From: Thermodesulfobacteriota bacterium
GTDB lineage: Bacteria; Desulfobacterota; Desulfobulbia; Desulfobulbales; SURF-16
Assembly (NCBI GenBank): GCA_049323935.1
Contig: JBMONN010000022.1
Coordinates: 29,890 to 93,889, forward strand
DNA length: 64,000 nt
Direction: 5' to 3'
This document shows positions 1 to 64,000 of the stretch, piece after piece. The notes beneath the pieces are model-generated. The model was not told the DNA's origin. It was given only the letters and a program-made list of their open reading frames with translations, and did no database searches. How positions within the stretch are numbered: the first letter of the stretch is position 1; every line of letters starts with the position of its first letter. Position numbers and translations under genes: made by a program.

Positions 1-204
1 GGCGAAGATCGCCTCGCAGACAAAACGGTCCACCTTGTTGTCAGCGACACCGACCTTGCGGCCCGCGCTGGCCACCAGGCAGAGACCCTGCACCGCGTGG
101 GTGAGCAGATCCTCCAGGTCGGCGAGTCCTTCATTCTTTCCGCAGACGCCCATGACGGTGCATCCAATACCCTTGGCCGTTTGTTCGCACTGGTTACAGA
201 ACAT
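1..204 (-). CDS. hcp: Hybrid cluster protein (hydroxylamine/NO reductase), 5' part, runs off the window
   Basis: Manual translation from ATG 204: MFCNQCEQTAKGIGCTVMGVCGK..., the Cx2Cx8Cx5C cubane motif of Hcp; GAGGAG RBS upstream. Not in the ORF track. Confidence 0.93.
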   Translation of the reverse strand, partial: MFCNQCEQTAKGIGCTVMGVCGKNEGLADLEDLLTHAVQGLCLVASAGRKVGVADNKVDRFVCEAIFA

Positions 205-308
205 GTTTTTGTCTCCTCGTGTAGTGATGGTCAGTGATATGTGGTTTCGATAATGACAGCACTGTTCTTTCTGTAAGACCAGGGTACCCTGTTACGGGAA
301 GGTCGTCC

Positions 309-322
309 TTGACCTAAGTCAA
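309..322. promoter_or_regulatory. FNR/Dnr/HcpR-type operator upstream of hcp
   Basis: Perfect TTGAC-N4-GTCAA palindrome (TTGACCTAAGTCAA) ~105 bp upstream of the hcp ATG; hcp is typically under CRP/FNR-family HcpR control. Confidence 0.75.
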
Positions 323-375
323 AAAGGCGTTTTTTTTTGTTTATCTCCTCCGTCTGGCAAAAATAGGGTCGATGA

Positions 376-948
376 TCAGGGCTGCGGCGTTCCTGGCCGA
401 GGAGGGAGATAGCCCGCGATCATCCGCCAGGCGCCTTGGGAATTCCAGTCCCGCGGGCCGATGTGTTTTTCCCGCAGAATGCCCTGCGCATCGATAATGT
501 AGGTTTCCGGCACGCCGGTGATGCCGTAGGCCGCGGCGACCCGTGACTCCGGATCGAGGAGAACGGGGAAGGTGTATCCTCGTTTGTCGGCCAGACTGGC
601 GGCCAGTTCCGGACGATCATTGCTGAGAATGGTGATCATCTGAAAGGGGGACTTGGCCATACCCCGGTGCAGCGCCTCCATGGAAGGCAGTTCCTCCTGG
701 CAGGGCGGGCACCAGGTGGCCCAGAAGTTGATAAAGACCACCTTGCCCCGCAGATCAGCGAGATTCCACTTTTTCCCCTGAATATCGGTGAGCGAGAACG
801 GCGGGGCCGGCTGGTTGATTGTCGCTTTGGCCGGCGCGGCAGGCCGGCGGTTGTCGCCGCAGGCGGTGAGAAGCACTGCGGCGGCCAGCAGCGGCAGGAA
901 GAGAAAGGAAAAGGGACAGCGTGTCTTCATCGGCACAGCCCTTTTCAT
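376..948 (-). CDS. TlpA/ResA-family thiol:disulfide oxidoreductase lipoprotein
   Basis: Lipobox LLTAC, FWATWCPPC, GVPETYIID; start overlaps the tpx stop; true start may be 930. Confidence 0.88.
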   Translation of the reverse strand: MKRAVPMKTRCPFSFLFLPLLAAAVLLTACGDNRRPAAPAKATINQPAPPFSLTDIQGKKWNLADLRGKVVFINFWATWCPPCQEELPSMEALHRGMAKSPFQMITILSNDRPELAASLADKRGYTFPVLLDPESRVAAAYGITGVPETYIIDAQGILREKHIGPRDWNSQGAWRMIAGYLPPRPGTPQP

Positions 949-1454
949 GCCAGGCCGGAAAGCGCCTGCAGGGCGGCGGCGTAATCAGGCTCCTGGGCAA
1001 TCTCCGGCACCAGCTGGCAATAACCGACCTTGCCGGTGCCGTCGATGATGACAATGGCCCGGGCAAGCAGACCGCGGACCGGACCGGAGGTGATCAGCAC
1101 CCCGTAGTCGCGGCCGAAATCCGGAGATCGGAACACGGAAAGGGGGATGACGTTCTTGATTCCCTCCACCTCGCAGAAACGCTGGTGGGCAAAGGGCAGG
1201 TCGGCGGAGATGCAGAGGACCACCGTGTTGGCGGCGCCGGCGGCGTCACTGTTGAAGCGGCGCACCGAGGCGGCGCAGACGGGGGTATCGATGCTGGGGA
1301 AGATGTTGAGGACGATCTTTTTGCCGGCGAATTCGGCAAGCGTGCAGTCGGCGAGGTCGGTCTTGCATAAGGTGAAGGAAGGGGCCATGCTGCCGGGGGC
1401 GGGCAGGTCGCCGATGGTGTCGAGGGCATTGTTGTGCAGGGTGATACGGGCCAT
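945..1454 (-). CDS. tpx: Thiol peroxidase (atypical 2-Cys peroxiredoxin)
   Basis: FPSIDTPVC and ISADLPFAHQRFC motifs; AAGGAG RBS. Confidence 0.95.
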   Translation of the reverse strand: MARITLHNNALDTIGDLPAPGSMAPSFTLCKTDLADCTLAEFAGKKIVLNIFPSIDTPVCAASVRRFNSDAAGAANTVVLCISADLPFAHQRFCEVEGIKNVIPLSVFRSPDFGRDYGVLITSGPVRGLLARAIVIIDGTGKVGYCQLVPEIAQEPDYAAALQALSGLA

Positions 1455-1478
1455 TGCGGTTCTCCTTGTGTGAATGGT

Positions 1479-1612
1479 TGATGGTCTCGTGAAACTGAAA
1501 ATTAACCACAGAGACCGCAGGGTGCACAGAGATAACTAATTGTAATTAAAAATGTTTTCTCTGTGTCCTCAGTGCGCTCTGTGGTGAAAAAAGACTTTTT
1601 ACGGGTTTGTCA
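1479..1612 (-). repeat. Family-A ~130 bp palindromic intergenic element, copy 1
   Basis: TGATGGTCTCGTGAAACT...ACCACAGAG arms...AGACTTTTTACGGGTTTGTCA; aligns by eye with nine other copies. Confidence 0.9.
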
Positions 1613-1660
1613 CAATTGTTGCTTTTTTGAAAGTCGAGCCTTCAGCCGGAAATTCGACCA

Positions 1661-3499
1661 TTATGCCGGTTCCCTGGCCTGTCCCGATGAAAGATGCTCT
1701 CCCGGCGTCATGCTGATCACCGTCCAGCCCGGTGCCGGGGCTATCTTGCTGTCTGCGGTGAAGATGACAAGGTCCCCATCCGGGGTGACGGCAAAGAGCG
1801 GGATGATATTCGCTTTATACTGTTGCATCAGTTTCTCATAGGTGAAGTGTTCCGTCAAGCCGGTGTTACGAATTTCCCACCCTTTTGTCAGGTTGGCGGC
1901 CAGGGTCGAGAAGGTGATGTCTTTGCCGAAAAGGATATTCCGGCAGGCCTGAGAGGTTGTTTTGCGGGAGTCGGCCATCTCCAGCTCGGAGGCCACCTGC
2001 AGCGAATAGACCTCGTTATAACCAAGCTCCACCCGGTAGTGAAGGCAGGAGAGGGCGTTGAGCGGCCCGCGCGGACTTAAGGCCAGCATCCGACCGACGC
2101 CGACCAGATCGAGATGACGGTTGGCGTGTTCGGAAACCGGTTCGCCATAGTAGGTCTCAAACCCCTCCATTCGCGCCTTGCTGATTTTTTCCCAGCTCGT
2201 GTCGACCAGCAGGCACCTGAATCCTTCCTGATTGAGGGCCCGGGCGATGGCCACGGCAACCATGTTGGCGCCGATGATGAGAATACCCTTTGGTTCCGGT
2301 TCGGCAATGCCGAGTCGGCGGGCGATCACGCCGGCGGTGGCGCTCTGGAGAACGACGGTGCCGATGATGACGATAAAGGTCAGCGGCACGAGAAGATGGG
2401 CGTCGCTGAATCCTTTTTCCTCAAGGTTGATGGCAAAAAGGGCGGAGATGGCGGCAGCGACGATGCCGCGCGGGGCGATCCAGGCAAGGACGTGGCGCTC
2501 CGGCCAGCTCAGTTTCGAACCGAGCGCGGAGAGCATGACGCTGACCGGACGAGAGATGAACTGGATGGCGACAAAGACGAGAAGGGCCCGCCAGCCGAGG
2601 CCGGTGAACATCTCGATGTTCATGCGGGCGGCGAGGATGATGAAGAGAACGGAAATCAGCAGAACACTTAAACTTTCCTTGAAATCGAGGATTTCTTCAA
2701 CCGGCACGTCCCGCATATTGGCCAGCCAGATGCCCATGACGGTGACGGTCAGCAGACCTGACTCATGTTGCAGGGTGTTGGAGAGGGCAAAAACGATGAA
2801 GACCAGCCCGAGGGTGGTGACATTGTGGAGAAATTGCGGAATAAGGTGGTGACGAAGGAGGAGGCCATAACAATAGCCGGACAGCGCGCCCATCAGAAAT
2901 CCGGTGCCGACCAGCCGTCCGAAGGCAAGCAGGGTGTGGCCCAGGGCGTTGCCGCTGCCTCCGGAGATGATGAATTCATAGACAAGAACGGCCAGGGTGG
3001 CGCCAACCGGATCGATGACAATGCCTTCCCAGCGTAGAATGCTGGCAACGGCGGCGCTGGGCCGGACGGTGCGCAGCATGGGGACGATCACGGTGGGGCC
3101 GGTAACCACCGTCACCGCACCGAAGAGGAGGGCAATCTGCCAGGAAAAGTCGAGGGCATAGCGCGTGACCACGGCGGTGATGAGCCAGGTCAGCAGAACG
3201 CCGAGGGAAACAAGATTCTGCACCACCTTGCGCAGGCCGATGATCTGATGGTAGCGCAGGGTGAGACTGCCCTCGAAGAGGATGACGGCAACGGACAGGG
3301 AGATAAAGGGAAAGAGCAGGTCGCCGAACAGGGTGTCGGAGTTCAGCAAACCGGTGAGGGGACCGGCGATGATGCCGGTGAAAAGGAGAAAGAGAATGGC
3401 GGGCAGCTTTACCCGCCAGGCGAGCCACTGGCAGAGGATGCCGACAAAGATGACGGCGGCGAGGACGAACGCCTTGTCAGCGAGGAGAGCTGTGGTCAT
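1661..3499 (-). CDS. CPA1/NhaP-type cation:proton antiporter with C-terminal TrkA_N domain
   Basis: Many TM helices, VTGPTVIVP, WEGIVIDP, APRGIVAAA, then Rossmann-like GILIIGAN; start placed at MTTALL (3499). Confidence 0.88.
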   Translation of the reverse strand: MTTALLADKAFVLAAVIFVGILCQWLAWRVKLPAILFLLFTGIIAGPLTGLLNSDTLFGDLLFPFISLSVAVILFEGSLTLRYHQIIGLRKVVQNLVSLGVLLTWLITAVVTRYALDFSWQIALLFGAVTVVTGPTVIVPMLRTVRPSAAVASILRWEGIVIDPVGATLAVLVYEFIISGGSGNALGHTLLAFGRLVGTGFLMGALSGYCYGLLLRHHLIPQFLHNVTTLGLVFIVFALSNTLQHESGLLTVTVMGIWLANMRDVPVEEILDFKESLSVLLISVLFIILAARMNIEMFTGLGWRALLVFVAIQFISRPVSVMLSALGSKLSWPERHVLAWIAPRGIVAAAISALFAINLEEKGFSDAHLLVPLTFIVIIGTVVLQSATAGVIARRLGIAEPEPKGILIIGANMVAVAIARALNQEGFRCLLVDTSWEKISKARMEGFETYYGEPVSEHANRHLDLVGVGRMLALSPRGPLNALSCLHYRVELGYNEVYSLQVASELEMADSRKTTSQACRNILFGKDITFSTLAANLTKGWEIRNTGLTEHFTYEKLMQQYKANIIPLFAVTPDGDLVIFTADSKIAPAPGWTVISMTPGEHLSSGQAREPA

Positions 3500-4454
3500 T
3501 ATCCGACTCCTGGGGAAATTCCCGGCAGGGATCCTCCTGCTCGCGGCAGGAGGGGCGGTCGAGGTGGATATCATCCCAGGCCGCGGGATCGGTCAATGGT
3601 TCGAGATGGGTAAACACCGAGACATTGGGGATGGCGCGGCGAATGTTCTCCTCAATCTCCTCCAGCAGTTGATGGCCCCGGAGGACGGTCCAGTCGGCCG
3701 GGGTCAGCACATGAAAGGAGACGAATTTGCGCGCCCCGGACTGGCGGGTGCGCAAGGCATGGTAGTCGATGCCCGATTTTTTGTACTCGTCGAGGATGCG
3801 GCAGATGGTGTGCCGATCCGCCGGCGGCAGCGCGGTATCCATCAGGCCGAGTACTGCCTCCTTGACAATGCCGATGCCGGTGCGGATGATGTTGGCGGCA
3901 ACGAGCAGGGCAATGAGCGGATCGAGTCGCTGCCAGCCGGTGAGGGCGACGGCGCCGACCCCGGCCAGAACCCCGGCCGAGGTCCAGACATCGGTGAGCA
4001 GGTGGTGGGCATTGGCCTGGAGGGTGACGGAATGGAATCTCTTGCCTGCCCGGATCAGCACCAGGGCAACCAGCAGGTTGATGAGCGAAGCGACAAAGGA
4101 GACGGCAATTCCCACACCGATCTGCTCCAGGGGGACCGGATGGAAGAGCCGCGGCATGGCGGTCAGGGCAATGCTGCCGGCGGCAAGGATAATGAGTCCG
4201 CCCTCGACGCCGCTTGAAAAATATTCCGCCTTGCTGTGGCCGTAGGCATGGTTGTCGTCCTCCGGGAGAGCGGCGATTTTCAGCATGATCAGGGCGAGGA
4301 CGGCGCCGATGAGGTTGACCACCGATTCCAGGGCATCGGAGAGCAGACCGACCGAACCGGTCAGCAGATAAGCGACGGTTTTCAGGACAATGGTGGCGAG
4401 AGCCGCGCCGATGGAAAGCCAGGCGAATCTGGTCAGGCGTGGTGCAGTGGTCAT
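3477..4454 (-). CDS. Cation diffusion facilitator (FieF-like) transporter
   Basis: GSVGLLSDALES, HAYGHSKAEY, HHLLTDVWTS, HLEP; start placed at MTTAPRL. Confidence 0.9.
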   Translation of the reverse strand: MTTAPRLTRFAWLSIGAALATIVLKTVAYLLTGSVGLLSDALESVVNLIGAVLALIMLKIAALPEDDNHAYGHSKAEYFSSGVEGGLIILAAGSIALTAMPRLFHPVPLEQIGVGIAVSFVASLINLLVALVLIRAGKRFHSVTLQANAHHLLTDVWTSAGVLAGVGAVALTGWQRLDPLIALLVAANIIRTGIGIVKEAVLGLMDTALPPADRHTICRILDEYKKSGIDYHALRTRQSGARKFVSFHVLTPADWTVLRGHQLLEEIEENIRRAIPNVSVFTHLEPLTDPAAWDDIHLDRPSCREQEDPCREFPQESDNDHSSPR

Positions 4455-4461
4455 AAGCGGT

Positions 4462-5019
4462 TCAGTAGGGGCGCTGGCCGATGATATTGCCGGCCGGGGC
4501 GTAGAGGCAGAGCCACACCTGGGATTTGTCCTCACAGACCGCCCTGGCGCAGCCCACCGCAGTGGTGGCGGCCCAGACGATCTGGGTATAGTGGCCGCAG
4601 CTCTCACCCATCGGTGCTTCACAGGTATTGGTGGCGCGGGTATACCATTGTTTTTCGGAGGCCCAGGCGGCAACGACCTTTTCCGCCGGGATCTTCTGCT
4701 CGGCGTTGCGCCACTTCCACATGCCGAAGGCGTTTTTCTCGGTGGCGGTTTGCAGGGGACTGGCCCAGTAAAGGTTTTCGCCAGGACCGTTGTGTTGCAT
4801 CCGGCAGCCGTTTTCCTTCATTTGGCCGATATAACGCCTGGCCTTGCCCGCCAGCTCTTCGGACCAGTGCAGCGGCTTCACCCCGACCGCGCGCCTGATC
4901 CTGTTATGGCTGGCCACGGTGGCGTCAGCTTGCAGCGATTCGGCCCGCAGCGGAGCAGCAGCGGCCACCAGAAAAAAACTTGTCAGAGACAAGCAGATCA
5001 GCCTGGAAAATCGAGGCAC
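4462..5019 (-). CDS. Secreted CAP/SCP (PR-1-like) protein
   Basis: Signal peptide, HNRIR, GENLYW, CGHYTQIVW, C-terminus CLYAPAGNIIGQRPY. Confidence 0.92.
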   Translation of the reverse strand: MPRFSRLICLSLTSFFLVAAAAPLRAESLQADATVASHNRIRRAVGVKPLHWSEELAGKARRYIGQMKENGCRMQHNGPGENLYWASPLQTATEKNAFGMWKWRNAEQKIPAEKVVAAWASEKQWYTRATNTCEAPMGESCGHYTQIVWAATTAVGCARAVCEDKSQVWLCLYAPAGNIIGQRPY

Positions 5020-5158
5020 TTTTTTTCCTCCAGCGGCCCGGACAAAAAAAACGAAACCAACAGGTCGGGCCGACTATGTCTTTTCCTTAGCATCAAACAG
5101 ACCATTTTTCCAGCAGGAAATAGCCAAGGTTTTTTTTTAATTTCCTTTTTTTTGCTCC

Positions 5159-5211
5159 TTGACAACCTTTTGAAAAAAAAATAAAGAAATCATGAATGAA
5201 GAGCCATTCAT
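5159..5211 (+). promoter_or_regulatory. Candidate sigma70 promoter and operator palindrome for the carbonic anhydrase gene
   Basis: TTGACA at 5159, weak -10 (TAAAGA) 17 bp later, then ATGAATG-N6-CATTCAT at 5192-5211. Confidence 0.45.
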
Positions 5212-5229
5212 TAGATTTTTTTTACCCAC

Positions 5230-5394
5230 AGAGCCTGTTGCATAATGACGACAATTGTGTGTGTTGTCATTCCGGGCAAACGCAGCGCGACCAAAAATCC
5301 AGCATATAATCTGGATTTCCGTTGGAGTTTATCCTCGCGAAGCGGGGATCGGAATGACATCAGAAGAAATTTCATTCATTGTGCAAAAGCCTCT
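5230..5394. mobile_element. Family-B MITE-like element with a nested REP-like palindrome
   Basis: Imperfect terminal IR AGAGCCTGTTGCATAATGA / TCATTGTGCAAAAGCCTCT; inside TGTCATTCCG...AAATCCAG / CTGGATTT...CGGAATGACA. Confidence 0.65.
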
Positions 5395-5425
5395 ATAAGA
5401 ATACTTCTAAAGGAGGAGAGAAAAG

Positions 5426-6223
5426 ATGAAAAAGATGAAAAAGATGATGCGATCACTGGTGTTGGGCTGTTGTTTTGTCGCTGCTGCCGCATTGCAGGTC
5501 GATGCCAGCGGCCATGGCGGCGCCGGCAAGCCGAACCCGGATGCGGCGATCAAGATGCTGCAGGAGGGCAATGCCCGTTTTGTCGCCAATAAGTCGATTC
5601 ATCCCCACTCCGACACCCAGCGCCTGATCCAGGCCGGCAAGGAGAATCAGGGCGACCACGCTTATGCCACCGTTATCAGCTGTTCCGATTCCCGCGTGCC
5701 GGTGGAGCGTATCTTTGACGCCGGCGTCATGGATATCTTCATCATCCGGGTGGCGGGCAACGTCATTGATGTCGACGAGGCGGGCTCCATCGAATACGGC
5801 CTCGCCCATGTCAATACCCCGGTGCTGGTTGTCCTCGGCCACACCCAGTGCGGCGCGGTCACCGCGGTGACAAATGAGCTGCAGGGCCACGGCCATCCGC
5901 TGGAGAGAAATATCCCTCCCTTGGTGGACAATATCATTCCGGCAGTGAAACGGGCGATGGAAGCCCATCCCGATGTGCATGGCAAGGAGATCGTTCCTTA
6001 CGGCATTGAGGAGAATATCTGGCAGGGCATCGAGGATCTGTTCATGAACAGTCCGGCCACCCGCGAGATCGTCAAGAGCGGCAAGGCCAAGGTGGTAGGC
6101 GCCATGTATGATGTCGGCACCGGCAAGGTGGACTGGTTGCCGGAGGCCAAGGTGACCGAAATCCTCAATAAGGTGGAAAGCAATCCGAAGCGGGCGATGG
6201 AGGCCATGGCCGGCGGCCACTGA
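5426..6223 (+). CDS. Beta-class carbonic anhydrase with signal peptide
   Basis: CSDSRV, RVAGN, GSIEYG, GHTQCG; AGGAGG RBS; signal peptide ending near VDA. Confidence 0.93.
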   Translation: MKKMKKMMRSLVLGCCFVAAAALQVDASGHGGAGKPNPDAAIKMLQEGNARFVANKSIHPHSDTQRLIQAGKENQGDHAYATVISCSDSRVPVERIFDAGVMDIFIIRVAGNVIDVDEAGSIEYGLAHVNTPVLVVLGHTQCGAVTAVTNELQGHGHPLERNIPPLVDNIIPAVKRAMEAHPDVHGKEIVPYGIEENIWQGIEDLFMNSPATREIVKSGKAKVVGAMYDVGTGKVDWLPEAKVTEILNKVESNPKRAMEAMAGGH

Positions 6224-6247
6224 TCGAAGCGCTGATCGGTCGTGCAA

Positions 6248-6292
6248 TGGGGGGGCGGGTCCGGGTAAGGGATCCGTCCCCCCCTTTTTTTT
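6248..6292 (+). terminator. Rho-independent terminator
   Basis: GGGGGGCGGGTCC...GGATCCGTCCCCCC hairpin followed by a T run. Confidence 0.75.
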
Positions 6293-6512
6293 CCTCTTCC
6301 ACCGTCCCCGCTGGTATCTTTCTTCTGCTGGCAGGCATGCCAATCATAAAAAAAGTGACGACCGGTGGCAATAACTGCTTGTTTCCGGCGGCAGCCGTGG
6401 TAATGATCATCCCCGGTGGCGGAGAGTTCGGATCTACTGCCGCCGGTCGGCATGGGGCCGGCAGCGGCGGCAACGGCCCGATCGCCACACAGAGGGGGGA
6501 AAGAGAGCTGCC

Positions 6513-7967
6513 ATGGAGACCTTACGGCACACAACGACAATAAGAAGACGCATGAACCTGCTCAATGTTCTTGTCTTCATCTTCATCGCCTTTCTGATCG
6601 TCGCTTATACTCTGCAGTTTTATTCCATGGAGAAAAATCTGCTTATCCTTGAGGATTTTCATGATCTCTTCGACAACGTGCTTGAGGTGCGGCGCTATGA
6701 AAAGAATTATCTGCTCGGGGTCGGTTCCGAGAACATCGATACCATTCTCGACTATCTCGACACCATCGATGAGGACATCGACCGCCAGGAGGACAATATC
6801 GTCCGACTGACCGGCCGAGAACGGCTGGGGAACTTTCGAACCATTGTCGATGAATACCGTGCCATCTTTGCCGGTTCCCATTCCCCCGGCCCCGAGGATG
6901 CGGAGCGCATGCAGATCGACGAGGTGAGCGTACGCGCCAAGGGCATGGAGATGGTGGAATTCACCAAAGTGCTGCTTGACGACAAGCAGAAAAGCATCCG
7001 CAACAGTCTGAAACTGACGATCATCGGTTTTGTTGTCCTCACCGGTGATTTTTTCTTTTTCATCATCGTCGGCATGTATTATCAGGCGAAAAGCGTTCTC
7101 GACCGGATCGCCTTTGTCCAACAGGCGACCCGCAACGTTCTCAAGGGTAATTTCGAGCCGATCATCTGTGCCAATGACAAGCAGGACGAAATCACCGACC
7201 TGATTGACGCCTTCAACAAGATGGCCTCCGAACTTGAGAGCCGGCAGGAACAGCTCATTCAATCTCGCAAACTGGCCTCCATCGGCACCTTCTCCTCGGG
7301 CATCGCCCACGAATTGAACAACCCCCTCAATAACATCTCCCTGTCGGCCGATACCCTGCTGGAGGAGTATTCGTCCCTTTCCGAGGAAGAGGTTCGGGAG
7401 ATTCTGACCGATATCATTACCCAGACCGATCGCGCCACCGAGGTGGTCAGAAATCTGCTCGATTTTTCCCGGGATAATCCGCCATCCACCAAACCGCTGC
7501 ATGTCAAGCAGATCGTCGCCGCAACCCGCAAACTGATCGCCAACGAGCTGCGCCTCAAGGCCATCTGGCTGGAGGATTACATCCCTGATGATCTGCCCCT
7601 CCTCATGGGCGACATGCATAAGCTTCAGCAGGTCTTTCTCAACCTGTTCGTCAATTCGATTTATGTCATGCCGGAAGGCGGTCTGATCCATATCGATGCC
7701 CGTCAGGAGCCGGCCGGATATGTGAGAATCAATGTCAGCGACACCGGCAGCGGCATCGCACCGGAGAAGGTGGGGCATATTTTCGATCCGTTTTTCACCA
7801 CCAAGGAGGTGGGGAAGGGGACCGGACTCGGTCTTTCCATTGTCTATGGCATCGTCAAAAAACATGGCGGCTATATCGAGGTAAAGAGTAAAATCAATGT
7901 CGGCACCATGTTTTCCATCTATCTGCCGATGGCGTCGGATGCCGGGCCACAATCGTTGCCGGCATGA
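6513..7967 (+). CDS. Membrane sensor histidine kinase (HAMP, HisKA, HATPase)
   Basis: Two TM helices, HAMP, AHELNNPL, NLFVN, DTGSGI, FFTTK, GTGLGL. Confidence 0.95.
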   Translation: METLRHTTTIRRRMNLLNVLVFIFIAFLIVAYTLQFYSMEKNLLILEDFHDLFDNVLEVRRYEKNYLLGVGSENIDTILDYLDTIDEDIDRQEDNIVRLTGRERLGNFRTIVDEYRAIFAGSHSPGPEDAERMQIDEVSVRAKGMEMVEFTKVLLDDKQKSIRNSLKLTIIGFVVLTGDFFFFIIVGMYYQAKSVLDRIAFVQQATRNVLKGNFEPIICANDKQDEITDLIDAFNKMASELESRQEQLIQSRKLASIGTFSSGIAHELNNPLNNISLSADTLLEEYSSLSEEEVREILTDIITQTDRATEVVRNLLDFSRDNPPSTKPLHVKQIVAATRKLIANELRLKAIWLEDYIPDDLPLLMGDMHKLQQVFLNLFVNSIYVMPEGGLIHIDARQEPAGYVRINVSDTGSGIAPEKVGHIFDPFFTTKEVGKGTGLGLSIVYGIVKKHGGYIEVKSKINVGTMFSIYLPMASDAGPQSLPA

Positions 7968-7999
7968 TGGGGCGCACGATTTTTTCGAGGAAAGGACGC

Positions 8000-9382
<1,383 letters not shown>

Positions 9383-9442
9383 TGGGTTGCCTTGGCCCTC
9401 ATTGTTTTCCGCTCTCCCGTTTCCCTCCTTCGCATCCCGGTT

Positions 9443-9621
9443 CTTTTCAATATGAAACACTGCCGGGGTGTCTGCACAACCTCTCTCCCATCCGATCCGA
9501 CCTGGTTTCAGCTGGGCTGTTTCAGTCTGAAACATGGCGGCACGACCACGGTTCCCTCAGGTTCGCCACTTCGCAGAAGTAATCAACAGTTTGTTCTGTG
9601 ATTGCGTTTCAGAATGAAACA
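9443..9621. promoter_or_regulatory. Three candidate enhancer (UAS) palindromes and an IHF consensus site
   Basis: TGTTTCA-N3-TGAAACA perfect at 9518-9534, near-perfect at 9605-9621 and 9443-9459; AATCAAcagtTTG at 9581-9593. Confidence 0.75.
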
Positions 9622-9826
9622 AGCGATCGTGAGCCTGCCGTTGTCTTTTTCAGCCTCTTTTTGGGAAAATTGCCTAATTTCAATAAGATAGTATGGTGTC
9701 CGCAATGAGGTCCGCTGGCCGCCGGTTCAGCTAGGTCTAGCACCGGAAACGGCCAGTGTTCTGTCGTTATTTTTTTTGTGTCATAATTATCTGAAATTTC
9801 AAAGATTATTTTCATTTTTTTTCATC

Positions 9827-9842
9827 TGGCATCACCTTTGCT
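9827..9842 (+). promoter_or_regulatory. Sigma54 -24/-12 promoter
   Basis: TGGCATCACCTTTGCT, GG-N10-GC spacing, ~90 bp upstream of ATG 9934 and downstream of an NtrC-type gene. Confidence 0.85.
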
Positions 9843-9933
9843 CAAAGGGGGAGGCAAAAGTCAGCCGGATGGTCCGGCGCAAAGGCAAGATGACAGAAGG
9901 GCATCAGCACCCCGGAAAAAGGAGAGAGGAACA

Positions 9934-10866
9934 ATGTGGCATATGTATCTTCCCATCGCGGGAAACAGTGTGAACATCCTGACCATATTCGGTCTGGGAG
10001 GTTTTGTCGGATTACTATCCGGCATTTTTGGTGTTGGCGGCGGGTTTCTCATGACCCCGCTGCTCATGATGTTCGGTATCCCGGCCACCGTGGCGGCCGC
10101 CTCGGATTCCAATCAGATCGTCGGGGCCTCGACTTCGGGAACCCTGGCCCACTGGCGGCTCGGTAATGTCGATGTCAAGATGGGACTGCTGCTGCTCGTC
10201 GGCGGCCTCGTCGGCGGCACCCTGGGGGTGCAGATCATCAAGGTGCTGCGCGCCATGGGTAATGCCGATTTTCTCATCAGCGTCACCTACGTCGTCATGC
10301 TGGGCGGGGTCGGTTCTTATATGTTCATTGAGAGTCTGCAGGCGCTGAAAAAAGATAAGACCGTTGTCACCGAGGAGAGGCCGGTGGTGAAAAAGGAATC
10401 GGGTTACGCCCGGCTGATGAAAAAACTGCCGCTGCAGAGCCGGTTCGAAAAATCCGGGGTGGAGACATCCATGCTGGTGCCGCTCTTTTTCGGAACCATG
10501 GTCGGTGTCCTGGCCGCAATCATGGGGGTCGGTGGCGGTTTCATCATGGTGCCGGTCATGGTCTATCTGCTGCGGATGCCGATGCATGTCGTTGTCGGCA
10601 CCAGTCTGTTCCAGATTCTTTTTACCTGCGTCAACGTCACCATCATGCAGGCCAAAAGCAATCACACCGTTGATTTCATCCTGGCCGTCCTGCTCTTGCT
10701 CGGCTCCACCATCGGCGCCCAGGTCGGCACCAAGGTCAGCAAAAAACTCAAGGGAGACCAGTTAAAGATCCTGCTGGCCAGTCTGGTGCTGCTGGTCTGC
10801 GTCAAGATGCTGGCCGGATTGCTGTTGCCCCCGGACTTTATGATCGCCATGAAAGGAGGACACTGA
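9934..10866 (+). CDS. TauE/SafE (TSUP) family membrane protein
   Basis: Two GVGGGF repeats, MPMHVVVGTSLFQ, about 8 TM helices; start MWHMYLPIAG after an RBS. Confidence 0.9.
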   Translation: MWHMYLPIAGNSVNILTIFGLGGFVGLLSGIFGVGGGFLMTPLLMMFGIPATVAAASDSNQIVGASTSGTLAHWRLGNVDVKMGLLLLVGGLVGGTLGVQIIKVLRAMGNADFLISVTYVVMLGGVGSYMFIESLQALKKDKTVVTEERPVVKKESGYARLMKKLPLQSRFEKSGVETSMLVPLFFGTMVGVLAAIMGVGGGFIMVPVMVYLLRMPMHVVVGTSLFQILFTCVNVTIMQAKSNHTVDFILAVLLLLGSTIGAQVGTKVSKKLKGDQLKILLASLVLLVCVKMLAGLLLPPDFMIAMKGGH

Positions 10867-10867
10867 C

Positions 10868-11632
10868 ATGAAGAAACCATTTTTCCTGATCATTCTGATA
10901 ACCCTGGCTTTATGTGGGACGCTGACAAAGCAGGCGGCAGCCGAGGTCACCGTCAATCTGGAACCTGCCGCCATCCAGATCGGTACCTTCTATAACGGAA
11001 CGACGGTGCATGTCAGCGGTATGATTCCGGCCCGGACCGAAGCGGTGGTGCGCGTCAGCGGTGAAGGCGAGGAGCTGCATCTGAAGAAAAAAGGGAAGGT
11101 CGGCGGCCTGCTGTGGATGAACACCGGCGATATCACCCTGGAAAACGCTCCCATGGTCTACCTGGTGTTCACGGCGACGAAGCTCAATGACATCGATCAC
11201 TCAGCGGCCAGGGATTTCGGCTTTGCCGCACTGCAGAACCGGATCGCGATAGAGCCCGGCTCCAAGGAAAATAATTTTCTGCTGCGCGAGTTTATCCGGT
11301 TCAAGGAACATGAAAGCCTTTATGCAGCTAAACCGGACAGTGTTACCTACGGCAGGGAAGAGAACGGCATGAAGAGCTATCAGGTGGATATGAGCATTCC
11401 GCCTGGCATGAAACAGGGAACCTACACGGTCGAGGTCGCGGCGGTGGGAGAGGGCGGCATCAACGCCATTGCCTCCACGCCACTGAATCTGAGCCAGGTC
11501 AGACTGCCGGCGCAGCTGTCGAATCTGGCATTTGGCCATAGTCTCTGGTATGGCGTCATGTCGGTCTTCATCGCGGTTATGGCCGGACTGGTCATGGGAA
11601 CCCTCTTCAAAGGCAAGGGGGGAGCGCACTGA
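10868..11632 (+). CDS. TIGR02186-like membrane-anchored protein
   Basis: Signal peptide, LKKKGKVGGLLWMN, C-terminal TM ending GGAH; usual downstream partner of this TauE subfamily. Confidence 0.8.
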   Translation: MKKPFFLIILITLALCGTLTKQAAAEVTVNLEPAAIQIGTFYNGTTVHVSGMIPARTEAVVRVSGEGEELHLKKKGKVGGLLWMNTGDITLENAPMVYLVFTATKLNDIDHSAARDFGFAALQNRIAIEPGSKENNFLLREFIRFKEHESLYAAKPDSVTYGREENGMKSYQVDMSIPPGMKQGTYTVEVAAVGEGGINAIASTPLNLSQVRLPAQLSNLAFGHSLWYGVMSVFIAVMAGLVMGTLFKGKGGAH

Positions 11633-11700
11633 TCCACAGGCGCCAATGCCGCGGTGGCATTGGCGGTGACAATAGCGTGGGCGGCAAGAATGGGTGAGAA

Positions 11701-14271
11701 ATGCCGATGAAAAAGGCTCTGGCAAAAATGCTGGGTATACTGGGGCGAACAGGCGGGGAAAGGGTCACCGTGCCCTTTCCCGTTCTGTTTGCCCGGTTTC
11801 AGGAGATTCTTGCCCTGAATAACCGGATCCTGGAGCTGATTGCCGGGGCCAATGATACCCTTGGCGGTGATTATGTCTTTGACCGGCATTACATTGACAC
11901 CACTTGCCAGCAGATCACGGAGCTGACACTCACCCTGACCCACAACCTCGATGCCATGGCACCGGGGAAATATCAAGACCTGCACAAAGCTTTTCACCGG
12001 ATCAAAAGCGACATTGATAGGGATCTGGCGGGCCGGCCCCATTGTCCGATCGTTGATTTAGTCCTGTCCTACCGGGAAATCGGACGTGACGCCGCCGAGA
12101 CCGTTGGCGGCAAGAATGCCAGTCTGGCGGAATTGCGCAACTTCCTCGATCTCCGCGTTCCCAGCGGGTTTGCCGTTACCGCCGCCTCCTATCATGCCTT
12201 TATGGAACAGAACGGGCTGCGGGAACAGATCGACGGACTGCTCAGCGCCTGGCGGCAAGACCGGCTCAGCCTTGCCGCAACCTCCGCCGCCATTCGCAAG
12301 GCCATTCTGGCAAGTCCGTTGCCGACGGTGGTGGAAAAGGCGATAACAGGAGCGGTGTCCCGGCTCAGGGAAGGCGGCGACAAACCTCTTTTTCTGGCTG
12401 TGCGCAGCAGCGGCTGGGGCGAGGATGGCGAACGCAGCTTCGCCGGCCAGTTTCACACCGCCCTGCAGGTTCCGGAAGAGCGGGTGGGGCATGCCTATCG
12501 TGAGGTGGTGGCCAGCGCCTTCCGGGAAAACGCCCTTGCCTACCGACGGGAAATCGGTTTTGACGAGGCGGAGTTTGTCATGGCGGTGGGCTGTCAGCGC
12601 ATGGTTGATGCGGTGGCGAGCGGTGTTGTCTATACCCTTGATCCAGGCAACGAACAGGCGGGCGCGATGATGATCGGCGCTACCTGGGGGCTCGGCGCTC
12701 CCTTGGTGGCCGGCCGGGCCGGTGCCGATCGCTTCCTGGTTGACCGGCGACCTCCTTATGCCATTCTGGCCGTGGAGCTGGTCCGCAAGGAAGCGGCGCT
12801 GATCCCGGCCGGCGGGAGGGGGGCGGTGATGATGGCGGTGGAGGATGAGCGCCAGACCGGTTCGAGTCTGACTGACGGCCAGATCAGGCAACTGGCTGAT
12901 GTCGGCAAGCTGATCGAGAATTACTTCAGAAAGCCCCAGGATATCGAATTTGCCTTTGATCAGGAGGGAGAGCTGATTATTCTCCAGGCCCGGCCGTTAG
13001 GGGTCAGAACGGCGACTGTCCCCCGGGCGGCCGAACTGTCCCGCCTGCTTGCCCGTTTTCCGGTGCTTTTGCGGAACCAGGGAGCGGTGGCCCAGAAAGG
13101 GATTGCCAGCGGCCCGGTCTACCTGCTCCGGGATGAGGAGAGGCTCGACGACTGTGCCGCCGGCGTCGTCCTGGTGGCACGCTTTGCCTCGCCCCTTCTT
13201 GCCAGGGTCATCGCCAGGGTCGGCGCCATTATCACCGACGTCGGTTCGACCACCGGCCATCTGGCCACAATTGCCAGGGAGTTCCGGGTTCCCTGCATCG
13301 TCAATACCGGCAATGCCACCGCCCTGCTGGCGGATGGCCAGGAGGTCACCGTCGATGCCGAGGAAAATATCGTCTACCAGGGCAGGATCGAAGAACTCCG
13401 TCTGTATGGCCTGACCGAGGAATTTATCGAGGAGACCGCCGAATACCGGCTTTTGCGGCGGGTGCTGAAACATATTGCCCCCCTCAATCTGCTCGAACCC
13501 TCAGCCGGTAACTTCAGACCGGCCGCCTGCCGTACCCTCCATGATATTGTTCGTTTCGTGCATGAAAAGGCGGTGGAGGAACTGATCGAACGAAATTATC
13601 TGCATACCCGCCACGATGCCGTCGCCACCGTCAGACTGCGGTGGAAGATTCCACTCGATCTGGTGCTGATCGATGTCGGCAACGGACTGCGGTCCGTTGG
13701 CTGGAATGATCTGGTGGGGCCGGAGGCAATCGTGTCGCTGCCGATGAAATTTTTACTCAAGGGACTGGCCCACCCGCGGGCCTGGGACAGTGAGCCGCTG
13801 TCGGTGGATCTAGGCAGTTTCATGGCCAGTCTAACCAGAACCTTTTCTCCCGAACTCTCCTCACCCCGGCAGGTGGGGATGAATCTGGCGGTCATTTCGG
13901 AAAATTACGCCAATGTCAGTCTGCGGCTTGGTTATCATTTCACCATGATCGACAGCTATGTATCGAAGAACATCAACGATAATTACGCCTATTTCCGTTT
14001 CTTCGGCGGCGTCACCGATGCCACCCGCCGCGCCCGCCGGGTTCGGCTGCTCGGCGAAATTCTCGGCCGCCATGATTTCCGGGTCGAGGTCCGCGGCGAC
14101 CTGGTGGTGGCCAGGGTGAAAAAGGTCGATCAAGACGGGATGGCGCGACGTCTGCTGCTGCTCGGCCAGCTGGTCGGGTTCACCCGGCAGCTCGATGTTC
14201 GTTTGATGACGGACCGACACATTGATGACTATATCGAAACATTCAATCAGCTTTACGAGGTGACCCCATGA
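11701..14271 (+). CDS. PEP-synthase/PPDK-like protein 1 (ATP-grasp + His swivel + uncharacterised C-terminal domain)
   Basis: VGGKNASL, AVRSS..ED..SFAGQF, QDIEFA..LQARP, GSTTGHLATIARE; no recognisable pyruvate-binding TIM barrel. Confidence 0.88.
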   Translation: MPMKKALAKMLGILGRTGGERVTVPFPVLFARFQEILALNNRILELIAGANDTLGGDYVFDRHYIDTTCQQITELTLTLTHNLDAMAPGKYQDLHKAFHRIKSDIDRDLAGRPHCPIVDLVLSYREIGRDAAETVGGKNASLAELRNFLDLRVPSGFAVTAASYHAFMEQNGLREQIDGLLSAWRQDRLSLAATSAAIRKAILASPLPTVVEKAITGAVSRLREGGDKPLFLAVRSSGWGEDGERSFAGQFHTALQVPEERVGHAYREVVASAFRENALAYRREIGFDEAEFVMAVGCQRMVDAVASGVVYTLDPGNEQAGAMMIGATWGLGAPLVAGRAGADRFLVDRRPPYAILAVELVRKEAALIPAGGRGAVMMAVEDERQTGSSLTDGQIRQLADVGKLIENYFRKPQDIEFAFDQEGELIILQARPLGVRTATVPRAAELSRLLARFPVLLRNQGAVAQKGIASGPVYLLRDEERLDDCAAGVVLVARFASPLLARVIARVGAIITDVGSTTGHLATIAREFRVPCIVNTGNATALLADGQEVTVDAEENIVYQGRIEELRLYGLTEEFIEETAEYRLLRRVLKHIAPLNLLEPSAGNFRPAACRTLHDIVRFVHEKAVEELIERNYLHTRHDAVATVRLRWKIPLDLVLIDVGNGLRSVGWNDLVGPEAIVSLPMKFLLKGLAHPRAWDSEPLSVDLGSFMASLTRTFSPELSSPRQVGMNLAVISENYANVSLRLGYHFTMIDSYVSKNINDNYAYFRFFGGVTDATRRARRVRLLGEILGRHDFRVEVRGDLVVARVKKVDQDGMARRLLLLGQLVGFTRQLDVRLMTDRHIDDYIETFNQLYEVTP

Positions 14272-14693
14272 ACGCCCAGCAGCGGACCAGTATCCTCATT
14301 CTTGATGACGAGCCCATTGTCAGCAAGCGACTCAAACCCTCCCTGCAGAAAAAGGGCTACGAGGTGGAGACGTTTACCAGCAGCATGGAGGCCCTCCAGC
14401 GGACCCGGCAACGTGATTTCGATATTGTCATTACCGATCTGAAAATGGAGGGGCTTGATGGCATGGAATTTCTAATCGAGGTCAAGAAAAAGGCGCCTGA
14501 CACCGTGGTAATTGTCATTACCGGTTTTGCCACCATGGAAACGGCCAGAAAATCCTTTCAGCAGGGGGTGTTCGATTTTCTCGCCAAACCCTTCAAGCTC
14601 GGCGAGATCAGTGAAGTCATCGCCAGAGCTGAATTGAAAATGAAAGCCGGCCGGCCGGCCGGATCGACGGCGGACGATGCCCTACATCCTTAA
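14268..14693 (+). CDS. Stand-alone receiver domain protein
   Basis: ILDDE, ITDLKM, ITGF, AKPF; ATGA overlap with the upstream gene. Confidence 0.92.
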   Translation: MNAQQRTSILILDDEPIVSKRLKPSLQKKGYEVETFTSSMEALQRTRQRDFDIVITDLKMEGLDGMEFLIEVKKKAPDTVVIVITGFATMETARKSFQQGVFDFLAKPFKLGEISEVIARAELKMKAGRPAGSTADDALHP

Positions 14694-14714
14694 CAACCAG
14701 AGAAGGTGGACGCA

Positions 14715-15515
14715 ATGATCAAAGGTCTTCTGGCCGTGGATGAAAATCTGGCATCGAGCATGGCCTTGCGCTTTGCCGCCCGGCTGACGGAAATTCTGCC
14801 GTTGCGGCTGCAGGCCGGTCATGTTGAACCGCTGCCGACGCAGCAGGAAATCGGATCGGACCGAGTGCGGCCTATTTGGAAAGAAGGGGTGGTCGATGCC
14901 GGTCACCAGGCGATACAACGGTTGTTTAATACGGAAAAGGTGAAGTGTCCCTTTCTCGGCCGGCCGAAGGTGTTTGTCGGTAATCGGGACGAGGTATTTC
15001 TCCGCGAGCTCGTCAACGGTGCTTATGACCTCTTTCTCGAAGGCTATCTCGACACCGGCAGCGCCCGGGATTTTCACCGGCTGATTACCTCGCCGCTCTA
15101 TGTTGAATCTCCCTGCCCCATTCTAATGGTAAAAAACCTGGTCGGTGGTCGGCATGTCGCCTTGCTCTGCCCGGATGAGGACATAGAGCAGCGGGCCGCC
15201 GTTTTCGCCGCCGTTCGCCGTTTGCTGGCCGGTGACGGATTTGATTTTGAATTTCTCTCGTATCGCTACGAGGAAAATCATTGCGCCGTCTTTCCTGAAC
15301 AAAGCGGAACGGACAGTGCTTTGTGCGGGGCTGTGTCCCTGATCGGCGCAGAGGGCAGATCGCCGGCACGGAGCCGGGTGATCTGCGGCCCCCCGGAAAA
15401 GGTTGCGGATTTACTGCAACAATACAAGCTGGTGGTTTGCCCCTTGCCGTACGCCAATGGGCCGCAACTGGAGCTTCTTGCCCATTGCCCTTCACCGGTT
15501 TTGTTCTGCCGCTGA
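14715..15515 (+). CDS. Tandem universal-stress-protein-like protein
   Basis: LLAVDEN N-terminus and two SPCPILMV / CPSPVLF-type domain ends. Confidence 0.6.
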   Translation: MIKGLLAVDENLASSMALRFAARLTEILPLRLQAGHVEPLPTQQEIGSDRVRPIWKEGVVDAGHQAIQRLFNTEKVKCPFLGRPKVFVGNRDEVFLRELVNGAYDLFLEGYLDTGSARDFHRLITSPLYVESPCPILMVKNLVGGRHVALLCPDEDIEQRAAVFAAVRRLLAGDGFDFEFLSYRYEENHCAVFPEQSGTDSALCGAVSLIGAEGRSPARSRVICGPPEKVADLLQQYKLVVCPLPYANGPQLELLAHCPSPVLFCR

Positions 15516-15639
15516 TGATGAAATCGCAAAAGTCTTTTTTTGCCACAAAGGTACTGAGAGCACAGAGAAAAAATATTGAATTGCAATTAGTTATCTCCGA
15601 GAGCTCTGTGGTTAAATTTTAGCTTTGGCGTAATTGTCA
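15516..15639 (+). repeat. Family-A element, copy 2
   Basis: TGATGAAATCGCAAAAGTC...CACAGAGAAAA...TTGCAATTAGTTA...CTCTGTGGT; begins right after a stop codon and ends at the next RBS. Confidence 0.85.
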
Positions 15640-15651
15640 AAGGAGAATGGT

Positions 15652-16527
15652 ATGAAAATTCTCGCGGTATGTGACGATCATCCTACCAGTGAACGGATCG
15701 TTGCCGAGCTGGCCCATATCGCCGCCAACACCTGGGCTGATGTCATCATGCTGGGGGTTCAGCAGCCCGGCAATGGCAATGAACCTGATCCCGCTCTGGC
15801 AAGCCGTTTGCTAAGATGCCGGGACAACTTCATTCGGTTTTTTCCCGCCACTGAGTCACCTTATGGCCCCTGTCGAATATCCGATGCCTTTGTGTCGTTT
15901 GGTCGGGGACGTTGGCTCCTTGCCCCTGCTGAAAGAAAGGGTGAGAGCAGGAAAAAACTCACGGTGCGGATTCGTGCCGGCAATCCTGTCAGAGAAATTC
16001 TCTCGGAAAGCCGTTTGCAGGAGGTTGATCTTATTATCCTTGGCTGTTCCCTGGCAGGTGACTGCCGGTGGCTGGGCGGTGATCTGCGCCGGAAAATAGC
16101 ATCCCGGGCCGGATGTGCCGTCCTCGTCATCAGGGATTTGGGACAACCACCCGGTTCCATCAGTTGTTTTGTCGGACAGGGTCCGGTCAGCCAGGCATCC
16201 CTGGAAATGATCAATCAGATCGCAACAGTACATCAGACCGATCTGTCCCTGGTCGGTTTGGTCGGTAACGAGCTATCCGCCGCCGGCGAGGAAAGGATCA
16301 CCCAGCGGATGGCCGGCATGCTGCGCTACTACGCGCAACGACGGATCCCCGCCTGGATCAGACTTGCGCTGCCGGAAAACGTGGAGGAAGATGTGCGGAG
16401 GGCCGGTCGCGACGGAATAATTGCCTTGTTGTTGGGGAAAAAATCGCTATTCGGTGGAATTTTCCCCGATGATCTTATCGGCCGGCTGGTCAGCGGCGGC
16501 CAACCGGCGGTGCTTATTCTCCGCTGA
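15652..16527 (+). CDS. Tandem universal-stress-protein-like protein
   Basis: MKILAVCD, GNPVREIL..DLIILG, AGCAVLVIR, final PAVLILR. Confidence 0.75.
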   Translation: MKILAVCDDHPTSERIVAELAHIAANTWADVIMLGVQQPGNGNEPDPALASRLLRCRDNFIRFFPATESPYGPCRISDAFVSFGRGRWLLAPAERKGESRKKLTVRIRAGNPVREILSESRLQEVDLIILGCSLAGDCRWLGGDLRRKIASRAGCAVLVIRDLGQPPGSISCFVGQGPVSQASLEMINQIATVHQTDLSLVGLVGNELSAAGEERITQRMAGMLRYYAQRRIPAWIRLALPENVEEDVRRAGRDGIIALLLGKKSLFGGIFPDDLIGRLVSGGQPAVLILR

Positions 16528-16610
16528 GGGGGGGCGAGGCAGGTCTTGACCATTTTCGCAAATTGGGGCAGAGTATTCCTGCCTCATATCGGCCACAGGG
16601 AGGAGATTTC

Positions 16611-17276
16611 GTGAGAGCAGCGGAAAAAGGCAAGATCTTTGCGATTGGTGACATCCACGGCTGCTATGCCAGGCTGTGCGATCTCCTTGACCGTCTTCCT
16701 TATGCCGCTGGCCGTGACCGTCTCGTCTTTCTCGGGGATTATATCAACCGCGGCGAAGAGTCGGCCCGGGTGCTCGATCTGCTCTGCCGGCTGCGCCAGC
16801 AGGATCCGGGCATGGTCGCCCTGTTCGGCAACCACGAGTATCTGCTGCTCGAATATCAGCGCAGCGGCGATCCGACCCTGCTTCCTTATCTGCGCACGAT
16901 GGGACTGGAGGCGACCCTGACCAGTTACCCTGGCGGGGCAGATGGCAATCTCCGTTCCCCGGATTTCCTCCCCCCCGATCATCAGGCCTTTCTGCACTCC
17001 CTCCTTCCCTACTGGGAAACCGACGGCTACATTTTCGTTCATGCCGGACTGGAGCCCGGTATCCCCCTGGCCGACAACGACCTCTCCTCCCTGTGCGAGG
17101 TGCGTGATGTCTTTTTCGAGACGGAATATGACTTCGGCAAAAAGGTGATTTTCGGTCATACCCCCTTTGAGTTGCCGTTCGTTACCCCAACGAGAATCGG
17201 CATCGATACCGGCGCCGTCTACGGCAATCTGCTCACCGCCATCGAGCTGCCGGGCGAAAATTTTTATCACGCCTGA
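16611..17276 (+). CDS. PPP-family metallophosphoesterase (Ser/Thr phosphatase-like)
   Basis: GDIHG, GDYINRG, GNHE, HAG, GHTP, IDTG; GTG start after AGGAG. Confidence 0.92.
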   Translation: MRAAEKGKIFAIGDIHGCYARLCDLLDRLPYAAGRDRLVFLGDYINRGEESARVLDLLCRLRQQDPGMVALFGNHEYLLLEYQRSGDPTLLPYLRTMGLEATLTSYPGGADGNLRSPDFLPPDHQAFLHSLLPYWETDGYIFVHAGLEPGIPLADNDLSSLCEVRDVFFETEYDFGKKVIFGHTPFELPFVTPTRIGIDTGAVYGNLLTAIELPGENFYHA

Positions 17277-19879
17277 GGCGCTGTCCTGATCTCTTGCCGC
17301 TGCAATTGTTCCAGCCGGTAATCCTCCTGGAGGAAGGCCTGTGCCACTCGGCTCACCAGCTCGTCGTCGGCCATGACCGCATCGAGCAGCCGCGAGAATC
17401 CGAGCAGGCGCCCGATTATGGTGAGTTTTTCTTCCAGCACCTCGGCCGCGCCGCCCTGAATGGCAGCGGTCAGCAGGTCGTCACGCAGATCGCAGTAGAA
17501 GCCGGAGACGCCGAGGATTTCGGCCAGGCAGCGGACCCGCCGGCTACGCTGGGCAAGGGAGGTGCCGCCGCCTTTGAAGCGGAATTTGATGTAGTTGAGC
17601 CGGGCGTCCAGGCCACAGATGGCATCGACCATGGTAAAGTGAAAATCCATCCGGGCATTGAGGTTGAGAAAGTCGCGGGTCACCAGGGCATAGTTGGGCA
17701 GGCCGACCGGCCGGGCCGACCGGTGATCGGTCAGGAAACGGGAGACCACCGAGCCGACCGCCACCCCGCCCGCCGGACCCCAGTTGATCTCCGGCGTCAT
17801 CACGCCCTGCCAGAGGGCGATGAAGGGTTGTGACAAGACCTGGGCCGGAGTGACCCGTTTGGCGGCGTCGGGCACCAGGCCGCCGCCCAGATCGATGAGG
17901 GAGACGAAAAAGGGGATCTCGCTGTCGAGGTGGACGATGGCGCCGCCGGCCTCTTCCACGGTTTCGTCTCCTGCGGCGAACATGGCGAGCACCGCCTTTT
18001 CATGAGCGTAGCGGACCATGTCGTGGATGGTGCGGCACTCGGCGATGGAAAAGGTAGGCCCGTAGGCATCCGTCAGGTTCAGCGGCACGATTCGGTCGTA
18101 GAGGGCGGCGGCCACCGGATCGCTCGGTCGGCTGGCGCGCTCCTGCCAGCTCGCGTTTTTTTGGCGGTGGCGTTGCAGATGCCGTTGCGTTTCCTCCGTG
18201 GTGGCGGCAAAGACCATGCCGCGGTCGCCGTCCACCAGGACCATGGTATCGCTTGGCAGGTCGGCGCTGCCCTGGCCGAGACCGGTCAGCATGGGAACTT
18301 CATATTCCCGTGCCACGCAGGAGAGATGATCGGCCGGATTGCCGAGATCGACCAGCAGGGCGGCGGTCTGGCGCAGCGCACCCACCGCCTCCACCAGACT
18401 CTGGTGCATGACCAGCACATAGGGCGGATCGGTCAGGTTGTCGAGATCTCGGCGGTTGGTGACCCGGCGGACCCGGCCGACGCCCCGGCCCGGCATGGCG
18501 GTCTGGCCGCCAGTCAACAGCGGCTTCCGCGCCGTGGGGTCCTGCGGTCCCACGCGACCAGCCATCACTTTGAGGGGGCGGGCCTGCAGCAGGACAATGC
18601 GTCCCTCGCTATTTACTGCCCATTCGATATCCTGGGTGGAGCCCAGCCTCTCCTCTACCGCCAGTCCCAGTTTGGCCAGGGTCATGATTTCCGCATCGGT
18701 CAGCACGGGCTGTCCTGCCTCGTCTCCGGCAAGCTGCTCCTCGATTACCCCACCGTCGGCGGCGGCAACCAGCCGGCGGCTTTTGGTCGCCACCATCTTT
18801 CCGCCCGGACCGGAGCCGTCGCGCCGCGGACGGTAGACATCGGCAGCCTCGCCGCCGCTCACGGCCAGTTCCCCCAGTCCGTGTACCGCGGTGATCAGCA
18901 TGGCGCCGCTGGCCGGGGCATTGGGATCCCGGGTGAAGAGAATGCCGGCCGAGCGGACATCCACCATCTCCACGCAGAGGATGGCCAGATCGAATTCGTG
19001 GGGGGGCAGACCGGCGTGATGGCGATAGGCGAGATTACGAAGCCCGAAAGCGCTCGCCACCACCTGTTTCACCGCCTCCTCCAGCTGGTGCTCATTGACG
19101 ACATTGAGCACGGAACGGTACTGGCCGGCAAAGGAATGAGCGACGCTGTCCTCACCCACCGCGCTGCTGCGTACCGCCAGCCCTTTGCCCTGCCGGAAAA
19201 AGGGGGCGGCGGCCCGACTCAGGGCCTCGCGCACTTTGTCGGCCAGCGGGGTGGCCATGATCTGCCGCTGCACCTCGTCAGCCGCGTCCTGCTCAGGCAG
19301 TCCGTCGCTTCTTTTCGCCCCGCTACGCAGTCTGGCGACAATGCGGAGATACAGTCCGTCCTGGTCGAGAAACTGTCGGCAAACGGAAACCGGTAGCACG
19401 AAGCCGGACGGCACGGCAAAGTGGGAAATGCGCCGCAGGCGGGCTAGATTGGCGGACTTGCCACCGACGTTGCGCAGCATGTCCGGGGTGATCTCGTCAA
19501 GGGAAATGCAGGAATGGCGCTGGTCATCGACAGGGAGCAGGGCCAGATCTTTTCTGATGGACGCGGCCAGATGAGCCTGGCGTAGGGTCAGGCCGGCGGA
19601 GTCACCGACGGTGAGGCGTTCAAGCTTGTGGACAAGATCCGCGCTGGTCGCCAGCAGCTCTTCCGTGCCGACGCGCAAAGTCCTGGACCAGAAGAAGGAG
19701 GAACGCAGGGCGGAAGCCAGTTCGGTGATGAGCTCGACGGCCCGGTGATTATCATCCAGCAGGGTGCGGAAGATCTGATAGCGGGAGCGCAGACGGTGAA
19801 GCTGGGCCTCCCGCCGTTCGTGGGTGTGGCGGCGCCAGCTGCCAAGGGGATGAAAAAGCCAGTCGCGCAGGCGGATCAT
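17267..19879 (-). CDS. PEP-synthase/PPDK-like protein 3
   Basis: VGGKSANL, AVRSSAVGED..SFAGQY, QDIEWA..LQARP, GNPADHLSCVARE; same C-terminal domain as protein 1. Confidence 0.88.
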   Translation of the reverse strand: MIRLRDWLFHPLGSWRRHTHERREAQLHRLRSRYQIFRTLLDDNHRAVELITELASALRSSFFWSRTLRVGTEELLATSADLVHKLERLTVGDSAGLTLRQAHLAASIRKDLALLPVDDQRHSCISLDEITPDMLRNVGGKSANLARLRRISHFAVPSGFVLPVSVCRQFLDQDGLYLRIVARLRSGAKRSDGLPEQDAADEVQRQIMATPLADKVREALSRAAAPFFRQGKGLAVRSSAVGEDSVAHSFAGQYRSVLNVVNEHQLEEAVKQVVASAFGLRNLAYRHHAGLPPHEFDLAILCVEMVDVRSAGILFTRDPNAPASGAMLITAVHGLGELAVSGGEAADVYRPRRDGSGPGGKMVATKSRRLVAAADGGVIEEQLAGDEAGQPVLTDAEIMTLAKLGLAVEERLGSTQDIEWAVNSEGRIVLLQARPLKVMAGRVGPQDPTARKPLLTGGQTAMPGRGVGRVRRVTNRRDLDNLTDPPYVLVMHQSLVEAVGALRQTAALLVDLGNPADHLSCVAREYEVPMLTGLGQGSADLPSDTMVLVDGDRGMVFAATTEETQRHLQRHRQKNASWQERASRPSDPVAAALYDRIVPLNLTDAYGPTFSIAECRTIHDMVRYAHEKAVLAMFAAGDETVEEAGGAIVHLDSEIPFFVSLIDLGGGLVPDAAKRVTPAQVLSQPFIALWQGVMTPEINWGPAGGVAVGSVVSRFLTDHRSARPVGLPNYALVTRDFLNLNARMDFHFTMVDAICGLDARLNYIKFRFKGGGTSLAQRSRRVRCLAEILGVSGFYCDLRDDLLTAAIQGGAAEVLEEKLTIIGRLLGFSRLLDAVMADDELVSRVAQAFLQEDYRLEQLQRQEIRTAPQA

Positions 19880-22437
19880 GGTTTGCTAGCGCCCTCTTGC
19901 TGTTCGTGGCGAATACGCTGGAGGAAATCGGCGAAAAAGCGGTCGATCGCCTCGTCGTCGGCCATTTTGACATCGAGCTGGCGGGTGAAGGCAATCAGTT
20001 CACCCAACCGGACGAGAATGGCTTCCAGATGGGCCGCTTCGAGCATCTTGGCCTTGCCCTGGACCAGATCCCCTTTGATCTCAACCTTGAATTGCATGCC
20101 GGTCAGCACCTGGCCGATCAGGCGGGCTCGGCGGCGGCGTTTATTCGCTTCGGCGAAACCGCCGAGGAAGCGGAAGTAGGCATAATTGTCCTCCGCCTCG
20201 GCCGACAGGTAACTGTCGATGATGTTGAAGTGATAACCGAGCCGCAGGCTGAGATTGCAGTAAGAGTCGGCGATAATGGCCAAATTTTCCCCGCTGTAGG
20301 GCGGGGCGTTGGTCAGCATGGAGAGGGGGTTGCTGAGCCCGGCGAGGAAGTCGCGGAAACCGAAGGGCGCCGGTTCCCGGCTCCAGGCGTCCGGCCGCAG
20401 CATGCCACGCAGCAGGGCGCGGAAGGGGCGACTTCGTACCTGGTCAGAGGCCACCGTGGTCTGCGCCGGCGCAATGAGCCCATCCCCCACGTCGAGAATC
20501 CTGATTTTGAGCGGGATGTCGGCCGTCAGTAGCGGGGCGTTGCGGTCCGCTGTCATCCGGCTCGAGGTGTGAAAGCCGATCAGTTCGGCCACCGCCTTTT
20601 CGTGGCAGAAACGGAGGACGTCGTGGATGGTGCGGCAGCCTTCCATCCGGAAGTCGGAGGAGGCCGGATTAATCAGATGGAGTGGGGCGATGAGGCGCAG
20701 CAGGCGGCGCAGCAGGCGGCTTTCCTTGTCATCGAGCAGAGATTCGAATGCCCCGCTCTGATGGAGATCCGGCGGCAGCTCGACCGTGCCGGCATAAATG
20801 GTGCGCTCCTCCACGTCAACGGTGATGGCCATACCGTCGGTGAGCAGCGCAGTGGCCTGTTCCACGCCGAACAGGGCCGGGGTCCGGTATTCCCTGGTAA
20901 CGGTGGCCAGATGACCGGTAGGGCTGCCGATGTCGGTGATGATCGCCCCGGCACGGCGGACGATTTCAGCAAGCCCGGGGCTGGCGAAGTGGCTGACGGC
21001 AATGGCGCCGACCGGGAAGCACTCTGCCGGCGTGCCATCGTTTACCTGCATGACCGGGCCGCTGGCAAGTCCCATGTGGCAGATAGAACCGCGGTCGGCA
21101 AGCAGCACCGGCAGGGTGGCAAGTTCCGCGCTGATCGTTGCCGGCGGTCGGGGAGAAGCGCCGCCAGAGAGCAGACGGAGGGGGCGGGACTGGAGAATCC
21201 AGAGGTGGCCGTGCTGATCGAGACTCCACTCGATATCCTGGGGTGACTCGAAATGCTTTTCCAGAATGATGCCGTATTCGGCAAGCTGGCGGAGCTGGGC
21301 AAGCCGGGCAATGGCAGAACCGCGCCGCAGGCGGCCATCGACCGGGGCGGTTGGTTTGCTGTCGTCATCCGCCGCCAGCGGCCGATGTCCGGCAATGGTG
21401 CTTGCCGTGAGGGTAAAGGGGTGGGTGCGGCGCAGCAGGTAGCGGTCGCCGCTGTCGAGACCGGCAACGAGTTGGTCACCCATGCCGCTTATTGCCGAGA
21501 TGACCATGACATCAGCATCCGGATGGTTGGGGTCACGGGTATAGAGCACACCGCTGACCCGTGGGCTGAGCATGGGCTGCACCAGCACCGCCATGGGGGC
21601 TTCCTCGGCCGGCGTCGCTGGGTCGAGGTAACGCAGCACCCGTTCGGAAAAACGGGAGGCCATGACCGTGAGGCAGGCCGCCGCCACCTCGTCTGCGGCA
21701 ACGTCGAGCAGTGATTGAAACTGGCCGGCAAAGCTGCGCTCCCCGTCTTCTTCCATGCCGCTGCTGCGAACGGCGAAACGTTCCGGCGCCGCCGGGCCGC
21801 GGCGCAGCTCTTTCACCGCCCTGGCGATCGCTTTTGCGAGGTCCGCGGGCAGGCGGGTCGAGGCAAACAGCGCGTTGATTTTTTTCGCCCGTTCAGCGCC
21901 ATCGGCGGTCTGCCTCAGGATGTGGTTGCAACGGACGAAGAGGTCGTTTGCTTCCATTAAGCGGCGATAGCCGGTGGTACTCACCACGAAACCGCCGGGC
22001 ACCGGCAGGGCAAGACTGTTTGTTACCTCGCCGAGGCATGCGCCCTTGCCGCCGGCCAGATGGCGGAGATCGCGGTGGAGGGTGTCCCAGCCCAGTACCA
22101 GTTGCGCCCCGTATGGACCGGCGCCGCCGGCCAGAATGTCGGCCAGATGATCGGCGATAATGGTGAGCTGATCGTAGAGTTTCTGATACCGGTCGCCGGT
22201 CATGGCGTTGAGGTTGTAGATGACCTGCCGTCCCTTTTCGACAATGGCGTTCACCGAGGTCTGAAGAAAGGTGCGGTCATAGACATAGTCGCCGCCCAGC
22301 ACCCGCTCCAGGTCGGCGATCATTTCCAGAATGCGGTTGTTGGTGGTAACGATGCGGCGGAAGTGGCCGAAGAGGGCGACAAAGGCGTCGGCGGCTGTGG
22401 TATTGCCGGTTTTGCTCAAGGGCCAGAGAGGGCTCAT
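19876..22437 (-). CDS. PEP-synthase/PPDK-like protein 2
   Basis: AGGKGACL, AVRSSGMEED..SFAGQF, GSPTGHLATVTRE, NLSLRLGYHF; 4-bp overlap with protein 3. Confidence 0.88.
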   Translation of the reverse strand: MSPLWPLSKTGNTTAADAFVALFGHFRRIVTTNNRILEMIADLERVLGGDYVYDRTFLQTSVNAIVEKGRQVIYNLNAMTGDRYQKLYDQLTIIADHLADILAGGAGPYGAQLVLGWDTLHRDLRHLAGGKGACLGEVTNSLALPVPGGFVVSTTGYRRLMEANDLFVRCNHILRQTADGAERAKKINALFASTRLPADLAKAIARAVKELRRGPAAPERFAVRSSGMEEDGERSFAGQFQSLLDVAADEVAAACLTVMASRFSERVLRYLDPATPAEEAPMAVLVQPMLSPRVSGVLYTRDPNHPDADVMVISAISGMGDQLVAGLDSGDRYLLRRTHPFTLTASTIAGHRPLAADDDSKPTAPVDGRLRRGSAIARLAQLRQLAEYGIILEKHFESPQDIEWSLDQHGHLWILQSRPLRLLSGGASPRPPATISAELATLPVLLADRGSICHMGLASGPVMQVNDGTPAECFPVGAIAVSHFASPGLAEIVRRAGAIITDIGSPTGHLATVTREYRTPALFGVEQATALLTDGMAITVDVEERTIYAGTVELPPDLHQSGAFESLLDDKESRLLRRLLRLIAPLHLINPASSDFRMEGCRTIHDVLRFCHEKAVAELIGFHTSSRMTADRNAPLLTADIPLKIRILDVGDGLIAPAQTTVASDQVRSRPFRALLRGMLRPDAWSREPAPFGFRDFLAGLSNPLSMLTNAPPYSGENLAIIADSYCNLSLRLGYHFNIIDSYLSAEAEDNYAYFRFLGGFAEANKRRRRARLIGQVLTGMQFKVEIKGDLVQGKAKMLEAAHLEAILVRLGELIAFTRQLDVKMADDEAIDRFFADFLQRIRHEQQEGASKP

Positions 22438-22558
22438 TGCCGCTCCTTGTCGCAGGGGGGAAAGGAAGCTCGTTGTGCAGAAAAAAGTCAGATTCGGGCC
22501 GAACCGGATTTTCGCACGAAAAAACCAGCAAAAAATCCGCCCCGAATAGGTGAGGTCA

Positions 22559-22587
22559 ATGATATTCAGTCAGGAACGATTAGACAA
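22559..22587 (-). promoter_or_regulatory. Candidate sigma70 promoter for proteins 2 and 3
   Basis: TTGTCT-N17-TATCAT on the minus strand, ~120 bp upstream of ATG 22437. Confidence 0.5.
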
Positions 22588-22646
22588 GGGAAATTGCCTG
22601 GAAATATCTCGGATTACCGAAAAAACGCCCCGGGCAGACAGAATCG

Positions 22647-22870
22647 TTACCCGATTGCCAGATTGCCGGTCGCCTGATCCGCCACCCGGCGGACATCGGC
22701 CAGGCATCAGCGGCCCTTGGGGTTCTTTTCGGCGCAGCGGCAGGAGCCCGTTCTTTTCTCCGCCGCGATCCATTCGAGGATGGTCGAGCGACCGTGGCGG
22801 CGGACATCTTCGCGGATATCGTCGCGCGTATAGCCGAAACAGTAACAGATGAGCGGATTGTCGGCGTTTG

Positions 22871-22874
<4 letters not shown>
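22647..22874 (-). CDS. BFD-like/CopZ-N-terminal-like [2Fe-2S] selenoprotein, 75 aa, Sec56
   Basis: MTNADNPLICYCFGYTRDDIREDVRRHGRSTILEWIAAEKRTGSCRCAEKNPKGR-U-CLADVRRVADQATGNLAIG; UGA at 22709-22707 replaces the first Cys of NPxGxCC; ATG overlaps the arsC stop. Confidence 0.88.
22672..22706 (-). promoter_or_regulatory. Bacterial SECIS element
   Basis: Directly after the UGA: GCCUG/CAGGC lower stem, UCCGCC-GGGU-GGCGGA upper stem; the G-led loop starts 19 nt after the UGA. Confidence 0.8.
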
Positions 22875-23304
<430 letters not shown>

Positions 23305-23314
<10 letters not shown>

Positions 23315-23703
23315 CGCGCCACCTCGCAGATCGCCTCGCGGATGAAGCGGGCCGGCACCGTCTCGTGGGTTACCCCGGCCCGGATAATGGTCCGGCAGCA
23401 GGTCTGCCGGCCAATCAGATCCGTGCAGGAACAGCAGGGATTTTCTCCGGCTGCGGCCTGGGGAAGCAGTTCTTCCAGGGGGGTGCCGTTGATGAGGATG
23501 CGATTTGACTCATTGATCGCATCGGCTGCCAACAGGGTCTCGCGCAGGGTAATGGTAACGCCTCTTGGTCCGCACTCCTGTTGCAGGGCCGCCAGGGCGG
23601 CGCGGATTTCACTGCCCGTTTCCGCGCAGCGGTCGCAGGTGGCGCCGTCCTGATCGAGGTGCCGCCATTCAATGACAATGGTCTGCTCCTTCTGACTATT
23701 CAT
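23305..23703 (-). CDS. DUF2703-like Cys-rich thioredoxin-fold protein
   Basis: TCDRCAETG, ESNRILINGTPLEE, CCSC..CCR; ars context. Confidence 0.75.
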
Positions 23704-23721
23704 TCGGTTCTCCTTTTGTTG

Positions 23722-24810
23722 TTATGGTTCACGGTCGACATGGCAGACGCCGGTCGGCGTGGTGCGGGTGAAGGGGAAATATTTTTTCTTGAACCAGAAG
23801 GCGACGTTGACCAGCATGATCAGCACCGGCACCTCCACCAGGGGGCCGATGACCGCGGCAAAGGCCTGGCCGGAGTCGATACCGAAGACAGCGATGGCCA
23901 CGGCAATGGCCAGTTCGAAGTTGTTGGAGGCGGCGGTAAAGGACAGAGTGGTGGCCTGTTCGTAGCTGGCCCCTACCTTCATGGACATGAAAAAGGAGAC
24001 GAGAAACATCACCAGAAAATAGATGGCCAGCGGCAGGGCGATGCGGAGCACGTCAAGGGGGAGCTGAACGATATACTCACCCTTGAGGGAAAACATCACC
24101 ATGATGGTGAAGAGCAGAAAGATGAGGGTAAAGGGGCTGATGATCGGCAGCAGTGTGTCCTGATACCACGCCTCGCCCATGGTTTTGACGCCGATGAGCC
24201 GGGTAATCATGCCGGCGAGAAAGGGGATGCCGAGATAGATGAAGACCGAGCGGGCGATTTCCGCCATGGAGATATCGACCTGCATGCCGGCCAGGCCGAT
24301 CGTCTCCGGCAGGAGGGTGATGAAGAACCAGGCGTACAAAGAAAAGAAGAGCACCTGGAAGATGGAGTTGAAGGCCACAAGCCCGGCGCAGTATTGCCGA
24401 TCACCCTCGGCCAGGTCGTTCCAGACGATGACCATGGCGATGCAGCGGGCCAGGCCGATGAGGATGAGGCCGACCATGTACTCCTGCCGGTCGGCGAGAA
24501 AGGCGATGGCAAGAGCAAACATCAGCAGCGGGCCAATGACCCAGTTCTGCACAAGCGACAGGGAAAGGACCAGGCCGTTGCGGAACACCTCGTGCAGCTT
24601 TTCATAACGGACCTTGGCGAGCGGCGGATACATCATGAGGATCAGCCCGATGGCGATCGGGATGTTGGTGGCGCCGACCTGAAAGGAGTTGATGACGTCG
24701 GTGATGGCGGGGATGAGATAGCCAGTCATGACGCCGGTGAACATGGCGAGAAAGATCCACAGGGTGAGAAAGCGGTCGAGAAAGGAGAGCTTTTTGCCGG
24801 TCGCGGTCAT
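23722..24810 (-). CDS. acr3: Acr3 arsenite efflux transporter
   Basis: [48 protein letters not shown]. Confidence 0.96.
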
Positions 24811-24838
24811 GGTGAGATCCTGTGTGTTTTTCTTTTTG

Positions 24839-25540
24839 TCAGGGCAAGATCGAGGCGATAATCAGGTAGCCGCCGGTGCCGGCGATGACAAACCCCGCCC
24901 CTTTGCGCAGCACCCCGAGTTGCCGCTGCCAGGCGTTGCTGTGCATCATTTCCATGACCCTGGCGCTGAACATACCGGCCGCCACCAGCGGCAGGCAGTG
25001 GCCGGCGGCAAAGAGACAGAGCATGACGATGCCGGTCATCGTATCCTGCCGCAGGGTGATGACGCCGAGCAGCGGGGCGATGAAGCCGAAGGTGCAGGCC
25101 CCGGAAAGAAATCCGTAGGCCAGGCCGAGGACAAAGGCGCCGCCCATCCCCCGGATGTGGAAGCGTTGCAGCAGTCCGCCGGTGGCCGAGCATCGGGGGG
25201 CGCGAAATAGCGGCCAGGCCGCCCAGAGTAGGATGATCCCCACCGCGATCCGCCAGCCGTTGCCGACATCACCCAGCATCCTGCCGACGATGGCGCAGGC
25301 CATGCCGATGGTGATAATGGTCAGAAAGAGGCCGCCGGCAAAGAGCAGGGCATAGCCCGCCGCCTCCCTGGGGGGAAGGATGCGGCGCTGGCCGGCGACA
25401 TAGGCCACCAGCAGAGGGATGGAGGCCATGTGGCAGGGGCTGAGCAGCACGCTGACCATGCCCCAGACAAAGCTTGCCGGCAGGGCGAGAAGGGAGCCCT
25501 GCTCCATGGCGGTATTGATGGCGATCAGCAGTTCATTCAT
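24839..25540 (-). CDS. CcdA/DsbD-beta family transmembrane electron transporter
   Basis: LLSPCH and GACTF Cys pair, about 6 TM helices. Confidence 0.85.
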
Positions 25541-25546
25541 GGAGCA

Positions 25547-25948
25547 TCAGAGTAGCTGCTCGTCGATTCGTTTCTTGAGAAATGGTTTGTCGAGAAAACC
25601 GCTGTGGCGCCAGACCTCTTTGCCGGTTTTGTCATACAGTATCTGGGTGGGGATGGAGGTGATGGCGAATTTTTTCGCCATGTCGCGGTGTTGCCAGACG
25701 TCGATGAAGATGACGGCGGCCCTGCCGCTGTACTCCTGTTCCAGTTCGGCCAGGATCGGCGCCATCATCTTGCAGGGGATGCAGGATGTCGCCCCCAGGT
25801 CGATCAGGGTAACGGTGCCCGGCACCGGCAGAGCAGGCGGCAGTTCTTCCGCCGCGTGAACCGGGGGAATAGCCGTGCATAAAGCGGCGAGCAGGAAAAG
25901 GATGATGACAACAGGGTAGGATTTTGTCGGATTTGGTTTTGGCGTCAT
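25547..25948 (-). CDS. Exported thioredoxin-family protein
   Basis: Signal peptide ending VHA, DLGATSCIPCKMM, IPTQI. Confidence 0.88.
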   Translation of the reverse strand: MTPKPNPTKSYPVVIILFLLAALCTAIPPVHAAEELPPALPVPGTVTLIDLGATSCIPCKMMAPILAELEQEYSGRAAVIFIDVWQHRDMAKKFAITSIPTQILYDKTGKEVWRHSGFLDKPFLKKRIDEQLL

Positions 25949-26058
25949 TTGTCGTCTCCAACATTTTTTTCGCGGTATCGCGGCGCACCACATCGGCGAG
26001 GTCAAGCAGGCCATCCTGGCGATATTTCGCCTTAAATCCCTTGCCATTTGCAAGTTGC

Positions 26059-26289
26059 CTACCGTATCCAGGACAGCACATCCTTCTTATTCGGTACCTT
26101 GCCGACGCATTTCACCTGGCCGTCGATGACCACCGCCGGGGTGGAAAACACGCCGAGTTTGGCGATTTCATTGAAATCGGTGACTTTTTCCACTCGTATC
26201 TCGATGCCGGCCTCGTCGAGGGCCTCTCTGACGATCCGTTCCGCCTCATGACATTTGGCGCAGCCTGGGCCGCAGACCTTGATTTCCAT
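26059..26289 (-). CDS. Small redox-active disulfide protein (MTH895-like thioredoxin)
   Basis: MEIKVCGPGCAKC...STPAVVIDG; GGAGG RBS. Confidence 0.9.
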   Translation of the reverse strand: MEIKVCGPGCAKCHEAERIVREALDEAGIEIRVEKVTDFNEIAKLGVFSTPAVVIDGQVKCVGKVPNKKDVLSWIR

Positions 26290-26397
26290 ATGTTCCCTCC
26301 TTTTTTGTGCAGATTGGCCGCTTCCGCCGTTTCCCATGTCGGAGTGCTGGCCTTTCATACCTGGTTGCGGCAGACCGATCCGTTCTGGCCATGCCGG

Positions 26398-27696
26398 TTA
26401 GAAAAATGTTCCGTAGATCATGCCGCTGATCGTTGCCATAACGATGACCAGGGCGACAAAAACCACGGTTTTCTTTGTCCCCATGATGCTGCGGATGACC
26501 AGCATGTTGGGCAGGCTCAAGGCCGGACCGGCAAGCAGCAGGGCAAGCGCCGGGCCCTTGCCCATGCCGCTGCCGATGAGTCCCTGGAGGATGGGCACCT
26601 CGGTCAGGGTGGCGAAATACATGAAGGCCCCGGCAAAGGCGGCGAAGAAGTTGGCGAAAAAGGAATTGCCGCCCACCGCTTGGGTAACCCACTGGGAAGG
26701 AATGATCCCTTCATTGCCCGGTCGGCCGAGCAGCAGACCGGAGGTCAGGACGCCGAAGAGCAGCAGGGGGAGAATTTGTCTGGCAAATCCCCAGGACTCG
26801 CGGAACCACTCGCCGGTCTCATCCTCCCGGGTGCTGATGATGACCGAGAGACCGATAGAGCCGGCAACAAAGGCGAGGGTGGGATGTTCGGCGAAGAAGA
26901 GAGCGGCAAGCACGGCCGGCAGGGCGGCCAGGGTGAGCTGCCATGCCGGCAGGCCGTACCAGCGCACGAGGATAAGGCCGAAGGACGCCGCGAAAAACGA
27001 GGTGATCAGCCATTTGTTGCTGTGAATGGCGGCCCACAACCCATTGGTCTCGGCGGGCTTGCCCCAGTTGGCAAAGACCAGGATGCCGATCATGCCGGCG
27101 AAATAGAGGCCATTCTGCCAGAGGGGATGGCGGACTTCCTCCATCGGCATGGCCATCTGCATTTTTGCCTTCTCCAGCTCCTCTTTGCGGAAAAAAAGGT
27201 GCATAAGCAGGCCGATGACAACGCTGAAAAAGACCGCACCGACTGACCGGGCGATGCCGAGCTCCGGGCCGAGGATACGGGCGGTGAGGATGATGGCGAG
27301 AATATTGATGGCCGGGCCGGAATAAAGAAAGGCGGTGGCGGGTCCCAAACCGGCGCCCATGCGGTAAATGCCGGCAAAGAGGGGCAGGATGGTGCAGGAG
27401 CAGACGGCAAGCACGGTGCCGGAGACGGCGGCCACCCCATAGGCGACCAACTTGTTTGCGGTGGGACCGAGATATTGCAGCACCGAGCCCTGGCTGACGA
27501 AGACGGCGATGGCGCCGGCAATAAAAAAGGCCGGGATCAGGCAGAGCAGCACATGCTCCTCGGCGTACCACTTGACCAGATGCAGCGCCTCCAGCACCGC
27601 ATTGTCAAAACGGGGCAGTCCCACCGGCAGATAGTAACAGGCAAGGAATACGGCGACGATCAAGGCCAGGGGCTGCCATTCTCTCTTCCATTCCAT
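26398..27696 (-). CDS. ArsP/DUF318 family permease
   Basis: AVCSCTILPLF, SGPAIN, MYFATLTEVPI, GPALSLP. Confidence 0.88.
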   Translation of the reverse strand: MEWKREWQPLALIVAVFLACYYLPVGLPRFDNAVLEALHLVKWYAEEHVLLCLIPAFFIAGAIAVFVSQGSVLQYLGPTANKLVAYGVAAVSGTVLAVCSCTILPLFAGIYRMGAGLGPATAFLYSGPAINILAIILTARILGPELGIARSVGAVFFSVVIGLLMHLFFRKEELEKAKMQMAMPMEEVRHPLWQNGLYFAGMIGILVFANWGKPAETNGLWAAIHSNKWLITSFFAASFGLILVRWYGLPAWQLTLAALPAVLAALFFAEHPTLAFVAGSIGLSVIISTREDETGEWFRESWGFARQILPLLLFGVLTSGLLLGRPGNEGIIPSQWVTQAVGGNSFFANFFAAFAGAFMYFATLTEVPILQGLIGSGMGKGPALALLLAGPALSLPNMLVIRSIMGTKKTVVFVALVIVMATISGMIYGTFF

Positions 27697-27724
27697 AACA
27701 GGACTCCTGATGCGCGGTAATGCG

Positions 27725-28069
27725 CTATGCCGCCGTGATCCGGCAGCGGTCGACCCGCTTCACCCGGTCGGCCATTGCGGCAATATCCGGGTTCTCGGCA
27801 AGCCAGCCCCGCAGATGTTCCAGCATGGCAACGGCATAGCGATTGTCGGCGGTCGTCTCCAGCCGGTAGATGACCCAGGAGCCGTCTTTGCTCGATGCGA
27901 CCAGCCCGGCATCCTCCAGCAGCTTCAGATGCTTGGAGACGGTGGGCTGGGCCAGTTCCAGGACGGCGGTGATCTCACAGACGCAGAGTTCTTTTTCTTC
28001 CAGCATCTTGAGGATCTTCACTCTGTTCGGGTCGGACAGGGCCTTCATGACGCGAATGAAATCTTTCAT
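27725..28069 (-). CDS. arsR: ArsR/SmtB family repressor
   Basis: KALSDPNR, ELCVCEI, QPTVSKHLK. Confidence 0.93.
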   Translation of the reverse strand: MKDFIRVMKALSDPNRVKILKMLEEKELCVCEITAVLELAQPTVSKHLKLLEDAGLVASSKDGSWVIYRLETTADNRYAVAMLEHLRGWLAENPDIAAMADRVKRVDRCRITAA

Positions 28070-28084
28070 TAAGTTGCTCCTGTA

Positions 28085-28136
28085 TTTACATATTCAAATA
28101 TGGCAATATGTTAATGTCTAAAGACGTTGGTGTCAA
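28085..28136 (-). promoter_or_regulatory. ars promoter with overlapping ArsR operator
   Basis: TTGACA(28136-28131)-N17-TAACAT(28113-28108); inverted repeat ACATATT-N10-AATATGT at 28088-28111 overlaps the -10. Confidence 0.8.
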
Positions 28137-28159
28137 TGCAATTCGAGTGGAATTTTTTT

Positions 28160-28292
28160 TGACAAACCCGTAAAAAGTCTCTTTCCACCTCGGAGCGCAT
28201 TGAGGATACAGAGAAAACATCCTTAATTACAATCAGTTGTCTCTGGGTGGTCTGCGGTCTCTGTGGTTGATTTTCAGTTTACGAAATCATCT
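28160..28292 (+). repeat. Family-A element, copy 3
   Basis: TGACAAACCCGTAAAAAGTC...TTACAATCAGTTG...CTCTGTGGT...TTTACGAAATCATC. Confidence 0.9.
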
Positions 28293-28317
28293 TTTTAAGG
28301 GAGAGGGAAGAAGGGGA

Positions 28318-28348
28318 GAGCCCGGGGAAGAGGGACTTCCCCGGGTTC
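28318..28348 (-). terminator. Hairpin downstream of valS
   Basis: GAGCCCGGGGAAG-AGGGA-CTTCCCCGGGTTC; pyrimidine-rich but not poly-U tail on the minus strand. Confidence 0.55.
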
Positions 28349-28357
28349 AAAGGGGGA

Positions 28358-31042
<2,685 letters not shown>

Positions 31043-31113
31043 GGGGAATCCGTACTCGTCTGCGGGTGGGAAATAAGGTTACGGTTTTTTGGTATCGGGT
31101 TATGGTAGCGACG

Positions 31114-32175
31114 CTACCGGACGCTCCACGGCTTCGGAAAGAAGATGCTGGTGTAGAGATCCAGGGCGTAGCGGTCGGTCATGCCGGCGATAAAGTCGCA
31201 TACCTTGCGCGGCCGCTCGGTTTCCACCCCGTAGGGCGTTTGCTCCTCCCATATTCCGCGGCCTGGGATTTTGACATCCTCTTCCATGAAATATTCGTAG
31301 AGTTCGCGGATAATCTTCATCGCCTTGACGAATTCGCTGTGCACCTGGCTCGAATGGTAGACCCGTTCAAAGAGAAAGGTGCGCAGATCGGAGGTGGCCT
31401 GGAGAATGGTCGGACTCATGACCAGGCGCGATTCACCGGCCTCGATGGTGTTGACGATCAGATCGTTGACCATGGCGCTGATGCGCTGCGAGTTCGAGTC
31501 ACCGAGGCTCGCCCGGATGGAGTGAAGCATGTCCTTTTCTTCGATCAGCCCGGCCCGCACCGCGTCGTCGAGATCATGGTTGACGTAGGCAAAGATGTCG
31601 GCAAGGCGCACCACCTGTCCTTCCAAGGTTTCGGGCAGGTCGGAGAGATCCTCCGGCAGGATAATCTTTCTGCCCTTCGAGTGCTTGAGGATACCGTCCC
31701 GGACTTCATGTGTAAGGTTGAGTCCGCTACCCTTGTTTTCCAGGACATCAACCACCCGCAGGCTCTGTTCATAGTGACGGAAACCGCCGGGATGCAGCTC
31801 GTTTAATACCGATTCGCCGGCATGGCCGAAGGGGGTGTGACCGAGATCATGGCCGAGGGCGATGGCCTCGATGAGATGGCCATTGAGCCGCAGGGCAACA
31901 CCGATGGTGCGGGCGATCTGCGCCACTTCCAGGGCATGGGTAAGCCTGGTGCGGTAGTGGTCGCCGGTGGGGGCGAGAAAGACCTGGGTTTTATGGGTGA
32001 GCCGCCGGAATGTTTTCGAGTGGATGATGCGGTCCCGGTCCCGGGCAAAGGCCAGGCGCAGGGGACATTCCTCCTCCTGCCGAAGTCTGCCCTTGCTGTT
32101 TTTGGTATGACAGGCAAAAGGGGAGAGGTTTTTCGCCTCCCGCTCCTCCAGTTCAATTCGCAGGCATCTGGTCAT
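31114..32175 (-). CDS. dgt: dGTP triphosphohydrolase-like HD protein
   Basis: RDRDRIIHS, HKTQVF, RTRLTH, GHDLGHTPFGHAGE, IAGMTD. Confidence 0.9.
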   Translation of the reverse strand: MTRCLRIELEEREAKNLSPFACHTKNSKGRLRQEEECPLRLAFARDRDRIIHSKTFRRLTHKTQVFLAPTGDHYRTRLTHALEVAQIARTIGVALRLNGHLIEAIALGHDLGHTPFGHAGESVLNELHPGGFRHYEQSLRVVDVLENKGSGLNLTHEVRDGILKHSKGRKIILPEDLSDLPETLEGQVVRLADIFAYVNHDLDDAVRAGLIEEKDMLHSIRASLGDSNSQRISAMVNDLIVNTIEAGESRLVMSPTILQATSDLRTFLFERVYHSSQVHSEFVKAMKIIRELYEYFMEEDVKIPGRGIWEEQTPYGVETERPRKVCDFIAGMTDRYALDLYTSIFFPKPWSVR

Positions 32176-32195
32176 GACAAAGGCCGCTCACGAAA

Positions 32196-32223
32196 GCACC
32201 CACGGAAAGGGTTCCGTGGGTGC
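32196..32223. terminator. Perfect 12-bp hairpin between carbonic anhydrase 2 and dgt
   Basis: GCACCCACGGAA-AGGG-TTCCGTGGGTGC with a short U tail on the minus strand. Confidence 0.55.
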
Positions 32224-32250
32224 AGGTGGTGCATGGTATGAACGGAATGT

Positions 32251-33054
32251 TCAGTCGGCCCGGCTGCTGACATGGGTGACGATTTCCGCCTTGGAGAGAT
32301 CTTTCAGCACCGGATGCTGCATGATCTCGTTCGGGGTCTTGACGCCGTTGATGTTGGTGATGAGCAGCGAGCCGCGGCCCTGACCGTAGATATCGTTGAA
32401 GTCGTAGACCCCGCCGACGATGACAAGTTCATTGTGGGCAACCTTCTGTTGATAGGCCTGCATGGCGGAGTCAACCTGATAGTCAACGTTACGCTCGACG
32501 TTTTTGGCCCAGCGTTCCGTGTCGGTGCCGCTGCCGTCATCCATGGCGATGACCGGTTTGAGCGGATCAAGTTCCCTTTTGATGCCGGGGGTCTCTCCGG
32601 AATAGTCGCCCATCGCCGCTTTGACCGCACCGCAACTCGAATGGCCGAGAATGAGCAGAACTTTGGTCGGCAGGTGATTGACGCCGTAGTCCACCGAACC
32701 CTGGGAGTTTGCCACCTGGTTGCCGATGTTTCTGATAACGAAGATTTTGTTGTCCGGCATGATGCCGAAGAGATCGGTGTGCACCCGGGAGTCGGAGCAG
32801 GAGACCACCGTCAGATTGGGGGCCTGACCCGCCTGGAAGGTTTCGAAGTGACCGTTGTCATGGTGGCCCTTGAAGGCGTCGTTGCCCTGAATGATCGTTT
32901 TGACGGCCTCGCTGGCCGACATGGCCGGTTGATCGGCCGGAGCGCCGTGGCCGCCACCGTGACCACCCTGGTCGGACGCCGAGGCAAGGGGAGCCAAGGC
33001 AAGCAATGCGCTGAAACTGACGGCAAGAAAATACGGTTTCATCATCTTTTTCAT
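32251..33054 (-). CDS. Second exported beta-class carbonic anhydrase
   Basis: Signal peptide ending ASA, CSDSRV, RNIGN, GHSSCG; GGAGG RBS. Confidence 0.92.
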   Translation of the reverse strand: MKKMMKPYFLAVSFSALLALAPLASASDQGGHGGGHGAPADQPAMSASEAVKTIIQGNDAFKGHHDNGHFETFQAGQAPNLTVVSCSDSRVHTDLFGIMPDNKIFVIRNIGNQVANSQGSVDYGVNHLPTKVLLILGHSSCGAVKAAMGDYSGETPGIKRELDPLKPVIAMDDGSGTDTERWAKNVERNVDYQVDSAMQAYQQKVAHNELVIVGGVYDFNDIYGQGRGSLLITNINGVKTPNEIMQHPVLKDLSKAEIVTHVSSRAD

Positions 33055-33282
33055 TTTTCTCCTCCCGAGAGCAGGTGTGTCCGAAATCCATTCCGCACCG
33101 GTCAGTGCCGGCCGGTGTCGGATGGTCGTTTTGTCGTTGCAGCGGAGTGAACCGGATAAAATCACCAGACGACATTACTGATTATTTCGGTGACGGTCAA
33201 GAAATGTGATGGTTTTTTTTGTGCATTGACAAAAAACGACAGACCGGTTTGCCCCGGTTGCCGAGGCGGTCGATGTCTTTTT

Positions 33283-35268
33283 TTACTCGACAAAGCGCGC
33301 CTCGATTTCCTCGACCTTTCCCTGCTGCTCCTCCCATTGCTGGTAAAGGCGTTGTAATTTGCGCTCCGCCGAGCCGTAGGCCCGGCTCTTTTCCCCGAAA
33401 CGTTCCTGATCTTTGTACAGTTCCGGATCGGCAAGCTGCGCCTCCAGCTCTGCCTTGCTCTTTTCCAGCCGACCGATCTCTTCCTCCATCTCCCTGATTC
33501 TTTGCTGGAGAGGTTTGAGCAAAACGCCTTTTTCCTGGCGAAGGCGCGCCTGTTCCTGTCGCGCCTTTTTCCCGCGGCCGGCGGCGGCCGAAGTCGAATC
33601 GGCTCTTTCAATTTTGTCAGGATTCGGCGGCGGTGCGGCCGGGGCAGCGGATCGTTCCCGCTGAGCCGCGGTTTTTTCCAGATAATAGTGGATATTGCCG
33701 TCAAACAGAGTGGCGCGGCCGTTTCTGATCTCCAGCACCTTGTTGACAAAGCTGTCGAGAAAATAGCGGTTGTGGCTGACGACGATGATGGTGCCGTCGT
33801 ACTGGGCCATGGCCTCCTGGAGAATTTCCTGGGACATCATGTCGAGGTGGTTGGTCGGTTCGTCCATGATGAGGAGATTGGCCGGGGTGGCGATCATCTT
33901 GGCCAGGGCCAGCCGGCTTTTTTCGCCACCGGACAGCACCTGCACCTTTTTGTCCACCTCGTCGCCGCTGAAAAGAAAGGCGCCGAGTAACGAGCGGGTC
34001 TGGGTGATGGTCTTGTCCGCCTCGACCATGGTCAGGGTCTCCAGCACCGTGTAGTTCGGGGAAAGCTCCTGGGCCTGGTGCTGGCCGAAGTAAGAGAGGG
34101 AGACGTTGTGGCCGAGGCGGATTGTTCCCGCCTCCGGCCGCACCAGGCCGGCGAGAATCTTCACCAGGGTGGATTTGCCGGCGCCGTTGACCCCGACAAT
34201 GGCCATTTTGTCGCCGCGCTGCAGTTCAAAGCTCAGCTGATTAAACACCTTGTTGTCAGCGTAGCTCTTTTGCAGGCCCTCGACGACAATGGCCAGTCGG
34301 CCGCTCGGTGGGGCGGGCGGAAAGCGGAAGGAGATGGCGTGCTCGGTCTTTTCAAGCTCGATGAGCTCCATCTTTTCCAGCTGCTTGATGCGGCTCTGCG
34401 CCTGCTTGGCTTTGGTCGACTTGGAGCGGAAGCGTTCGACGAAGCGTTTGGTCTGCTCGATCAGGGCCTGCTGGTTGTCGTAAGCGGCCCGCTGGATTTC
34501 CAGGCGCAGCTCCTTTTCCGTGACATAGGTTGAGTAGTTGCCCTTATAGACCGTCAGGTTGCCGAGGCTCAGCTCCCAGGTCAGCGAGGTCATGTTGTCG
34601 AGAAAGGCGCGGTCGTGGGAGACGATGATCAATGCCCCCGGATAGGTGGCGAGAAAATCCTCGAGCCAGGTGAGGGATTCGATGTCGAGATGGTTGGTCG
34701 GCTCGTCGAGAAAGAGAAAGCCGGGTGCGGCCAGCAGTTGTTTGGCCAGCATCAGCCGCATGAGCCAGCCGCCGCTGAAGGAGGAACAGGGGCGGGAAAA
34801 ATCCTCTTCCCTGAAGCCGAGACCGGTCAGTACCTTTTCAATGGTCGGTTTGATGCGGAAGATGTCGGAGTGGTCGAGTTCGTGCTGGAGTTCTCCTTGG
34901 CGTTGGAGCAGTTCCTCCAGGGCGTTTTCGTCATCGTGGCATGTTGCGAGCTGTCTGTTCACCTCGTCGAGTTGTCGCTGCTTGGCGAGCAGCCCGGCAA
35001 AGGCGTTTTCCGCCTCGGCAAAGAGGCTGTTTGCCAGGCTGATGCCGGTTATTTCCTGGGGCAGGTAACCGCAGCTGACCTGTTTCGACCAGGTGACCAC
35101 CCCGGGGTCGGAATCGGCAACGCCGGCCATGATCCGTAGCAGGGTCGATTTGCCAGCGCCGTTGACTCCGACCAGGCCGATCCGGTCGCGGTTGTTGATG
35201 CGGGCTGAGATATTTTTGAAGAGATGTTTCGCTCCGTATTGTATGGAGAGATTATTGATGGTAATCAT
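33283..35268 (-). CDS. ABC-F family ATPase
   Basis: Two GVNGAGKST NBDs, DEPTNHLD twice, no TM segments, C-terminal coiled coil. Confidence 0.94.
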   Translation of the reverse strand: MITINNLSIQYGAKHLFKNISARINNRDRIGLVGVNGAGKSTLLRIMAGVADSDPGVVTWSKQVSCGYLPQEITGISLANSLFAEAENAFAGLLAKQRQLDEVNRQLATCHDDENALEELLQRQGELQHELDHSDIFRIKPTIEKVLTGLGFREEDFSRPCSSFSGGWLMRLMLAKQLLAAPGFLFLDEPTNHLDIESLTWLEDFLATYPGALIIVSHDRAFLDNMTSLTWELSLGNLTVYKGNYSTYVTEKELRLEIQRAAYDNQQALIEQTKRFVERFRSKSTKAKQAQSRIKQLEKMELIELEKTEHAISFRFPPAPPSGRLAIVVEGLQKSYADNKVFNQLSFELQRGDKMAIVGVNGAGKSTLVKILAGLVRPEAGTIRLGHNVSLSYFGQHQAQELSPNYTVLETLTMVEADKTITQTRSLLGAFLFSGDEVDKKVQVLSGGEKSRLALAKMIATPANLLIMDEPTNHLDMMSQEILQEAMAQYDGTIIVVSHNRYFLDSFVNKVLEIRNGRATLFDGNIHYYLEKTAAQRERSAAPAAPPPNPDKIERADSTSAAAGRGKKARQEQARLRQEKGVLLKPLQQRIREMEEEIGRLEKSKAELEAQLADPELYKDQERFGEKSRAYGSAERKLQRLYQQWEEQQGKVEEIEARFVE

Positions 35269-35301
35269 AAAAAGATGGAACAATGGAGTAAGGAAAAAAA
35301 A

Positions 35302-35427
35302 TGATGAAATCGTAAAAAATCTTTTTTACCACTGAGAGCACAAAGGACACAGAAAAAAATATTTTGAATTACAATCAGTTGTCTCCGGGTGCTCCGTGGT
35401 TGCTTTTCAGTTTTTGCGAAATCATCA
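35302..35427 (+). repeat. Family-A element, copy 4
   Basis: TGATGAAATCGTAAAAA...TTACAATCAGTTG...TTTTTGCGAAATCATCA. Confidence 0.9.
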
Positions 35428-35618
35428 AAATGAGAAATTGAAAAAATCGGTAACTTTTTTATCCCAGGTCAGCCCTCGACACTTTGTCGGAATCGTAAAA
35501 ATCACGCTTCCGACGGGCAGGGTATGTAGCTCATTGTTTTCACTTTCCCGCCTGCCATGGTTTAGGGATTTTTGCGAAACCATCACACTTTCGTCCAGTC
35601 CAAAGGTGAAAAATTACC

Positions 35619-36461
35619 ATGCACATAGCAGAAATGAGGGAAAAAGGCACTGTTTTTTCAACGGAGTTCAGCGGCTGGGAGGAGAGTCTGCCGCCCCTTC
35701 TCGATGGCAGCGGCCTGGCCGCGGTGCTGGCCCGGCAGCACACCATTCTCATCAAGCCCAATCTGGTCGAGGCCCTTGCCCCGCCCATCACCACCCCGGC
35801 GCCGCTTATCGCCGAGCTGATAAGTTGGCTGCGGCAAAGGGCGGGCCACTGCCGGATCATCATCGCCGAGGGCTGCGGCTCCCACGAATACGACACCGGC
35901 CATGTCTTCGCCGCCCTCGGCTACACCCGACTCGCCCGGGAAAAGAAGGTGGAACTCATTGATCTCAATCAGGAAAAAAGCGTGCTGCTGGCCAATCCCG
36001 CCTGCCGCCGTTTCCCGGAGATCTATCTGCCGGCCCTGCTTTTCGAGACCTTTCTCCTCTCGGTGCCGGTGCTCAAGGCGCACAGTCTGGCCGGGGTGAC
36101 GCTGACCATGAAGAACATGATGGGCGCAGCGCCGCCTGAACATTATCAGCAGGGCGGTCACTGGAAAAAGGCCTCCTTCCACCATGACATCCAGCAGGCG
36201 ATTTTCGACCTCAACCGTTACCGCACTCCGGATTTCACCCTCCTTGACGCCACCGTCGGCATGGCGCAAGCCCATCTCTGGGGCCCGGTCTGTTCGCCGT
36301 CGGTCAACCTGCTCTGCGCCGGTCATGATCCGGTGGCCATCGACGCCTGCGGTTGCGGGCTGCTCGGCCGCGATTGGCGGCAAATCGGCCACATCCGCCT
36401 GGCAGACAGCGTGCTCGGCACAGCCGAGTTTGGTGAAAAGCGGATCAGGGCCGCAGGGTGA
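35619..36461 (+). CDS. DUF362 family protein
   Basis: ILIKPNLV, PVLKAH, TLTMKNMMG, DPVAID. Confidence 0.85.
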   Translation: MHIAEMREKGTVFSTEFSGWEESLPPLLDGSGLAAVLARQHTILIKPNLVEALAPPITTPAPLIAELISWLRQRAGHCRIIIAEGCGSHEYDTGHVFAALGYTRLAREKKVELIDLNQEKSVLLANPACRRFPEIYLPALLFETFLLSVPVLKAHSLAGVTLTMKNMMGAAPPEHYQQGGHWKKASFHHDIQQAIFDLNRYRTPDFTLLDATVGMAQAHLWGPVCSPSVNLLCAGHDPVAIDACGCGLLGRDWRQIGHIRLADSVLGTAEFGEKRIRAAG

Positions 36462-37272
36462 CCTTTTTTTTCGGCAGCTCGACCACCTGGCAAATCTGGG
36501 TGGCGATTTCTTCAATGGATTTGCCCGTGGAGGAGATCGCCGGAATGGTGTAGCGGCGGTAAATTTCCTCCGCCTGGTTGATTTCCTGGCGGCAGGTGGC
36601 GATCCGGGCATAGGTGCTGCCTGGGTAGCGCTTTTCCCGGACGCTGCTTAAAAATTCCGGCGAGGTGGTCAGCCCGACAATTTTTTTGGTCACCGCCTTC
36701 AGTGCGCCGGGCAGGCGGTATTGATTGAGGTATTCGCTTGTCAGTGGGAAGTTGGCCGCCTTGTAGCCCATCTGGGTGGCCAGATAGACACTCACCGGCG
36801 TTTTTCCGGCCCGTGAGACGCCCAGCAGGATGATATCCGCCTCGTTGTACTCAGAGGGTTTGGTGCCGTCGTCATGCTCGAGGCAGTAGTGGATCGCATC
36901 GACCCGGCGGCCCATATCGAGATCGTCGGTGTGGTGGCTGAAACCCGGTACCCGCAAGGCTCTGGTTTCCAGCGATCGTTCCAGGTCATCGAGCAGCGAG
37001 CCGAAGATGTCGAAAAATTCCACCTCCGGGTTATCGAAGATCTGGCGGATATCGGCATCCATGATCGAAACAAAGACCAGGGGCCGCCGGCCGCTGGAGC
37101 GCTTGAGGATGGTTTTCAGGATCTCCTTGGCGGTGGAGATGGCCCGGACAAAGGGAAAACTCTCCTCGACAAAGTTGATTTCCGGGAACTGACAGGTCAG
37201 GGCCTGGCCGAGATTGGTAACCAGGATACCGGTACTGTCGGAAATGTAATAAACGTCCTTGGAATTCCACAT
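36445..37272 (-). CDS. ppsR: PEP synthase/PPDK regulatory kinase-pyrophosphorylase (DUF299)
   Basis: ISDSTG, HDDG, GVSRAGKTP, KSIEEIA. Confidence 0.92.
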   Translation of the reverse strand: MWNSKDVYYISDSTGILVTNLGQALTCQFPEINFVEESFPFVRAISTAKEILKTILKRSSGRRPLVFVSIMDADIRQIFDNPEVEFFDIFGSLLDDLERSLETRALRVPGFSHHTDDLDMGRRVDAIHYCLEHDDGTKPSEYNEADIILLGVSRAGKTPVSVYLATQMGYKAANFPLTSEYLNQYRLPGALKAVTKKIVGLTTSPEFLSSVREKRYPGSTYARIATCRQEINQAEEIYRRYTIPAISSTGKSIEEIATQICQVVELPKKKVTLRP

Positions 37273-37289
37273 GGCGGATGGGTCGTCAA

Positions 37290-37979
37290 TCAGCGCGGCG
37301 CAAGCAACATCTGTTGCAGGAACTGGTTGAGGGAGGAACTGCCGGGATGTGCCCGCAGCGCTTCGGTCAGGGTGTCTTTGGCCTTCAGCCAGTCTCCGGT
37401 TTGCAGAAAGGCGCGGGTCAGGCCGAGATAGGCATCGCTGTTGCTGCTGTTGTAACTCAGGGCTTGCCGATAGACGCCGATCGCCTCAGCGGCTCTGCCC
37501 TGTTGCAGGAGCTGACCGCCGTGTCCGAGCAGGGCGGTGAACATCTCGGCACGGAGCCGACCGGAGGCGGGATCGAGATCGAGCCCTTCCCGTAGTTGCG
37601 AAATACCGTCGGCGAAGTTACCCTGACGGATGTTGCCGATAGCGGCGGAGATGAGGGCGTCAAGGAGAATGGCGCCGATTTCTTTCCTGGTCTCACCCGG
37701 CGCCAGTCGGTAAGCGGTGCGTAATGGAGCAAGGGCGCTTCCCCAGCGGCCGAGATTGACATAGGAACGGCCAAGATAGAGATATGCCTCGCCGAATTCC
37801 GGATCAAGTTCGGTGGCCCGGGAAAAGTGGCCGGCCGCCTCCTCGAATTTTCCCTGGTTGAAAAGGGTCATGCCGGCATCGTATTCTCCGGCCGCGCCGC
37901 TCAGCATGGTGGAGAGGCCGGCGCAGCCGCAGAGGGCAAGCAGAAGAATGGACAGCAGGATGAGGTTTTTTATTTTCAT
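37290..37979 (-). CDS. TPR-repeat lipoprotein
   Basis: Lipobox LCGC, repeated AYLxLG TPR helices. Confidence 0.8.
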   Translation of the reverse strand: MKIKNLILLSILLLALCGCAGLSTMLSGAAGEYDAGMTLFNQGKFEEAAGHFSRATELDPEFGEAYLYLGRSYVNLGRWGSALAPLRTAYRLAPGETRKEIGAILLDALISAAIGNIRQGNFADGISQLREGLDLDPASGRLRAEMFTALLGHGGQLLQQGRAAEAIGVYRQALSYNSSNSDAYLGLTRAFLQTGDWLKAKDTLTEALRAHPGSSSLNQFLQQMLLAPR

Positions 37980-38017
37980 GTTATCTTTTGTCGTGTCGAT
38001 CCAATGGGTTGCGGGAA

Positions 38018-38659
38018 TCAGCCGTCAGCCGGCGGCGGGCCGCTCATCCGGGTAAACTGTTCCATGATCCAGCCATACTGGCCGTTGGGCAACTGGACAT
38101 AGTACCAGCCCGGTGAGGTGCCGTAGACGGTCAGCACTGCGCCCCGGTGCAGTTGAAAGACGATGGGGTGGTCACGACCGGGGCCGGAACGGACGTTTAA
38201 TCTGTTGACAACAACATGGACGCTGCTGTAGATCGGAGCTTCCGGTTGTTCATCGACAATGACATCCGGCGGCGGCGCCACCACGAGATAGCCTTGCGGA
38301 ACCTGGCGGTAATAGGTGTTGCCGAAGGTGAAGTAGAGCGCGCCGCCGATGGAGATCCGGCCATGCCCGAGCGGCAGGCTGGCAACGATGGCGCCGATGG
38401 GCGCTGACACCACGACATAGCCTGATGGCCGCGGCTGATAAAAGATGCCGTCGTAAAAATAATACGGACTGCGATGGACGTGAATGACCCGGGCGCCATG
38501 GGGCAGCTTGCCGATGATGTGACCCTGGCGGTAAGGCGAATAATGGTGGCGGCCCCGTTTGCGGTCGGCATGGCTGTCGACCGGCAGGCTCATGGTCAGC
38601 AGCAGAAAAGCGAGCAGGGTCGTGGCGATTTTCCGTATTGTGGCGGCTGTTCCTGGCAT
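38018..38659 (-). CDS. Secreted DUF6515-like protein with C-terminal SH3b domain
   Basis: Signal peptide, two Y-rich LPxG...YxVVxxP repeats, LNVRSGPG...GWI. Confidence 0.78.
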   Translation of the reverse strand: MPGTAATIRKIATTLLAFLLLTMSLPVDSHADRKRGRHHYSPYRQGHIIGKLPHGARVIHVHRSPYYFYDGIFYQPRPSGYVVVSAPIGAIVASLPLGHGRISIGGALYFTFGNTYYRQVPQGYLVVAPPPDVIVDEQPEAPIYSSVHVVVNRLNVRSGPGRDHPIVFQLHRGAVLTVYGTSPGWYYVQLPNGQYGWIMEQFTRMSGPPPADG

Positions 38660-38836
38660 GGTGTCCTCGTTCGTCACAAGGTGTTCGTCGGTGGTTTCCG
38701 CTGTCGCGGGATTGCCGGGTGGTGCAGGGGATGAAGGTAACTTTCTCACTTTCTCTCAAAGACGCCGAATGCACCCAACGGGTTTCATCAAGGTTGACAA
38801 GACGCGGAGTTTCTTCAAGAATACGGTATGCCAGGG

Positions 38837-39292
38837 ATGAATTCAACGACAATTTTTTTTCGTTCTCCCCTTCTGGTGCTGGTCGTCGTCGCCGCCCTGC
38901 TCTTCCCAGGGGCCGTCTCTGCCCGGGAGATCGAGCTGCGACCGGGCGAGTCGTTCCGGGAAGGGGATCTGTCGGTGACCTGCCGGGAGGCGGGTGAGGC
39001 GGGTGAGGCGGCAGGACTCATCGAGATCACGGAGTGCCAGTACTGGGATGATTTTCACAAACGCTGCCTGTTTGAAAAAACGAAATTTATCTTCCGCGGG
39101 TTTGAGTGCATCGAAGAGTGCCAGCACTGGGACTCCTTCAACGGCGTCTGTCATTACCAGACCCGCTGCCGTTTTGTCCCGGAGCAGGGGGCATTTGTCC
39201 GAACCGAGTGCGTCGAATTCGATGATTTCAGCAACAAGTGCCTGCGGACAGGCGAGAAAGTCATCAACGGTTCAGGCCGAAGGCTCCGCTGA
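38837..39292 (+). CDS. Secreted Cys-rich hypothetical protein
   Basis: Signal peptide ending VSA; three C-x2-(W/F)-D-x-F-x3-C repeats. Confidence 0.7.
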   Translation: MNSTTIFFRSPLLVLVVVAALLFPGAVSAREIELRPGESFREGDLSVTCREAGEAGEAAGLIEITECQYWDDFHKRCLFEKTKFIFRGFECIEECQHWDSFNGVCHYQTRCRFVPEQGAFVRTECVEFDDFSNKCLRTGEKVINGSGRRLR

Positions 39293-40252
39293 CCGGCGTT
39301 TTTTCTTTAGTTTCAGGGGGCGAATGACCCGGCGGGGGGTATCGAGGATCTGTCGGTGGGTCTGCTGCAGTATTTCCGCCAGATGAGCCGGCAGAGGGGT
39401 TATTGCCAGGCCCTGCTCGACAACGGTCAGGGCCTCGTTCGTGCGTCCCTGGCATCGCAGCGCTTCGGCCAGATTGTTGAGGGCCGCCGGATTGTCCGGT
39501 TGCTGCTTGAGAAAGTGGCGAAACAAACCTTCCGCCCTGCCATACTCCTTTTTCATCAGCAGGACGTTGCCGAGTCCGAAAAGGGCGGTCGGCTGGTCCG
39601 GCCAGCGGGTCAGGGCGGCCTCATATCCTTTTTCCGCCGCTGCCCATTGTCCCAGACTTTCGAGGGCGGCCACCGCCGTCGTGTAGCGCTCGGCATCGGC
39701 ATCCCCCGGGATCTCGCCTGGTCTGAGCACCACCACTCCCCATGACCCTGCCCTGGACCATGAGCGGGCAAAGCGGGTTCCGTTCATGAGCAGCCGTTTT
39801 TCGGTGCCGGAGCGGAGCACCACCTGTCCGTCCGGCCGCATTCCGATCAGCACCGCATAGTGATATTGCCTGAAAAGCCCGGCGCCGAGATCCTGCAAGA
39901 CCAGAACAGGCCGGCCCTCTTCGAGTTGGGCGGCCAGGGCGGCCACGGTCGGGTCGATGACATAGGGGAGGCGGGAATGTCGTCGCACCGCACCGACCAG
40001 TTCGAGCTGCAGGGTGCCCTGCCGGCCGGGCAGAAAGATCTGTGGCGCCAATCGGGCCGGGTCGGTTGCCACGCCGGCGGCCTGCAGCACCATGGCCAGG
40101 GCCGCCGGGCCGCATTGCATCTCCTTCTGGGCATGGAAAGGGGTATCGACAAGCTCGACACCCCCGGTCGGAAGCTTTTGGAAAACCGGCAGATGCGGGG
40201 CACAGCCGCCAAGCAGCAGCAGGCAGCAGGCCAGCCGGCAGAGAAGAGACAC
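39272..40252 (-). CDS. PA2778-like C39-type cysteine peptidase lipoprotein with TPRs
   Basis: Lipobox LGGC, QCGPAALA, HYAVLIG, C-terminal TPRs. Confidence 0.85.
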   Translation of the reverse strand: MSLLCRLACCLLLLGGCAPHLPVFQKLPTGGVELVDTPFHAQKEMQCGPAALAMVLQAAGVATDPARLAPQIFLPGRQGTLQLELVGAVRRHSRLPYVIDPTVAALAAQLEEGRPVLVLQDLGAGLFRQYHYAVLIGMRPDGQVVLRSGTEKRLLMNGTRFARSWSRAGSWGVVVLRPGEIPGDADAERYTTAVAALESLGQWAAAEKGYEAALTRWPDQPTALFGLGNVLLMKKEYGRAEGLFRHFLKQQPDNPAALNNLAEALRCQGRTNEALTVVEQGLAITPLPAHLAEILQQTHRQILDTPRRVIRPLKLKKKRRSAEPSA

Positions 40253-40265
40253 CTGATTGCTGGAA

Positions 40266-40646
40266 TCAGAGTTTGTTGAAGACGTTGATCACCCCGACGA
40301 TTTCCAGGATCAGCAGGACCAGGAAGACGACGCCGATCACGGCAAAGACATTGCCACCGGCCGGCAGTTCGTTGATCCGGCTCTGCACCTGGCGGAGCTC
40401 TTCGTCGGTCAAAGCGGCGATGCGGCTGTCAACCTGCCCTGGATCGACTCCCCTGGCCAGCAGTTCATCGCGGACGTCCTGGCGGGTGAGGGCGGCCTGC
40501 AACTCGGATTTCAGCGTCTGTTCCGGGCTTTGCGTCAGGACCTCGGTTCCCACCATGGCCGCCTTGGCGCCGGGCACCCAGATCGAGACCAGAAAAAAGA
40601 CAATGAGCAGGGGTTTGATGATGCGCTGCAACAGGGATGTGTTCAT
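40266..40646 (-). CDS. PA2779-like protein
   Basis: Signal peptide ending AKA, RIAALTDEEL, LPAGG then a hydrophobic C-terminal helix; AGGAGG RBS. Confidence 0.85.
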   Translation of the reverse strand: MNTSLLQRIIKPLLIVFFLVSIWVPGAKAAMVGTEVLTQSPEQTLKSELQAALTRQDVRDELLARGVDPGQVDSRIAALTDEELRQVQSRINELPAGGNVFAVIGVVFLVLLILEIVGVINVFNKL

Positions 40647-40673
40647 TTCTCCTCCTTTAGACATCTTCATTGA

Positions 40674-40858
40674 AGAGCCTATCCACAAATAAATCTTTGG
40701 TGCTCGCATCCGGCTTTAGGCAGCCTTTGCCCGTTACTCAATCGCAAAATCCTCGCCGTAGCGCTCTGCTACGCCTGCGGTTTTTACTCAATCGTCCCGG
40801 TCAAATCCGTCTCAAAATCCGGCGCAATCCCTGAAAAGATAATTTATGGATAAGCTCT
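40674..40858. mobile_element. Family-B MITE-like element, 185 bp
   Basis: 17-bp TIR AGAGCCTATCCACAAAT / ATTTATGGATAAGCTCT (2 mismatches); central CGTAGC-N5-GCTACG hairpin flanked by the direct repeat TTACTCAATCG. Confidence 0.7.
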
Positions 40859-40960
40859 AAGTGCGACTGTATGCAAACTGCGACATAATTATCCTGAATT
40901 GTTCATTATTTTTTTGCATACGTTTCATAACTTTTGCCGCTTCGTCTTGTCAAGCAGAAT

Positions 40961-41090
40961 TGATGAAATCGTAAAAGGTCTTTTTCACACAGAAGGGACA
41001 GGGAGAACAGAAAAAACTCTTTAAATTACGACTAGTTATCTCTTGTTTTTCTGTGGTTGCTTTGACTTGCGGGTTTTTGCGCGACCGGCA
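40961..41090 (+). repeat. Family-A element, copy 5 (diverged)
   Basis: TGATGAAATCGTAAAAGGTC...TTACGACTAGTTA...CTGTGGTTG. Confidence 0.8.
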
Positions 41091-41132
41091 TATTCGCCAA
41101 CCAACGAACGGACCGGCAGAAAAATCCTATTT

Positions 41133-41879
41133 TCAGCCGATGGTGTCGATGGCGGCGAATTCCGGTTCATGCAGCGGCAGCAGGATGTCGGCCAGGTCAC
41201 GAACCCTGAGCATCAGGTCATAGGCGGTATAGGTGTTGACGCTGGTGCCGGGCGGGATCACCTCGAGCTCCATGGCCCGCACCGCGGCCGGCGGTTCGAA
41301 GTTCTCCCGGATGACGCAGAAGCCGGTGATGGCGGCCCTGCCCCTGGCCGTGTTGACCAGCACCGTCAACCCCCCGGGGGTATGGGCCGGGGTATGGATG
41401 ACCGCTATGCCCGGCACGATCTCCCGATCGGTTGCCACCGCTTCGATCTGGCCGTTCTGCTCGATTTCGTATATGTAATCCTCCACATAGCGGTAATCGA
41501 GGGGGTGCGGATCATGGATGGCGGCAAGTTCCAACTCGTGGATATAAAAGCGGGCGTTGCCGCACTGGTAGTCGTTTTCACAGTGGTCGGCATGGAGATG
41601 GGTGTGGATGACGATGTCGATGTCCGCCGGGGTCAGTCCCCAGCGGGCCAGACCCTCGGCAAAGGTGTAAATGGGGCCGCCGATGTTTTTGGCCCGATCC
41701 TCGGACTGGATGGGGCGCATCTCGCCGGTATCCACCAGAATTTTTTTGTCGCCGCCCTCCAGGTACCAGCAGTAGATCGGGATGGTATAGGGTTTGCCGT
41801 AGTCGTGCTGGTAGGTCATCATGCCCTTGTCAAAGACCTTGGTTCCCATAACTATTGGATGGATCTTAAAGGTGCTCAT
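41133..41879 (-). CDS. Metallo-beta-lactamase-fold hydrolase, AHL-lactonase-like
   Basis: LVDTG, THLHADH, HTPAHTPG, PLHE. Confidence 0.85.
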   Translation of the reverse strand: MSTFKIHPIVMGTKVFDKGMMTYQHDYGKPYTIPIYCWYLEGGDKKILVDTGEMRPIQSEDRAKNIGGPIYTFAEGLARWGLTPADIDIVIHTHLHADHCENDYQCGNARFYIHELELAAIHDPHPLDYRYVEDYIYEIEQNGQIEAVATDREIVPGIAVIHTPAHTPGGLTVLVNTARGRAAITGFCVIRENFEPPAAVRAMELEVIPPGTSVNTYTAYDLMLRVRDLADILLPLHEPEFAAIDTIG

Positions 41880-42637
41880 GCGTGTTTCTCTTGCAGGGTG
41901 ACAAAGAGGCGCATGGCTACGCGATTCATTGCCTCGTCGGCGCTGATGATCGCCTGGCCGTCGCGCTCCGCCTTTCTGATGGCTGCCGAATCGGGGAAAA
42001 AGGCCAGGGGTTCGACGCCAAGGGCCTGGCGGAGAAATCGTTCGTCATCGGCATCGCTGATAAGATTGCCGACAAAGTGGATTTTGGCGATGCCGGCCTC
42101 GCTGGCCAGATGGTGGATTTTTTCCGCGGTGCGGACGCTGGACTGGGTGGGGATGACGACGATGAGGAGGGCGTCGGCCTTGGCGATGGTGCCGCGGCCG
42201 AGATGTTCGACCCCGGCCTCCATGTCGAGCAGCACGGTTTGTGACGGGGAGAGCATGAGTCGGGTCAGCAGGCGCTTGAGCACCGTGTTTTCCGGGCAGG
42301 CGCAGCCTCCTTCCGCGGTCTGGATGGCACCCAGCACCATCAGTTTGATGCCGTCCTTTTCCAGCATGTAGCGGGTCGGCAGGTCATCGATTTTCGGATT
42401 GATGTTGTAAAAGGGCGACCCTTCCACCTTGCCGGACCGTTCGGTCAGCATCTTTTTCATTTCGGCGATGGGGGTGATATCGCCAATGTTGTCGATCCCC
42501 AGGGTCTGGGCCATATGCGGGCTGGGATCGGCGTCGATGACCAGCACCTCTTCTCCGGCTTCGCGGGCCTGCCGGGCCAGCAGGGCCATAATCGTCGTCT
42601 TGCCCACGCCGCCCTTGCCGCTGATCGCTATTTTCAT
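41876..42637 (-). CDS. cooC: CooC/AcsF-type nickel-insertion ATPase
   Basis: GKGGVGKT, DADP, GGCACPEN, DMEAGVEHLGRG. Confidence 0.88.
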   Translation of the reverse strand: MKIAISGKGGVGKTTIMALLARQAREAGEEVLVIDADPSPHMAQTLGIDNIGDITPIAEMKKMLTERSGKVEGSPFYNINPKIDDLPTRYMLEKDGIKLMVLGAIQTAEGGCACPENTVLKRLLTRLMLSPSQTVLLDMEAGVEHLGRGTIAKADALLIVVIPTQSSVRTAEKIHHLASEAGIAKIHFVGNLISDADDERFLRQALGVEPLAFFPDSAAIRKAERDGQAIISADEAMNRVAMRLFVTLQEKHA

Positions 42638-42926
42638 TATACTGTTCCTTTTTTCATAGCTGTCCGGCCCGTTGCCGCCAACCGCCGCCGCTGTGGCGGG
42701 CCGGTGATCGGCCTGCGGAGGGGCGGGCGCGGGATTATCCTGTTTGCAGAACAGGAAGAACCTGGTAGCATTATCAGCACCTTGCCAAAGAGGCTGACGC
42801 GGCCCAGAGAGCCACCGCGCAATCTGCGCCGGCCCGGCAAGAGCCGGACAAAAGACTGTTCTTCTGTTGCCTGATCGGCATCAGCCAGTGACTATACCTG
42901 ATCACCCCGGTGAAAGCAAAAAAACT

Positions 42927-44093
42927 ATGATATCCCTCGGTATTGAACAACTGCTCGTCGACCCCCCGGTCCGGCTCAAGGGCAAACGCCTCGGTCTTCT
43001 CTGCAATCAGGCGTCCACCGATCGTCATTTCCGCCACAGCCGGGATCTCATCCATGCCGCCTTTCCGGACCAGCTTACCTGTCTGTTCACCCCCCAGCAC
43101 GGTTTTTATTGCGAAAAGCAGGACAATATGATCGAGTCGGAGCATATGCGTGACAGGATAACCGGTCTGCCGGTATACAGTCTCTACGGCGAGACGCGCA
43201 AACCGACCCGGGAGATGTTCGAGCAGCTCGATGTCCTGCTGGTCGATATCGTCGATGTCGGCACCAGGGTTTACACCTTCATGTATACCCTGGCCTACTG
43301 CTTGCAAGCCGCGGTTCGTTCCGGCAAAAAGGTGGTGGTGCTCGATCGGCCCAATCCCATCGGCGGCGAGATGATCGAAGGCAACCTGGTGGACGATGAC
43401 CTGCGTTCCTTTGTCGGCCTCTATCCCATTCCCATGCGGCACGGGTTGACTTTCGGCGAGCTGGGCCGGCTCTTTAACGATCATTTCGGCATCAAGGCCG
43501 ACTATGAGGTGATCCCCATGGCCGGCTGGCGCCGCTCCATGACCCACGAGGACACCGGCCTGCCCTGGCTCTTTCCTTCGCCAAACATGCCGTCGGCCCT
43601 GACCGCCGCTGTCTATCCCGGCCAGGTTATCTGGGAGGGGACCAACATCTCGGAAGGCCGCGGCACCACCCTGCCTTTTGAACTCTTCGGCGCGCCCTTT
43701 GTCGAGCCGGCCCGGGTACTGGAACATCTTGATCACTCCCTGCTGGCCGGCTGCTTTCTGCGGCCGATTTCCTTTCTCCCCACCGCGGGCAAGTGGCAGG
43801 GGCAGGACTGCGCCGGTTTTCATCTCCATGTGACGGACAAGGCGGCATTCCGGCCTTATCGGGTCAGCCTGGCCCTGCTGCAGGCGGTCATGCGCCTCTA
43901 TCCCGATGATTTCGCCCTGAAGGCGCCGCCCTATGAATATGAATTTGAAAAGTGTCCGCTCGATCTCATTCTCGGTTCAGGCAAGGTGCGCAACGCCCTG
44001 GCCGCCGGGGAGGCGATAGCGGACATTGAATCGGGCTGGCACGACGACCTGCGCCGTTTTGATGAGATGAGGAGAAGCTGTTTTCTCTACTAA
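42927..44093 (+). CDS. DUF1343 / NamZ-like exo-beta-N-acetylmuramidase
   Basis: SLYGETRKP, DVGTRVYT, LDRPNPIGG, RHGLTFGEL, SEGRGTTLPFE. Confidence 0.9.
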   Translation: MISLGIEQLLVDPPVRLKGKRLGLLCNQASTDRHFRHSRDLIHAAFPDQLTCLFTPQHGFYCEKQDNMIESEHMRDRITGLPVYSLYGETRKPTREMFEQLDVLLVDIVDVGTRVYTFMYTLAYCLQAAVRSGKKVVVLDRPNPIGGEMIEGNLVDDDLRSFVGLYPIPMRHGLTFGELGRLFNDHFGIKADYEVIPMAGWRRSMTHEDTGLPWLFPSPNMPSALTAAVYPGQVIWEGTNISEGRGTTLPFELFGAPFVEPARVLEHLDHSLLAGCFLRPISFLPTAGKWQGQDCAGFHLHVTDKAAFRPYRVSLALLQAVMRLYPDDFALKAPPYEYEFEKCPLDLILGSGKVRNALAAGEAIADIESGWHDDLRRFDEMRRSCFLY

Positions 44094-44156
44094 CAGAGTG
44101 ATGCGGTACTCCCGGTTTCGTGCTTACCGGCGTTCCCCCGCAGGAGGAATAACGAA

Positions 44157-45575
44157 ATGCTCTCTATCCAGCCAGTCATTCTCGCCGGCGGCAGCGGTTC
44201 GCGCCTCTGGCCCCTGTCGCGGGAGCTTTATCCCAAGCAGCTGCTCAATCTGACCGAGGAGTGTTCGCTTCTGCAGAGCACGATCAAGAGGGCCGTCGCC
44301 CTGCCGGACAGCCTGCCGCCGCTCGTCATCACCGGCGAACAGCATCGTTTTCTCGCCTTGAGCCAGATCGCCGAGCTGGGACTGACCGATCCCATCGACA
44401 TCCTGCTGGAGCCGGTGGGCCGCAACACCGCTCCGGCCATCTGCGGGGCCGCTCTTTACTGCCGGCAGCGGCGCGAAGAGGATGTCGTGCTGCTCGTTCT
44501 GCCGGCCGATCATCTGATCCGCAAGGCCGACGCCTTCCGGGATGCGGTTTGTCAGGCGGCGGAGCTGGCCGGCCAGGGACGGCTGGTTACCTTCGGCATC
44601 ACGCCGGACAAGCCGGAGACCGGCTATGGCTACATCGAAAAGGGTGACGATTGCCGGGTCCGCTCCTTTGTCGAAAAGCCCGATCTGGCCACCGCAAAGA
44701 GGTATCTCGCCGCCGGCAATTATTTCTGGAACAGCGGTATGTTCGCCTTCTCCATCTCGACAATCCTGGCTGAGATGGAGCAGTTGACGCCGGCTATCCA
44801 TGCCGCCATGGCCGCCGCCCTGGCCAGGGGGACACGGGATAACCGCTTTTTTCGTTTTGACCGCGAGGAAATGGCGGCCTGCCCGGATGACTCCATCGAT
44901 TATGCCATCATGGAAAAATCGGCCACGGTCGCCGTGATCCCGGCCGACCTCGGCTGGAGCGACATCGGCTCCTGGCAGGCCTTGTATGAGGTGGCGGCCA
45001 AGGATGGAGAGGGCAACGTGCTGCTCGGTGATGTCATGACCCATGATGTCGGCAACTGTCTCATCCATTCCGAGCACGGACTGGTGGCGGCCATCGGCCT
45101 GCGCGATACCCTCGTCGTCGATACCGCGGATGCGGTGCTTGTCGCGCCCATCGGTCGTTCCCAGGAGATTAAACAGATCGTCACCCGCCTGAAAAAGGAA
45201 AAGCGGGAGGAATATCTGCTGCACCGCACGGTTTTCCGGCCCTGGGGCAGCTATACCATCCTCGAGGAGCAGCCCAATTTCAAGATCAAACGGATCACGG
45301 TCAATCCCGGGGTCAAACTTTCCCTGCAACTGCACCATCATCGCTCCGAGCACTGGGTGGTGGTGCGGGGCGCGGCCCGGGTCACCTGTGGGGAGAGGGT
45401 CTTTCTCGTCCTCGAGAATCAGTCCACCTATATCCCCTGTGGGGAAAAACACCGGCTGGAGAATCCGGGCATCATCCCCCTGGAGCTGATCGAGGTGCAG
45501 AACGGCAGCTACCTCGGCGAGGATGACATCGTCCGCTTTGACGATGACTTCGGCCGGGAGGAGAAAGCCGGCTGA
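44157..45575 (+). CDS. manC: Mannose-1-phosphate guanylyltransferase / mannose-6-phosphate isomerase
   Basis: LAGGSGSRLWPLSR..PKQ, RNTAPA, FVEKP, WSDIGSW, cupin HHHRSEHW. Confidence 0.95.
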   Translation: MLSIQPVILAGGSGSRLWPLSRELYPKQLLNLTEECSLLQSTIKRAVALPDSLPPLVITGEQHRFLALSQIAELGLTDPIDILLEPVGRNTAPAICGAALYCRQRREEDVVLLVLPADHLIRKADAFRDAVCQAAELAGQGRLVTFGITPDKPETGYGYIEKGDDCRVRSFVEKPDLATAKRYLAAGNYFWNSGMFAFSISTILAEMEQLTPAIHAAMAAALARGTRDNRFFRFDREEMAACPDDSIDYAIMEKSATVAVIPADLGWSDIGSWQALYEVAAKDGEGNVLLGDVMTHDVGNCLIHSEHGLVAAIGLRDTLVVDTADAVLVAPIGRSQEIKQIVTRLKKEKREEYLLHRTVFRPWGSYTILEEQPNFKIKRITVNPGVKLSLQLHHHRSEHWVVVRGAARVTCGERVFLVLENQSTYIPCGEKHRLENPGIIPLELIEVQNGSYLGEDDIVRFDDDFGREEKAG

Positions 45576-45601
45576 GCCGGCGGCGGGGGCGGCAGGAGCT
45601 G

Positions 45602-46330
45602 ATGACCATCAAACGTCGCGATCCCTCTTCCATCGAGGACTACCTGCCCTTTTTTTACGATATCGGGGTGGAATGTCCGTATGGCCTGCACCGGATGGCC
45701 ATCTATCGTCAGCAGCAGTTCGCCGTTTTGCCTGATTCATTATTGGGCTGCTTTTTTGCGGCGGGATTCCGGCGCAACGGCAATTGTCTCTATACCATGG
45801 TCTGCCCGGGCTGCCAAAGCTGCATTCCCATCCGACTCTATCCGCCGGAGTTCAGGGCGAACCGTAGCCAGAAGCGAGTGCTGCGCCGCAACCGGGATAT
45901 AGAGATTACCATGGGGCCGCTGCATATCACCGAGGAAAAGCTCGCCCTCTGCGGCGCCTTTCTGGAAGCCCGTTTTCCGGTTCGGGGCAATACGGCGGTT
46001 GGGTATTACGGCACTTTTTTCGCCAATTCCCTCTGTTCAACCATCGAAATCGAATACCGGCTCGGCGGCAGACTGCTCGGGGTCGGGATTGTTGATATCG
46101 GCGGCGACTGGCTCAATGCGGTTTACTGCTACTATGATCCTGCCGAGGAAAAACGAGGGCTTGGCACCTTCAACATTCTCCACCTCATCGACCTCTGTCG
46201 AAACAACGACATCACTGCGCTGTATCTCGGCTACCTGATCCGCGAGGTGCCGGCCATGAACTACAAGGAGCGCTTCCGGCCCCATTATCTACTGGAAAAC
46301 GGGGTCTGGAGCCGGTATGACCGATCCTGA
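45602..46330 (+). CDS. ATE/Bpt-family aminoacyl-protein transferase
   Basis: CPY, GFRRNG, CPGCQSCIPIR, YLGYLI..MNYK. Confidence 0.9.
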   Translation: MTIKRRDPSSIEDYLPFFYDIGVECPYGLHRMAIYRQQQFAVLPDSLLGCFFAAGFRRNGNCLYTMVCPGCQSCIPIRLYPPEFRANRSQKRVLRRNRDIEITMGPLHITEEKLALCGAFLEARFPVRGNTAVGYYGTFFANSLCSTIEIEYRLGGRLLGVGIVDIGGDWLNAVYCYYDPAEEKRGLGTFNILHLIDLCRNNDITALYLGYLIREVPAMNYKERFRPHYLLENGVWSRYDRS

Positions 46331-46354
46331 CCGACCGGGAACGAAGCATGGGTG

Positions 46355-46470
46355 TATTGTGAAAAAATAGAAAATCAACCACAGAGATCACAGCGAACCA
46401 AGAGGCAACGAGTTGTAATTTAAAAAGTTTTCTTTGGCTCTCAGTGGCAAATAAAGACTTGAGAACGGCA
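46355..46470 (-). repeat. Family-A element, copy 6 (diverged, abuts the ispH start; ends approximate)
   Basis: GAAAATCAACCACAGAGATCACAGCG...CAACGAGTTGTAATTT...CTCAGTGGC...AAAGACTT. Confidence 0.8.
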
Positions 46471-48200
46471 TGAAGGTCATACTGGCAAAAAAGGCGGGAT
46501 TCTGCATGGGGGTGCGCCGGGCGGTGGAAACCACCCTGGATACGGTGCACAAGGGCGACGGCAAGATCGCCACTTTCGGCCCTCTCATTCATAATCCTCA
46601 AGTCCTTGGTCTGCTGCAGGATCAGGGTGTCGATATATTGAAGGAGATTCCCGAGCATCTGTCCGGCACCGTCATCATCCGCGCCCATGGGGTGCCGCCC
46701 GCCGACAAGGAGAAGCTGGCCGCCGCCGGCGCCCGGGTCATGGACGCCACCTGCCCCCGGGTGGTGAAGGTGCAGGCCATTATCCGTACCTATCGGGAGA
46801 AAGATCATGCCACCATCATCATCGGTGACAAGAACCACGCCGAGGTTGTCGGTCTGATGGGGTATGCCGCTCCTGATGTCCAGGTGGTCAGCGATGAGAA
46901 TGATCTTGCCGGACTCGCCGTCAGCGGCCCGTACATCATCGTCAGCCAAACCACCCAGGACGAGTTGGCCTTTCAGCGATTGAGCGCGGCGATCATGGCC
47001 CGTTTCCCGGGGGGCAAGGTGTTCAACACCATCTGCGACTCGACCCATAAGCGGCAGGAGGAGGTCCGCAATCTCGCCCGCATGGTGCCGGCCATGGTGG
47101 TGGTCGGCGGCACCGGCAGCGCCAATACCCAACGCCTTGGCCAGATCGCCGCCGAGATAGGCTGCCGGGTCTTCATGGCCGAGACCGAGGCAGATCTTGA
47201 CTGCCGGCAGATTGCCACCTTTGACCGCATCGGTGTCACTGCCGGCGCCTCGACCCCGACCTGGATGATTAATCGGGTGGTTCGCTGGCTGGAGTCATGT
47301 CCCGCCCAGGGCGACAGTTGGCTGAAAATTTTTTCCCTGCGGCTCATCCATGCCCTGCTCGCTTCCAATCTCTTTGTCGCCGTGGCCGGCGGTCTGCTCG
47401 CCCTGGTCTGCGGTCTGCTGCTGGGAAGCAGGCCATACGGCGAGGATTTTTTTGTCGCCGCCGGTTATCTGCTTGCCATGCACAATATGAACCGTTTTGC
47501 CGATTTTCGCACCGGCAGGATGAATGATCCGCTGCTGGAGAACTTCTGGCGGCGGTTTTCGGTGCCGCTCCTTGCCTTCTCCGGCTCCGCTCTGCTTATT
47601 TCCCTTTTTCTCACCCGGCTCAAGGGGCTGCCGCAGTTTGTCATCCTCCTTTCCATGAGTATCCTCGGCATTCTCTATACCGTACCTTTTATTCCGAAAA
47701 TCATCGCTGCGATCATCAGGGTGCGGCGGCTCAAGGAGATCCCCGGTTCCAAGACCTTTTTCGTCGCCCTGGCCTGGGCCTTTGTCACCGTCCTTATTCC
47801 CGGGCTTGGCGAGGATTTATTTTCACCGCAGACTTTTTCGGTTTTTGTGCTTATAGTGCTTTTTGTTTTTATCCGTACCCTGCTCTACGATGTCTTTGAC
47901 GTGCAGGGCGACCGGATTGCCGGCAAGGAAACCCTGCCGGTCTGCATCGGGGAAAAGGGATCGCTGCGGCTGCTGTATGTGAGCCTTGCCGCTCTGGTCG
48001 TGTTGCTCATTGTCTTTCCCGTGGCCGGTCTTATTGCCCCGGCCGCGCCCCTGTTGCTTGTGCCCGTGGCGTCGCTGCTTGTCCTCACCCGTCTCTATGA
48101 AACCCGGCGGGTGGTGCAGGGAATGCGGCTCGAATTCTGGCTGGAAAGCCATTTTTATCTGATGGCGCTTTGCGTCTGGGCCGGGGTCGGGCTCGGCTGA
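46470..48200 (+). CDS. ispH: IspH (HMBPP reductase) fused to a UbiA-like membrane prenyltransferase domain
   Basis: GFCMGV, DATCP, NTICDST, TAGASTP; C-terminal half multi-TM with YDVFDVQGDRIAGKETLP. Confidence 0.92.
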   Translation: MKVILAKKAGFCMGVRRAVETTLDTVHKGDGKIATFGPLIHNPQVLGLLQDQGVDILKEIPEHLSGTVIIRAHGVPPADKEKLAAAGARVMDATCPRVVKVQAIIRTYREKDHATIIIGDKNHAEVVGLMGYAAPDVQVVSDENDLAGLAVSGPYIIVSQTTQDELAFQRLSAAIMARFPGGKVFNTICDSTHKRQEEVRNLARMVPAMVVVGGTGSANTQRLGQIAAEIGCRVFMAETEADLDCRQIATFDRIGVTAGASTPTWMINRVVRWLESCPAQGDSWLKIFSLRLIHALLASNLFVAVAGGLLALVCGLLLGSRPYGEDFFVAAGYLLAMHNMNRFADFRTGRMNDPLLENFWRRFSVPLLAFSGSALLISLFLTRLKGLPQFVILLSMSILGILYTVPFIPKIIAAIIRVRRLKEIPGSKTFFVALAWAFVTVLIPGLGEDLFSPQTFSVFVLIVLFVFIRTLLYDVFDVQGDRIAGKETLPVCIGEKGSLRLLYVSLAALVVLLIVFPVAGLIAPAAPLLLVPVASLLVLTRLYETRRVVQGMRLEFWLESHFYLMALCVWAGVGLG

Positions 48201-48231
48201 GGGCGGCACGATATCGGTAAGAGGAGAGAGC

Positions 48232-49347
48232 ATGCTTGGCTGGTTCAAGAAAAAATTGAAAATCGGCGGCAAGGACGAGGTTCCGGCACCGGGAGTTGGG
48301 GAAAGTGGAGCAATCGCTCCGGCGGTGGATGAACCCGTCGCGCCATCTGTGCCGGTTGCCGATGCTGTCGGGTTGTCCCGACCGCTGGAGGAGGTTGCGC
48401 CACCGGTCGAGGAGGGGGGCGGTCTCTTTGTCCGGCTCAAGGAGAAGCTGGCCAAGACCCGGTCATCCTTTGTCAGCCGGGTGGATGAGCTTTTTCTCGG
48501 CAAAAAGGTCATTGATCCGGAGCTGCTCGACGACCTGGAGGAGATCCTCATTGCCGCCGACCTCGGGGTCGGCACCGCCCAGGAACTCATCGAGAGCGCC
48601 CGGACCAGCGTTGCCCGCAAGGAACTCAGCGATCCCCAGGCCCTGAAAAAGGTGCTGAAAGAGCAGATCTCCGCCTTTATTCACAGCTCCGATCAGCCGG
48701 CCGAGCTGGTCATGCCGGCCGAGGGTCCCTTTGTCATCATGGTGGTCGGGGTCAACGGCGTCGGCAAGACCACCACCATCGGCAAGATGGCCCGCAAATT
48801 CGTCAGATCAGGGCAGCGCGTCCTGCTGGTGGCTGGTGATACCTTCAGGGCCGCGGCGGTGGAGCAGCTGCAGATATGGGGGAAAAGGATCGGGGTCGAT
48901 GTCGTTGCCCAGCAGTCCGGCGCCGATCCCTCGGCCGTGGTCTATGACGCCATGGATCATGCCCGCCGGAAAAAGGCGGACGTGGTGATTGTCGATACTG
49001 CCGGCCGCCTCCACACCAAGGTCAATCTGATGGAGGAGCTGAAAAAAATCAAGCGGGTGATGGACAAGAAGATTGCCGGCGCCCCCCACGAGGTGCTGCT
49101 CGTCATCGACTCCACCACCGGCCAGAACGCCATCTCCCAGGCCCGGCTTTTCAACGATGCGGTCGGCGTCACCGGCCTTGCTCTGACCAAGCTCGACGGC
49201 ACCGCCAAGGGCGGGATTGTCGTCAATATCTGCCGGGAATTCTCCATCCCCATCCGTTTTATCGGCATCGGCGAGAAGATGGACGACCTGCGCGATTTCG
49301 ACGCCGATGAGTTCATCGAGGCCCTGTTTGCCGAGAACAGCCGATGA
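48232..49347 (+). CDS. ftsY: SRP receptor FtsY
   Basis: [32 protein letters not shown]. Confidence 0.97.
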
Positions 49348-50177
49348 GATACCAGTATCAGTATCATAACCAGCCGGGCTGCGGCGGCTGCCTGCTGGTG
49401 GCGCTTCTCTTGCTGCTCGCCTTCGGCGGTGCGCCGCTCCTCATCGATGTCATCGGTATCCTGCTGGCCGGCGGTCTCTTCTTTTTTCTCTTTCTCTTTA
49501 TCGGCTTCTGGGCTTTTTCCTATTATATCCGCCGCAAGGTGAGCGAATACGAACGCAGCCAGACCGAGGCGCACAACGATTTCGTCGCCTCGCTGATCAG
49601 CATTCTGGTGAAGATCGCCCAGTTTGACGGCAAAATCACCCGGGCCGAGCAGCAGACCATCAAGAATTTTTTCCGCACCCAGCTCCGCTATGATCAGAAC
49701 AAGATGTTCTGGGTGGGGGAGCTGATCAAGGATGCTTCCCGCAACAGCGATTCCCTGGAGACCCAGCTGGCCCGCTTTCGCGCCTCCTTTGCCTACGAGC
49801 CACGCCTCATTTTGGTCGAACTGGTTTACCAGGTCTTATTTGCCAATGAGATCGTCACCGACCAGGAGCTGGAGCTGGCCCGCACCATCGCCGAGTACCT
49901 CGAACTTTCTCCCTATGATCTGCAAACCATTCAGAGTCGGTATCTCTATCGCCGTCGTGCTGCGGTCAACCAGGAGCAGCAGTATTACGACGTGCTCGGC
50001 TTGACTCCGAACGCCACCTTTGACGAGATCAAGAAGGCTTACCGCCAGCTCAGCATGAAGTATCATCCGGATAAGGTCGGTCATCTCGGCCAGGAGTTTC
50101 AGGGCGTGGCCGAGGAAAAGATGAAGGAAATCAATGCGGCCTATCAGTTTTTTAAAAAGAAGTTCAATCAACCATGA
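49344..50177 (+). CDS. DjlA-like TerB + J-domain membrane co-chaperone
   Basis: N-terminal TM helices, AQFDGKI TerB-like region, YHPDK. Confidence 0.85.
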
Positions 50178-50309
50178 CAAACCCGTAAAAAGTCTTTTTT
50201 CACCACAGAGCGCACAGAGGACGCAGAGAAAACTTTTTAAATTACAAATAGTTACCACTTAGTGCTCTGTGATCTCTGTGCTTGATTTTCTGTATTTACG
50301 AAACCATCA
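50175..50309 (+). repeat. Family-A element, copy 7; its terminal TGA is the upstream gene's stop codon
   Basis: TGACAAACCCGTAAAAAGTC..ACCACAGAG CGCACAGAG GACGCAGAG...TTTACGAAACCATCA. Confidence 0.92.
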
Positions 50310-50327
50310 TACAAAGGAATCTTCACC

Positions 50328-51512
50328 ATGAGCAGTATTTCATCGAAAATGGGTAATTTTGCCACCGCATCCTCCTGGATTCGCAAGATGTTCGAGGAGG
50401 GCGCCAAGCTCAAAAAAGAGTATGGGGCGGAGAATGTCTTTGACTTCAGCCTCGGCAATCCGGATCTGCCGCCGCCGCCCGAGTTTGATCGGGTTCTCCA
50501 GCGCATTGCCGCGGACCATGGTCCGGGTCGCCACAGCTATATGCCGAACGGCGGTTATCCCCATGTGCGTGGTGCCCTGGCCGCCCAGATCGGCCGGGAA
50601 CAGGGAATTCCCCTGTCCGGCGATGAGCTGCTCATGACCTGCGGCGCCGCCGGGGGCCTCAACGTGGTGTTGAAAGCAATCCTCAACCCGGCGGAAGAGG
50701 TCATCATCCTGGCCCCCTTCTTTGTCGAGTACACCTTCTATATCGACAACCAGGGCGGCAAAAGCGTGGTGGTGCCGACCCGGCCCGACTTTACCCTCGA
50801 TCTCGCCGCCATCGAGGCAGCCATCACCCCGCAGACCAAGGCCATCATCATCAACAGCCCGAACAACCCCAGCGGCCAGATTTACGGGGAGGAGGAGATC
50901 AGTGCCTTGAGCAAGCTTTTGGCCGACCAGGCCAACAAACTGGGGCGGGCGATCTTTCTCATCAGCGACGAACCCTACCGGAAGATCATCTACGACGGCT
51001 GTGCGGTGCCGTCGATTTTTGCCAATTACCGCGACAGCATCATCGTGTCGAGTTATTCCAAGGATCTCTCCCTGCCGGGCGAGCGGATCGGCTATATTGC
51101 CGTCCACCCGGAGATCACCGACCGGCCCGAGCTGCTTGGGGCGATGACCCTGGCTAACCGGATCCTCGGTTTTGTCAATGCCCCGGCGCTCATGCAGCGG
51201 GTGGTGGCCGAACTGCAAGGGGTGACGGTGGACACCGCGATCTACGCCAAACGGCGGGAAACCTTCTGCAGCATCCTGGAGGAGGCGGGTTTTTCCTTTA
51301 CCCCGCCGAAAGGGGCCTTTTATCTCTTTCCGCAGTCGCCCATCGATGACGTGGAGTTCTGTGCCCATCTGCAACGGTACAAGATTCTCGGGGTGCCCGG
51401 CCGCGGCTTCGGGGCACCGGGCTATGTCCGTTTTGCCTTCTGCGTCGAGGATGCGGTGATCGAGCGGTCGCGGGCCGCCTTCAAAGAGGCGATGGCCGGG
51501 CTGAAAGCCTGA
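50328..51512 (+). CDS. Class I/II PLP-dependent aminotransferase (aspartate aminotransferase-like)
   Basis: NSPNNPSG, SDEPY, SYSKDLSLPGERIGY. Confidence 0.92.
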   Translation: MSSISSKMGNFATASSWIRKMFEEGAKLKKEYGAENVFDFSLGNPDLPPPPEFDRVLQRIAADHGPGRHSYMPNGGYPHVRGALAAQIGREQGIPLSGDELLMTCGAAGGLNVVLKAILNPAEEVIILAPFFVEYTFYIDNQGGKSVVVPTRPDFTLDLAAIEAAITPQTKAIIINSPNNPSGQIYGEEEISALSKLLADQANKLGRAIFLISDEPYRKIIYDGCAVPSIFANYRDSIIVSSYSKDLSLPGERIGYIAVHPEITDRPELLGAMTLANRILGFVNAPALMQRVVAELQGVTVDTAIYAKRRETFCSILEEAGFSFTPPKGAFYLFPQSPIDDVEFCAHLQRYKILGVPGRGFGAPGYVRFAFCVEDAVIERSRAAFKEAMAGLKA

Positions 51513-51519
51513 TGCCGGC

Positions 51520-52605
51520 GTGGACGTCACGGAGGCGGCCCGGGTGAGGATTCTCGTTCTCGAGCCCTACTGTGGCGGCTCCCATCAGCGCTTTCTTGCC
51601 GGGCTTGCCGCCCATCTGCCCTTTTCCTTCGATCTGCGCGGGCTGCCGGCCCGGAGCTGGAAATGGCGGATGCGCTTTTCCGCGCCCCATTACGCCGCCA
51701 TGCTGACACCGAGCCGGTCCCATGATCTGGTGCTCTGCTCGACCTTCGTCGATGTCGCCACCTTACGAGGCCTGGGCCCGGCCTGGCTCGGGAAGATACC
51801 GGTGCTGACCTATTTTCATGAAAACCAGTTCGCCTATCCGGTGCAGATTGAGGATGAACGGGACATGCATTTTGCCGTGACCAACATGATGACCGCCGTT
51901 GCCTCGGATCGGGTGGCCTTCAACTCCGCCTACAACCGGGAGACCTTCCTCTCTGGTTGCGCGGCATTGTGTCGGCGGATCCCGGACATGCGGCTTCAGC
52001 TTGCCGAGTCACTGCGGGAGAAGAGCGAGGTGCTTTATCCGCCGGTCGATTTCCGCGATCTTGACCGCTGGGTGAGCGAACCTGGCTCCCGATCCCGGAC
52101 CCCGGTTATTGTCTGGAATCATCGCTGGGAACACGACAAGGATCCGGACGCCTTTTTTGCCGCCCTCTTTACCCTGGCCGCCGAGGGGGTGGATTTTCAA
52201 CTGATCCTGCTCGGTCAATCCTTTGCCCGGCAGCCGGAAATTTTTTCTCGCGCCATTGATCAATTTGGTTCGCGGGTTCTCCATGTCGGTTTTGTCCGGG
52301 ATCATGCCGTCTACTCCCGACTGCTTGCCGGGGCGGATATCGTCGTCTCCACCGCCCGTCACGAGTTTTACGGCATCGCGGTGATCGAGGCGGTACGGGC
52401 CGGCTGCCGGCCGCTGCTGCCGAACCGGTTGTCCTATCCGGAGCTGTTCTCCAGCCAATTTCTCTATGATAAGGGCGATCTGCTGCCGCGGCTGCGGGAG
52501 GCGCTGGGGCAGGGGCGACTCGGCGCCGAACGGGGTCGTGAGCTGACCCGGCGCTTTTCCTGGGAGGAGCTCGCGGGTCGCTACCAGCAGTGGTTGACTC
52601 CATGA
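51520..52605 (+). CDS. DUF3524 + GT4 glycosyltransferase (GTDC1/QTMAN-like)
   Basis: EPYCGGSH, WKWRMR, YFHENQ, WNHRWEHDKDP, HEFYGIAVIEA. Confidence 0.88.
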   Translation: MDVTEAARVRILVLEPYCGGSHQRFLAGLAAHLPFSFDLRGLPARSWKWRMRFSAPHYAAMLTPSRSHDLVLCSTFVDVATLRGLGPAWLGKIPVLTYFHENQFAYPVQIEDERDMHFAVTNMMTAVASDRVAFNSAYNRETFLSGCAALCRRIPDMRLQLAESLREKSEVLYPPVDFRDLDRWVSEPGSRSRTPVIVWNHRWEHDKDPDAFFAALFTLAAEGVDFQLILLGQSFARQPEIFSRAIDQFGSRVLHVGFVRDHAVYSRLLAGADIVVSTARHEFYGIAVIEAVRAGCRPLLPNRLSYPELFSSQFLYDKGDLLPRLREALGQGRLGAERGRELTRRFSWEELAGRYQQWLTP

Positions 52606-53063
52606 TCGTCTTTGATCTGCAATGCACCTGCGGCGCCCTGTTTGAGGGTTGGTTCCGGGATCACGCCGATTTCGACCAGCAGTCCGCCGCAGGTCTGCTC
52701 GCCTGTCCGGTCTGTTCCGGACACGGTTCGGTGCGCAAGGTGCTGTCGCCGGTCATTTATCGCAAAGGCACATCCACGGCGGTGATTACCAAGGAACGTG
52801 AAGCAGCGGAAGAGTCGACCGGTGGGGAGTTGTCACGCCTCCTGGATCAGGCCCTTCATGGTCTCCACCGCTTTGTCGAACGGAATTTCGAGAATGTCGG
52901 CGCGGAGTTTACGGTGCGATCCCTCAAGATGCACTATGGCGTCGAGGAAGCGAAGAATATCCGGGGGGTGGTGACACCGGCGGAAGAGGAGCTGCTTCGC
53001 CGGGAGGGCATTGATTTTGTCAAGATACCGTTTCCTGACAAAAATGAAGACGGCTCGCAGTAA
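52602..53063 (+). CDS. DUF1178 family protein
   Basis: MIVFDLQC..FEGWF, CPVC, FENVG, IRG...LRREGI. Confidence 0.88.
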   Translation: MIVFDLQCTCGALFEGWFRDHADFDQQSAAGLLACPVCSGHGSVRKVLSPVIYRKGTSTAVITKEREAAEESTGGELSRLLDQALHGLHRFVERNFENVGAEFTVRSLKMHYGVEEAKNIRGVVTPAEEELLRREGIDFVKIPFPDKNEDGSQ

Positions 53064-53069
53064 GAAGAG

Positions 53070-53171
53070 GTAGGGGCGCAACGGTTTTTTCGTTGCGAAC
53101 GCGGTGGGTGATCATTGGCCACGGGCGCGGGCAATCCGCGTGGGCAACGGTGGGGCTGTTGCCCACCCTAC
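53070..53171. repeat. GTAG-type REP doublet (REPIN-like)
   Basis: GTAGGGGCGCAACG..CGTTGCG and GTGGGCAAC..GTTGCCCACCCTAC in inverted orientation. Confidence 0.75.
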
Positions 53172-53173
53172 GG

Positions 53174-53282
53174 GTTTTTTTTCACCACAGAGCGCACTGA
53201 GGACGCAGAGAAAACATCTTTAATTACAATCAGTTATCTCTGTGCGCTCTGTGGTTAATTTTCACTTTTTACGAGACCATCA
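53174..53282 (+). repeat. Family-A element, copy 8 (left terminus missing)
   Basis: CACCACAGAGCGCACTGAGGACGCAGAG...TTACAATCAGTTA...ACTTTTTACGAGACCATCA. Confidence 0.9.
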
Positions 53283-53315
53283 ATCTTGCCGTCTCTTCCA
53301 TTGGAGAAAAGAGCG

Positions 53316-54308
53316 ATGTCTTCCCGATCACGCTGGCCGTTTTTCCTGCTGCTCTTCCTGCCGCTTGTCCTTGCCGGCTGCGCCGCCCTGTCGCCGGAGG
53401 CGCCGCGGTCAGGGCCTCCTCTCCTCTATCTGCCGCCGGATGATCCGGGCCTGCTGGCCCGTCATGCCCCGCTTTTTGTGCCTCAGTCGCTCCGGCAGAG
53501 CCATAACCGCATCGGCCGCCCCTCCCTTCGTTCAGCGGGCCCCGGTGACGAGGGAGACGATGCCTTTGTCGATCCCTCACAGGCGATCATCTATGCCGAG
53601 AGTCGGCGTTTTGCCACCGGCCGGGGGCACTACACCAACCTCATCTACCGCATCCATTTTCCTGCCGTCCCGCTCGCCCATCTCACCGCCGGTCGCAATT
53701 CCGGCCTGATCGTCATCGTTACCCTGGATGCCGATGCCCGTCCGTTGCTGGTGACCACGGTCCATACCTGCGGCTGTTACCGTGCCATGGTGCCGACCTC
53801 CCTCCTGGACCCGGCGGCCCTGCCGGCGGGATGGGAGGAGGCGGAGCCGCAGCGGCTGTGGGGTGAGAACCTGCCCGCCATCCTCCGTTATGATGATGGC
53901 GACAAGGGCCAACCGCGCCTGCTCGTTTTTCTCCGGGACGACACCCACCGGGTCATGGACCTGCGCTTTGCCGGGATGAGCGAGGTGAGGCGGAATTTCA
54001 CAACCGTGCCGATCGGATTTGCGCCGATGGCGGCGCTCGCCTCTTTGCCTCGGCCAGAGGGGGGAAGTGGTTCGTTTTTTGAGGAGGAGGGCTGGCGCAA
54101 GGGCTATGTCAAAGACTCATTCAAGCCGTGGGAGATGCTGCTGATCAGCTGGTGGGCCCTGGATTTTCATGTGGGATGCGACAAGGAGTACGGTGATCCT
54201 TCCACCTCGGACACCGTCTTCTACACCAGTCTGAAACCGTGGAACCGCCTGAAATCAGATATGCGTGATTTTGCCGCCTTTCTTGCCTTCTGGGGCTGGC
54301 GGTTGTAA
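53316..54308 (+). CDS. Hypothetical lipoprotein
   Basis: Lipobox LAGC; long ORF with a VHTCGCY motif; no family recognised. Confidence 0.7.
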   Translation: MSSRSRWPFFLLLFLPLVLAGCAALSPEAPRSGPPLLYLPPDDPGLLARHAPLFVPQSLRQSHNRIGRPSLRSAGPGDEGDDAFVDPSQAIIYAESRRFATGRGHYTNLIYRIHFPAVPLAHLTAGRNSGLIVIVTLDADARPLLVTTVHTCGCYRAMVPTSLLDPAALPAGWEEAEPQRLWGENLPAILRYDDGDKGQPRLLVFLRDDTHRVMDLRFAGMSEVRRNFTTVPIGFAPMAALASLPRPEGGSGSFFEEEGWRKGYVKDSFKPWEMLLISWWALDFHVGCDKEYGDPSTSDTVFYTSLKPWNRLKSDMRDFAAFLAFWGWRL

Positions 54309-54339
54309 TGCCTTTCCCGGCAATGACGGCCGCCCGGCT

Positions 54340-54540
54340 TCAGCAGGTCGGCTCATTGCCCTCCCTGGCGAAATGGGTATTTAAGAACTCGCACTCAAGC
54401 GGCGACAGGTCAAAGCGCAATTCCGCCTCCCGGTAGAGGGCCTCTCGTTTTTTTTCGGGATGTTCTTTGAGTTCCTCGCATACCCAGCGAATGACTTTCT
54501 TCATCCTGTCTCCAGGGGGCTGGAGAGACTTGCAGCTCAT
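54340..54540 (-). CDS. Small hypothetical protein downstream of glgB
   Basis: AAAGGAG RBS; 66 aa helical protein with RFDLSPLECEFL. Confidence 0.65.
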   Translation of the reverse strand: MSCKSLQPPGDRMKKVIRWVCEELKEHPEKKREALYREAELRFDLSPLECEFLNTHFAREGNEPTC

Positions 54541-54558
54541 CGACAACTCCTTTTCATT

Positions 54559-56760
54559 TTATCGGCGTACCGGCTTGAAGACAACGCCGGACAGCGGCGG
54601 CACCGTCACCGTGATATGGTAGCGAGCCTCGCCGAAGGGTTCGGCGTAAGGGGTTTTGATCTGGGGGTTGCCGACATTGCTGCCGCCGAAGGAGGCCTCG
54701 TCCGAACAGAAGATCTCCTGGTAATCGGTCAGCTCCGGCACCCCGACCTTGTAGTGGTAATGGACCTGCGGGGTCATATTGAGTAGGCAGACGACATGAT
54801 CGGCCGGATTTCTGCCGAAACGGGCATAGGCGATGATCGAGTTGTCGACATCCCTGAAATCCATCCACTGAAAACCGCTGAAGGAAAAATCCACCTGCCA
54901 GAGGGCGGGTTGCTTTTTGTAGAACTCGTTGAGTTTCTCAACATAGAACTGGAGCTGATGGTGGAGTGCCTCCTGCTCGGGCAGATGCCAGTCGAGGCTC
55001 ACCTTGCAGTACCATTCCGAGATCTGGCCGAATTCTCCGCCCATGAACAGCAGTTTTTTGCCGGGATGGGTCCAGAGGAAAAAATAGAGCAGCCGCAGGT
55101 TGGCGAACTGCTGCCAGCGATCGCCCGGCATCTTGGCCAGCAGTGATTTTTTGCCGTGCACCACCTCGTCGTGGGAGAGGGGCAGGACAAAATTCTCGGA
55201 AAAGGCGTAGAGCAGGGAAAAGGTGAGGTTGTTGTGGTGGTATTTCCGGTAGATGGGATCGCGGCTGAAATAGTTGAGCATGTCGTTCATCCAGCCCATG
55301 TTCCATTTGAAACCAAAGCCCAGCCCCCCCTGATCCGTTGGTCTTGATACCCCGTAGAAGCTGGTTGACTCCTCGGCGATCATGGCGACATCGGGATGGC
55401 GCTGATAAACAATGGCGTTGAGGTGTTTGATAAAGTCGATGGCCTCGAGATTTTCCTTGCCGCCGTAACGATTGGGGATCCAGTCGCCCTCTGTTCTGCC
55501 GTAGTCAAGATAGAGCATGGAGGCCACCGCATCGACGCGAATGCCGTCGATATGATACTTGTCGAACCAGAAGAGGGCGCTGGCCAGGAGAAAATTTGCC
55601 ACCTCACGGCGACCGTAGTTGAAGATCAGGGTGCGCCATTCCGGATGGGAACCCTGGCGGGGATCCTCATGTTCGTAAAGAGCGGTGCCGTCAAAACGGG
55701 ACAGGCTGTGTCCGTCGGTGGGGAAATGGGACGGAACCCAGTCGAGAATGACGCCGATATCGTTCTGATGGCAGCGGTCAACGAAGTACATGAAGTCCTG
55801 GGGGGGGCCGAATCTGCTGGTCACGGCAAAGTAACCGGTGGTCTGGTAGCCCCATGATTCATCCAGCGGGTGTTCGGTCACCGGCAGCAGCTCGATGTGG
55901 GTGAATCCCATTTTTTTGACATAGGGGATCAGGCTGTCGGCAAGTTCACGGAAGGAGAGGAAGCGTTCTGGGTTGGCGGGGTCGCGTCGCCATGAGCCGG
56001 GATGGACTTCATAGATGGAGACGGGCTGGTCATAAAGTTTGGTGGTGCGTCGTTTCTCCATCCAGGCCTGATCCTGCCAGGCGTAGCCGTCGATGCTCCA
56101 TACCACCGAGGCGCTTTTCGGGCGGATTTCGGCCAGGAACTGCAAGGGATCGGCCTTTTCGACGATATCGTTGGTCGGGGTGCGGATCTCGTACTTGTAG
56201 ATTTCTCCCTGAAAAACGCCGGGAATAAACAGCTCCCAGATGCCGGATGAGCCGAGTACCCGCATCTGATGGACACGGCCGTCCCAGTAATTAAAATTGC
56301 CGATGACGCTGACCCGTCGGGCTGCCGGGGCCCAGACCCGGAAGATGGTACCCTCGACGCCGTCGATCACCGTCTGATGGGCACCAAGTTTATCGTAGAG
56401 CTGATAATGGGTGCCGTGGTTGAAGAGGTGGCGATCGTATTCGGAGAGCTGGGGCAGAAAGCGATAGGGATCGACATAGGTGCGGATGACGTTGTTATAG
56501 CAGGTGGCCTCAAAAAAATAGGTGAACGGGGTCGAGTAGTCGGGGACCACGATCTCGAACAGCCCTTCGTCCCGCATTTTGTACATGTCGCGTCGTTCGT
56601 CCCCCATCACCAGGCGGACCGATTCCGCCAAGGGAAGAAAGGTGCGGATAATGGCGGAATTCGGATCATGTTCGAGCACATGGACGCCAAGGACCAGAAA
56701 GGGATCGTGATGGTCGGAGGCGATGACCTTGTCAAGTTCGTGGGTTATGTCAATTGTCAT
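54559..56760 (-). CDS. glgB: 1,4-alpha-glucan branching enzyme
   Basis: [35 protein letters not shown]. Confidence 0.97.
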
Positions 56761-57048
56761 GCTGTTCCTTCTTCTCTTTGTATGATGATGAGTTAGGGCT
56801 TATTCACAAATAAGCTTTTAGCTGATGCGAGGATTGAGAAATCTCGTCAGTGTTATGATCAGGGAGTCGGCGAGAGTAACGAAAAAATTGTAGCATATTT
56901 TCACGGACAATCCCTATTATTTTTCGCAGGAATGCGCCCGCCTCGGCAAAGAGCCGGGGCGCTGCATCCATGCCGGCGGGTGGGGGCAGGTCGGTCCGGT
57001 CGGTAGAGGGCGAGCTTGTGCCGACAGTTCGTGGTTGACGGGGAAGGG

Positions 57049-57183
57049 TGATTGTCGCGTGAAAAACTGAAAATCAACCACAGAGATCACAAGGCACCGA
57101 AAGGTAACTAGTTGTAATCTGAAATCTTTTCTCTGCGTCCTCTGTGCGCTCTGTGGTAAAAAAGATCTTTTACGGTTTTGTCA
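57049..57183 (-). repeat. Family-A element, copy 9
   Basis: TGATTGTCGCGTGAAAAACT..ACCACAGAG...TAACTAGTTGTAAT...CTCTGTGGT...TTTTACGGTTTTGTCA. Confidence 0.9.
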
Positions 57184-57230
57184 GAATTGAGAAGTCGAAG
57201 GAATGGTTTTATTCCATAACCAAGAAACTG

Positions 57231-58127
57231 TTATGCCTCATAGAGCCAGTTGTTGAATTCGGCAAGCAGGCCCTCTTTCAGGGCATTGTTCGCGCCCGGG
57301 GCTGTTGCAAACGGCAGCTCGGCGCCAACCCGGTTGATCGCCTGATGGGCAAGCGGCAGGCTGAACGGGGCAAGGCGCGGATGGTTGTCCACCATCTCCC
57401 GGATTTTTTCCTGCATGCGTCGGGCGGTCGGCATGGCGCGGTGGTCGCCGGCGTTGAAGGGCTTCTGATCGATTGGCGGGCTTGTCAGCCGTCCTTCGAG
57501 AAAGTCTTTGATCTGTTGCCATTGTGCGTGCAGCATTTCGGCATATTTCATTTCGTCTGTGCGCGCCTCATCAATGCGCGAGGATATTTCAGTAAAATTT
57601 TCTGCCAGGATCTGTCCCATGTTCTCTGCGGCCGGGACAGGATGGTATTCGGTCAGCTGGGAGAGGGACCAGCTCTGCCGGGAGCTGAATGAGGCGGAAA
57701 GCTGGCTGACGGACCCCATGTCGCCGATCTCTATGGCCTTCTTCATGGCCTGATCCGTGTTGCCGTTGTAAAACTGATGGGCGATGGCGGCAAGATCCTC
57801 CATCAGAGCGGCAATGTCCGCCAGCTCTTCTTCGTTGAGGTCGCCGGCCACGGAAAGAGACAAGGATTCGGCGGAAAACCGGGTGGCAGTGAAGTTGAAC
57901 CCGCGCTGCAAGGGCGTGGCCCATCTTTCCATGCTCCCGGATCTGGCGTATTCCTGACTGGCGGCGATGGTGACCACATCCCCTTCTGCCGTGGTGAGTT
58001 CAATGCGCGCCTCCCGGCTCAGGGCGGCTGCTTCCTGATAGCTGATCAGCCCTTTGTCCTGGGCGGCAAGGCGAGAGATATTCTGCTGGCAGCAGGGCGG
58101 GTTGGCATTGCTGATGGCTGTTGTCAT
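57231..58127 (-). CDS. Hypothetical protein, probably sigma28-regulated
   Basis: Long ORF with IELTTAEGDVVTI and SVAGDLNEEELADI; Ser/Ala-rich. Confidence 0.7.
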   Translation of the reverse strand: MTTAISNANPPCCQQNISRLAAQDKGLISYQEAAALSREARIELTTAEGDVVTIAASQEYARSGSMERWATPLQRGFNFTATRFSAESLSLSVAGDLNEEELADIAALMEDLAAIAHQFYNGNTDQAMKKAIEIGDMGSVSQLSASFSSRQSWSLSQLTEYHPVPAAENMGQILAENFTEISSRIDEARTDEMKYAEMLHAQWQQIKDFLEGRLTSPPIDQKPFNAGDHRAMPTARRMQEKIREMVDNHPRLAPFSLPLAHQAINRVGAELPFATAPGANNALKEGLLAEFNNWLYEA

Positions 58128-58174
58128 GGGGAGTCTCCGCAGCTGATTTTTTGTCATTTCGGGGCATACATGAC

Positions 58175-58201
58175 CTATCGGCAGTTGCGGAGAAATCTTG
58201 A
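58175..58201 (-). promoter_or_regulatory. Sigma28 (FliA) promoter
   Basis: TCAA-N15-GCCGATAG on the minus strand, ~50 bp upstream of ATG 58127. Confidence 0.75.
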
Positions 58202-58211
58202 GGACGTCTCC

Positions 58212-60386
58212 TTATTTTTTTTCCGGATCGCTGTGATACATCTTACGTAACTGCTGCAGTCTCCTGCTGACCGCCTCGGGCAGGTGCAGTCCGTATCGTT
58301 CCACATATTCGGCAGCCATGCGATGGGTGTTGAAGATGGGACAGTTGAACTGCAGGTTGCAGATGCACTTGTCAATGTACCGATCATGCCGGTCGTGTTC
58401 ATAAAATGCGGCGAGGATTTCCGGAAAAATTTCGTAGAACGAATCCGAGTCCTGTTCATAAAGCAGGGCATTGGGCGCTTCGCTGAGCGAGTTGTCGTCG
58501 ATGGCATCCTCGTAACCGAATTTCCAGCCGGTCTTGCCGTCGTGGTAGCCTTCGACCCACCAGCCGTCCATGGTGCTGATGTTGGGCACGCCGTTCATCG
58601 CCGCTTTCATGCCGCTGGTGCCGCTTGCCTCCAGGGGTCGCTTCGGGCTGTTGAGCCAGGCATGCGAACCGGCAACCATCATTTTGGCGATCTGCATGTC
58701 ATAGCCGGGGATGAAAACAAGTTTGGCCAGCCCCTTGCTCTTGCGGTAGAGATCCTCCTGGATGTCGAGCACCAGTTTGATAATCGATTTGCCCGGTTCG
58801 TCGGAAGGATGAGCCTTGCCGGCATAGATGAAGTTGACCGGAAAGCTGTTTTTGACGATGATGTCGGACAGGGCGTCGATGTCGTCGAAGATGAGGTCGG
58901 CCCGTTTATAGGTGGAAAATCGTCGGGCAAAGCCGATGGTGAAAACATCCGGACTCAGGGTCTGTCCGCCGTTATCAAGAAGGGAAAGGTAGTTAGGTGG
59001 GTCGATCCATGTTTCATGCATCTGTTTGCGATGCAGGGCGAGCATATCATTGATATAGGCGATCAGCTTAACAGTGTCCTGGTGCCAGGCCTGACGAAAC
59101 CCCTCACGGAAGGGCTCCGAGGTGAGCAGCAGCCCGGCGTTGACGAAAACAGCGGGATCGTCGCGCCAGTTTTTCAGTTCGACAAAGCTGTCGTAGAGAG
59201 CGGCCTTGGCGTCGCTGATCCAGGTCAGATGGTGGACGCCATTGGTGATGGCGCTGATCTTATCGGCAAACTGGGGAAACTGTTTGCGGGTGACCTCCTT
59301 GTGCAAGCGGCTGACACTGTTGGTTGCCCGGTTGACCCGCATGGCCAGGGTGGTGAAGTTGAACTGATGCGGGTGCTCCTCGTCCTGGGCGAGCAGATGC
59401 AACACCCTGCCGCAAAAGGCGTGGCCGATCTGACTGATGATGTTTTTGTCAAATCGGTCATGGCCGGCCTTGACCGGGGTATGGATGGTAAAGACGACCT
59501 GTTGTGCGGCCTGCTGAGCCGCCGCCAGAATATCGCTGTCCGTCGCCATGGATTGGTAGTCACGGCCCAGTTTCTCTTCCAGTCTTTCAGCAATGAGGTT
59601 CAGGACCAGGACGACGCCGTGCTGTTCGTTGAGATGAAAGGTCGAACCGGTCAGTCCCAGTTTCCTTTTGACCGCAACGACCGAGGCGCCGAGCAACCGT
59701 CGCTGCACCGCCTTGGCCTGGTCGGAAACACTGTCGTAGAGTTGCTGGGAAACCTGTCTGATAAATTCGGGAGAAGAGGGAATGCTGTAGTCGAGGAGAA
59801 TCTCCGGAACGAAAAAATCGAGGGTGGCGTTGATTTCCATCTTGACCCAGAGGCGGGCGGTGGCCAGCACCTCTCGATCATATTCGTCATAAAAGGGAAC
59901 TTCGATTTCCATGGGAAGATCCGGAAAATCCGGGTTTTTCATCTGATAGAGGGTGGGAGTGTTTTCCGGAGACCAGTCGGTGGCGGTGGAGATCTGGCCG
60001 AGGCGGGAATCAACCAGCTGGGAAAAATATCCCTTGCGATAGAGCAGGGAAATGGCAACGCAGGGAATCCGCAGATCGGCAAAACTTTTCAAAGTGTCAC
60101 CCGCCAGGATGCCGAGTCCGCCGCTGTAGTTGGGAATTTTGTCCGGGCCGTGGAGAAAGAGCCGCGAGAAATGGCGCAGCATATTTGATGATGATTTGTC
60201 GATGGAGGTGTCCTGCAGCCAGTTTTTGACCGGATGGTAGACATCCCGGTCCGCGCCTATCTCCATGGAAATATAGATGACGGAATTGCCGTCCGCTGCG
60301 GTGAGGTTGTTCCAGACGGTATCAAGGGTTTTCTGGGTTATTCCGAAAAAGGTTCCCCAGCGGTTGGTGGCTATCATGTTTTTCAT
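58212..60386 (-). CDS. glgP: Alpha-glucan (glycogen) phosphorylase
   Basis: YSGGLGILAGD, HLNE, TNGVH, FARRFSTYKR, EASGTSGMK; start placed at MKNMIA (uncertain). Confidence 0.92.
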   Translation of the reverse strand: MKNMIATNRWGTFFGITQKTLDTVWNNLTAADGNSVIYISMEIGADRDVYHPVKNWLQDTSIDKSSSNMLRHFSRLFLHGPDKIPNYSGGLGILAGDTLKSFADLRIPCVAISLLYRKGYFSQLVDSRLGQISTATDWSPENTPTLYQMKNPDFPDLPMEIEVPFYDEYDREVLATARLWVKMEINATLDFFVPEILLDYSIPSSPEFIRQVSQQLYDSVSDQAKAVQRRLLGASVVAVKRKLGLTGSTFHLNEQHGVVLVLNLIAERLEEKLGRDYQSMATDSDILAAAQQAAQQVVFTIHTPVKAGHDRFDKNIISQIGHAFCGRVLHLLAQDEEHPHQFNFTTLAMRVNRATNSVSRLHKEVTRKQFPQFADKISAITNGVHHLTWISDAKAALYDSFVELKNWRDDPAVFVNAGLLLTSEPFREGFRQAWHQDTVKLIAYINDMLALHRKQMHETWIDPPNYLSLLDNGGQTLSPDVFTIGFARRFSTYKRADLIFDDIDALSDIIVKNSFPVNFIYAGKAHPSDEPGKSIIKLVLDIQEDLYRKSKGLAKLVFIPGYDMQIAKMMVAGSHAWLNSPKRPLEASGTSGMKAAMNGVPNISTMDGWWVEGYHDGKTGWKFGYEDAIDDNSLSEAPNALLYEQDSDSFYEIFPEILAAFYEHDRHDRYIDKCICNLQFNCPIFNTHRMAAEYVERYGLHLPEAVSRRLQQLRKMYHSDPEKK

Positions 60387-60795
60387 GGTCGTGGTGTGTT
60401 CCGCAAGGCAAAAATTGATGGTCCGCGCAAAAACCCGCAAACCATGGCGGGCGGCAAAGTGAAAACAAGGAGTTGCAATGCTCCGCCCGTCGGAATCGTG
60501 GCTTTTTACGATTTCGACAATAATCAGGAAAGAAAACAGTGAAGGATATTTTTGACGGTATCGATAAATTTTGCAAGAAATTTGATGAAGTTGCATGTAT
60601 AATAGTTTATTAAAAAAAAAATAGCGATTTCCCTTGCCACTTTCAGGAGGAGCAGGTATCATTTAATGGTTCATTAGTGTATCAAACAAATATAAGGATC
60701 TTCTTGTTGAGAGAGGTTGTTATCGCCTGGAAAATTTTTTTTTCAGGTTTTTTTTATTCAGCACTTCACGTTTTTTTGTCGAGAAAGGAGGCAAA

Positions 60796-61353
60796 ATGAT
60801 GAAGGTAAAACAGGTTCGGATGTTGGCAGTCGCGTCGTTGATGGTTTCTGTTGCGTTCGTTGCTGGTGGTTGCGCCAAAAAGGCAGTCCCCACCGAGGAA
60901 GCACCGGTGGCCCCTGTTGAGAAACCGCGGGTGGATGTTGGTGAAAGGATGGGCGGCGAGGAGTCCCTCGATTCCAACCCTTACACCGCCGCCAATGCGA
61001 AAATCTCCGAGGGCAGAACTCATGGTCCCATGCTCCCGATCTATTTTGATTTCGACAAGTCCGATATTCGCGACGATCAGAAATCGCGCCTCGAGGGGAA
61101 TGGTGATTTTCTGCGGTCCTATCCCACCGTACAGATCACCATCGAGGGCAACTGTGACGAGCGCGGCACCAACGAGTACAACATGGCCCTTGGCGAACGT
61201 CGTGCCCTGCAGGCCAAGACCTATCTCGTCAACCTTGGTGTTGCCGAGAGCAGGCTGAACACCGTCAGCTATGGCGAAGAAAAACCGCTTCTCTATGGCC
61301 ATGACGAGTACTCATGGGCGCAGAATCGTCGCGATGATTTTGTAATTCGCTAA
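60796..61353 (+). CDS. pal: Peptidoglycan-associated lipoprotein
   Basis: Lipobox AGGC, IYFDFDK, EGNCDERGTNEYNMALGERRA, SYGEEKP, NRR. Confidence 0.95.
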   Translation: MMKVKQVRMLAVASLMVSVAFVAGGCAKKAVPTEEAPVAPVEKPRVDVGERMGGEESLDSNPYTAANAKISEGRTHGPMLPIYFDFDKSDIRDDQKSRLEGNGDFLRSYPTVQITIEGNCDERGTNEYNMALGERRALQAKTYLVNLGVAESRLNTVSYGEEKPLLYGHDEYSWAQNRRDDFVIR

Positions 61354-61372
61354 GATTTTTTTCCGTCCGACG

Positions 61373-61410
61373 AAAGCCGGGAAAGACTCTCCAGTCTTCC
61401 CGGCTTTTTT
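61373..61410 (+). terminator. Rho-independent terminator after pal
   Basis: AAAGCCGGGAAAGACT-CTCC-AGTCTTCCCGGCTTTTTT. Confidence 0.8.
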
Positions 61411-61477
61411 GTATGGCTTTTCATGTGCCGCAGCTTCCCGCATGCGGCCGAGATGTTGTCTGAATCAGGAGAGAACC

Positions 61478-62032
61478 ATGAAACGTATGCAAGCAGTGGC
61501 ATTGTGGTGTCTGATTGGTGTGGCGGTTCTCTGTATTGCGCCTGGACCGGTTTTTTCGGCGGGCGCAATGAAGGTGGCCACCATCAGTCTCCAGGAGGTG
61601 CTCACCCAGTCGAAAGCCGGACAGGCCGCCCAGAAACAGCTTGAGGGCAAGGTGCAGGAATTTCAGGATAAATTTGGTAAGGAACAGTCGGCTCTTGAGT
61701 CGCTCGGTGAGGAGATCGAAAAGAAACGTTCTGTCTGGGGCCGGGAAACCCTTGAACAGAAAGAACGTGACTACCAGATGAGGATGCGGGAGTTCAAGCT
61801 CAAGACCGATGATGCGCAATTTGAGCTGAAGCAGCTTGAGAAAAAAATCATGGAGCCGATTCTGAAGGATCTCCATGAGCTGATTGCCGAATACGGCAAG
61901 AAGGAAAATTATCTCCTGATTCTGGAAAATACCCGCAAGGGGCTCAGCTCGCGAACCGGTCTGCTCTACGCCGACGAATCAACCGATATTACCCCGGAAA
62001 TCCTGAAGCTTCTCGACGCCCGAGGGAAATAG
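61478..62032 (+). CDS. skp: OmpH/Skp periplasmic chaperone
   Basis: Signal peptide, KVATISLQEVL..SKAG, coiled coil, LLYA...DIT. Confidence 0.88.
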   Translation: MKRMQAVALWCLIGVAVLCIAPGPVFSAGAMKVATISLQEVLTQSKAGQAAQKQLEGKVQEFQDKFGKEQSALESLGEEIEKKRSVWGRETLEQKERDYQMRMREFKLKTDDAQFELKQLEKKIMEPILKDLHELIAEYGKKENYLLILENTRKGLSSRTGLLYADESTDITPEILKLLDARGK

Positions 62033-62044
62033 CCGTTTCGATTG

Positions 62045-62114
62045 CGCCACGGAGATAAGTGCTTGTTGAAAGTCTTTTCTCTGTGGTCTCTGTGGTAAAA
62101 AAATTACGGGTTCA
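62045..62114 (-). repeat. Family-A element, copy 10 (shortened) between convergent genes
   Basis: CCACGGAGATAAGTGCTTG...TTTTCTCTGTGGTCTCTGTGGTAAAAAAATTACGGGTTCA. Confidence 0.7.
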
Positions 62115-63584
62115 TTATTTTTCTTTCCCTGCCGGCCACGGCAGCAACGGCAGCAGGGCCATGGCCGGCAGGGAAAGACAGAAGCTCGCCCCGAAGAACC
62201 AGCCATACCCCCACCATTTTACGAGAAAGCCGCTGAAGGCGCCGGCATAGACGCCGGAAACACTCATCAGTCCGGTGCCGATGGCATAATGGGCTGCCTT
62301 GAAATTGCCCTTGCACAGGCCCATGAGAAAGGTCATGAGCACGGCGGTGCCCAACCCTCCGGCCAGTGAGTCGAAGGACACGACCCCGCAGGTCAGCAGC
62401 AGATCGATTCCTCCCACCGGCTGGACCATTCCACCATTCCCGCCCTGTCCCTCCCCCAGCAGATAAAAGGCCAGCAGCATGTAGACGACATTGGTCAGGT
62501 TCTGGGCCAGCAGAAAGGGCCAGATCATTTTTTGCAATGATTTTCTGGCAATGAGCCAGCCGCCTGCCATGGCGCCGACAATGGAGCAGGGCAGCCCGAT
62601 CCCGCCGGTGATCCAGCCGTAATGCTCTTTCAGCCCCGCATCGATGAAGAACGGGCCGGTCATGGCTGAGAGGAGAAATTCGCCGGCCCGGACCAGGATG
62701 ATAAAGAGGATGATGATCGTGATTCGTTGCTGATCGAGAAAGGAGAGAAAGGCCCTGGCAAAGATGGAATCCGGCTTTTGCCGGATGCGGGCGATCATCC
62801 TGCCGCGCAGGGGGATGGCGAGCAGCAGGGAGAGCAGCAGTAGGATCCCGGTTGCATCGGCCAGCGGCAGGCGCAGAAAAGCGGCGCGGGCCCAGTCGTG
62901 AAAAAGAAGGGCGACAGCAAACAGCAGGCCGGCAATCAGCAGCCCCGCTGCCGGGGAGGCGAGAATCCGGCCGGCCAGGCCGGCCAGGGGCCGTCTTTCC
63001 GTTTCGCAACGGGGAAGAAAGAGGAAGTGGAAGAGCAGGAGGAGGGCGAGCAGGCAGGCGGCGAGACCAAAGGCTGCGGTCCAGCCGCTGCGACTGCCCA
63101 GGGTGACGATGACCCCGCTGCCGAACATCATGGCGATGCGGTAGGCCATGACCCGGTAGCCGACAAATCGTGCCTGACCGGCCTGATCGAGGGCTTCGAG
63201 ATAGTAGCCGTCGATGGCGGTGTCGTGGGTGGCGGCGACAAAACTTGCCAAGAGAAAAAAGAGGGCGACCATGGGCATGGCCCATGTCTGCCCGGCGGTC
63301 AGGGTAATCGCGCAGAAAAGAAAAAAAAGCAGAGCCTCGGTGACGAGCAGCCATTGCCGCTTGGTGGCGAAGGTGTCGAGCAGGGGGGCCCAGAGGAATT
63401 TGAAGATCCACGCCAGGCCAAACAGGGAGGTCAGGCCGGTGGCCTCCAGGCTGACCCCGCTGGCCCGGAAAAAAAAGGAGGAAATGGTGCGGATCAGCGA
63501 ATAGGGGAGGCCCTCGGCGAAGTAGGTAGTAAAGGCCCAGAGAAAGGCGGGCGTGTTATTCCGGGCGGCGCGCTTTTCCCTCAC
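62115..63584 (-). CDS. AmpG-like MFS transporter
   Basis: YFAEGLPY, KFLWAPLLD, ATHDTAIDGYY, AAHYAIGT. Confidence 0.85.
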   Translation of the reverse strand: MREKRAARNNTPAFLWAFTTYFAEGLPYSLIRTISSFFFRASGVSLEATGLTSLFGLAWIFKFLWAPLLDTFATKRQWLLVTEALLFFLFCAITLTAGQTWAMPMVALFFLLASFVAATHDTAIDGYYLEALDQAGQARFVGYRVMAYRIAMMFGSGVIVTLGSRSGWTAAFGLAACLLALLLLFHFLFLPRCETERRPLAGLAGRILASPAAGLLIAGLLFAVALLFHDWARAAFLRLPLADATGILLLLSLLLAIPLRGRMIARIRQKPDSIFARAFLSFLDQQRITIIILFIILVRAGEFLLSAMTGPFFIDAGLKEHYGWITGGIGLPCSIVGAMAGGWLIARKSLQKMIWPFLLAQNLTNVVYMLLAFYLLGEGQGGNGGMVQPVGGIDLLLTCGVVSFDSLAGGLGTAVLMTFLMGLCKGNFKAAHYAIGTGLMSVSGVYAGAFSGFLVKWWGYGWFFGASFCLSLPAMALLPLLPWPAGKEK

Positions 63585-64000
63585 GTGCCGACAAGTTCCA
63601 GGGCGGCACTGATAATGGCCGGGGTGTCGATTTTGACGTTGTGACGCAAAATCTCCTGGGGGCCGTGCTCGATGAAACGGTCCGGCACGCCGAGGACGCG
63701 CACGCTGATGGCGGTCATCGCTCTCTTGGCAAAGAGTTCGAGCACGGCGCTGCCGAAACCGCCTTTTCTGGCATTGTCCTCCACCGTGACCACCTTGCCG
63801 GTCTTTGCCGCCCAGAAGCAGATCAGCTCACTGTCCAGTGGATTGACGAAACGGGGATTGATCACCGCCGCGCCGACTCCGACCTTGGCCAGCCCGTCGG
63901 CCGCCACCAGGGCGGCAGAGACCCGGTTGCCCACCGGCAGCAGGAGGACGTCGTCGCCTTCCCGCAGCAGCTCGCCCTTGCCGAAGGGGATTTTCGTCGG
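63581..64000 (-). CDS. dxs: 1-deoxy-D-xylulose-5-phosphate synthase, 3' end (partial)
   Basis: PFGKGELLREGDDV, NPRFVNPLD, VTVEDN..GGFGSAVLE, LGVPDRFIEHG. Confidence 0.9.
   Translation of the reverse strand, partial: PTKIPFGKGELLREGDDVLLLPVGNRVSAALVAADGLAKVGVGAAVINPRFVNPLDSELICFWAAKTGKVVTVEDNARKGGFGSAVLELFAKRAMTAISVRVLGVPDRFIEHGPQEILRHNVKIDTPAIISAALELVGT

Follow-up and report, generated by a model that had tools for sequence, protein, structure and literature searches.

The ten palindromic sequences found in the 64,000-nucleotide stretch of DNA analysed here (called the window for simplicity) are copies of a small non-coding mobile element, a MITE, which is present in about 215 copies in the source genome. 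We establish the family, its copy number, its ends, its target-site duplication and target preference, its presence or absence between relatives and the lack of covariation between its arms. These observations are in all likelihood best explained by a non-autonomous 135-bp transposable element that is driven by its outer shell and carries the interior hairpin as a passenger. MITEs as such are known, and a CACGGAG analogue of the hairpin was printed for Geobacter in 2009; what is described here is a CACAGAG hairpin inside a MITE shell with a 4-bp duplication.

The 135-bp element in the window and in the genome

An nhmmer model was built from the copies in the window and then iterated over the source genome, a 3.74-Mb draft assembled as a metagenome bin. 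Exactly ten loci were recovered in the window (E 1.3e-47 to 5.1e-08), with a copy present at each of the ten positions reported in an earlier note on this DNA, and 215 non-overlapping loci in the whole genome, at which the model was covered to at least 85% (138 loci), to 50-85% (58 loci) or to a smaller extent (19 loci). The genomic mean is about 3.7 loci per 64 kb. The window is thus approximately 2.7-fold enriched, and the extrapolation from the window density (about 585 copies genome-wide by our arithmetic) overshoots. The earlier expectation of hundreds of copies is borne out by the 215 loci.

The limits of the individual elements were taken from an hmmalign alignment. Full copies are located at 1479..1612 (minus strand, TGA...TCA ends, nhmmer E 1.3e-47), 28160..28292 (plus strand, with TTTT on either side as a 4-bp duplication), 50175..50309 (plus strand) and 57049..57183 (minus strand, found by nhmmer and hmmalign). 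The full copies at 15516..15639 and 35302..35427 (both plus strand) have a right arm that is one unit shorter; the former adjoins the stop codon of the gene 14715..15515 without a gap and the latter is flanked by AAAA and AAAT. Right arm and right end have decayed in the copy at 40961..41090 (plus strand, nhmmer E 1e-22), both tips are missing at ~46361..46460 (minus strand, covering model positions 34-144), the left tip is missing at 53173..53282 (plus strand, limits by alignment) and a decayed left half is all that is present at ~62048..62117 (minus strand, nhmmer E 5.1e-08). The copy at 50175..50309, whose first three bases TGA are the stop codon of the gene 49344..50177, served as exemplar. 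Read on the plus strand, it comprises the left terminal inverted repeat with a T-tract (50175..50202), the left arm with three CACAGAG-type words in 9-bp phase (50203..50228), an AT-rich centre (50229..50255) with an A-tract and the IHF-like motif CAR-N4-TTR at 50245-50254, the right arm with three CTCTGTG-type words (50256..50281) and the right terminal inverted repeat (50282..50309). The layout given earlier was correct: an imperfect inverted repeat on the outside encloses arms of three 9-bp units each, with an A-tract and ATTACAA-NNNG-TTR between them.

The 135-bp consensus is non-coding and, with its many copies, lies within the size range of MITEs (<~300 bp). Its terminal inverted repeats are imperfect, about 17 nt long, have TGA...TCA tips, end in CGTAAAAA and are kept across ten genomes. 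The element is asymmetric, the forward match exceeding the reverse match by about 100 bits at one locus. Matches were carried by 18 out of 40 relatives and, at E <= 1e-6, by 24 out of 200 genomes of the order (15 out of 31 within the same family). A comparison with Rfam, as proposed earlier, gave no match at the gathering score across the window; for the region 50120-50360, no match was obtained even at E <= 1. In a plasmid collection, the family produced only two short array matches, both in Bacteroides finegoldii records, and the ~105-bp family described below produced none.

Target duplication, empty sites and gene context

The tips of 49 of the 135 full copies in the source genome are bordered by an exact 4-bp direct repeat (shuffle mean 4.3, maximum 11 in 1000 shuffles), and with one mismatch allowed this number rises to 84 (shuffle mean 18.8). 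Among the relatives, 73 copies from 11 genomes were aligned, and 35 of the 63 copies with sufficient flank carried the exact repeat (shuffle mean 1.6, maximum 6). The exact duplications consist to 89% of A+T, with A at position -5 in 73-76% and T at position +5 in 76-86% of copies, and the insertion target reads CA-WWWW-TG, in which the inner 4 bp are AT-rich. An exact duplication is kept in just 36% of the copies in the source genome and in one or two of the ten in the window.

Empty sites, a comparison suggested in the earlier note, were found among four genomes of the same genus (the source genome, G000, and G001-G003): occupancy differs at three sites, one of which is cleanly empty. G000 and G003 carry the exemplar copy at 50175..50309, and its site is cleanly empty in G001 and G002; the empty allele contains a single TAAA, and in G003 the element has TAAA on both sides. 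The site of the copy at 53173..53282 is found without the element in the sister genome G003, and an insertion specific to G002, located just past the stop codon of the ortholog of the gene 53316..54308, corresponds to an empty site in G000, G003 and G001. At the site of the copy at 46361..46460, divergence made the alignment to G001 and G002 unreadable. The 21 runs listed include no RNA carrier, and contigs from four DNA runs did not contain the empty-site allele in the parts they covered. A 95%-identical strain, present in two studies, has an internally shortened remnant of the element in which 95 nt are skipped and replaced by three other letters.

The essentially intergenic placement noted for the window holds genome-wide, as 205 of the 215 loci overlap with crude gene calls by no more than 20%, the intergenic share of the genome being 13.7%; the midpoint lies within a gene in four copies. 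Tandem, divergent and convergent intergenic regions harbour 138, 40 and 31 copies, respectively, which is near the background shares of these classes. According to the same crude gene calls, the adjacent gene takes its stop codon from the element in 17 out of 142 full copies.

Interior word arrays and the IHF-like centre

Each arm is composed of a TTMA-CCACAGAG (TTMA-CC) head followed by three CACAGAG words in 9-bp phase and is matched by an inverted partner arm. Conservation of the element across ten genomes peaks in the words (1.63-1.79 bits), and the two bases separating successive words vary almost freely. Covariation between the arms, for which a test had been proposed, was not detected: there are no compensatory changes, pairing at the variable positions does not exceed that in shuffles and spacer pairs match in only 5-44% of copies. 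Since the words are kept and the pairing is not, we argue that a protein recognises the words. As the most conserved part, the words could, besides the tips, matter for movement.

The earlier note was silent on the occurrence of this arm module across phyla and on its close printed analogue. Named genomes of many phyla yielded at least 125 stretches with a CACAGAG word array (chance estimate about 17), 60 of which have an inverted partner array inside the fetched flank. The arms of these hairpins are identical in design to those of our element, and their loops and flanks are unrelated; the difference is that here the hairpin is enclosed in a terminal-repeat shell with a 4-bp duplication. In the source genome, 212 of 222 two-word arrays fall within the 135-bp family and no bare hairpin was found, and one relative, G013, has a bare hairpin without the shell. 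At an Omnitrophota locus a gene of the GxxExxY nuclease family PF13366 (E 1.4e-45) lies between two word arrays; the source genome has no PF13366 gene. It is conceivable, albeit rather doubtful, that the CACAGAG array is a pan-bacterial cis-module whose sequence, as opposed to a pairing stem, is recognised by a conserved protein and which has been captured repeatedly by unrelated mobile shells. A literature search on the word array yielded nothing relevant besides PMC2700814. The supplements on multicopy sequences of Pelobacter carbinolicus contained one incidental CACAGAG and no tip motifs in a text search, which letter-spaced PDF alignments escape. In an Acidobacteria bin, a word array inspected by eye seemingly lies inside a different, CTAG-flanked shell.

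The central motif CAR-N4-TTR is present in forward sense in 85 of 135 copies of the source genome (63%) and in 57 of 73 copies of the relatives (78%) versus about 5% in shuffled loops, and variation is free at the first three bases of the spacer (28 different spacers in the source genome, 17 in the relatives). The CAA described earlier is in fact CAR, and a third of the copies in the source genome have lost the motif. The genome-weighted information amounts to 1.41 bits for TACAR and 1.56 bits for GTTR, which is above the neighbouring loop (1.11 and 0.72 bits) but below the words and no better than the element mean of 1.40 bits (sd 0.49), i.e. the excess conservation anticipated at these positions is weak. 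An A-tract lies 10 nt upstream of the core. Compared with the IHF consensus WATCARNNNNTTR, the motif fits the core CAR-N4-TTR and departs from the WATCAR part at two positions, the WAT part reading TTA here. Judged from its sequence, the TACAR-NNNG-TTR centre looks like a candidate IHF docking site that is retained far above chance. The source genome encodes six HU/IHF-family genes including two IHF-alpha-like and two IHF-beta-like genes; these IHF-like genes score under the curated cut-offs when the 90-aa domain alone is scored.

Mobilisation, alternative readings and known systems

The source genome also contains 139 loci of another MITE family, about 105 bp long, which has a different interior and its own short duplications and shares its terminal 16 nt with the 135-bp family. 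As the tips are the same, one enzyme probably moves both families. A scan of the source genome for the tips (up to 5 mismatches in 24 allowed) returned only copies of these two families and no insertion sequence with such ends. The window is devoid of transposase genes, as noticed before, and those of the source genome (one IS21-like istA/istB, one DDE_Tnp_1 and five Y1_Tnp) are not bounded by element tips. The same was true for ten rve loci in five carrier genomes, which are metagenome bins, and G018 with its approximately 90 candidate copies had no rve match; a RAYT/Y1 or DDE gene between the same ends, as proposed earlier, was thus not found in these sets. A looser scan for end pairs at most 5 kb apart gave chance pairs only, and the resulting intervals (four measuring close to 440 bp, several close to 1.1 kb) were rejected as partner elements since they are chance matches in coding DNA. 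The IS21-like element of the source genome was likewise rejected, its ends being unrelated (best local score 27 versus a null maximum of 24, in the wrong orientation). Because the assemblies are metagenome bins, the source genome among them, repeated insertion sequences may be unassembled and the absence of a transposase is weak evidence. Members of the IS3 and IS21 families have TG...CA tips, generate 3-5-bp duplications and insert beside end-like sequences. The TGA...TCA tips and the 4-bp duplication fit such features, the CA-N4-TG target mimics abutted ends, and the mobilising enzyme is presumably of the DDE type.

In the proposed mechanism, the shell, i.e. the TGA...TCA tips and the ~17-nt repeats ending in CGTAAAAA, would be recognised by a transposase supplied in trans, and insertion would proceed through a 4-bp staggered cut at CA-WWWW-TG flanking the four W positions, nearly always between genes and often at the stop codon of a gene. 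The driver of transposition is most likely not the interior hairpin with its three words per arm, which would instead be a passenger or captured core, because a relative and many other phyla have the module in bare form. IHF or intrinsic curvature may bend the element near its midpoint, as the IHF-DNA structure would suggest, and such a bend would bring together for synapsis the ends of a DNA that is shorter than one persistence length.

We consider it unlikely that the copies are primarily host-selected protein-binding sites, which may nevertheless coexist with mobility. According to this reading, arrays and centre would dock nucleoid-associated or global regulators (IHF/HU paralogs or another protein reading the words), and copies would persist by organising DNA or tuning neighbouring genes, a role that was proposed in 2009 for paired tandem-repeat sites of Geobacter metallireducens. 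These 'class 2 global regulator sites' are listed in Additional file 8 of PMC2700814; there are 21 pairs, built from three tandem TCTCCGTS[Y] units, and the authors suggested recognition by IHF/HU. They resemble our arms in being paired on opposite strands with three tandem 8-9-nt units and the CACGGAG form of the word; the pairs are intergenic, about 85-440 bp apart and probably of a related lineage. They differ in the word (CACGGAG versus CACAGAG) and the outer head, and the passages on these sites show variable loops without mention of a CAR-N4-TTR centre; terminal repeats, duplications or mobility are not described in the paper. The high conservation of the words next to nearly free spacers, the lack of compensatory arm changes, which fits words read as sequence and not a pairing stem, the same words across many phyla and the six HU/IHF-family genes of the host favour binding sites. 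However, individual insertions are not conserved among close relatives, no class of intergenic region is preferred, and the third of copies without the central motif together with the many truncated ones resembles neutral decay after insertion. An RNA-level element, acting as a long interrupted hairpin in operon transcripts that would stabilise upstream mRNA or serve as RNase III site or terminator, appears even less probable. It would suit the 138 of 215 copies between same-strand genes and the folding, which beats shuffles (RNA -32.8 kcal/mol, z -3.4; DNA z -4.3), and such effects are known from ERIC and Correia elements and were reported for other MITEs (PMC3184786, PMC10969869), but orientation with respect to transcription is not significantly biased (58 same, 80 opposite, p about 0.06, normal approximation), arm covariation and Rfam matches are missing, and the four elements in 45000-58500 contain no site resembling an intrinsic terminator or a sigma-70 promoter. 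A promoter or terminator role was rejected for these four copies because no consensus site is found within them.

Mobilisation as a REP/REPIN system by a RAYT (Y1) transposase is highly improbable despite the palindromic doublet layout and the five Y1_Tnp genes. REPs are short GC-rich stem-loops that are linked to RAYTs and lack a duplication. Our element has target-site duplications, which Y1 enzymes are not known to make, measures 135 bp with distinct terminal repeats as opposed to 20-40-nt REPs, and flanks none of the five Y1 genes on both sides, one of them having a partial copy nearby. Of the earlier designation 'MITE/REPIN-like', the MITE part is therefore supported by duplications, terminal repeats and polymorphic sites, and the REPIN part fails. 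E. coli RIP/BIME-1 elements share the arrangement of two inverted palindromic units around an IHF site, which is an IHF-like motif here, and show no sequence likeness to our element; BIMEs bind IHF (PMC3184786).

The Correia elements (CREE/NEMIS) of Neisseria are among the known systems closest to the shell-driven MITE that we favour. These have a TA duplication and 26-bp repeats in contrast to the 4-bp duplication and TGA...CGTAAAAA ends described here, lack arrays of 9-bp-phased heptamer words, and we know of no cognate transposase for them either. Like our element they are intergenic MITEs of similar size (~100-155 bp) with terminal inverted repeats and hundreds of copies, and they are co-transcribed with adjacent genes and contain an interior IHF-binding site (PMC3184786, PMC10969869), IHF binding being demonstrated there versus an IHF-like motif here. 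The Chunjie MITE, also described in Geobacter (G. uraniireducens), inserts in operons and was rejected as identity of the 135-bp family, since its size (178-235 bp), 21-bp repeats and 9-bp duplications, as reported in PMC3184786 and PMC10969869, make it a separate family.

Taken alone, the element is another bacterial MITE family that is abundant in this lineage; the two families, this one and its ~105-bp sister, make up about 350 insertions or, by our arithmetic, about 1% of the genome. The stop codons that copies supply to adjacent genes concern annotation, and the copies also break metagenome assemblies. The word arrays offer a concrete bait for pull-downs, and whether end pairing in very short transposons is aided by a central IHF bend could be tested naturally on this element. 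The mechanism by which CACAGAG hairpins spread is readable here from the tips, the 4-bp duplication and the empty sites. If the array is indeed a module captured by mobile shells, this would be the first clear case in which its spread can be read from duplications and empty sites, and the 'global regulator sites' described for Geobacter in 2009 would be tied to the same phenomenon.

Copies of the family and their gene context

Family 1, the 135-bp repeat with CACAGAG words in its arms, is a genuine MITE family, abundant and recently mobile, and its core is a cross-phylum hairpin of these words. A repeat finder linked the ten window copies to one another in both orientations (64-91% identity), and a profile built from seven of them and iterated once on the whole genome (G000; 3,744,641 bases, 43 contigs) recovered in the window exactly the ten loci claimed in the earlier note, at the same coordinates. 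The layout described there, inverted word arrays around a central motif within outer inverted repeats, was identical at each of the ten places on direct reading. Genome-wide, 369 profile matches were merged into 215 non-overlapping loci, which span 85% or more of the model in 138 cases, 50-85% in 58 and less in 19 and are split 121 to 94 between the strands. Since the forward match at a given locus scores ~100 bits above the reverse match, the element is an asymmetric palindrome. Its consensus, derived from 135 full copies, is 135 bp long, starting with TGA and ending with TCA.

Genes were called with our own crude caller (3,076 calls, 86% coverage of the genome). By these crude calls, the overlap with genes is at most 20% for 205 of the 215 loci, while the intergenic share of the genome is only 13.7%. 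The intergenic loci lie between same-strand (138), divergent (40) and convergent (31) genes, approximately following the shares of those classes; the midpoints of four loci fall inside a called gene and two loci are at contig ends. Orientation relative to transcription was the same in 58 cases and opposite in 80 (p ~0.06, normal approximation). In 17 of 142 full copies the terminal TGA of the element is the stop codon of the neighbouring gene, and another 17 cases show a stop codon no more than ~6 nt beyond the tip, again by the crude gene calls.

The full element was matched in 18 of 40 relatives and, at E <= 1e-6, in 24 of 200 sampled genomes of the order. Its main home is its own family (15/31), with single genomes in seven other families, and it was not found among the genomes sampled from three further families (0/32, 0/19 and 0/16); these counts are samples that include many incomplete bins and kin that are not independent.

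Target duplications, empty sites and candidate mobilising enzymes

An exact 4-bp direct repeat was present outside the tips in 49 of the 135 full G000 copies (shuffled flanks: mean 4.3, maximum 11 in 1000), and in 84 of them when one mismatch was allowed (shuffle mean 18.8). Among 73 aligned copies from 11 related genomes, 63 had enough flank for this count and 35 carried the exact repeat (shuffle mean 1.6, maximum 6). A+T makes up 89% of the repeat bases. Immediately 5' of the left repeat, 73-76% of copies have A, with C before it in 42-51%; immediately 3' of the right repeat, 76-86% have T, with G after it in 33-36%. The target is therefore CA-WWWW-TG.

Synteny of G000 with three genomes of the same genus (G001, G002 and G003) revealed three polymorphic sites. 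Copy 7 (50175-50309, + strand) is shared by G000 and G003 (93% identical) and is cleanly missing from G001 and G002. Its site holds one TAAA where empty and TAAA on both sides in G003; the left TAAA has been lost in G000, and the terminal TGA of the element (50175-50177) has thus become the stop codon of gene 49344..50177, whose orthologs in all three genomes end with a TAA inside the 4-bp target. The copy at 53173-53282 is missing in G003, and in G002 alone the ortholog of gene 53316..54308 has a copy directly 3' of its stop codon. In ~95%-identical strains (contigs of runs X2 and X7, two other studies) the copy 7 site carries an internally shortened remnant in which 95 nt (50178-50272) are skipped and replaced by three other letters, showing that the palindrome is not stable once in place. 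Read depth in these contigs spikes over the element, as expected for a repeat.

The earlier note had left two origins side by side, a MITE and a REPIN. The duplications and the presence or absence of copies among relatives bear out the MITE reading, and because of them family 1 shows the defining features of a MITE, unlike a REPIN. A REPIN would be expected to go with a Y1 transposase, and the genome does hold five Y1_Tnp (IS200/RAYT-type) genes, at G000:C22:21958-22293 and four other places, one of them ~8 kb upstream of the window; family 1 brackets none of the five. The REPIN alternative fails on these grounds and was rejected.

A scan for the tips uncovered a second MITE family in G000, ~105 bp long, with a different and GC-richer interior and short duplications of its own. 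Over 16 nt, the left tip of this second family is identical to the right tip of family 1. Profile search located 139 loci, 114 of them nearly full, with window copies at 35477-35591 (-) and 60410-60525 (+). As the two families share tips around unrelated interiors, the sequences suggest that the tips are the part read by the transposase. In its TG...CA tips, its 4-bp duplication and its preference for targets resembling abutted ends, family 1 is reminiscent of elements moved by IS3- or IS21-type enzymes.

The single IS21-like element in G000 (G000:C24:59359-61582, outside the window) consists of two small frames followed by istA, which is 497 aa long and contains an rve domain, and by a gene for an istB-like ATPase, identified by eye from its P-loop. 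The ends of this element show no relation to those of the MITE, and the one DDE_Tnp_1 gene of G000 is not flanked by family 1 ends. MITE tips were absent from ten rve loci of five carriers, G018 (a carrier with ~90 candidate copies) yielded no rve match, and end pairs up to 5 kb apart proved to be chance matches. Altogether, no transposase with family 1 ends was found in G000 or at the rve loci of the carriers. G000 appears to be a metagenome bin, since the public run that matches it best is a biofilm metagenome flagged as a possible source, and repeated insertion sequences may therefore be missing from it.

The centre of the element and known repeats

The centre reads TACAR-NNNG-TTR with an A-tract ten bases upstream, in agreement with the CAA-N4-TTR motif and upstream A-tract described previously, with CAR in place of CAA. 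Forward CAR-N4-TTR occurs in 85 of 135 G000 copies and 57 of 73 copies of the relatives (shuffled loops ~5%), with 28 and 17 distinct spacers, respectively. Genome-weighted information amounts to 1.41 bits for TACAR, 0.72 bits for the three variable bases, 1.56 bits for GTTR and 1.11 bits for the ten bases before TACAR, and this conserved-variable-conserved pattern is real. The CAR and TTR positions are no better kept than the whole element, and the motif is lost in a third of the G000 copies.

The CAR and TTR parts match the IHF consensus, and the WAT part does not. The host encodes six HU/IHF-family genes (best matches: IHF alpha two, IHF beta two, HU two), all of which stay under the curated cut-offs if scoring is confined to the 90-residue domain. 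The bend, which we take from IHF-DNA structures to lie a few bases upstream of CAR, would fall within ~5 bases of the element midpoint, and we propose that a central bend may bring together the ends of such a short DNA. An IHF role at the centre is a reasonable hypothesis.

Four copies between 45000 and 58500 contained no sigma-70-like promoter or intrinsic-terminator-like site, and Rfam gave no match for the window at gathering score or for the copy 7 region at E <= 1. As described in PMC3184786 and PMC10969869, Chunjie, a MITE of Geobacter, is unlike family 1 in size, repeats and duplication and was ruled out as its identity, and the closest working analogue is the Correia elements, MITEs with an interior IHF site.

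The word hairpin within and beyond family 1

Conservation was measured in bits per position over ten genomes of equal weight. The heptamer words hold 1.63-1.79 bits against an element mean of 1.40 (sd 0.49), the terminal repeats hold 1.31-1.39 bits, and the two-base spacers between words are nearly free to vary. We infer that the spacer variation stems from different source copies, all with the words kept, because decay after insertion should strike all positions alike. Single strands fold better than shuffles (RNA -32.8 kcal/mol, z -3.4; DNA z -4.3). The Watson-Crick share at every variable arm position is at the level of shuffled partners, and only 5-44% of copies have matching spacer pairs, with almost no double changes. 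Words kept while spacers vary, in arms that do not covary, argue for a constraint on the word sequence, which a protein reader could impose, and against a stem kept for pairing.

Two and a half left-arm words, scanned against one genome per species, matched in at least 125 stretches (~17 expected by chance, our own estimate). The matches listed come from Acidobacteriota, Chloroflexota, Planctomycetota, Cyanobacteria, Verrucomicrobiota, Chlamydiota, Bacteroidota, several proteobacterial classes and two archaeal bins, and 60 of the 125 listed have an inverted partner array within the fetched flank. Loci with two hits are palindromes with arms as in family 1 and unrelated loops and flanks. A CACGGAG form of the word is already in print: for Geobacter metallireducens, PMC2700814 (2009) lists 21 pairs of "class 2 global regulator sites" on opposite strands, every site built from three tandem TCTCCGTS[Y] units, and its authors proposed that IHF or HU recognises them. 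In an Omnitrophota bin, a 125-aa PF13366 (GxxExxY) gene (L147:214-591, E 1.4e-45) sits exactly between two inverted CACAGAG arrays; G000 has no PF13366 gene. On one contig of an Acidobacteria bin (L036-L038), three CACAGAG hairpins lie in a different inverted-repeat shell with CTAG on both sides, by eye, which would be consistent with a different transposase family that targets the 4 bp CTAG.

Within G000, family 1 contains 212 of the 222 two-word arrays. G013, a genome of the same family that also has the shelled MITE, carries a bare ~80-bp CACAGAG hairpin (L010:1117-1197) immediately downstream of a stop codon, with a short T-rich loop and no terminal-repeat shell. Because of this bare hairpin, and because the arms are common to unrelated contexts, we read family 1 as a word hairpin with a transposon shell around it.

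Follow-up and report, generated by a model that had tools for sequence, protein, structure and literature searches.

PEP-synthase-like dikinases lacking the pyruvate barrel in a conserved TauE transport and signalling locus of Thermodesulfobacteriota

What is the function of proteins that are built like PEP synthases, lack the pyruvate-binding barrel and are encoded among genes for a transporter, a receiver domain and a phosphatase? The question is raised by three paralogues, DK1, DK2 and DK3, encoded on a 64,000-nt stretch of DNA from a Thermodesulfobacteriota bacterium (the window; contig JBMONN010000022.1, positions 29,890 to 93,889). A first-pass annotation, made from the sequence alone, had taken them not for PEP synthases but for non-canonical histidine kinases or small-molecule kinases serving a TauE/TIGR02186 transporter, and had proposed a DK2-DK3 heteromer. 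The rejection of PEP synthase identity and the tie to both transporter and receiver held up in the analysis reported here; DK1 is judged less likely to be the receiver's kinase than to be switched by it.

Layout of the locus

The open reading frames between 6513 and 22437 lie where the first-pass annotation had placed them, and the arrangement that it described, three dikinases with a receiver, two USP-like genes and a PPP phosphatase, was recovered in full from reading frames, domains, motifs and overlaps:

6513..7967, + strand: HK, a membrane sensor histidine kinase (HAMP-HisKA-HATPase_c; Pfam)
7964..9382, + strand: sigma54-dependent response regulator (REC-AAA+-HTH_8; Pfam, NCBIfam)
9445..9619, no strand: three TTTCA-N3-TGAAA palindromes, at 9445-9457, 9520-9532 and 9607-9619 (sequence reading)
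9827..9842, + strand: sigma54 -24/-12-like element TGGCATCACCTTTGCT, immediately 5' of TauE
9838..10866, + strand: TauE/SafE (TSUP) family membrane transporter (PF01925, 171 bits)
10868..11632, + strand: Alph_Pro_TM / TIGR02186-like membrane protein (PF09608, 136.6 bits)
11701..14271, + strand: DK1, 856 aa (Pfam PPDK_N 276 bits, PEP-utilizers 65 bits)
14268..14693, + strand: stand-alone receiver, 141 aa (Response_reg, 100.6 bits)
14706..15515, + strand: USPa, divergent tandem USP-like protein (profile comparisons)
15634..16527, + strand: USPb, tandem USP-like protein (Pfam Usp, TeaD)
16563..17276, + strand: PPP-family metallophosphatase, ApaH/PrpA-like (Metallophos, 58 bits)
17267..19879, - strand: DK3, 870 aa (Pfam PPDK_N 234 bits, PEP-utilizers 36 bits)
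19876..22437, - strand: DK2, 853 aa (Pfam PPDK_N 207 bits, PEP-utilizers 52 bits)

The HK and sigma54 regulator genes share 4 nt. ATGA overlaps, directly visible in the sequence, couple DK1 to the receiver and DK2 to DK3, and by its coordinates DK3 converges on the phosphatase gene with a 10-nt overlap; both couplings and the convergence agree with the first description. The TIGR02186 model scored the membrane protein at 54 bits (NCBIfam cut-off 255). USPb matched Pfam Usp at 34.4 bits (cut-off 24) and TeaD at 1.2e-8. USPa had no Pfam match; its profile matched a USP structure at 1.2e-4, and the two proteins aligned with an hhalign probability of 96.9%, so that both USP-like assignments stand, USPb through Pfam and USPa through its profile. 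The phosphatase call is likewise upheld by the Metallophos match and by legible GDIHG, GDYINRG and GNHE motifs; the best NCBIfam match of this protein is the Ap4A hydrolase ApaH, over 75 residues only.

Two kinds of putative regulatory element precede TauE. We counted 20 copies of the palindrome in 63 upstream regions (650 bp each), versus 44 in the remaining 1.10 Mb of locus DNA, and we infer that the sigma54 activator may bind at these palindromes. The search pattern for the second element was the known sigma54 -24/-12 consensus, which was not enriched across the window (31 found, 33.8 expected). Of 63 related loci, 19 have sigma54-like elements 5' of TauE, and this upstream occurrence, together with its position, supports the element seen here. 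Because TGGCATCACCTTTGCT overlaps the listed TTG start of TauE, the true start is probably further downstream.

Dikinases without a barrel

DK1 consists of a three-helix N-domain (residues 1-~120), an ATP-grasp domain (133-439), a His swivel (487-555, with His520) and a C-domain (~570-856). The ~120-aa N-terminal extension, described as helical at first pass, was predicted as a three-helix bundle with a pLDDT of 80.9. Pfam scans of DK1, DK2 and DK3 returned PPDK_N and PEP-utilizers only, and PEP-utilizers_C was absent from all three, as had been expected. The two other dikinases are 32% and 41% identical to DK1. The swivel motifs of the three read GSTTGH, GNPADH and GSPTGH, with GNPxDH conserved in the DK3 subfamily, and the C-terminal motifs HDxxRxxHEKAV, GYHF/DFHF, NYxxFRFxGG and RxLD align throughout DK1-DK3; both motif sets agree with the original reading.

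These proteins share with PEP synthase (PpsA; pyruvate, water dikinase) an ATP-grasp on the N-terminal side and a His swivel in the middle. The motifs at the nucleotide site and in the swivel (GGK, VRSS..ED..FAGQ, QDIEW..LQARP and G..T.H....RE) of DK1-DK3, and of a fourth paralogue encoded elsewhere in the genome (DK4), align with those of the genome's true PEP synthase, with which DK1 shares 130 of 439 positions over the ATP-grasp and swivel. His520, R526 and E527 (DK1 numbering) are conserved in 107/107 family members. From PEP synthase the dikinases differ, however, in the missing TIM barrel, the additional N-domain and the new C-domain. PEP synthases were the best matches of DK1 in both PDB and NCBIfam; the PDB sequence matches were restricted to residues 117-566, and the NCBIfam PEP-synthase models stopped matching the dikinases at position ~467 of their 798, with scores far under the equivalog cut-offs (337 bits for DK1, cut-off 598). 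The C-domain (~290 aa) matched no Pfam family at E<=1 and aligned with the barrel of the genome's own PEP synthase at an hhalign probability of 0.3%. In a confident AF2 model (pLDDT 85, pTM 0.77) it is alpha/beta, with antiparallel sheets and helices and no PEP/pyruvate barrel; the first-pass annotation had anticipated the lack of a barrel. No convincing solved fold was found for it. The canonical PEP synthase of this genome (816 aa, PPDK_N and PEP-utilizers_C) is encoded on a different contig. The missing barrel, the Pfam-unmatched C-domain, the hhalign result, the alpha/beta model and the separate true enzyme together rule out PEP synthase identity for DK1-DK3.

Within the C-domain, H614, D615, H621, E622 and H746 are conserved in 107/107 members and R780 and D832 in 106/107. 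The domain looks like an active site, and its position and conservation suggest a role as the acceptor site. PEP-utilizers is present in 120/120 best C-domain homologues of 470-1498 aa, and also in P0007 and P0015; in two homologues of ~400 aa (P0037 and P0100) the swivel motif is legible in the sequence. P0024 (337 aa) and P0036 (339 aa) contain the C-domain without any Pfam family, and their residues ahead of it, which can be aligned with the tail of the swivel segment, lack the catalytic His motif. The C-domain is normally fused to a swivel, with these two proteins as counterexamples; P0024 seems clipped at its start, and P0036 begins with M. Since DK2, DK3 and DK4 retain the invariant residues without an adjoining stand-alone receiver, the C-domain is not receiver-specific.

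Several characterized enzymes share parts of this design. VadK (Rv1127c) of mycobacteria is described as a barrel-less, PPDK-derived protein with Mg-ATP-dependent autophosphorylation at its swivel His, for which the authors propose a regulatory role via protein contacts (PMC13400623). It resembles the dikinases in having ATP-grasp and swivel His without a barrel, but is ~490 aa long with no third domain, whereas the proteins studied here add N- and C-terminal domains. VadK also derives from the PPDK branch and the dikinases from the PEP-synthase branch, with links to receiver, TauE and phosphatases. We take the NCBIfam short-PPDK model PRK05878 to represent the VadK type; it scored 79 bits (cut-off 456). 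Rifampin phosphotransferase (RPH), PigC/RedH, phenylphosphate synthase and HpeHI-type dikinases likewise use ATP-grasp and swivel His on non-pyruvate acceptors, and RPH/PigC-type models gave partial NCBIfam matches to the ATP-grasp (RPH 229, cut-off 999; PigC 201, cut-off 1300). In RPH and PigC, however, a central substrate domain precedes a C-terminal swivel (PMC4844700), whereas here the swivel is central. PTS Enzyme I, to which the dikinase swivel gave weak matches, likewise acts in transport and hands phosphate from a PEP-utilizers swivel His to a protein, HPr, but it lacks an ATP-grasp and receives its charge from PEP in a TIM barrel. An Enzyme I-like gene is also encoded elsewhere in this genome.

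Conservation of the neighbourhood

Related loci were taken as the best 80 of 592 matches to the DK1 C-domain; most are from MAGs and they are mutually related, and the counts are not independent. Among these best 80 of 592, TauE lies 5' of the dikinase in 63/69 loci, the membrane protein adjoins it in 67/74 and the receiver in 67/76; an HK orthologue is found in 39 of the 43 loci with full flanks, and the sigma54 regulator in 29/43. The receiver is followed either by a USP pair or by a DK2/DK3/PPP set (22 versus 17 loci; both in 1/53), and PPP occurs solely alongside DK2/DK3-type genes (12/12 loci). The conserved core of TauE, membrane protein, DK1 and receiver contains no USP and no phosphatase. 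Of 401 sampled genomes of the phylum, 83 bear PF09608, and 80 of these also contain the C-domain. Recurrence across dozens of genomes shows that the arrangement is not due to chance. Adjacency and phyletic co-occurrence bear out the earlier tie to the TauE/TIGR02186 transporter and, with the gene fusions described below, support a functional link of DK1 to transporter and receiver. DK2 and DK3 belong to two ancient subfamilies that co-travel with each other and with the PPP phosphatase.

A second locus in this genome contains HK, a split TauE, DK4, a DSP phosphatase and a sigma54 regulator. The order DK4 then DSP is found here and in locus L044, and several paralogous DK genes adjoin TauE paralogues. 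Expression values given for thiosulfate disproportionation by Dissulfuribacter thermophilus include log2FC 1.56 for DITHS69_1990 (TauE), 1.79 for DITHS69_1989 (the membrane protein that co-occurs with TauE) and 3.40 for DITHS69_1988 ("PEP synthase"), three neighbouring genes that all increase (PMC13490349). From gene order we infer that DITHS69_1988 belongs to the DK family.

The receiver and the competing readings

Our preferred reading, held with a little less than even confidence, is that the cluster encodes a regulated transport module, conserved in Thermodesulfobacteriota, in which the receiver is a switch. TauE, DK1, the receiver and the TIGR02186-like membrane protein would form its core, in most cases controlled by an HK/sigma54-regulator pair of its own. 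The dikinases would be ATP-driven phosphohistidine enzymes of PEP-synthase lineage, in which the ATP-grasp loads the swivel His (His520 in DK1) and the swivel carries the phosphoryl group to a site in the C-domain, which bears the family-invariant His/Asp/Glu/Arg set. The operon's canonical HK may phosphorylate both the sigma54 regulator, controlling operon transcription, and the stand-alone receiver, which would then bind DK1 and switch its activity. DK1 would in turn phosphorylate an acceptor tied to TauE/TIGR02186 transport, either cargo or carrier. The DK2/DK3 pair may repeat this chemistry in an accessory role, and a phosphatase of its own would undo its product: PPP here, DSP in the case of DK4.

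The receiver itself could also be the acceptor, as the first-pass annotation proposed. Phosphate would pass from ATP to His520 and on to receiver Asp57, with the C-domain as a docking platform, in a hybrid-kinase-like relay on a PEP-synthase chassis from which the receiver signals to targets such as the USPs or the transporter. Adjacency and translational coupling of the two genes fit this scheme, as does the conserved acceptor pocket (D13, D14, D57 and K107 invariant, T85 kept in at least 90% of 58 orthologues). The exposed alpha-1 residues of the receiver are nearly invariant across loci, as would suit a very conserved docking partner, whereas those of the sigma54 regulator vary. VadK offers a precedent for a barrel-less dikinase autokinase with a regulatory role (PMC13400623). 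DK1 modules have no phosphatase and the receiver-less DK2/DK3 and DK4 have one, which would also fit a labile Asp-phosphate as the DK1 product.

DK1 and the receiver are fused in P0041 (full length), P0044, P0046 and L078, always with the receiver C-terminal. Receiver-regulated enzymes usually have the receiver at the N-terminus, and in hybrid kinases a C-terminal receiver is the acceptor; the order in the fusions thus appears to count against the switch. The fusions are rare, however (0/120 best homologues; 1/80 loci, the best of 592), and their order follows from gene order. As in hybrid histidine kinases and phosphorelays, a putative ATP-using phosphohistidine autokinase is genetically coupled to a receiver, but the dikinases have no HisKA/DHp, HATPase_c or HPt by Pfam. 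A model of the DK1-receiver complex scored 0.40 versus 0.00 for the best control, rated as weak support, and gave no interface; its runs agreed in at least 89% of contacts with a partner pLDDT of at least 73. The complex-score mark was reached by 58/80 solved complexes and 2/110 mismatched pairs, and at a score of <=0.60 by only 7 of these 80 and by both mismatches, counts that hold only roughly for this pair, for which our own alignments were used. A canonical HK is present in most operons. In 12/53 loci it lies directly 5' of TauE, and since no sigma54 regulator was detected in 10 of these 12, the receiver is there its only detected partner; no HK was seen within 4 kb upstream in 7/53 loci. 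As to whether the HK also serves the receiver, the recognition helix alpha-1 of the receiver and that of the sigma54 regulator are identical at 0.48 versus 0.37 for the rest of the domain, but at only 0.30 over seven exposed positions, and cross-locus pairs score just as high (0.47). The invariant C-domain residues of the receiver-less paralogues also speak against a relay, and we know of no transfer from a swivel His to a receiver Asp, nor was a case found in the literature searched. We consider DK1 as the receiver's kinase the less likely reading and tentatively favour a receiver that switches DK1.

Less probable still is that the dikinases place stable regulatory phosphates on Ser/Thr/Tyr/His or on polymer-sugar hydroxyls, in targets such as the USPs or the transporter, to be erased by PPP and DSP, with the receiver as one input of several. 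Both PPP and DSP belong to the classical families of protein phosphatases, and the restriction of PPP to loci with DK2/DK3-type genes and the DSP gene after DK4 fit such switches, as does the near-exclusive choice between USP pair and DK2/DK3/PPP. Glucan water dikinase and the DSP glucan phosphatases SEX4/LSF2 are a dikinase/DSP pair acting on a polymer, comparable to DK4 and its neighbour, but domain order and substrate-binding modules differ, and nothing here points to glucan. To our knowledge no swivel-His enzyme acts on protein Ser/Thr/Tyr; the short ApaH match leaves a nucleotide or other small substrate equally possible for PPP, and the conserved core lacks both USP and phosphatase. The least probable reading, a small-molecule dikinase (ATP + X + H2O -> AMP + X-P + Pi) that traps or activates a sulfur-containing or other anion moved by TauE/TIGR02186 with no direct role for the receiver, draws on the PEP-synthase domain order with only the acceptor domain swapped, DK paralogues beside TauE paralogues, NCBIfam relatives with small non-pyruvate acceptors (rifamycin phosphotransferase, PigC, RedH) and the thiosulfate co-induction in D. 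thermophilus (PMC13490349), but fusions and strict adjacency point to direct receiver coupling, phosphatases dedicated to the paralogues would cause futile cycles, and no candidate X is in sight.

The dikinases form a branch of His-swivel phosphotransferases that is uncharacterised and has ties to TauE transport as well as to two-component signalling. In this gene cluster, widespread among sulfur-cycling bacteria, enzymes labelled "PEP synthase" are linked to a membrane anion transporter and a signalling receiver protein and have an uncharacterised domain at the expected pyruvate site.

Gene content and conservation of the cluster

The genes of the cluster, as assigned by Pfam and profile searches, are listed below; DK1, DK2 and DK3 are its three PEP-synthase-like dikinases, and USPa and USPb its two USP-like proteins.

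Genes of the cluster (window coordinates, strand, product)
6513-7967, +, HAMP-HisKA-HATPase_c sensor kinase (HK; Pfam)
7964-9382, +, sigma54-dependent response regulator (4-nt overlap with the sensor kinase gene)
Between the sigma54 regulator and TauE, an intergenic region of 455 nt
9838-10866, +, TauE/SafE transporter (PF01925, 171 bits, profile positions 1-237 of 237)
10868-11632, +, Alph_Pro_TM/TIGR02186-like membrane protein (TM protein; PF09608)
11701-14271, +, DK1, 856 aa, PEP synthase-like (Pfam)
14268-14693, +, stand-alone receiver, 141 aa (Response_reg)
14706-15515, +, USPa (by profile; both USPs are ~270-300 aa)
15634-16527, +, USPb (Pfam Usp)
16563-17276, +, Metallophos/PPP phosphatase (Pfam)
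17267-19879, -, DK3, running toward the phosphatase gene (Pfam)
19876-22437, -, DK2, running toward the phosphatase gene (Pfam)

The gene set, overlaps and motifs described in the first-pass annotation are all present in the sequence, and the ATGA overlaps of DK1 with the receiver gene and of DK2 with DK3 are both readable. Just upstream of the cluster are genes for a cation-efflux (CDF) transporter (3477-4673, - strand) and a beta-class carbonic anhydrase (5426-6223, + strand), neither of which shows any sign of belonging to it. Upstream of DK2, a group on the - strand (23305-26053; DUF2703, an SBF/ACR3-type carrier, a DsbD_TM protein and thioredoxin) is a separate arsenic- or redox-type set and is not kept beside the dikinases in related loci.

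The partner proteins were assigned to families individually. The receiver matches Response_reg (PF00072) with 100.6 bits; its 58 orthologues show no variation at D13, D14, the phospho-acceptor position D57 or K107, and at least 90% of them retain T85. The phosphatase matches Metallophos (58 bits, cut-off 21.5) and has readable GDIHG, GDYINRG and GNHE sequences, the PPP-family motifs being GDxHG, GDxxDRG and GNHE. The TM protein passes PF09608 (136.6 against 24.5) and scores 54 bits with TIGR02186, under the cut-off of 255.25. USPb passes Pfam Usp (34.4 bits, cut-off 24) and matches TeaD at 1.2e-8, while USPa is assigned by profile only (3fg9 at 1.2e-4; hhalign to USPb, 96.9%). Where ATP-binding USPs carry a glycine motif, USPb orthologues have a cysteine-rich pattern (LGC..., C.W, CSVLVV), which hints that USPb might be redox-sensitive or might not bind nucleotides.

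To describe the neighbourhood we used the 80 best of 592 confirmed genomic matches to the C-domain (the last ~290 residues of the dikinases, in place of the pyruvate barrel), with 10-kb flanks, and mapped the window's proteins onto them by tblastn; locus L071 was left out because coverage of its dikinase match never reached 45%, and each count covers only loci with enough flanking DNA. In these 80 best loci, which are mostly MAGs akin to each other and so speak for a conserved operon and not for independent events, the dikinase is preceded by TauE in 63 of 69 and immediately by the TM protein in 67 of 74, and a receiver follows it at most 400 bp downstream in 67 of 76. The co-occurrence expected from the first-pass annotation thus extends to most related loci for TauE, the TM protein and the receiver, and the linkage with the USP genes and the phosphatase also proved to be conserved. 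Further downstream, where 6.8 kb or more of flank is available (53 loci), there is only the USP pair in 22, only extra dikinases in 17, both in 1 and neither in 13; the window, having both the USP pair and the DK2/DK3/PPP modules, is unusual. A PPP phosphatase occurs in 12 loci, each with extra dikinases, and is convergent with DK3, as in the window, in 10 of them (L031, L032, L034, L039, L043, L044, L045, L049, L050 and L061); in L054 and L077 it is on the same strand as DK3, as is a 13th match in a locus with less room (L058).

Among loci with full flanks (n=43), 39 have an HK and 29 a sigma54 regulator. Where at least 4.2 kb is available upstream of TauE (53 loci), an HK-regulator pair precedes TauE on the same strand in 26 and is divergent in 8; the HK directly precedes TauE, with no regulator between them, in 12, in 10 of which a sigma54 regulator was undetected anywhere in the locus; and in 7 neither gene was found within 4 kb upstream. 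Two receivers follow DK1 in tandem in L055, L056, L068, L070, L072, L074, L076 and L078, and most of these operons have the HK directly before TauE without an intervening sigma54 regulator. The association also appears across the phylum: of 83 genomes with PF09608 in a sample of 401, 80 encode the C-domain as well; a further 72 encode only the C-domain, and 246 lack both.

A fourth dikinase of the same genome, DK4, is encoded on another contig (C17 of G000; L005, 1434-13439) together with a PAS histidine kinase, a molybdopterin oxidoreductase, a split TauE, a DSP-family phosphatase and a sigma54 regulator. The two TauE ORFs there are 404 and 129 aa long, and the N-terminal ~260 aa of the longer one are an extension that has no Pfam match. 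In L044 the DK4-DSP pair stands beside the main cluster. A dikinase paired with TauE, two-component genes and a phosphatase is thus a repeated theme.

Domain content and family of the dikinases

The first-pass annotation held that these proteins are not PEP synthases and predicted PPDK_N and PEP-utilizers domains without PEP-utilizers_C, and exactly this combination was found. In DK1-DK3 Pfam detects the ATP-grasp (PF01326, 207-276 bits) and the swivel with its catalytic His (PF00391, 36-65 bits), with no match to the PEP/pyruvate TIM barrel (PF02896) at E<=0.01. The isolated C-domain (last 287 residues of DK1) matches no Pfam family even at E<=1, and its hhalign probability against the barrel of the genome's own PEP synthase is 0.3%. 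The NCBIfam PEP-synthase models (TIGR01418 and NF005057) align only to model position ~467 of 798, and DK1 scores far below their equivalog cut-offs (337 against 598 and 314 against 739.75), with DK2 and DK3 lower still. Matches of DK1 to PDB sequences likewise end at residue ~566. The genome has a canonical PEP synthase on a different contig (816 aa, PPDK_N plus PEP-utilizers_C), as well as an Enzyme I-like protein outside the window's contig. DK1 is identical to this PEP synthase at 130 of 439 positions over the ATP-grasp and swivel, and DK1-DK4 align with it at GGK, VRSS..ED..FAGQ, QDIEW..LQARP and G..T.H....RE, which form the nucleotide and phosphohistidine sites in PPDK and PEP synthase. 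We conclude that DK1, DK2 and DK3 are not PEP synthases.

The AlphaFold2 model of the C-domain (45-row alignment; pLDDT 85, pTM 0.77) has helices packed on antiparallel sheets, and its secondary structure is not that of a (beta-alpha)8 barrel, the fold that would have spoken against the first-pass reading. Foldseek found nothing in the PDB at E<=0.001 (top match 1e-2, TM 0.13). A VIA-align comparison with 48,161 chains gave a top Z of 6.4, within the tool's stated noise, for coproporphyrinogen oxidase (127 aligned residues, rmsd 4.6), and its 50 best rows contain no TIM barrels. The N-terminal ~120 residues of DK1 are modelled as a three-helix bundle (pLDDT 80.9), for which Foldseek returned nothing at E<=0.001 beyond generic helical bundles. 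The C-domain, for which no fold relative can be named, could found a Pfam family of its own and perhaps represents a new fold, though neither its search results nor those for the N-domain amount to proof of novelty. Within it H614, D615, H621, E622 and H746, together with the swivel His520 of DK1, are kept in 107 of 107 family members, and R780 and D832 in 106; we infer that the conserved C-domain residues form an active or ligand site and not a mere dimerisation surface.

A search with the C-domain recovered 1142 representative clusters at E<=0.001 (875 at 1e-10), most of them ~850 aa long with the domain at the same place, and the nearest ESM Atlas clusters are from Thermodesulfobacteriota. 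The 120 best homologues of a second search all have PF00391 and PF01326 alone, under the database names pyruvate, water dikinase; PEP-utilizing enzyme; PEP/pyruvate-binding domain protein; or hypothetical protein. Among 401 genomes sampled evenly from the window's phylum the domain occurs in 152 (126 of 340 good-quality genomes; 86 of 254 by genus), often in multiple copies, and the window's genome has four, DK1-DK3 and DK4. In a 107-member tree rooted on the genome's true PEP synthase, the clades of DK1 (72 members, support 0.94), DK2-type proteins (15, 0.975) and DK3 (12, 0.98) are separate, and the DK3 orthologues keep a distinctive swivel motif, GNPxDHLxC. Two further PPDK_N ORFs of the genome, of 878 and 1434 aa, on contigs C1 (L093) and C37 (L094), are without the C-domain. 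One short C-domain representative (1 of 11 members of alignment A3) has a Peptidase_S9 match at 6.5e-11 and might be a metagenomic chimera or an assembly artefact.

The nearest characterised systems are PEP synthase, VadK, rifampin phosphotransferase and PigC, hybrid histidine kinases and Enzyme I of the PTS. PEP synthase has its first two domains in common with DK1-DK3, which differ from it in the absent barrel and in scores under its cut-offs. Rifampin phosphotransferase and PigC use the same chemistry on small acceptors, in the order ATP-grasp, substrate domain, C-terminal swivel; in DK1, however, the swivel is central (residues 487-555 of 856), and the NCBIfam scores are 229 against a cut-off of 999 for rifamycin phosphotransferase and 201 against 1300 for PigC. 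VadK, a recently described relative of PPDK without the barrel, is reported to autophosphorylate on its swivel His and to act as a regulator (PMC13400623). Proteins of the VadK type consist of ATP-grasp and swivel only (~500 aa), whereas DK1-DK3 are 853-870 aa long with two extra conserved domains, and the score with PRK05878, the NCBIfam model assumed to represent this type, is 79 (cut-off 456). PTS Enzyme I uses its swivel His to phosphorylate a protein, in the service of transport. The likeness of DK1 to hybrid histidine kinases is one of architecture only, by analogy: Pfam finds no HisKA/DHp, HPt or HATPase_c in DK1-DK3, and HisKA and HATPase_c are present in the separate HK at 6513-7967. 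We place DK1-DK3 within the His-swivel dikinase superfamily and outside each of these known systems; they combine a new, putative acceptor domain with a receiver partner of their own.

Relation between DK1 and the receiver

Gene fusions connect DK1 to the receiver. Three of 13 representatives chosen for odd length have Response_reg after the C-domain; one of these (P0041) is complete, at 987 aa from N-domain through receiver, and the other two (P0044 and P0046) are truncated at the N-terminus. The dikinase frame of L078 continues through a first receiver, and a second receiver follows. Such fusions are rare, with none among the 120 best homologues. A complex model of full-length DK1 with the receiver scored 0.40 (runs 0.33, 0.43 and 0.40) against 0.00 for the best control; the runs share at least 89% of contacts, with partner pLDDT of at least 73. 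As many as 58 of 80 solved complexes, and 2 of 110 mismatches, came up to the mark for this score, and at 0.60 or below only 7 of the 80 and both mismatches did; these counts hold only roughly here because custom alignments (58 rows for each protein) were used. The multimer modelling proposed in the first-pass annotation gives a score rated as weak support, with no interface reported. We take DK1 and the receiver to be likely physical partners.

The direction of their interaction is a separate matter. Conventionally, the HK of the operon would phosphorylate the receiver. Nearly all the operons have an HK, and 12 of 53 loci offer it no visible partner other than the receiver or receivers. The alpha-1 recognition helix was compared between the receiver and the sigma54 regulator over 35 loci to look for signs of a shared kinase; identity is 0.48 in the helix, against 0.37 elsewhere, with cross-locus pairs equal (0.47), and at seven exposed positions it is only 0.30. 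Control of DK1 by the receiver, which would act as a switch, is a reading that we hold tentatively, as one that falls a little short of probable. Alternatively, DK1 could itself be the kinase of the receiver. The position of the receiver at the C-terminus of the DK1 fusions, its near-invariant exposed alpha-1 residues, and the occurrence of a phosphatase with the receiver-less paralogues and not with DK1 modules all argue for this direction. However, no transfer of this kind from a swivel His to a receiver is known, and for that reason we rate it as unlikely and place it below the receiver acting on DK1.

Were DK1 nevertheless the kinase, the pair would constitute a third kind of receiver kinase, in which a dikinase of PEP-synthase descent passes the beta-phosphate of ATP by way of a swivelling His to the receiver Asp at a previously unseen docking and catalytic domain: a relay without HisKA, HATPase_c or HPt, widespread in sulfate-reducing and sulfur-disproportionating bacteria and controlling a TauE-type anion transporter. 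We regard this as a doubtful proposition. The literature searched contains no description of a dikinase-receiver relay or of the C-domain family, and no mention of TIGR02186, Alph_Pro_TM or PF09608. The interpretation offered in the first-pass annotation is partly supported: the exclusion of PEP synthase and the conserved linkage stand, and a kinase role toward the receiver or a small molecule and a DK2-DK3 heteromer are its putative parts.

Expression and biological setting

Directly before TauE is a sigma54 -24/-12-like element, TGGCATCACCTTTGCT (9827-9842), preceded at a distance of 210-380 nt by three TTTCA-N3-TGAAA palindromes (within 9445-9619). Because the element overlaps the annotated TTG start of TauE, the true start is probably downstream. 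Of 63 related loci, 19 have similar elements before TauE, compared with 42 such elements on both strands of the remaining 1.10 Mb, and the palindrome occurs 20 times in the regions upstream of TauE (63 loci) against 44 times elsewhere; across the whole window the sigma54 pattern is not enriched. In many related loci the element is 360-490 nt upstream of the projected TauE start, where a long leader or a small unannotated ORF may therefore exist. An Rfam scan of window positions 5000-24000, including the region before TauE, found no family at gathering score.

In Dissulfuribacter thermophilus, according to a 2026 proteomics report, TauE, a 'TM protein co-occurring with TauE' and a 'PEP synthase' (DITHS69_1990, 1989 and 1988) rise together during thiosulfate disproportionation, and the induced 'PEP synthase' beside TauE was taken as gluconeogenesis (PMC13490349). 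By gene order, DITHS69_1990-1988 matches the operon; if DITHS69_1988 is a member of the C-domain family, the gluconeogenesis reading is probably wrong. The same source gives the induced 'PEP synthase' as DITHS69_1988 in a table and DITHS69_1161 in the text. For Desulfolithobacter dissulfuricans, thiosulfate disproportionation is reported as the sole condition in which a response regulator and a pair of USP-like proteins with nearby locus tags were detected (PMC9751629). No link from these proteins to the operon was found; a Desulfolithobacter homologue of DK1 (P0225) does exist. The Desulfovibrio vulgaris genes DVU0539-0545, for which molybdate-stress phenotypes are reported, form an analogous set of an HK and a response regulator, a pair of USP proteins, a small TM protein and a putative transporter of the sulfate-exporter family (PMC10102598); USP pairs next to regulated anion carriers may be more widespread as a theme in sulfate reducers. 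The main text of Rajeev 2011 does not mention the cluster genes, and its supplementary tables may list orthologous targets (PMC3333781).

The family is thus large, with members that databases name pyruvate, water dikinase, PEP-utilizing enzyme or hypothetical. DK1 and the receiver offer a testable case of a receiver domain that is either phosphorylated non-canonically or exerts control. The close association of a dikinase with a receiver, TauE/TIGR02186 and protein-type phosphatases suggests that in sulfate reducers and sulfur disproportionators the transport of anions, probably sulfur compounds, is subject to a further, so far unstudied, level of control.
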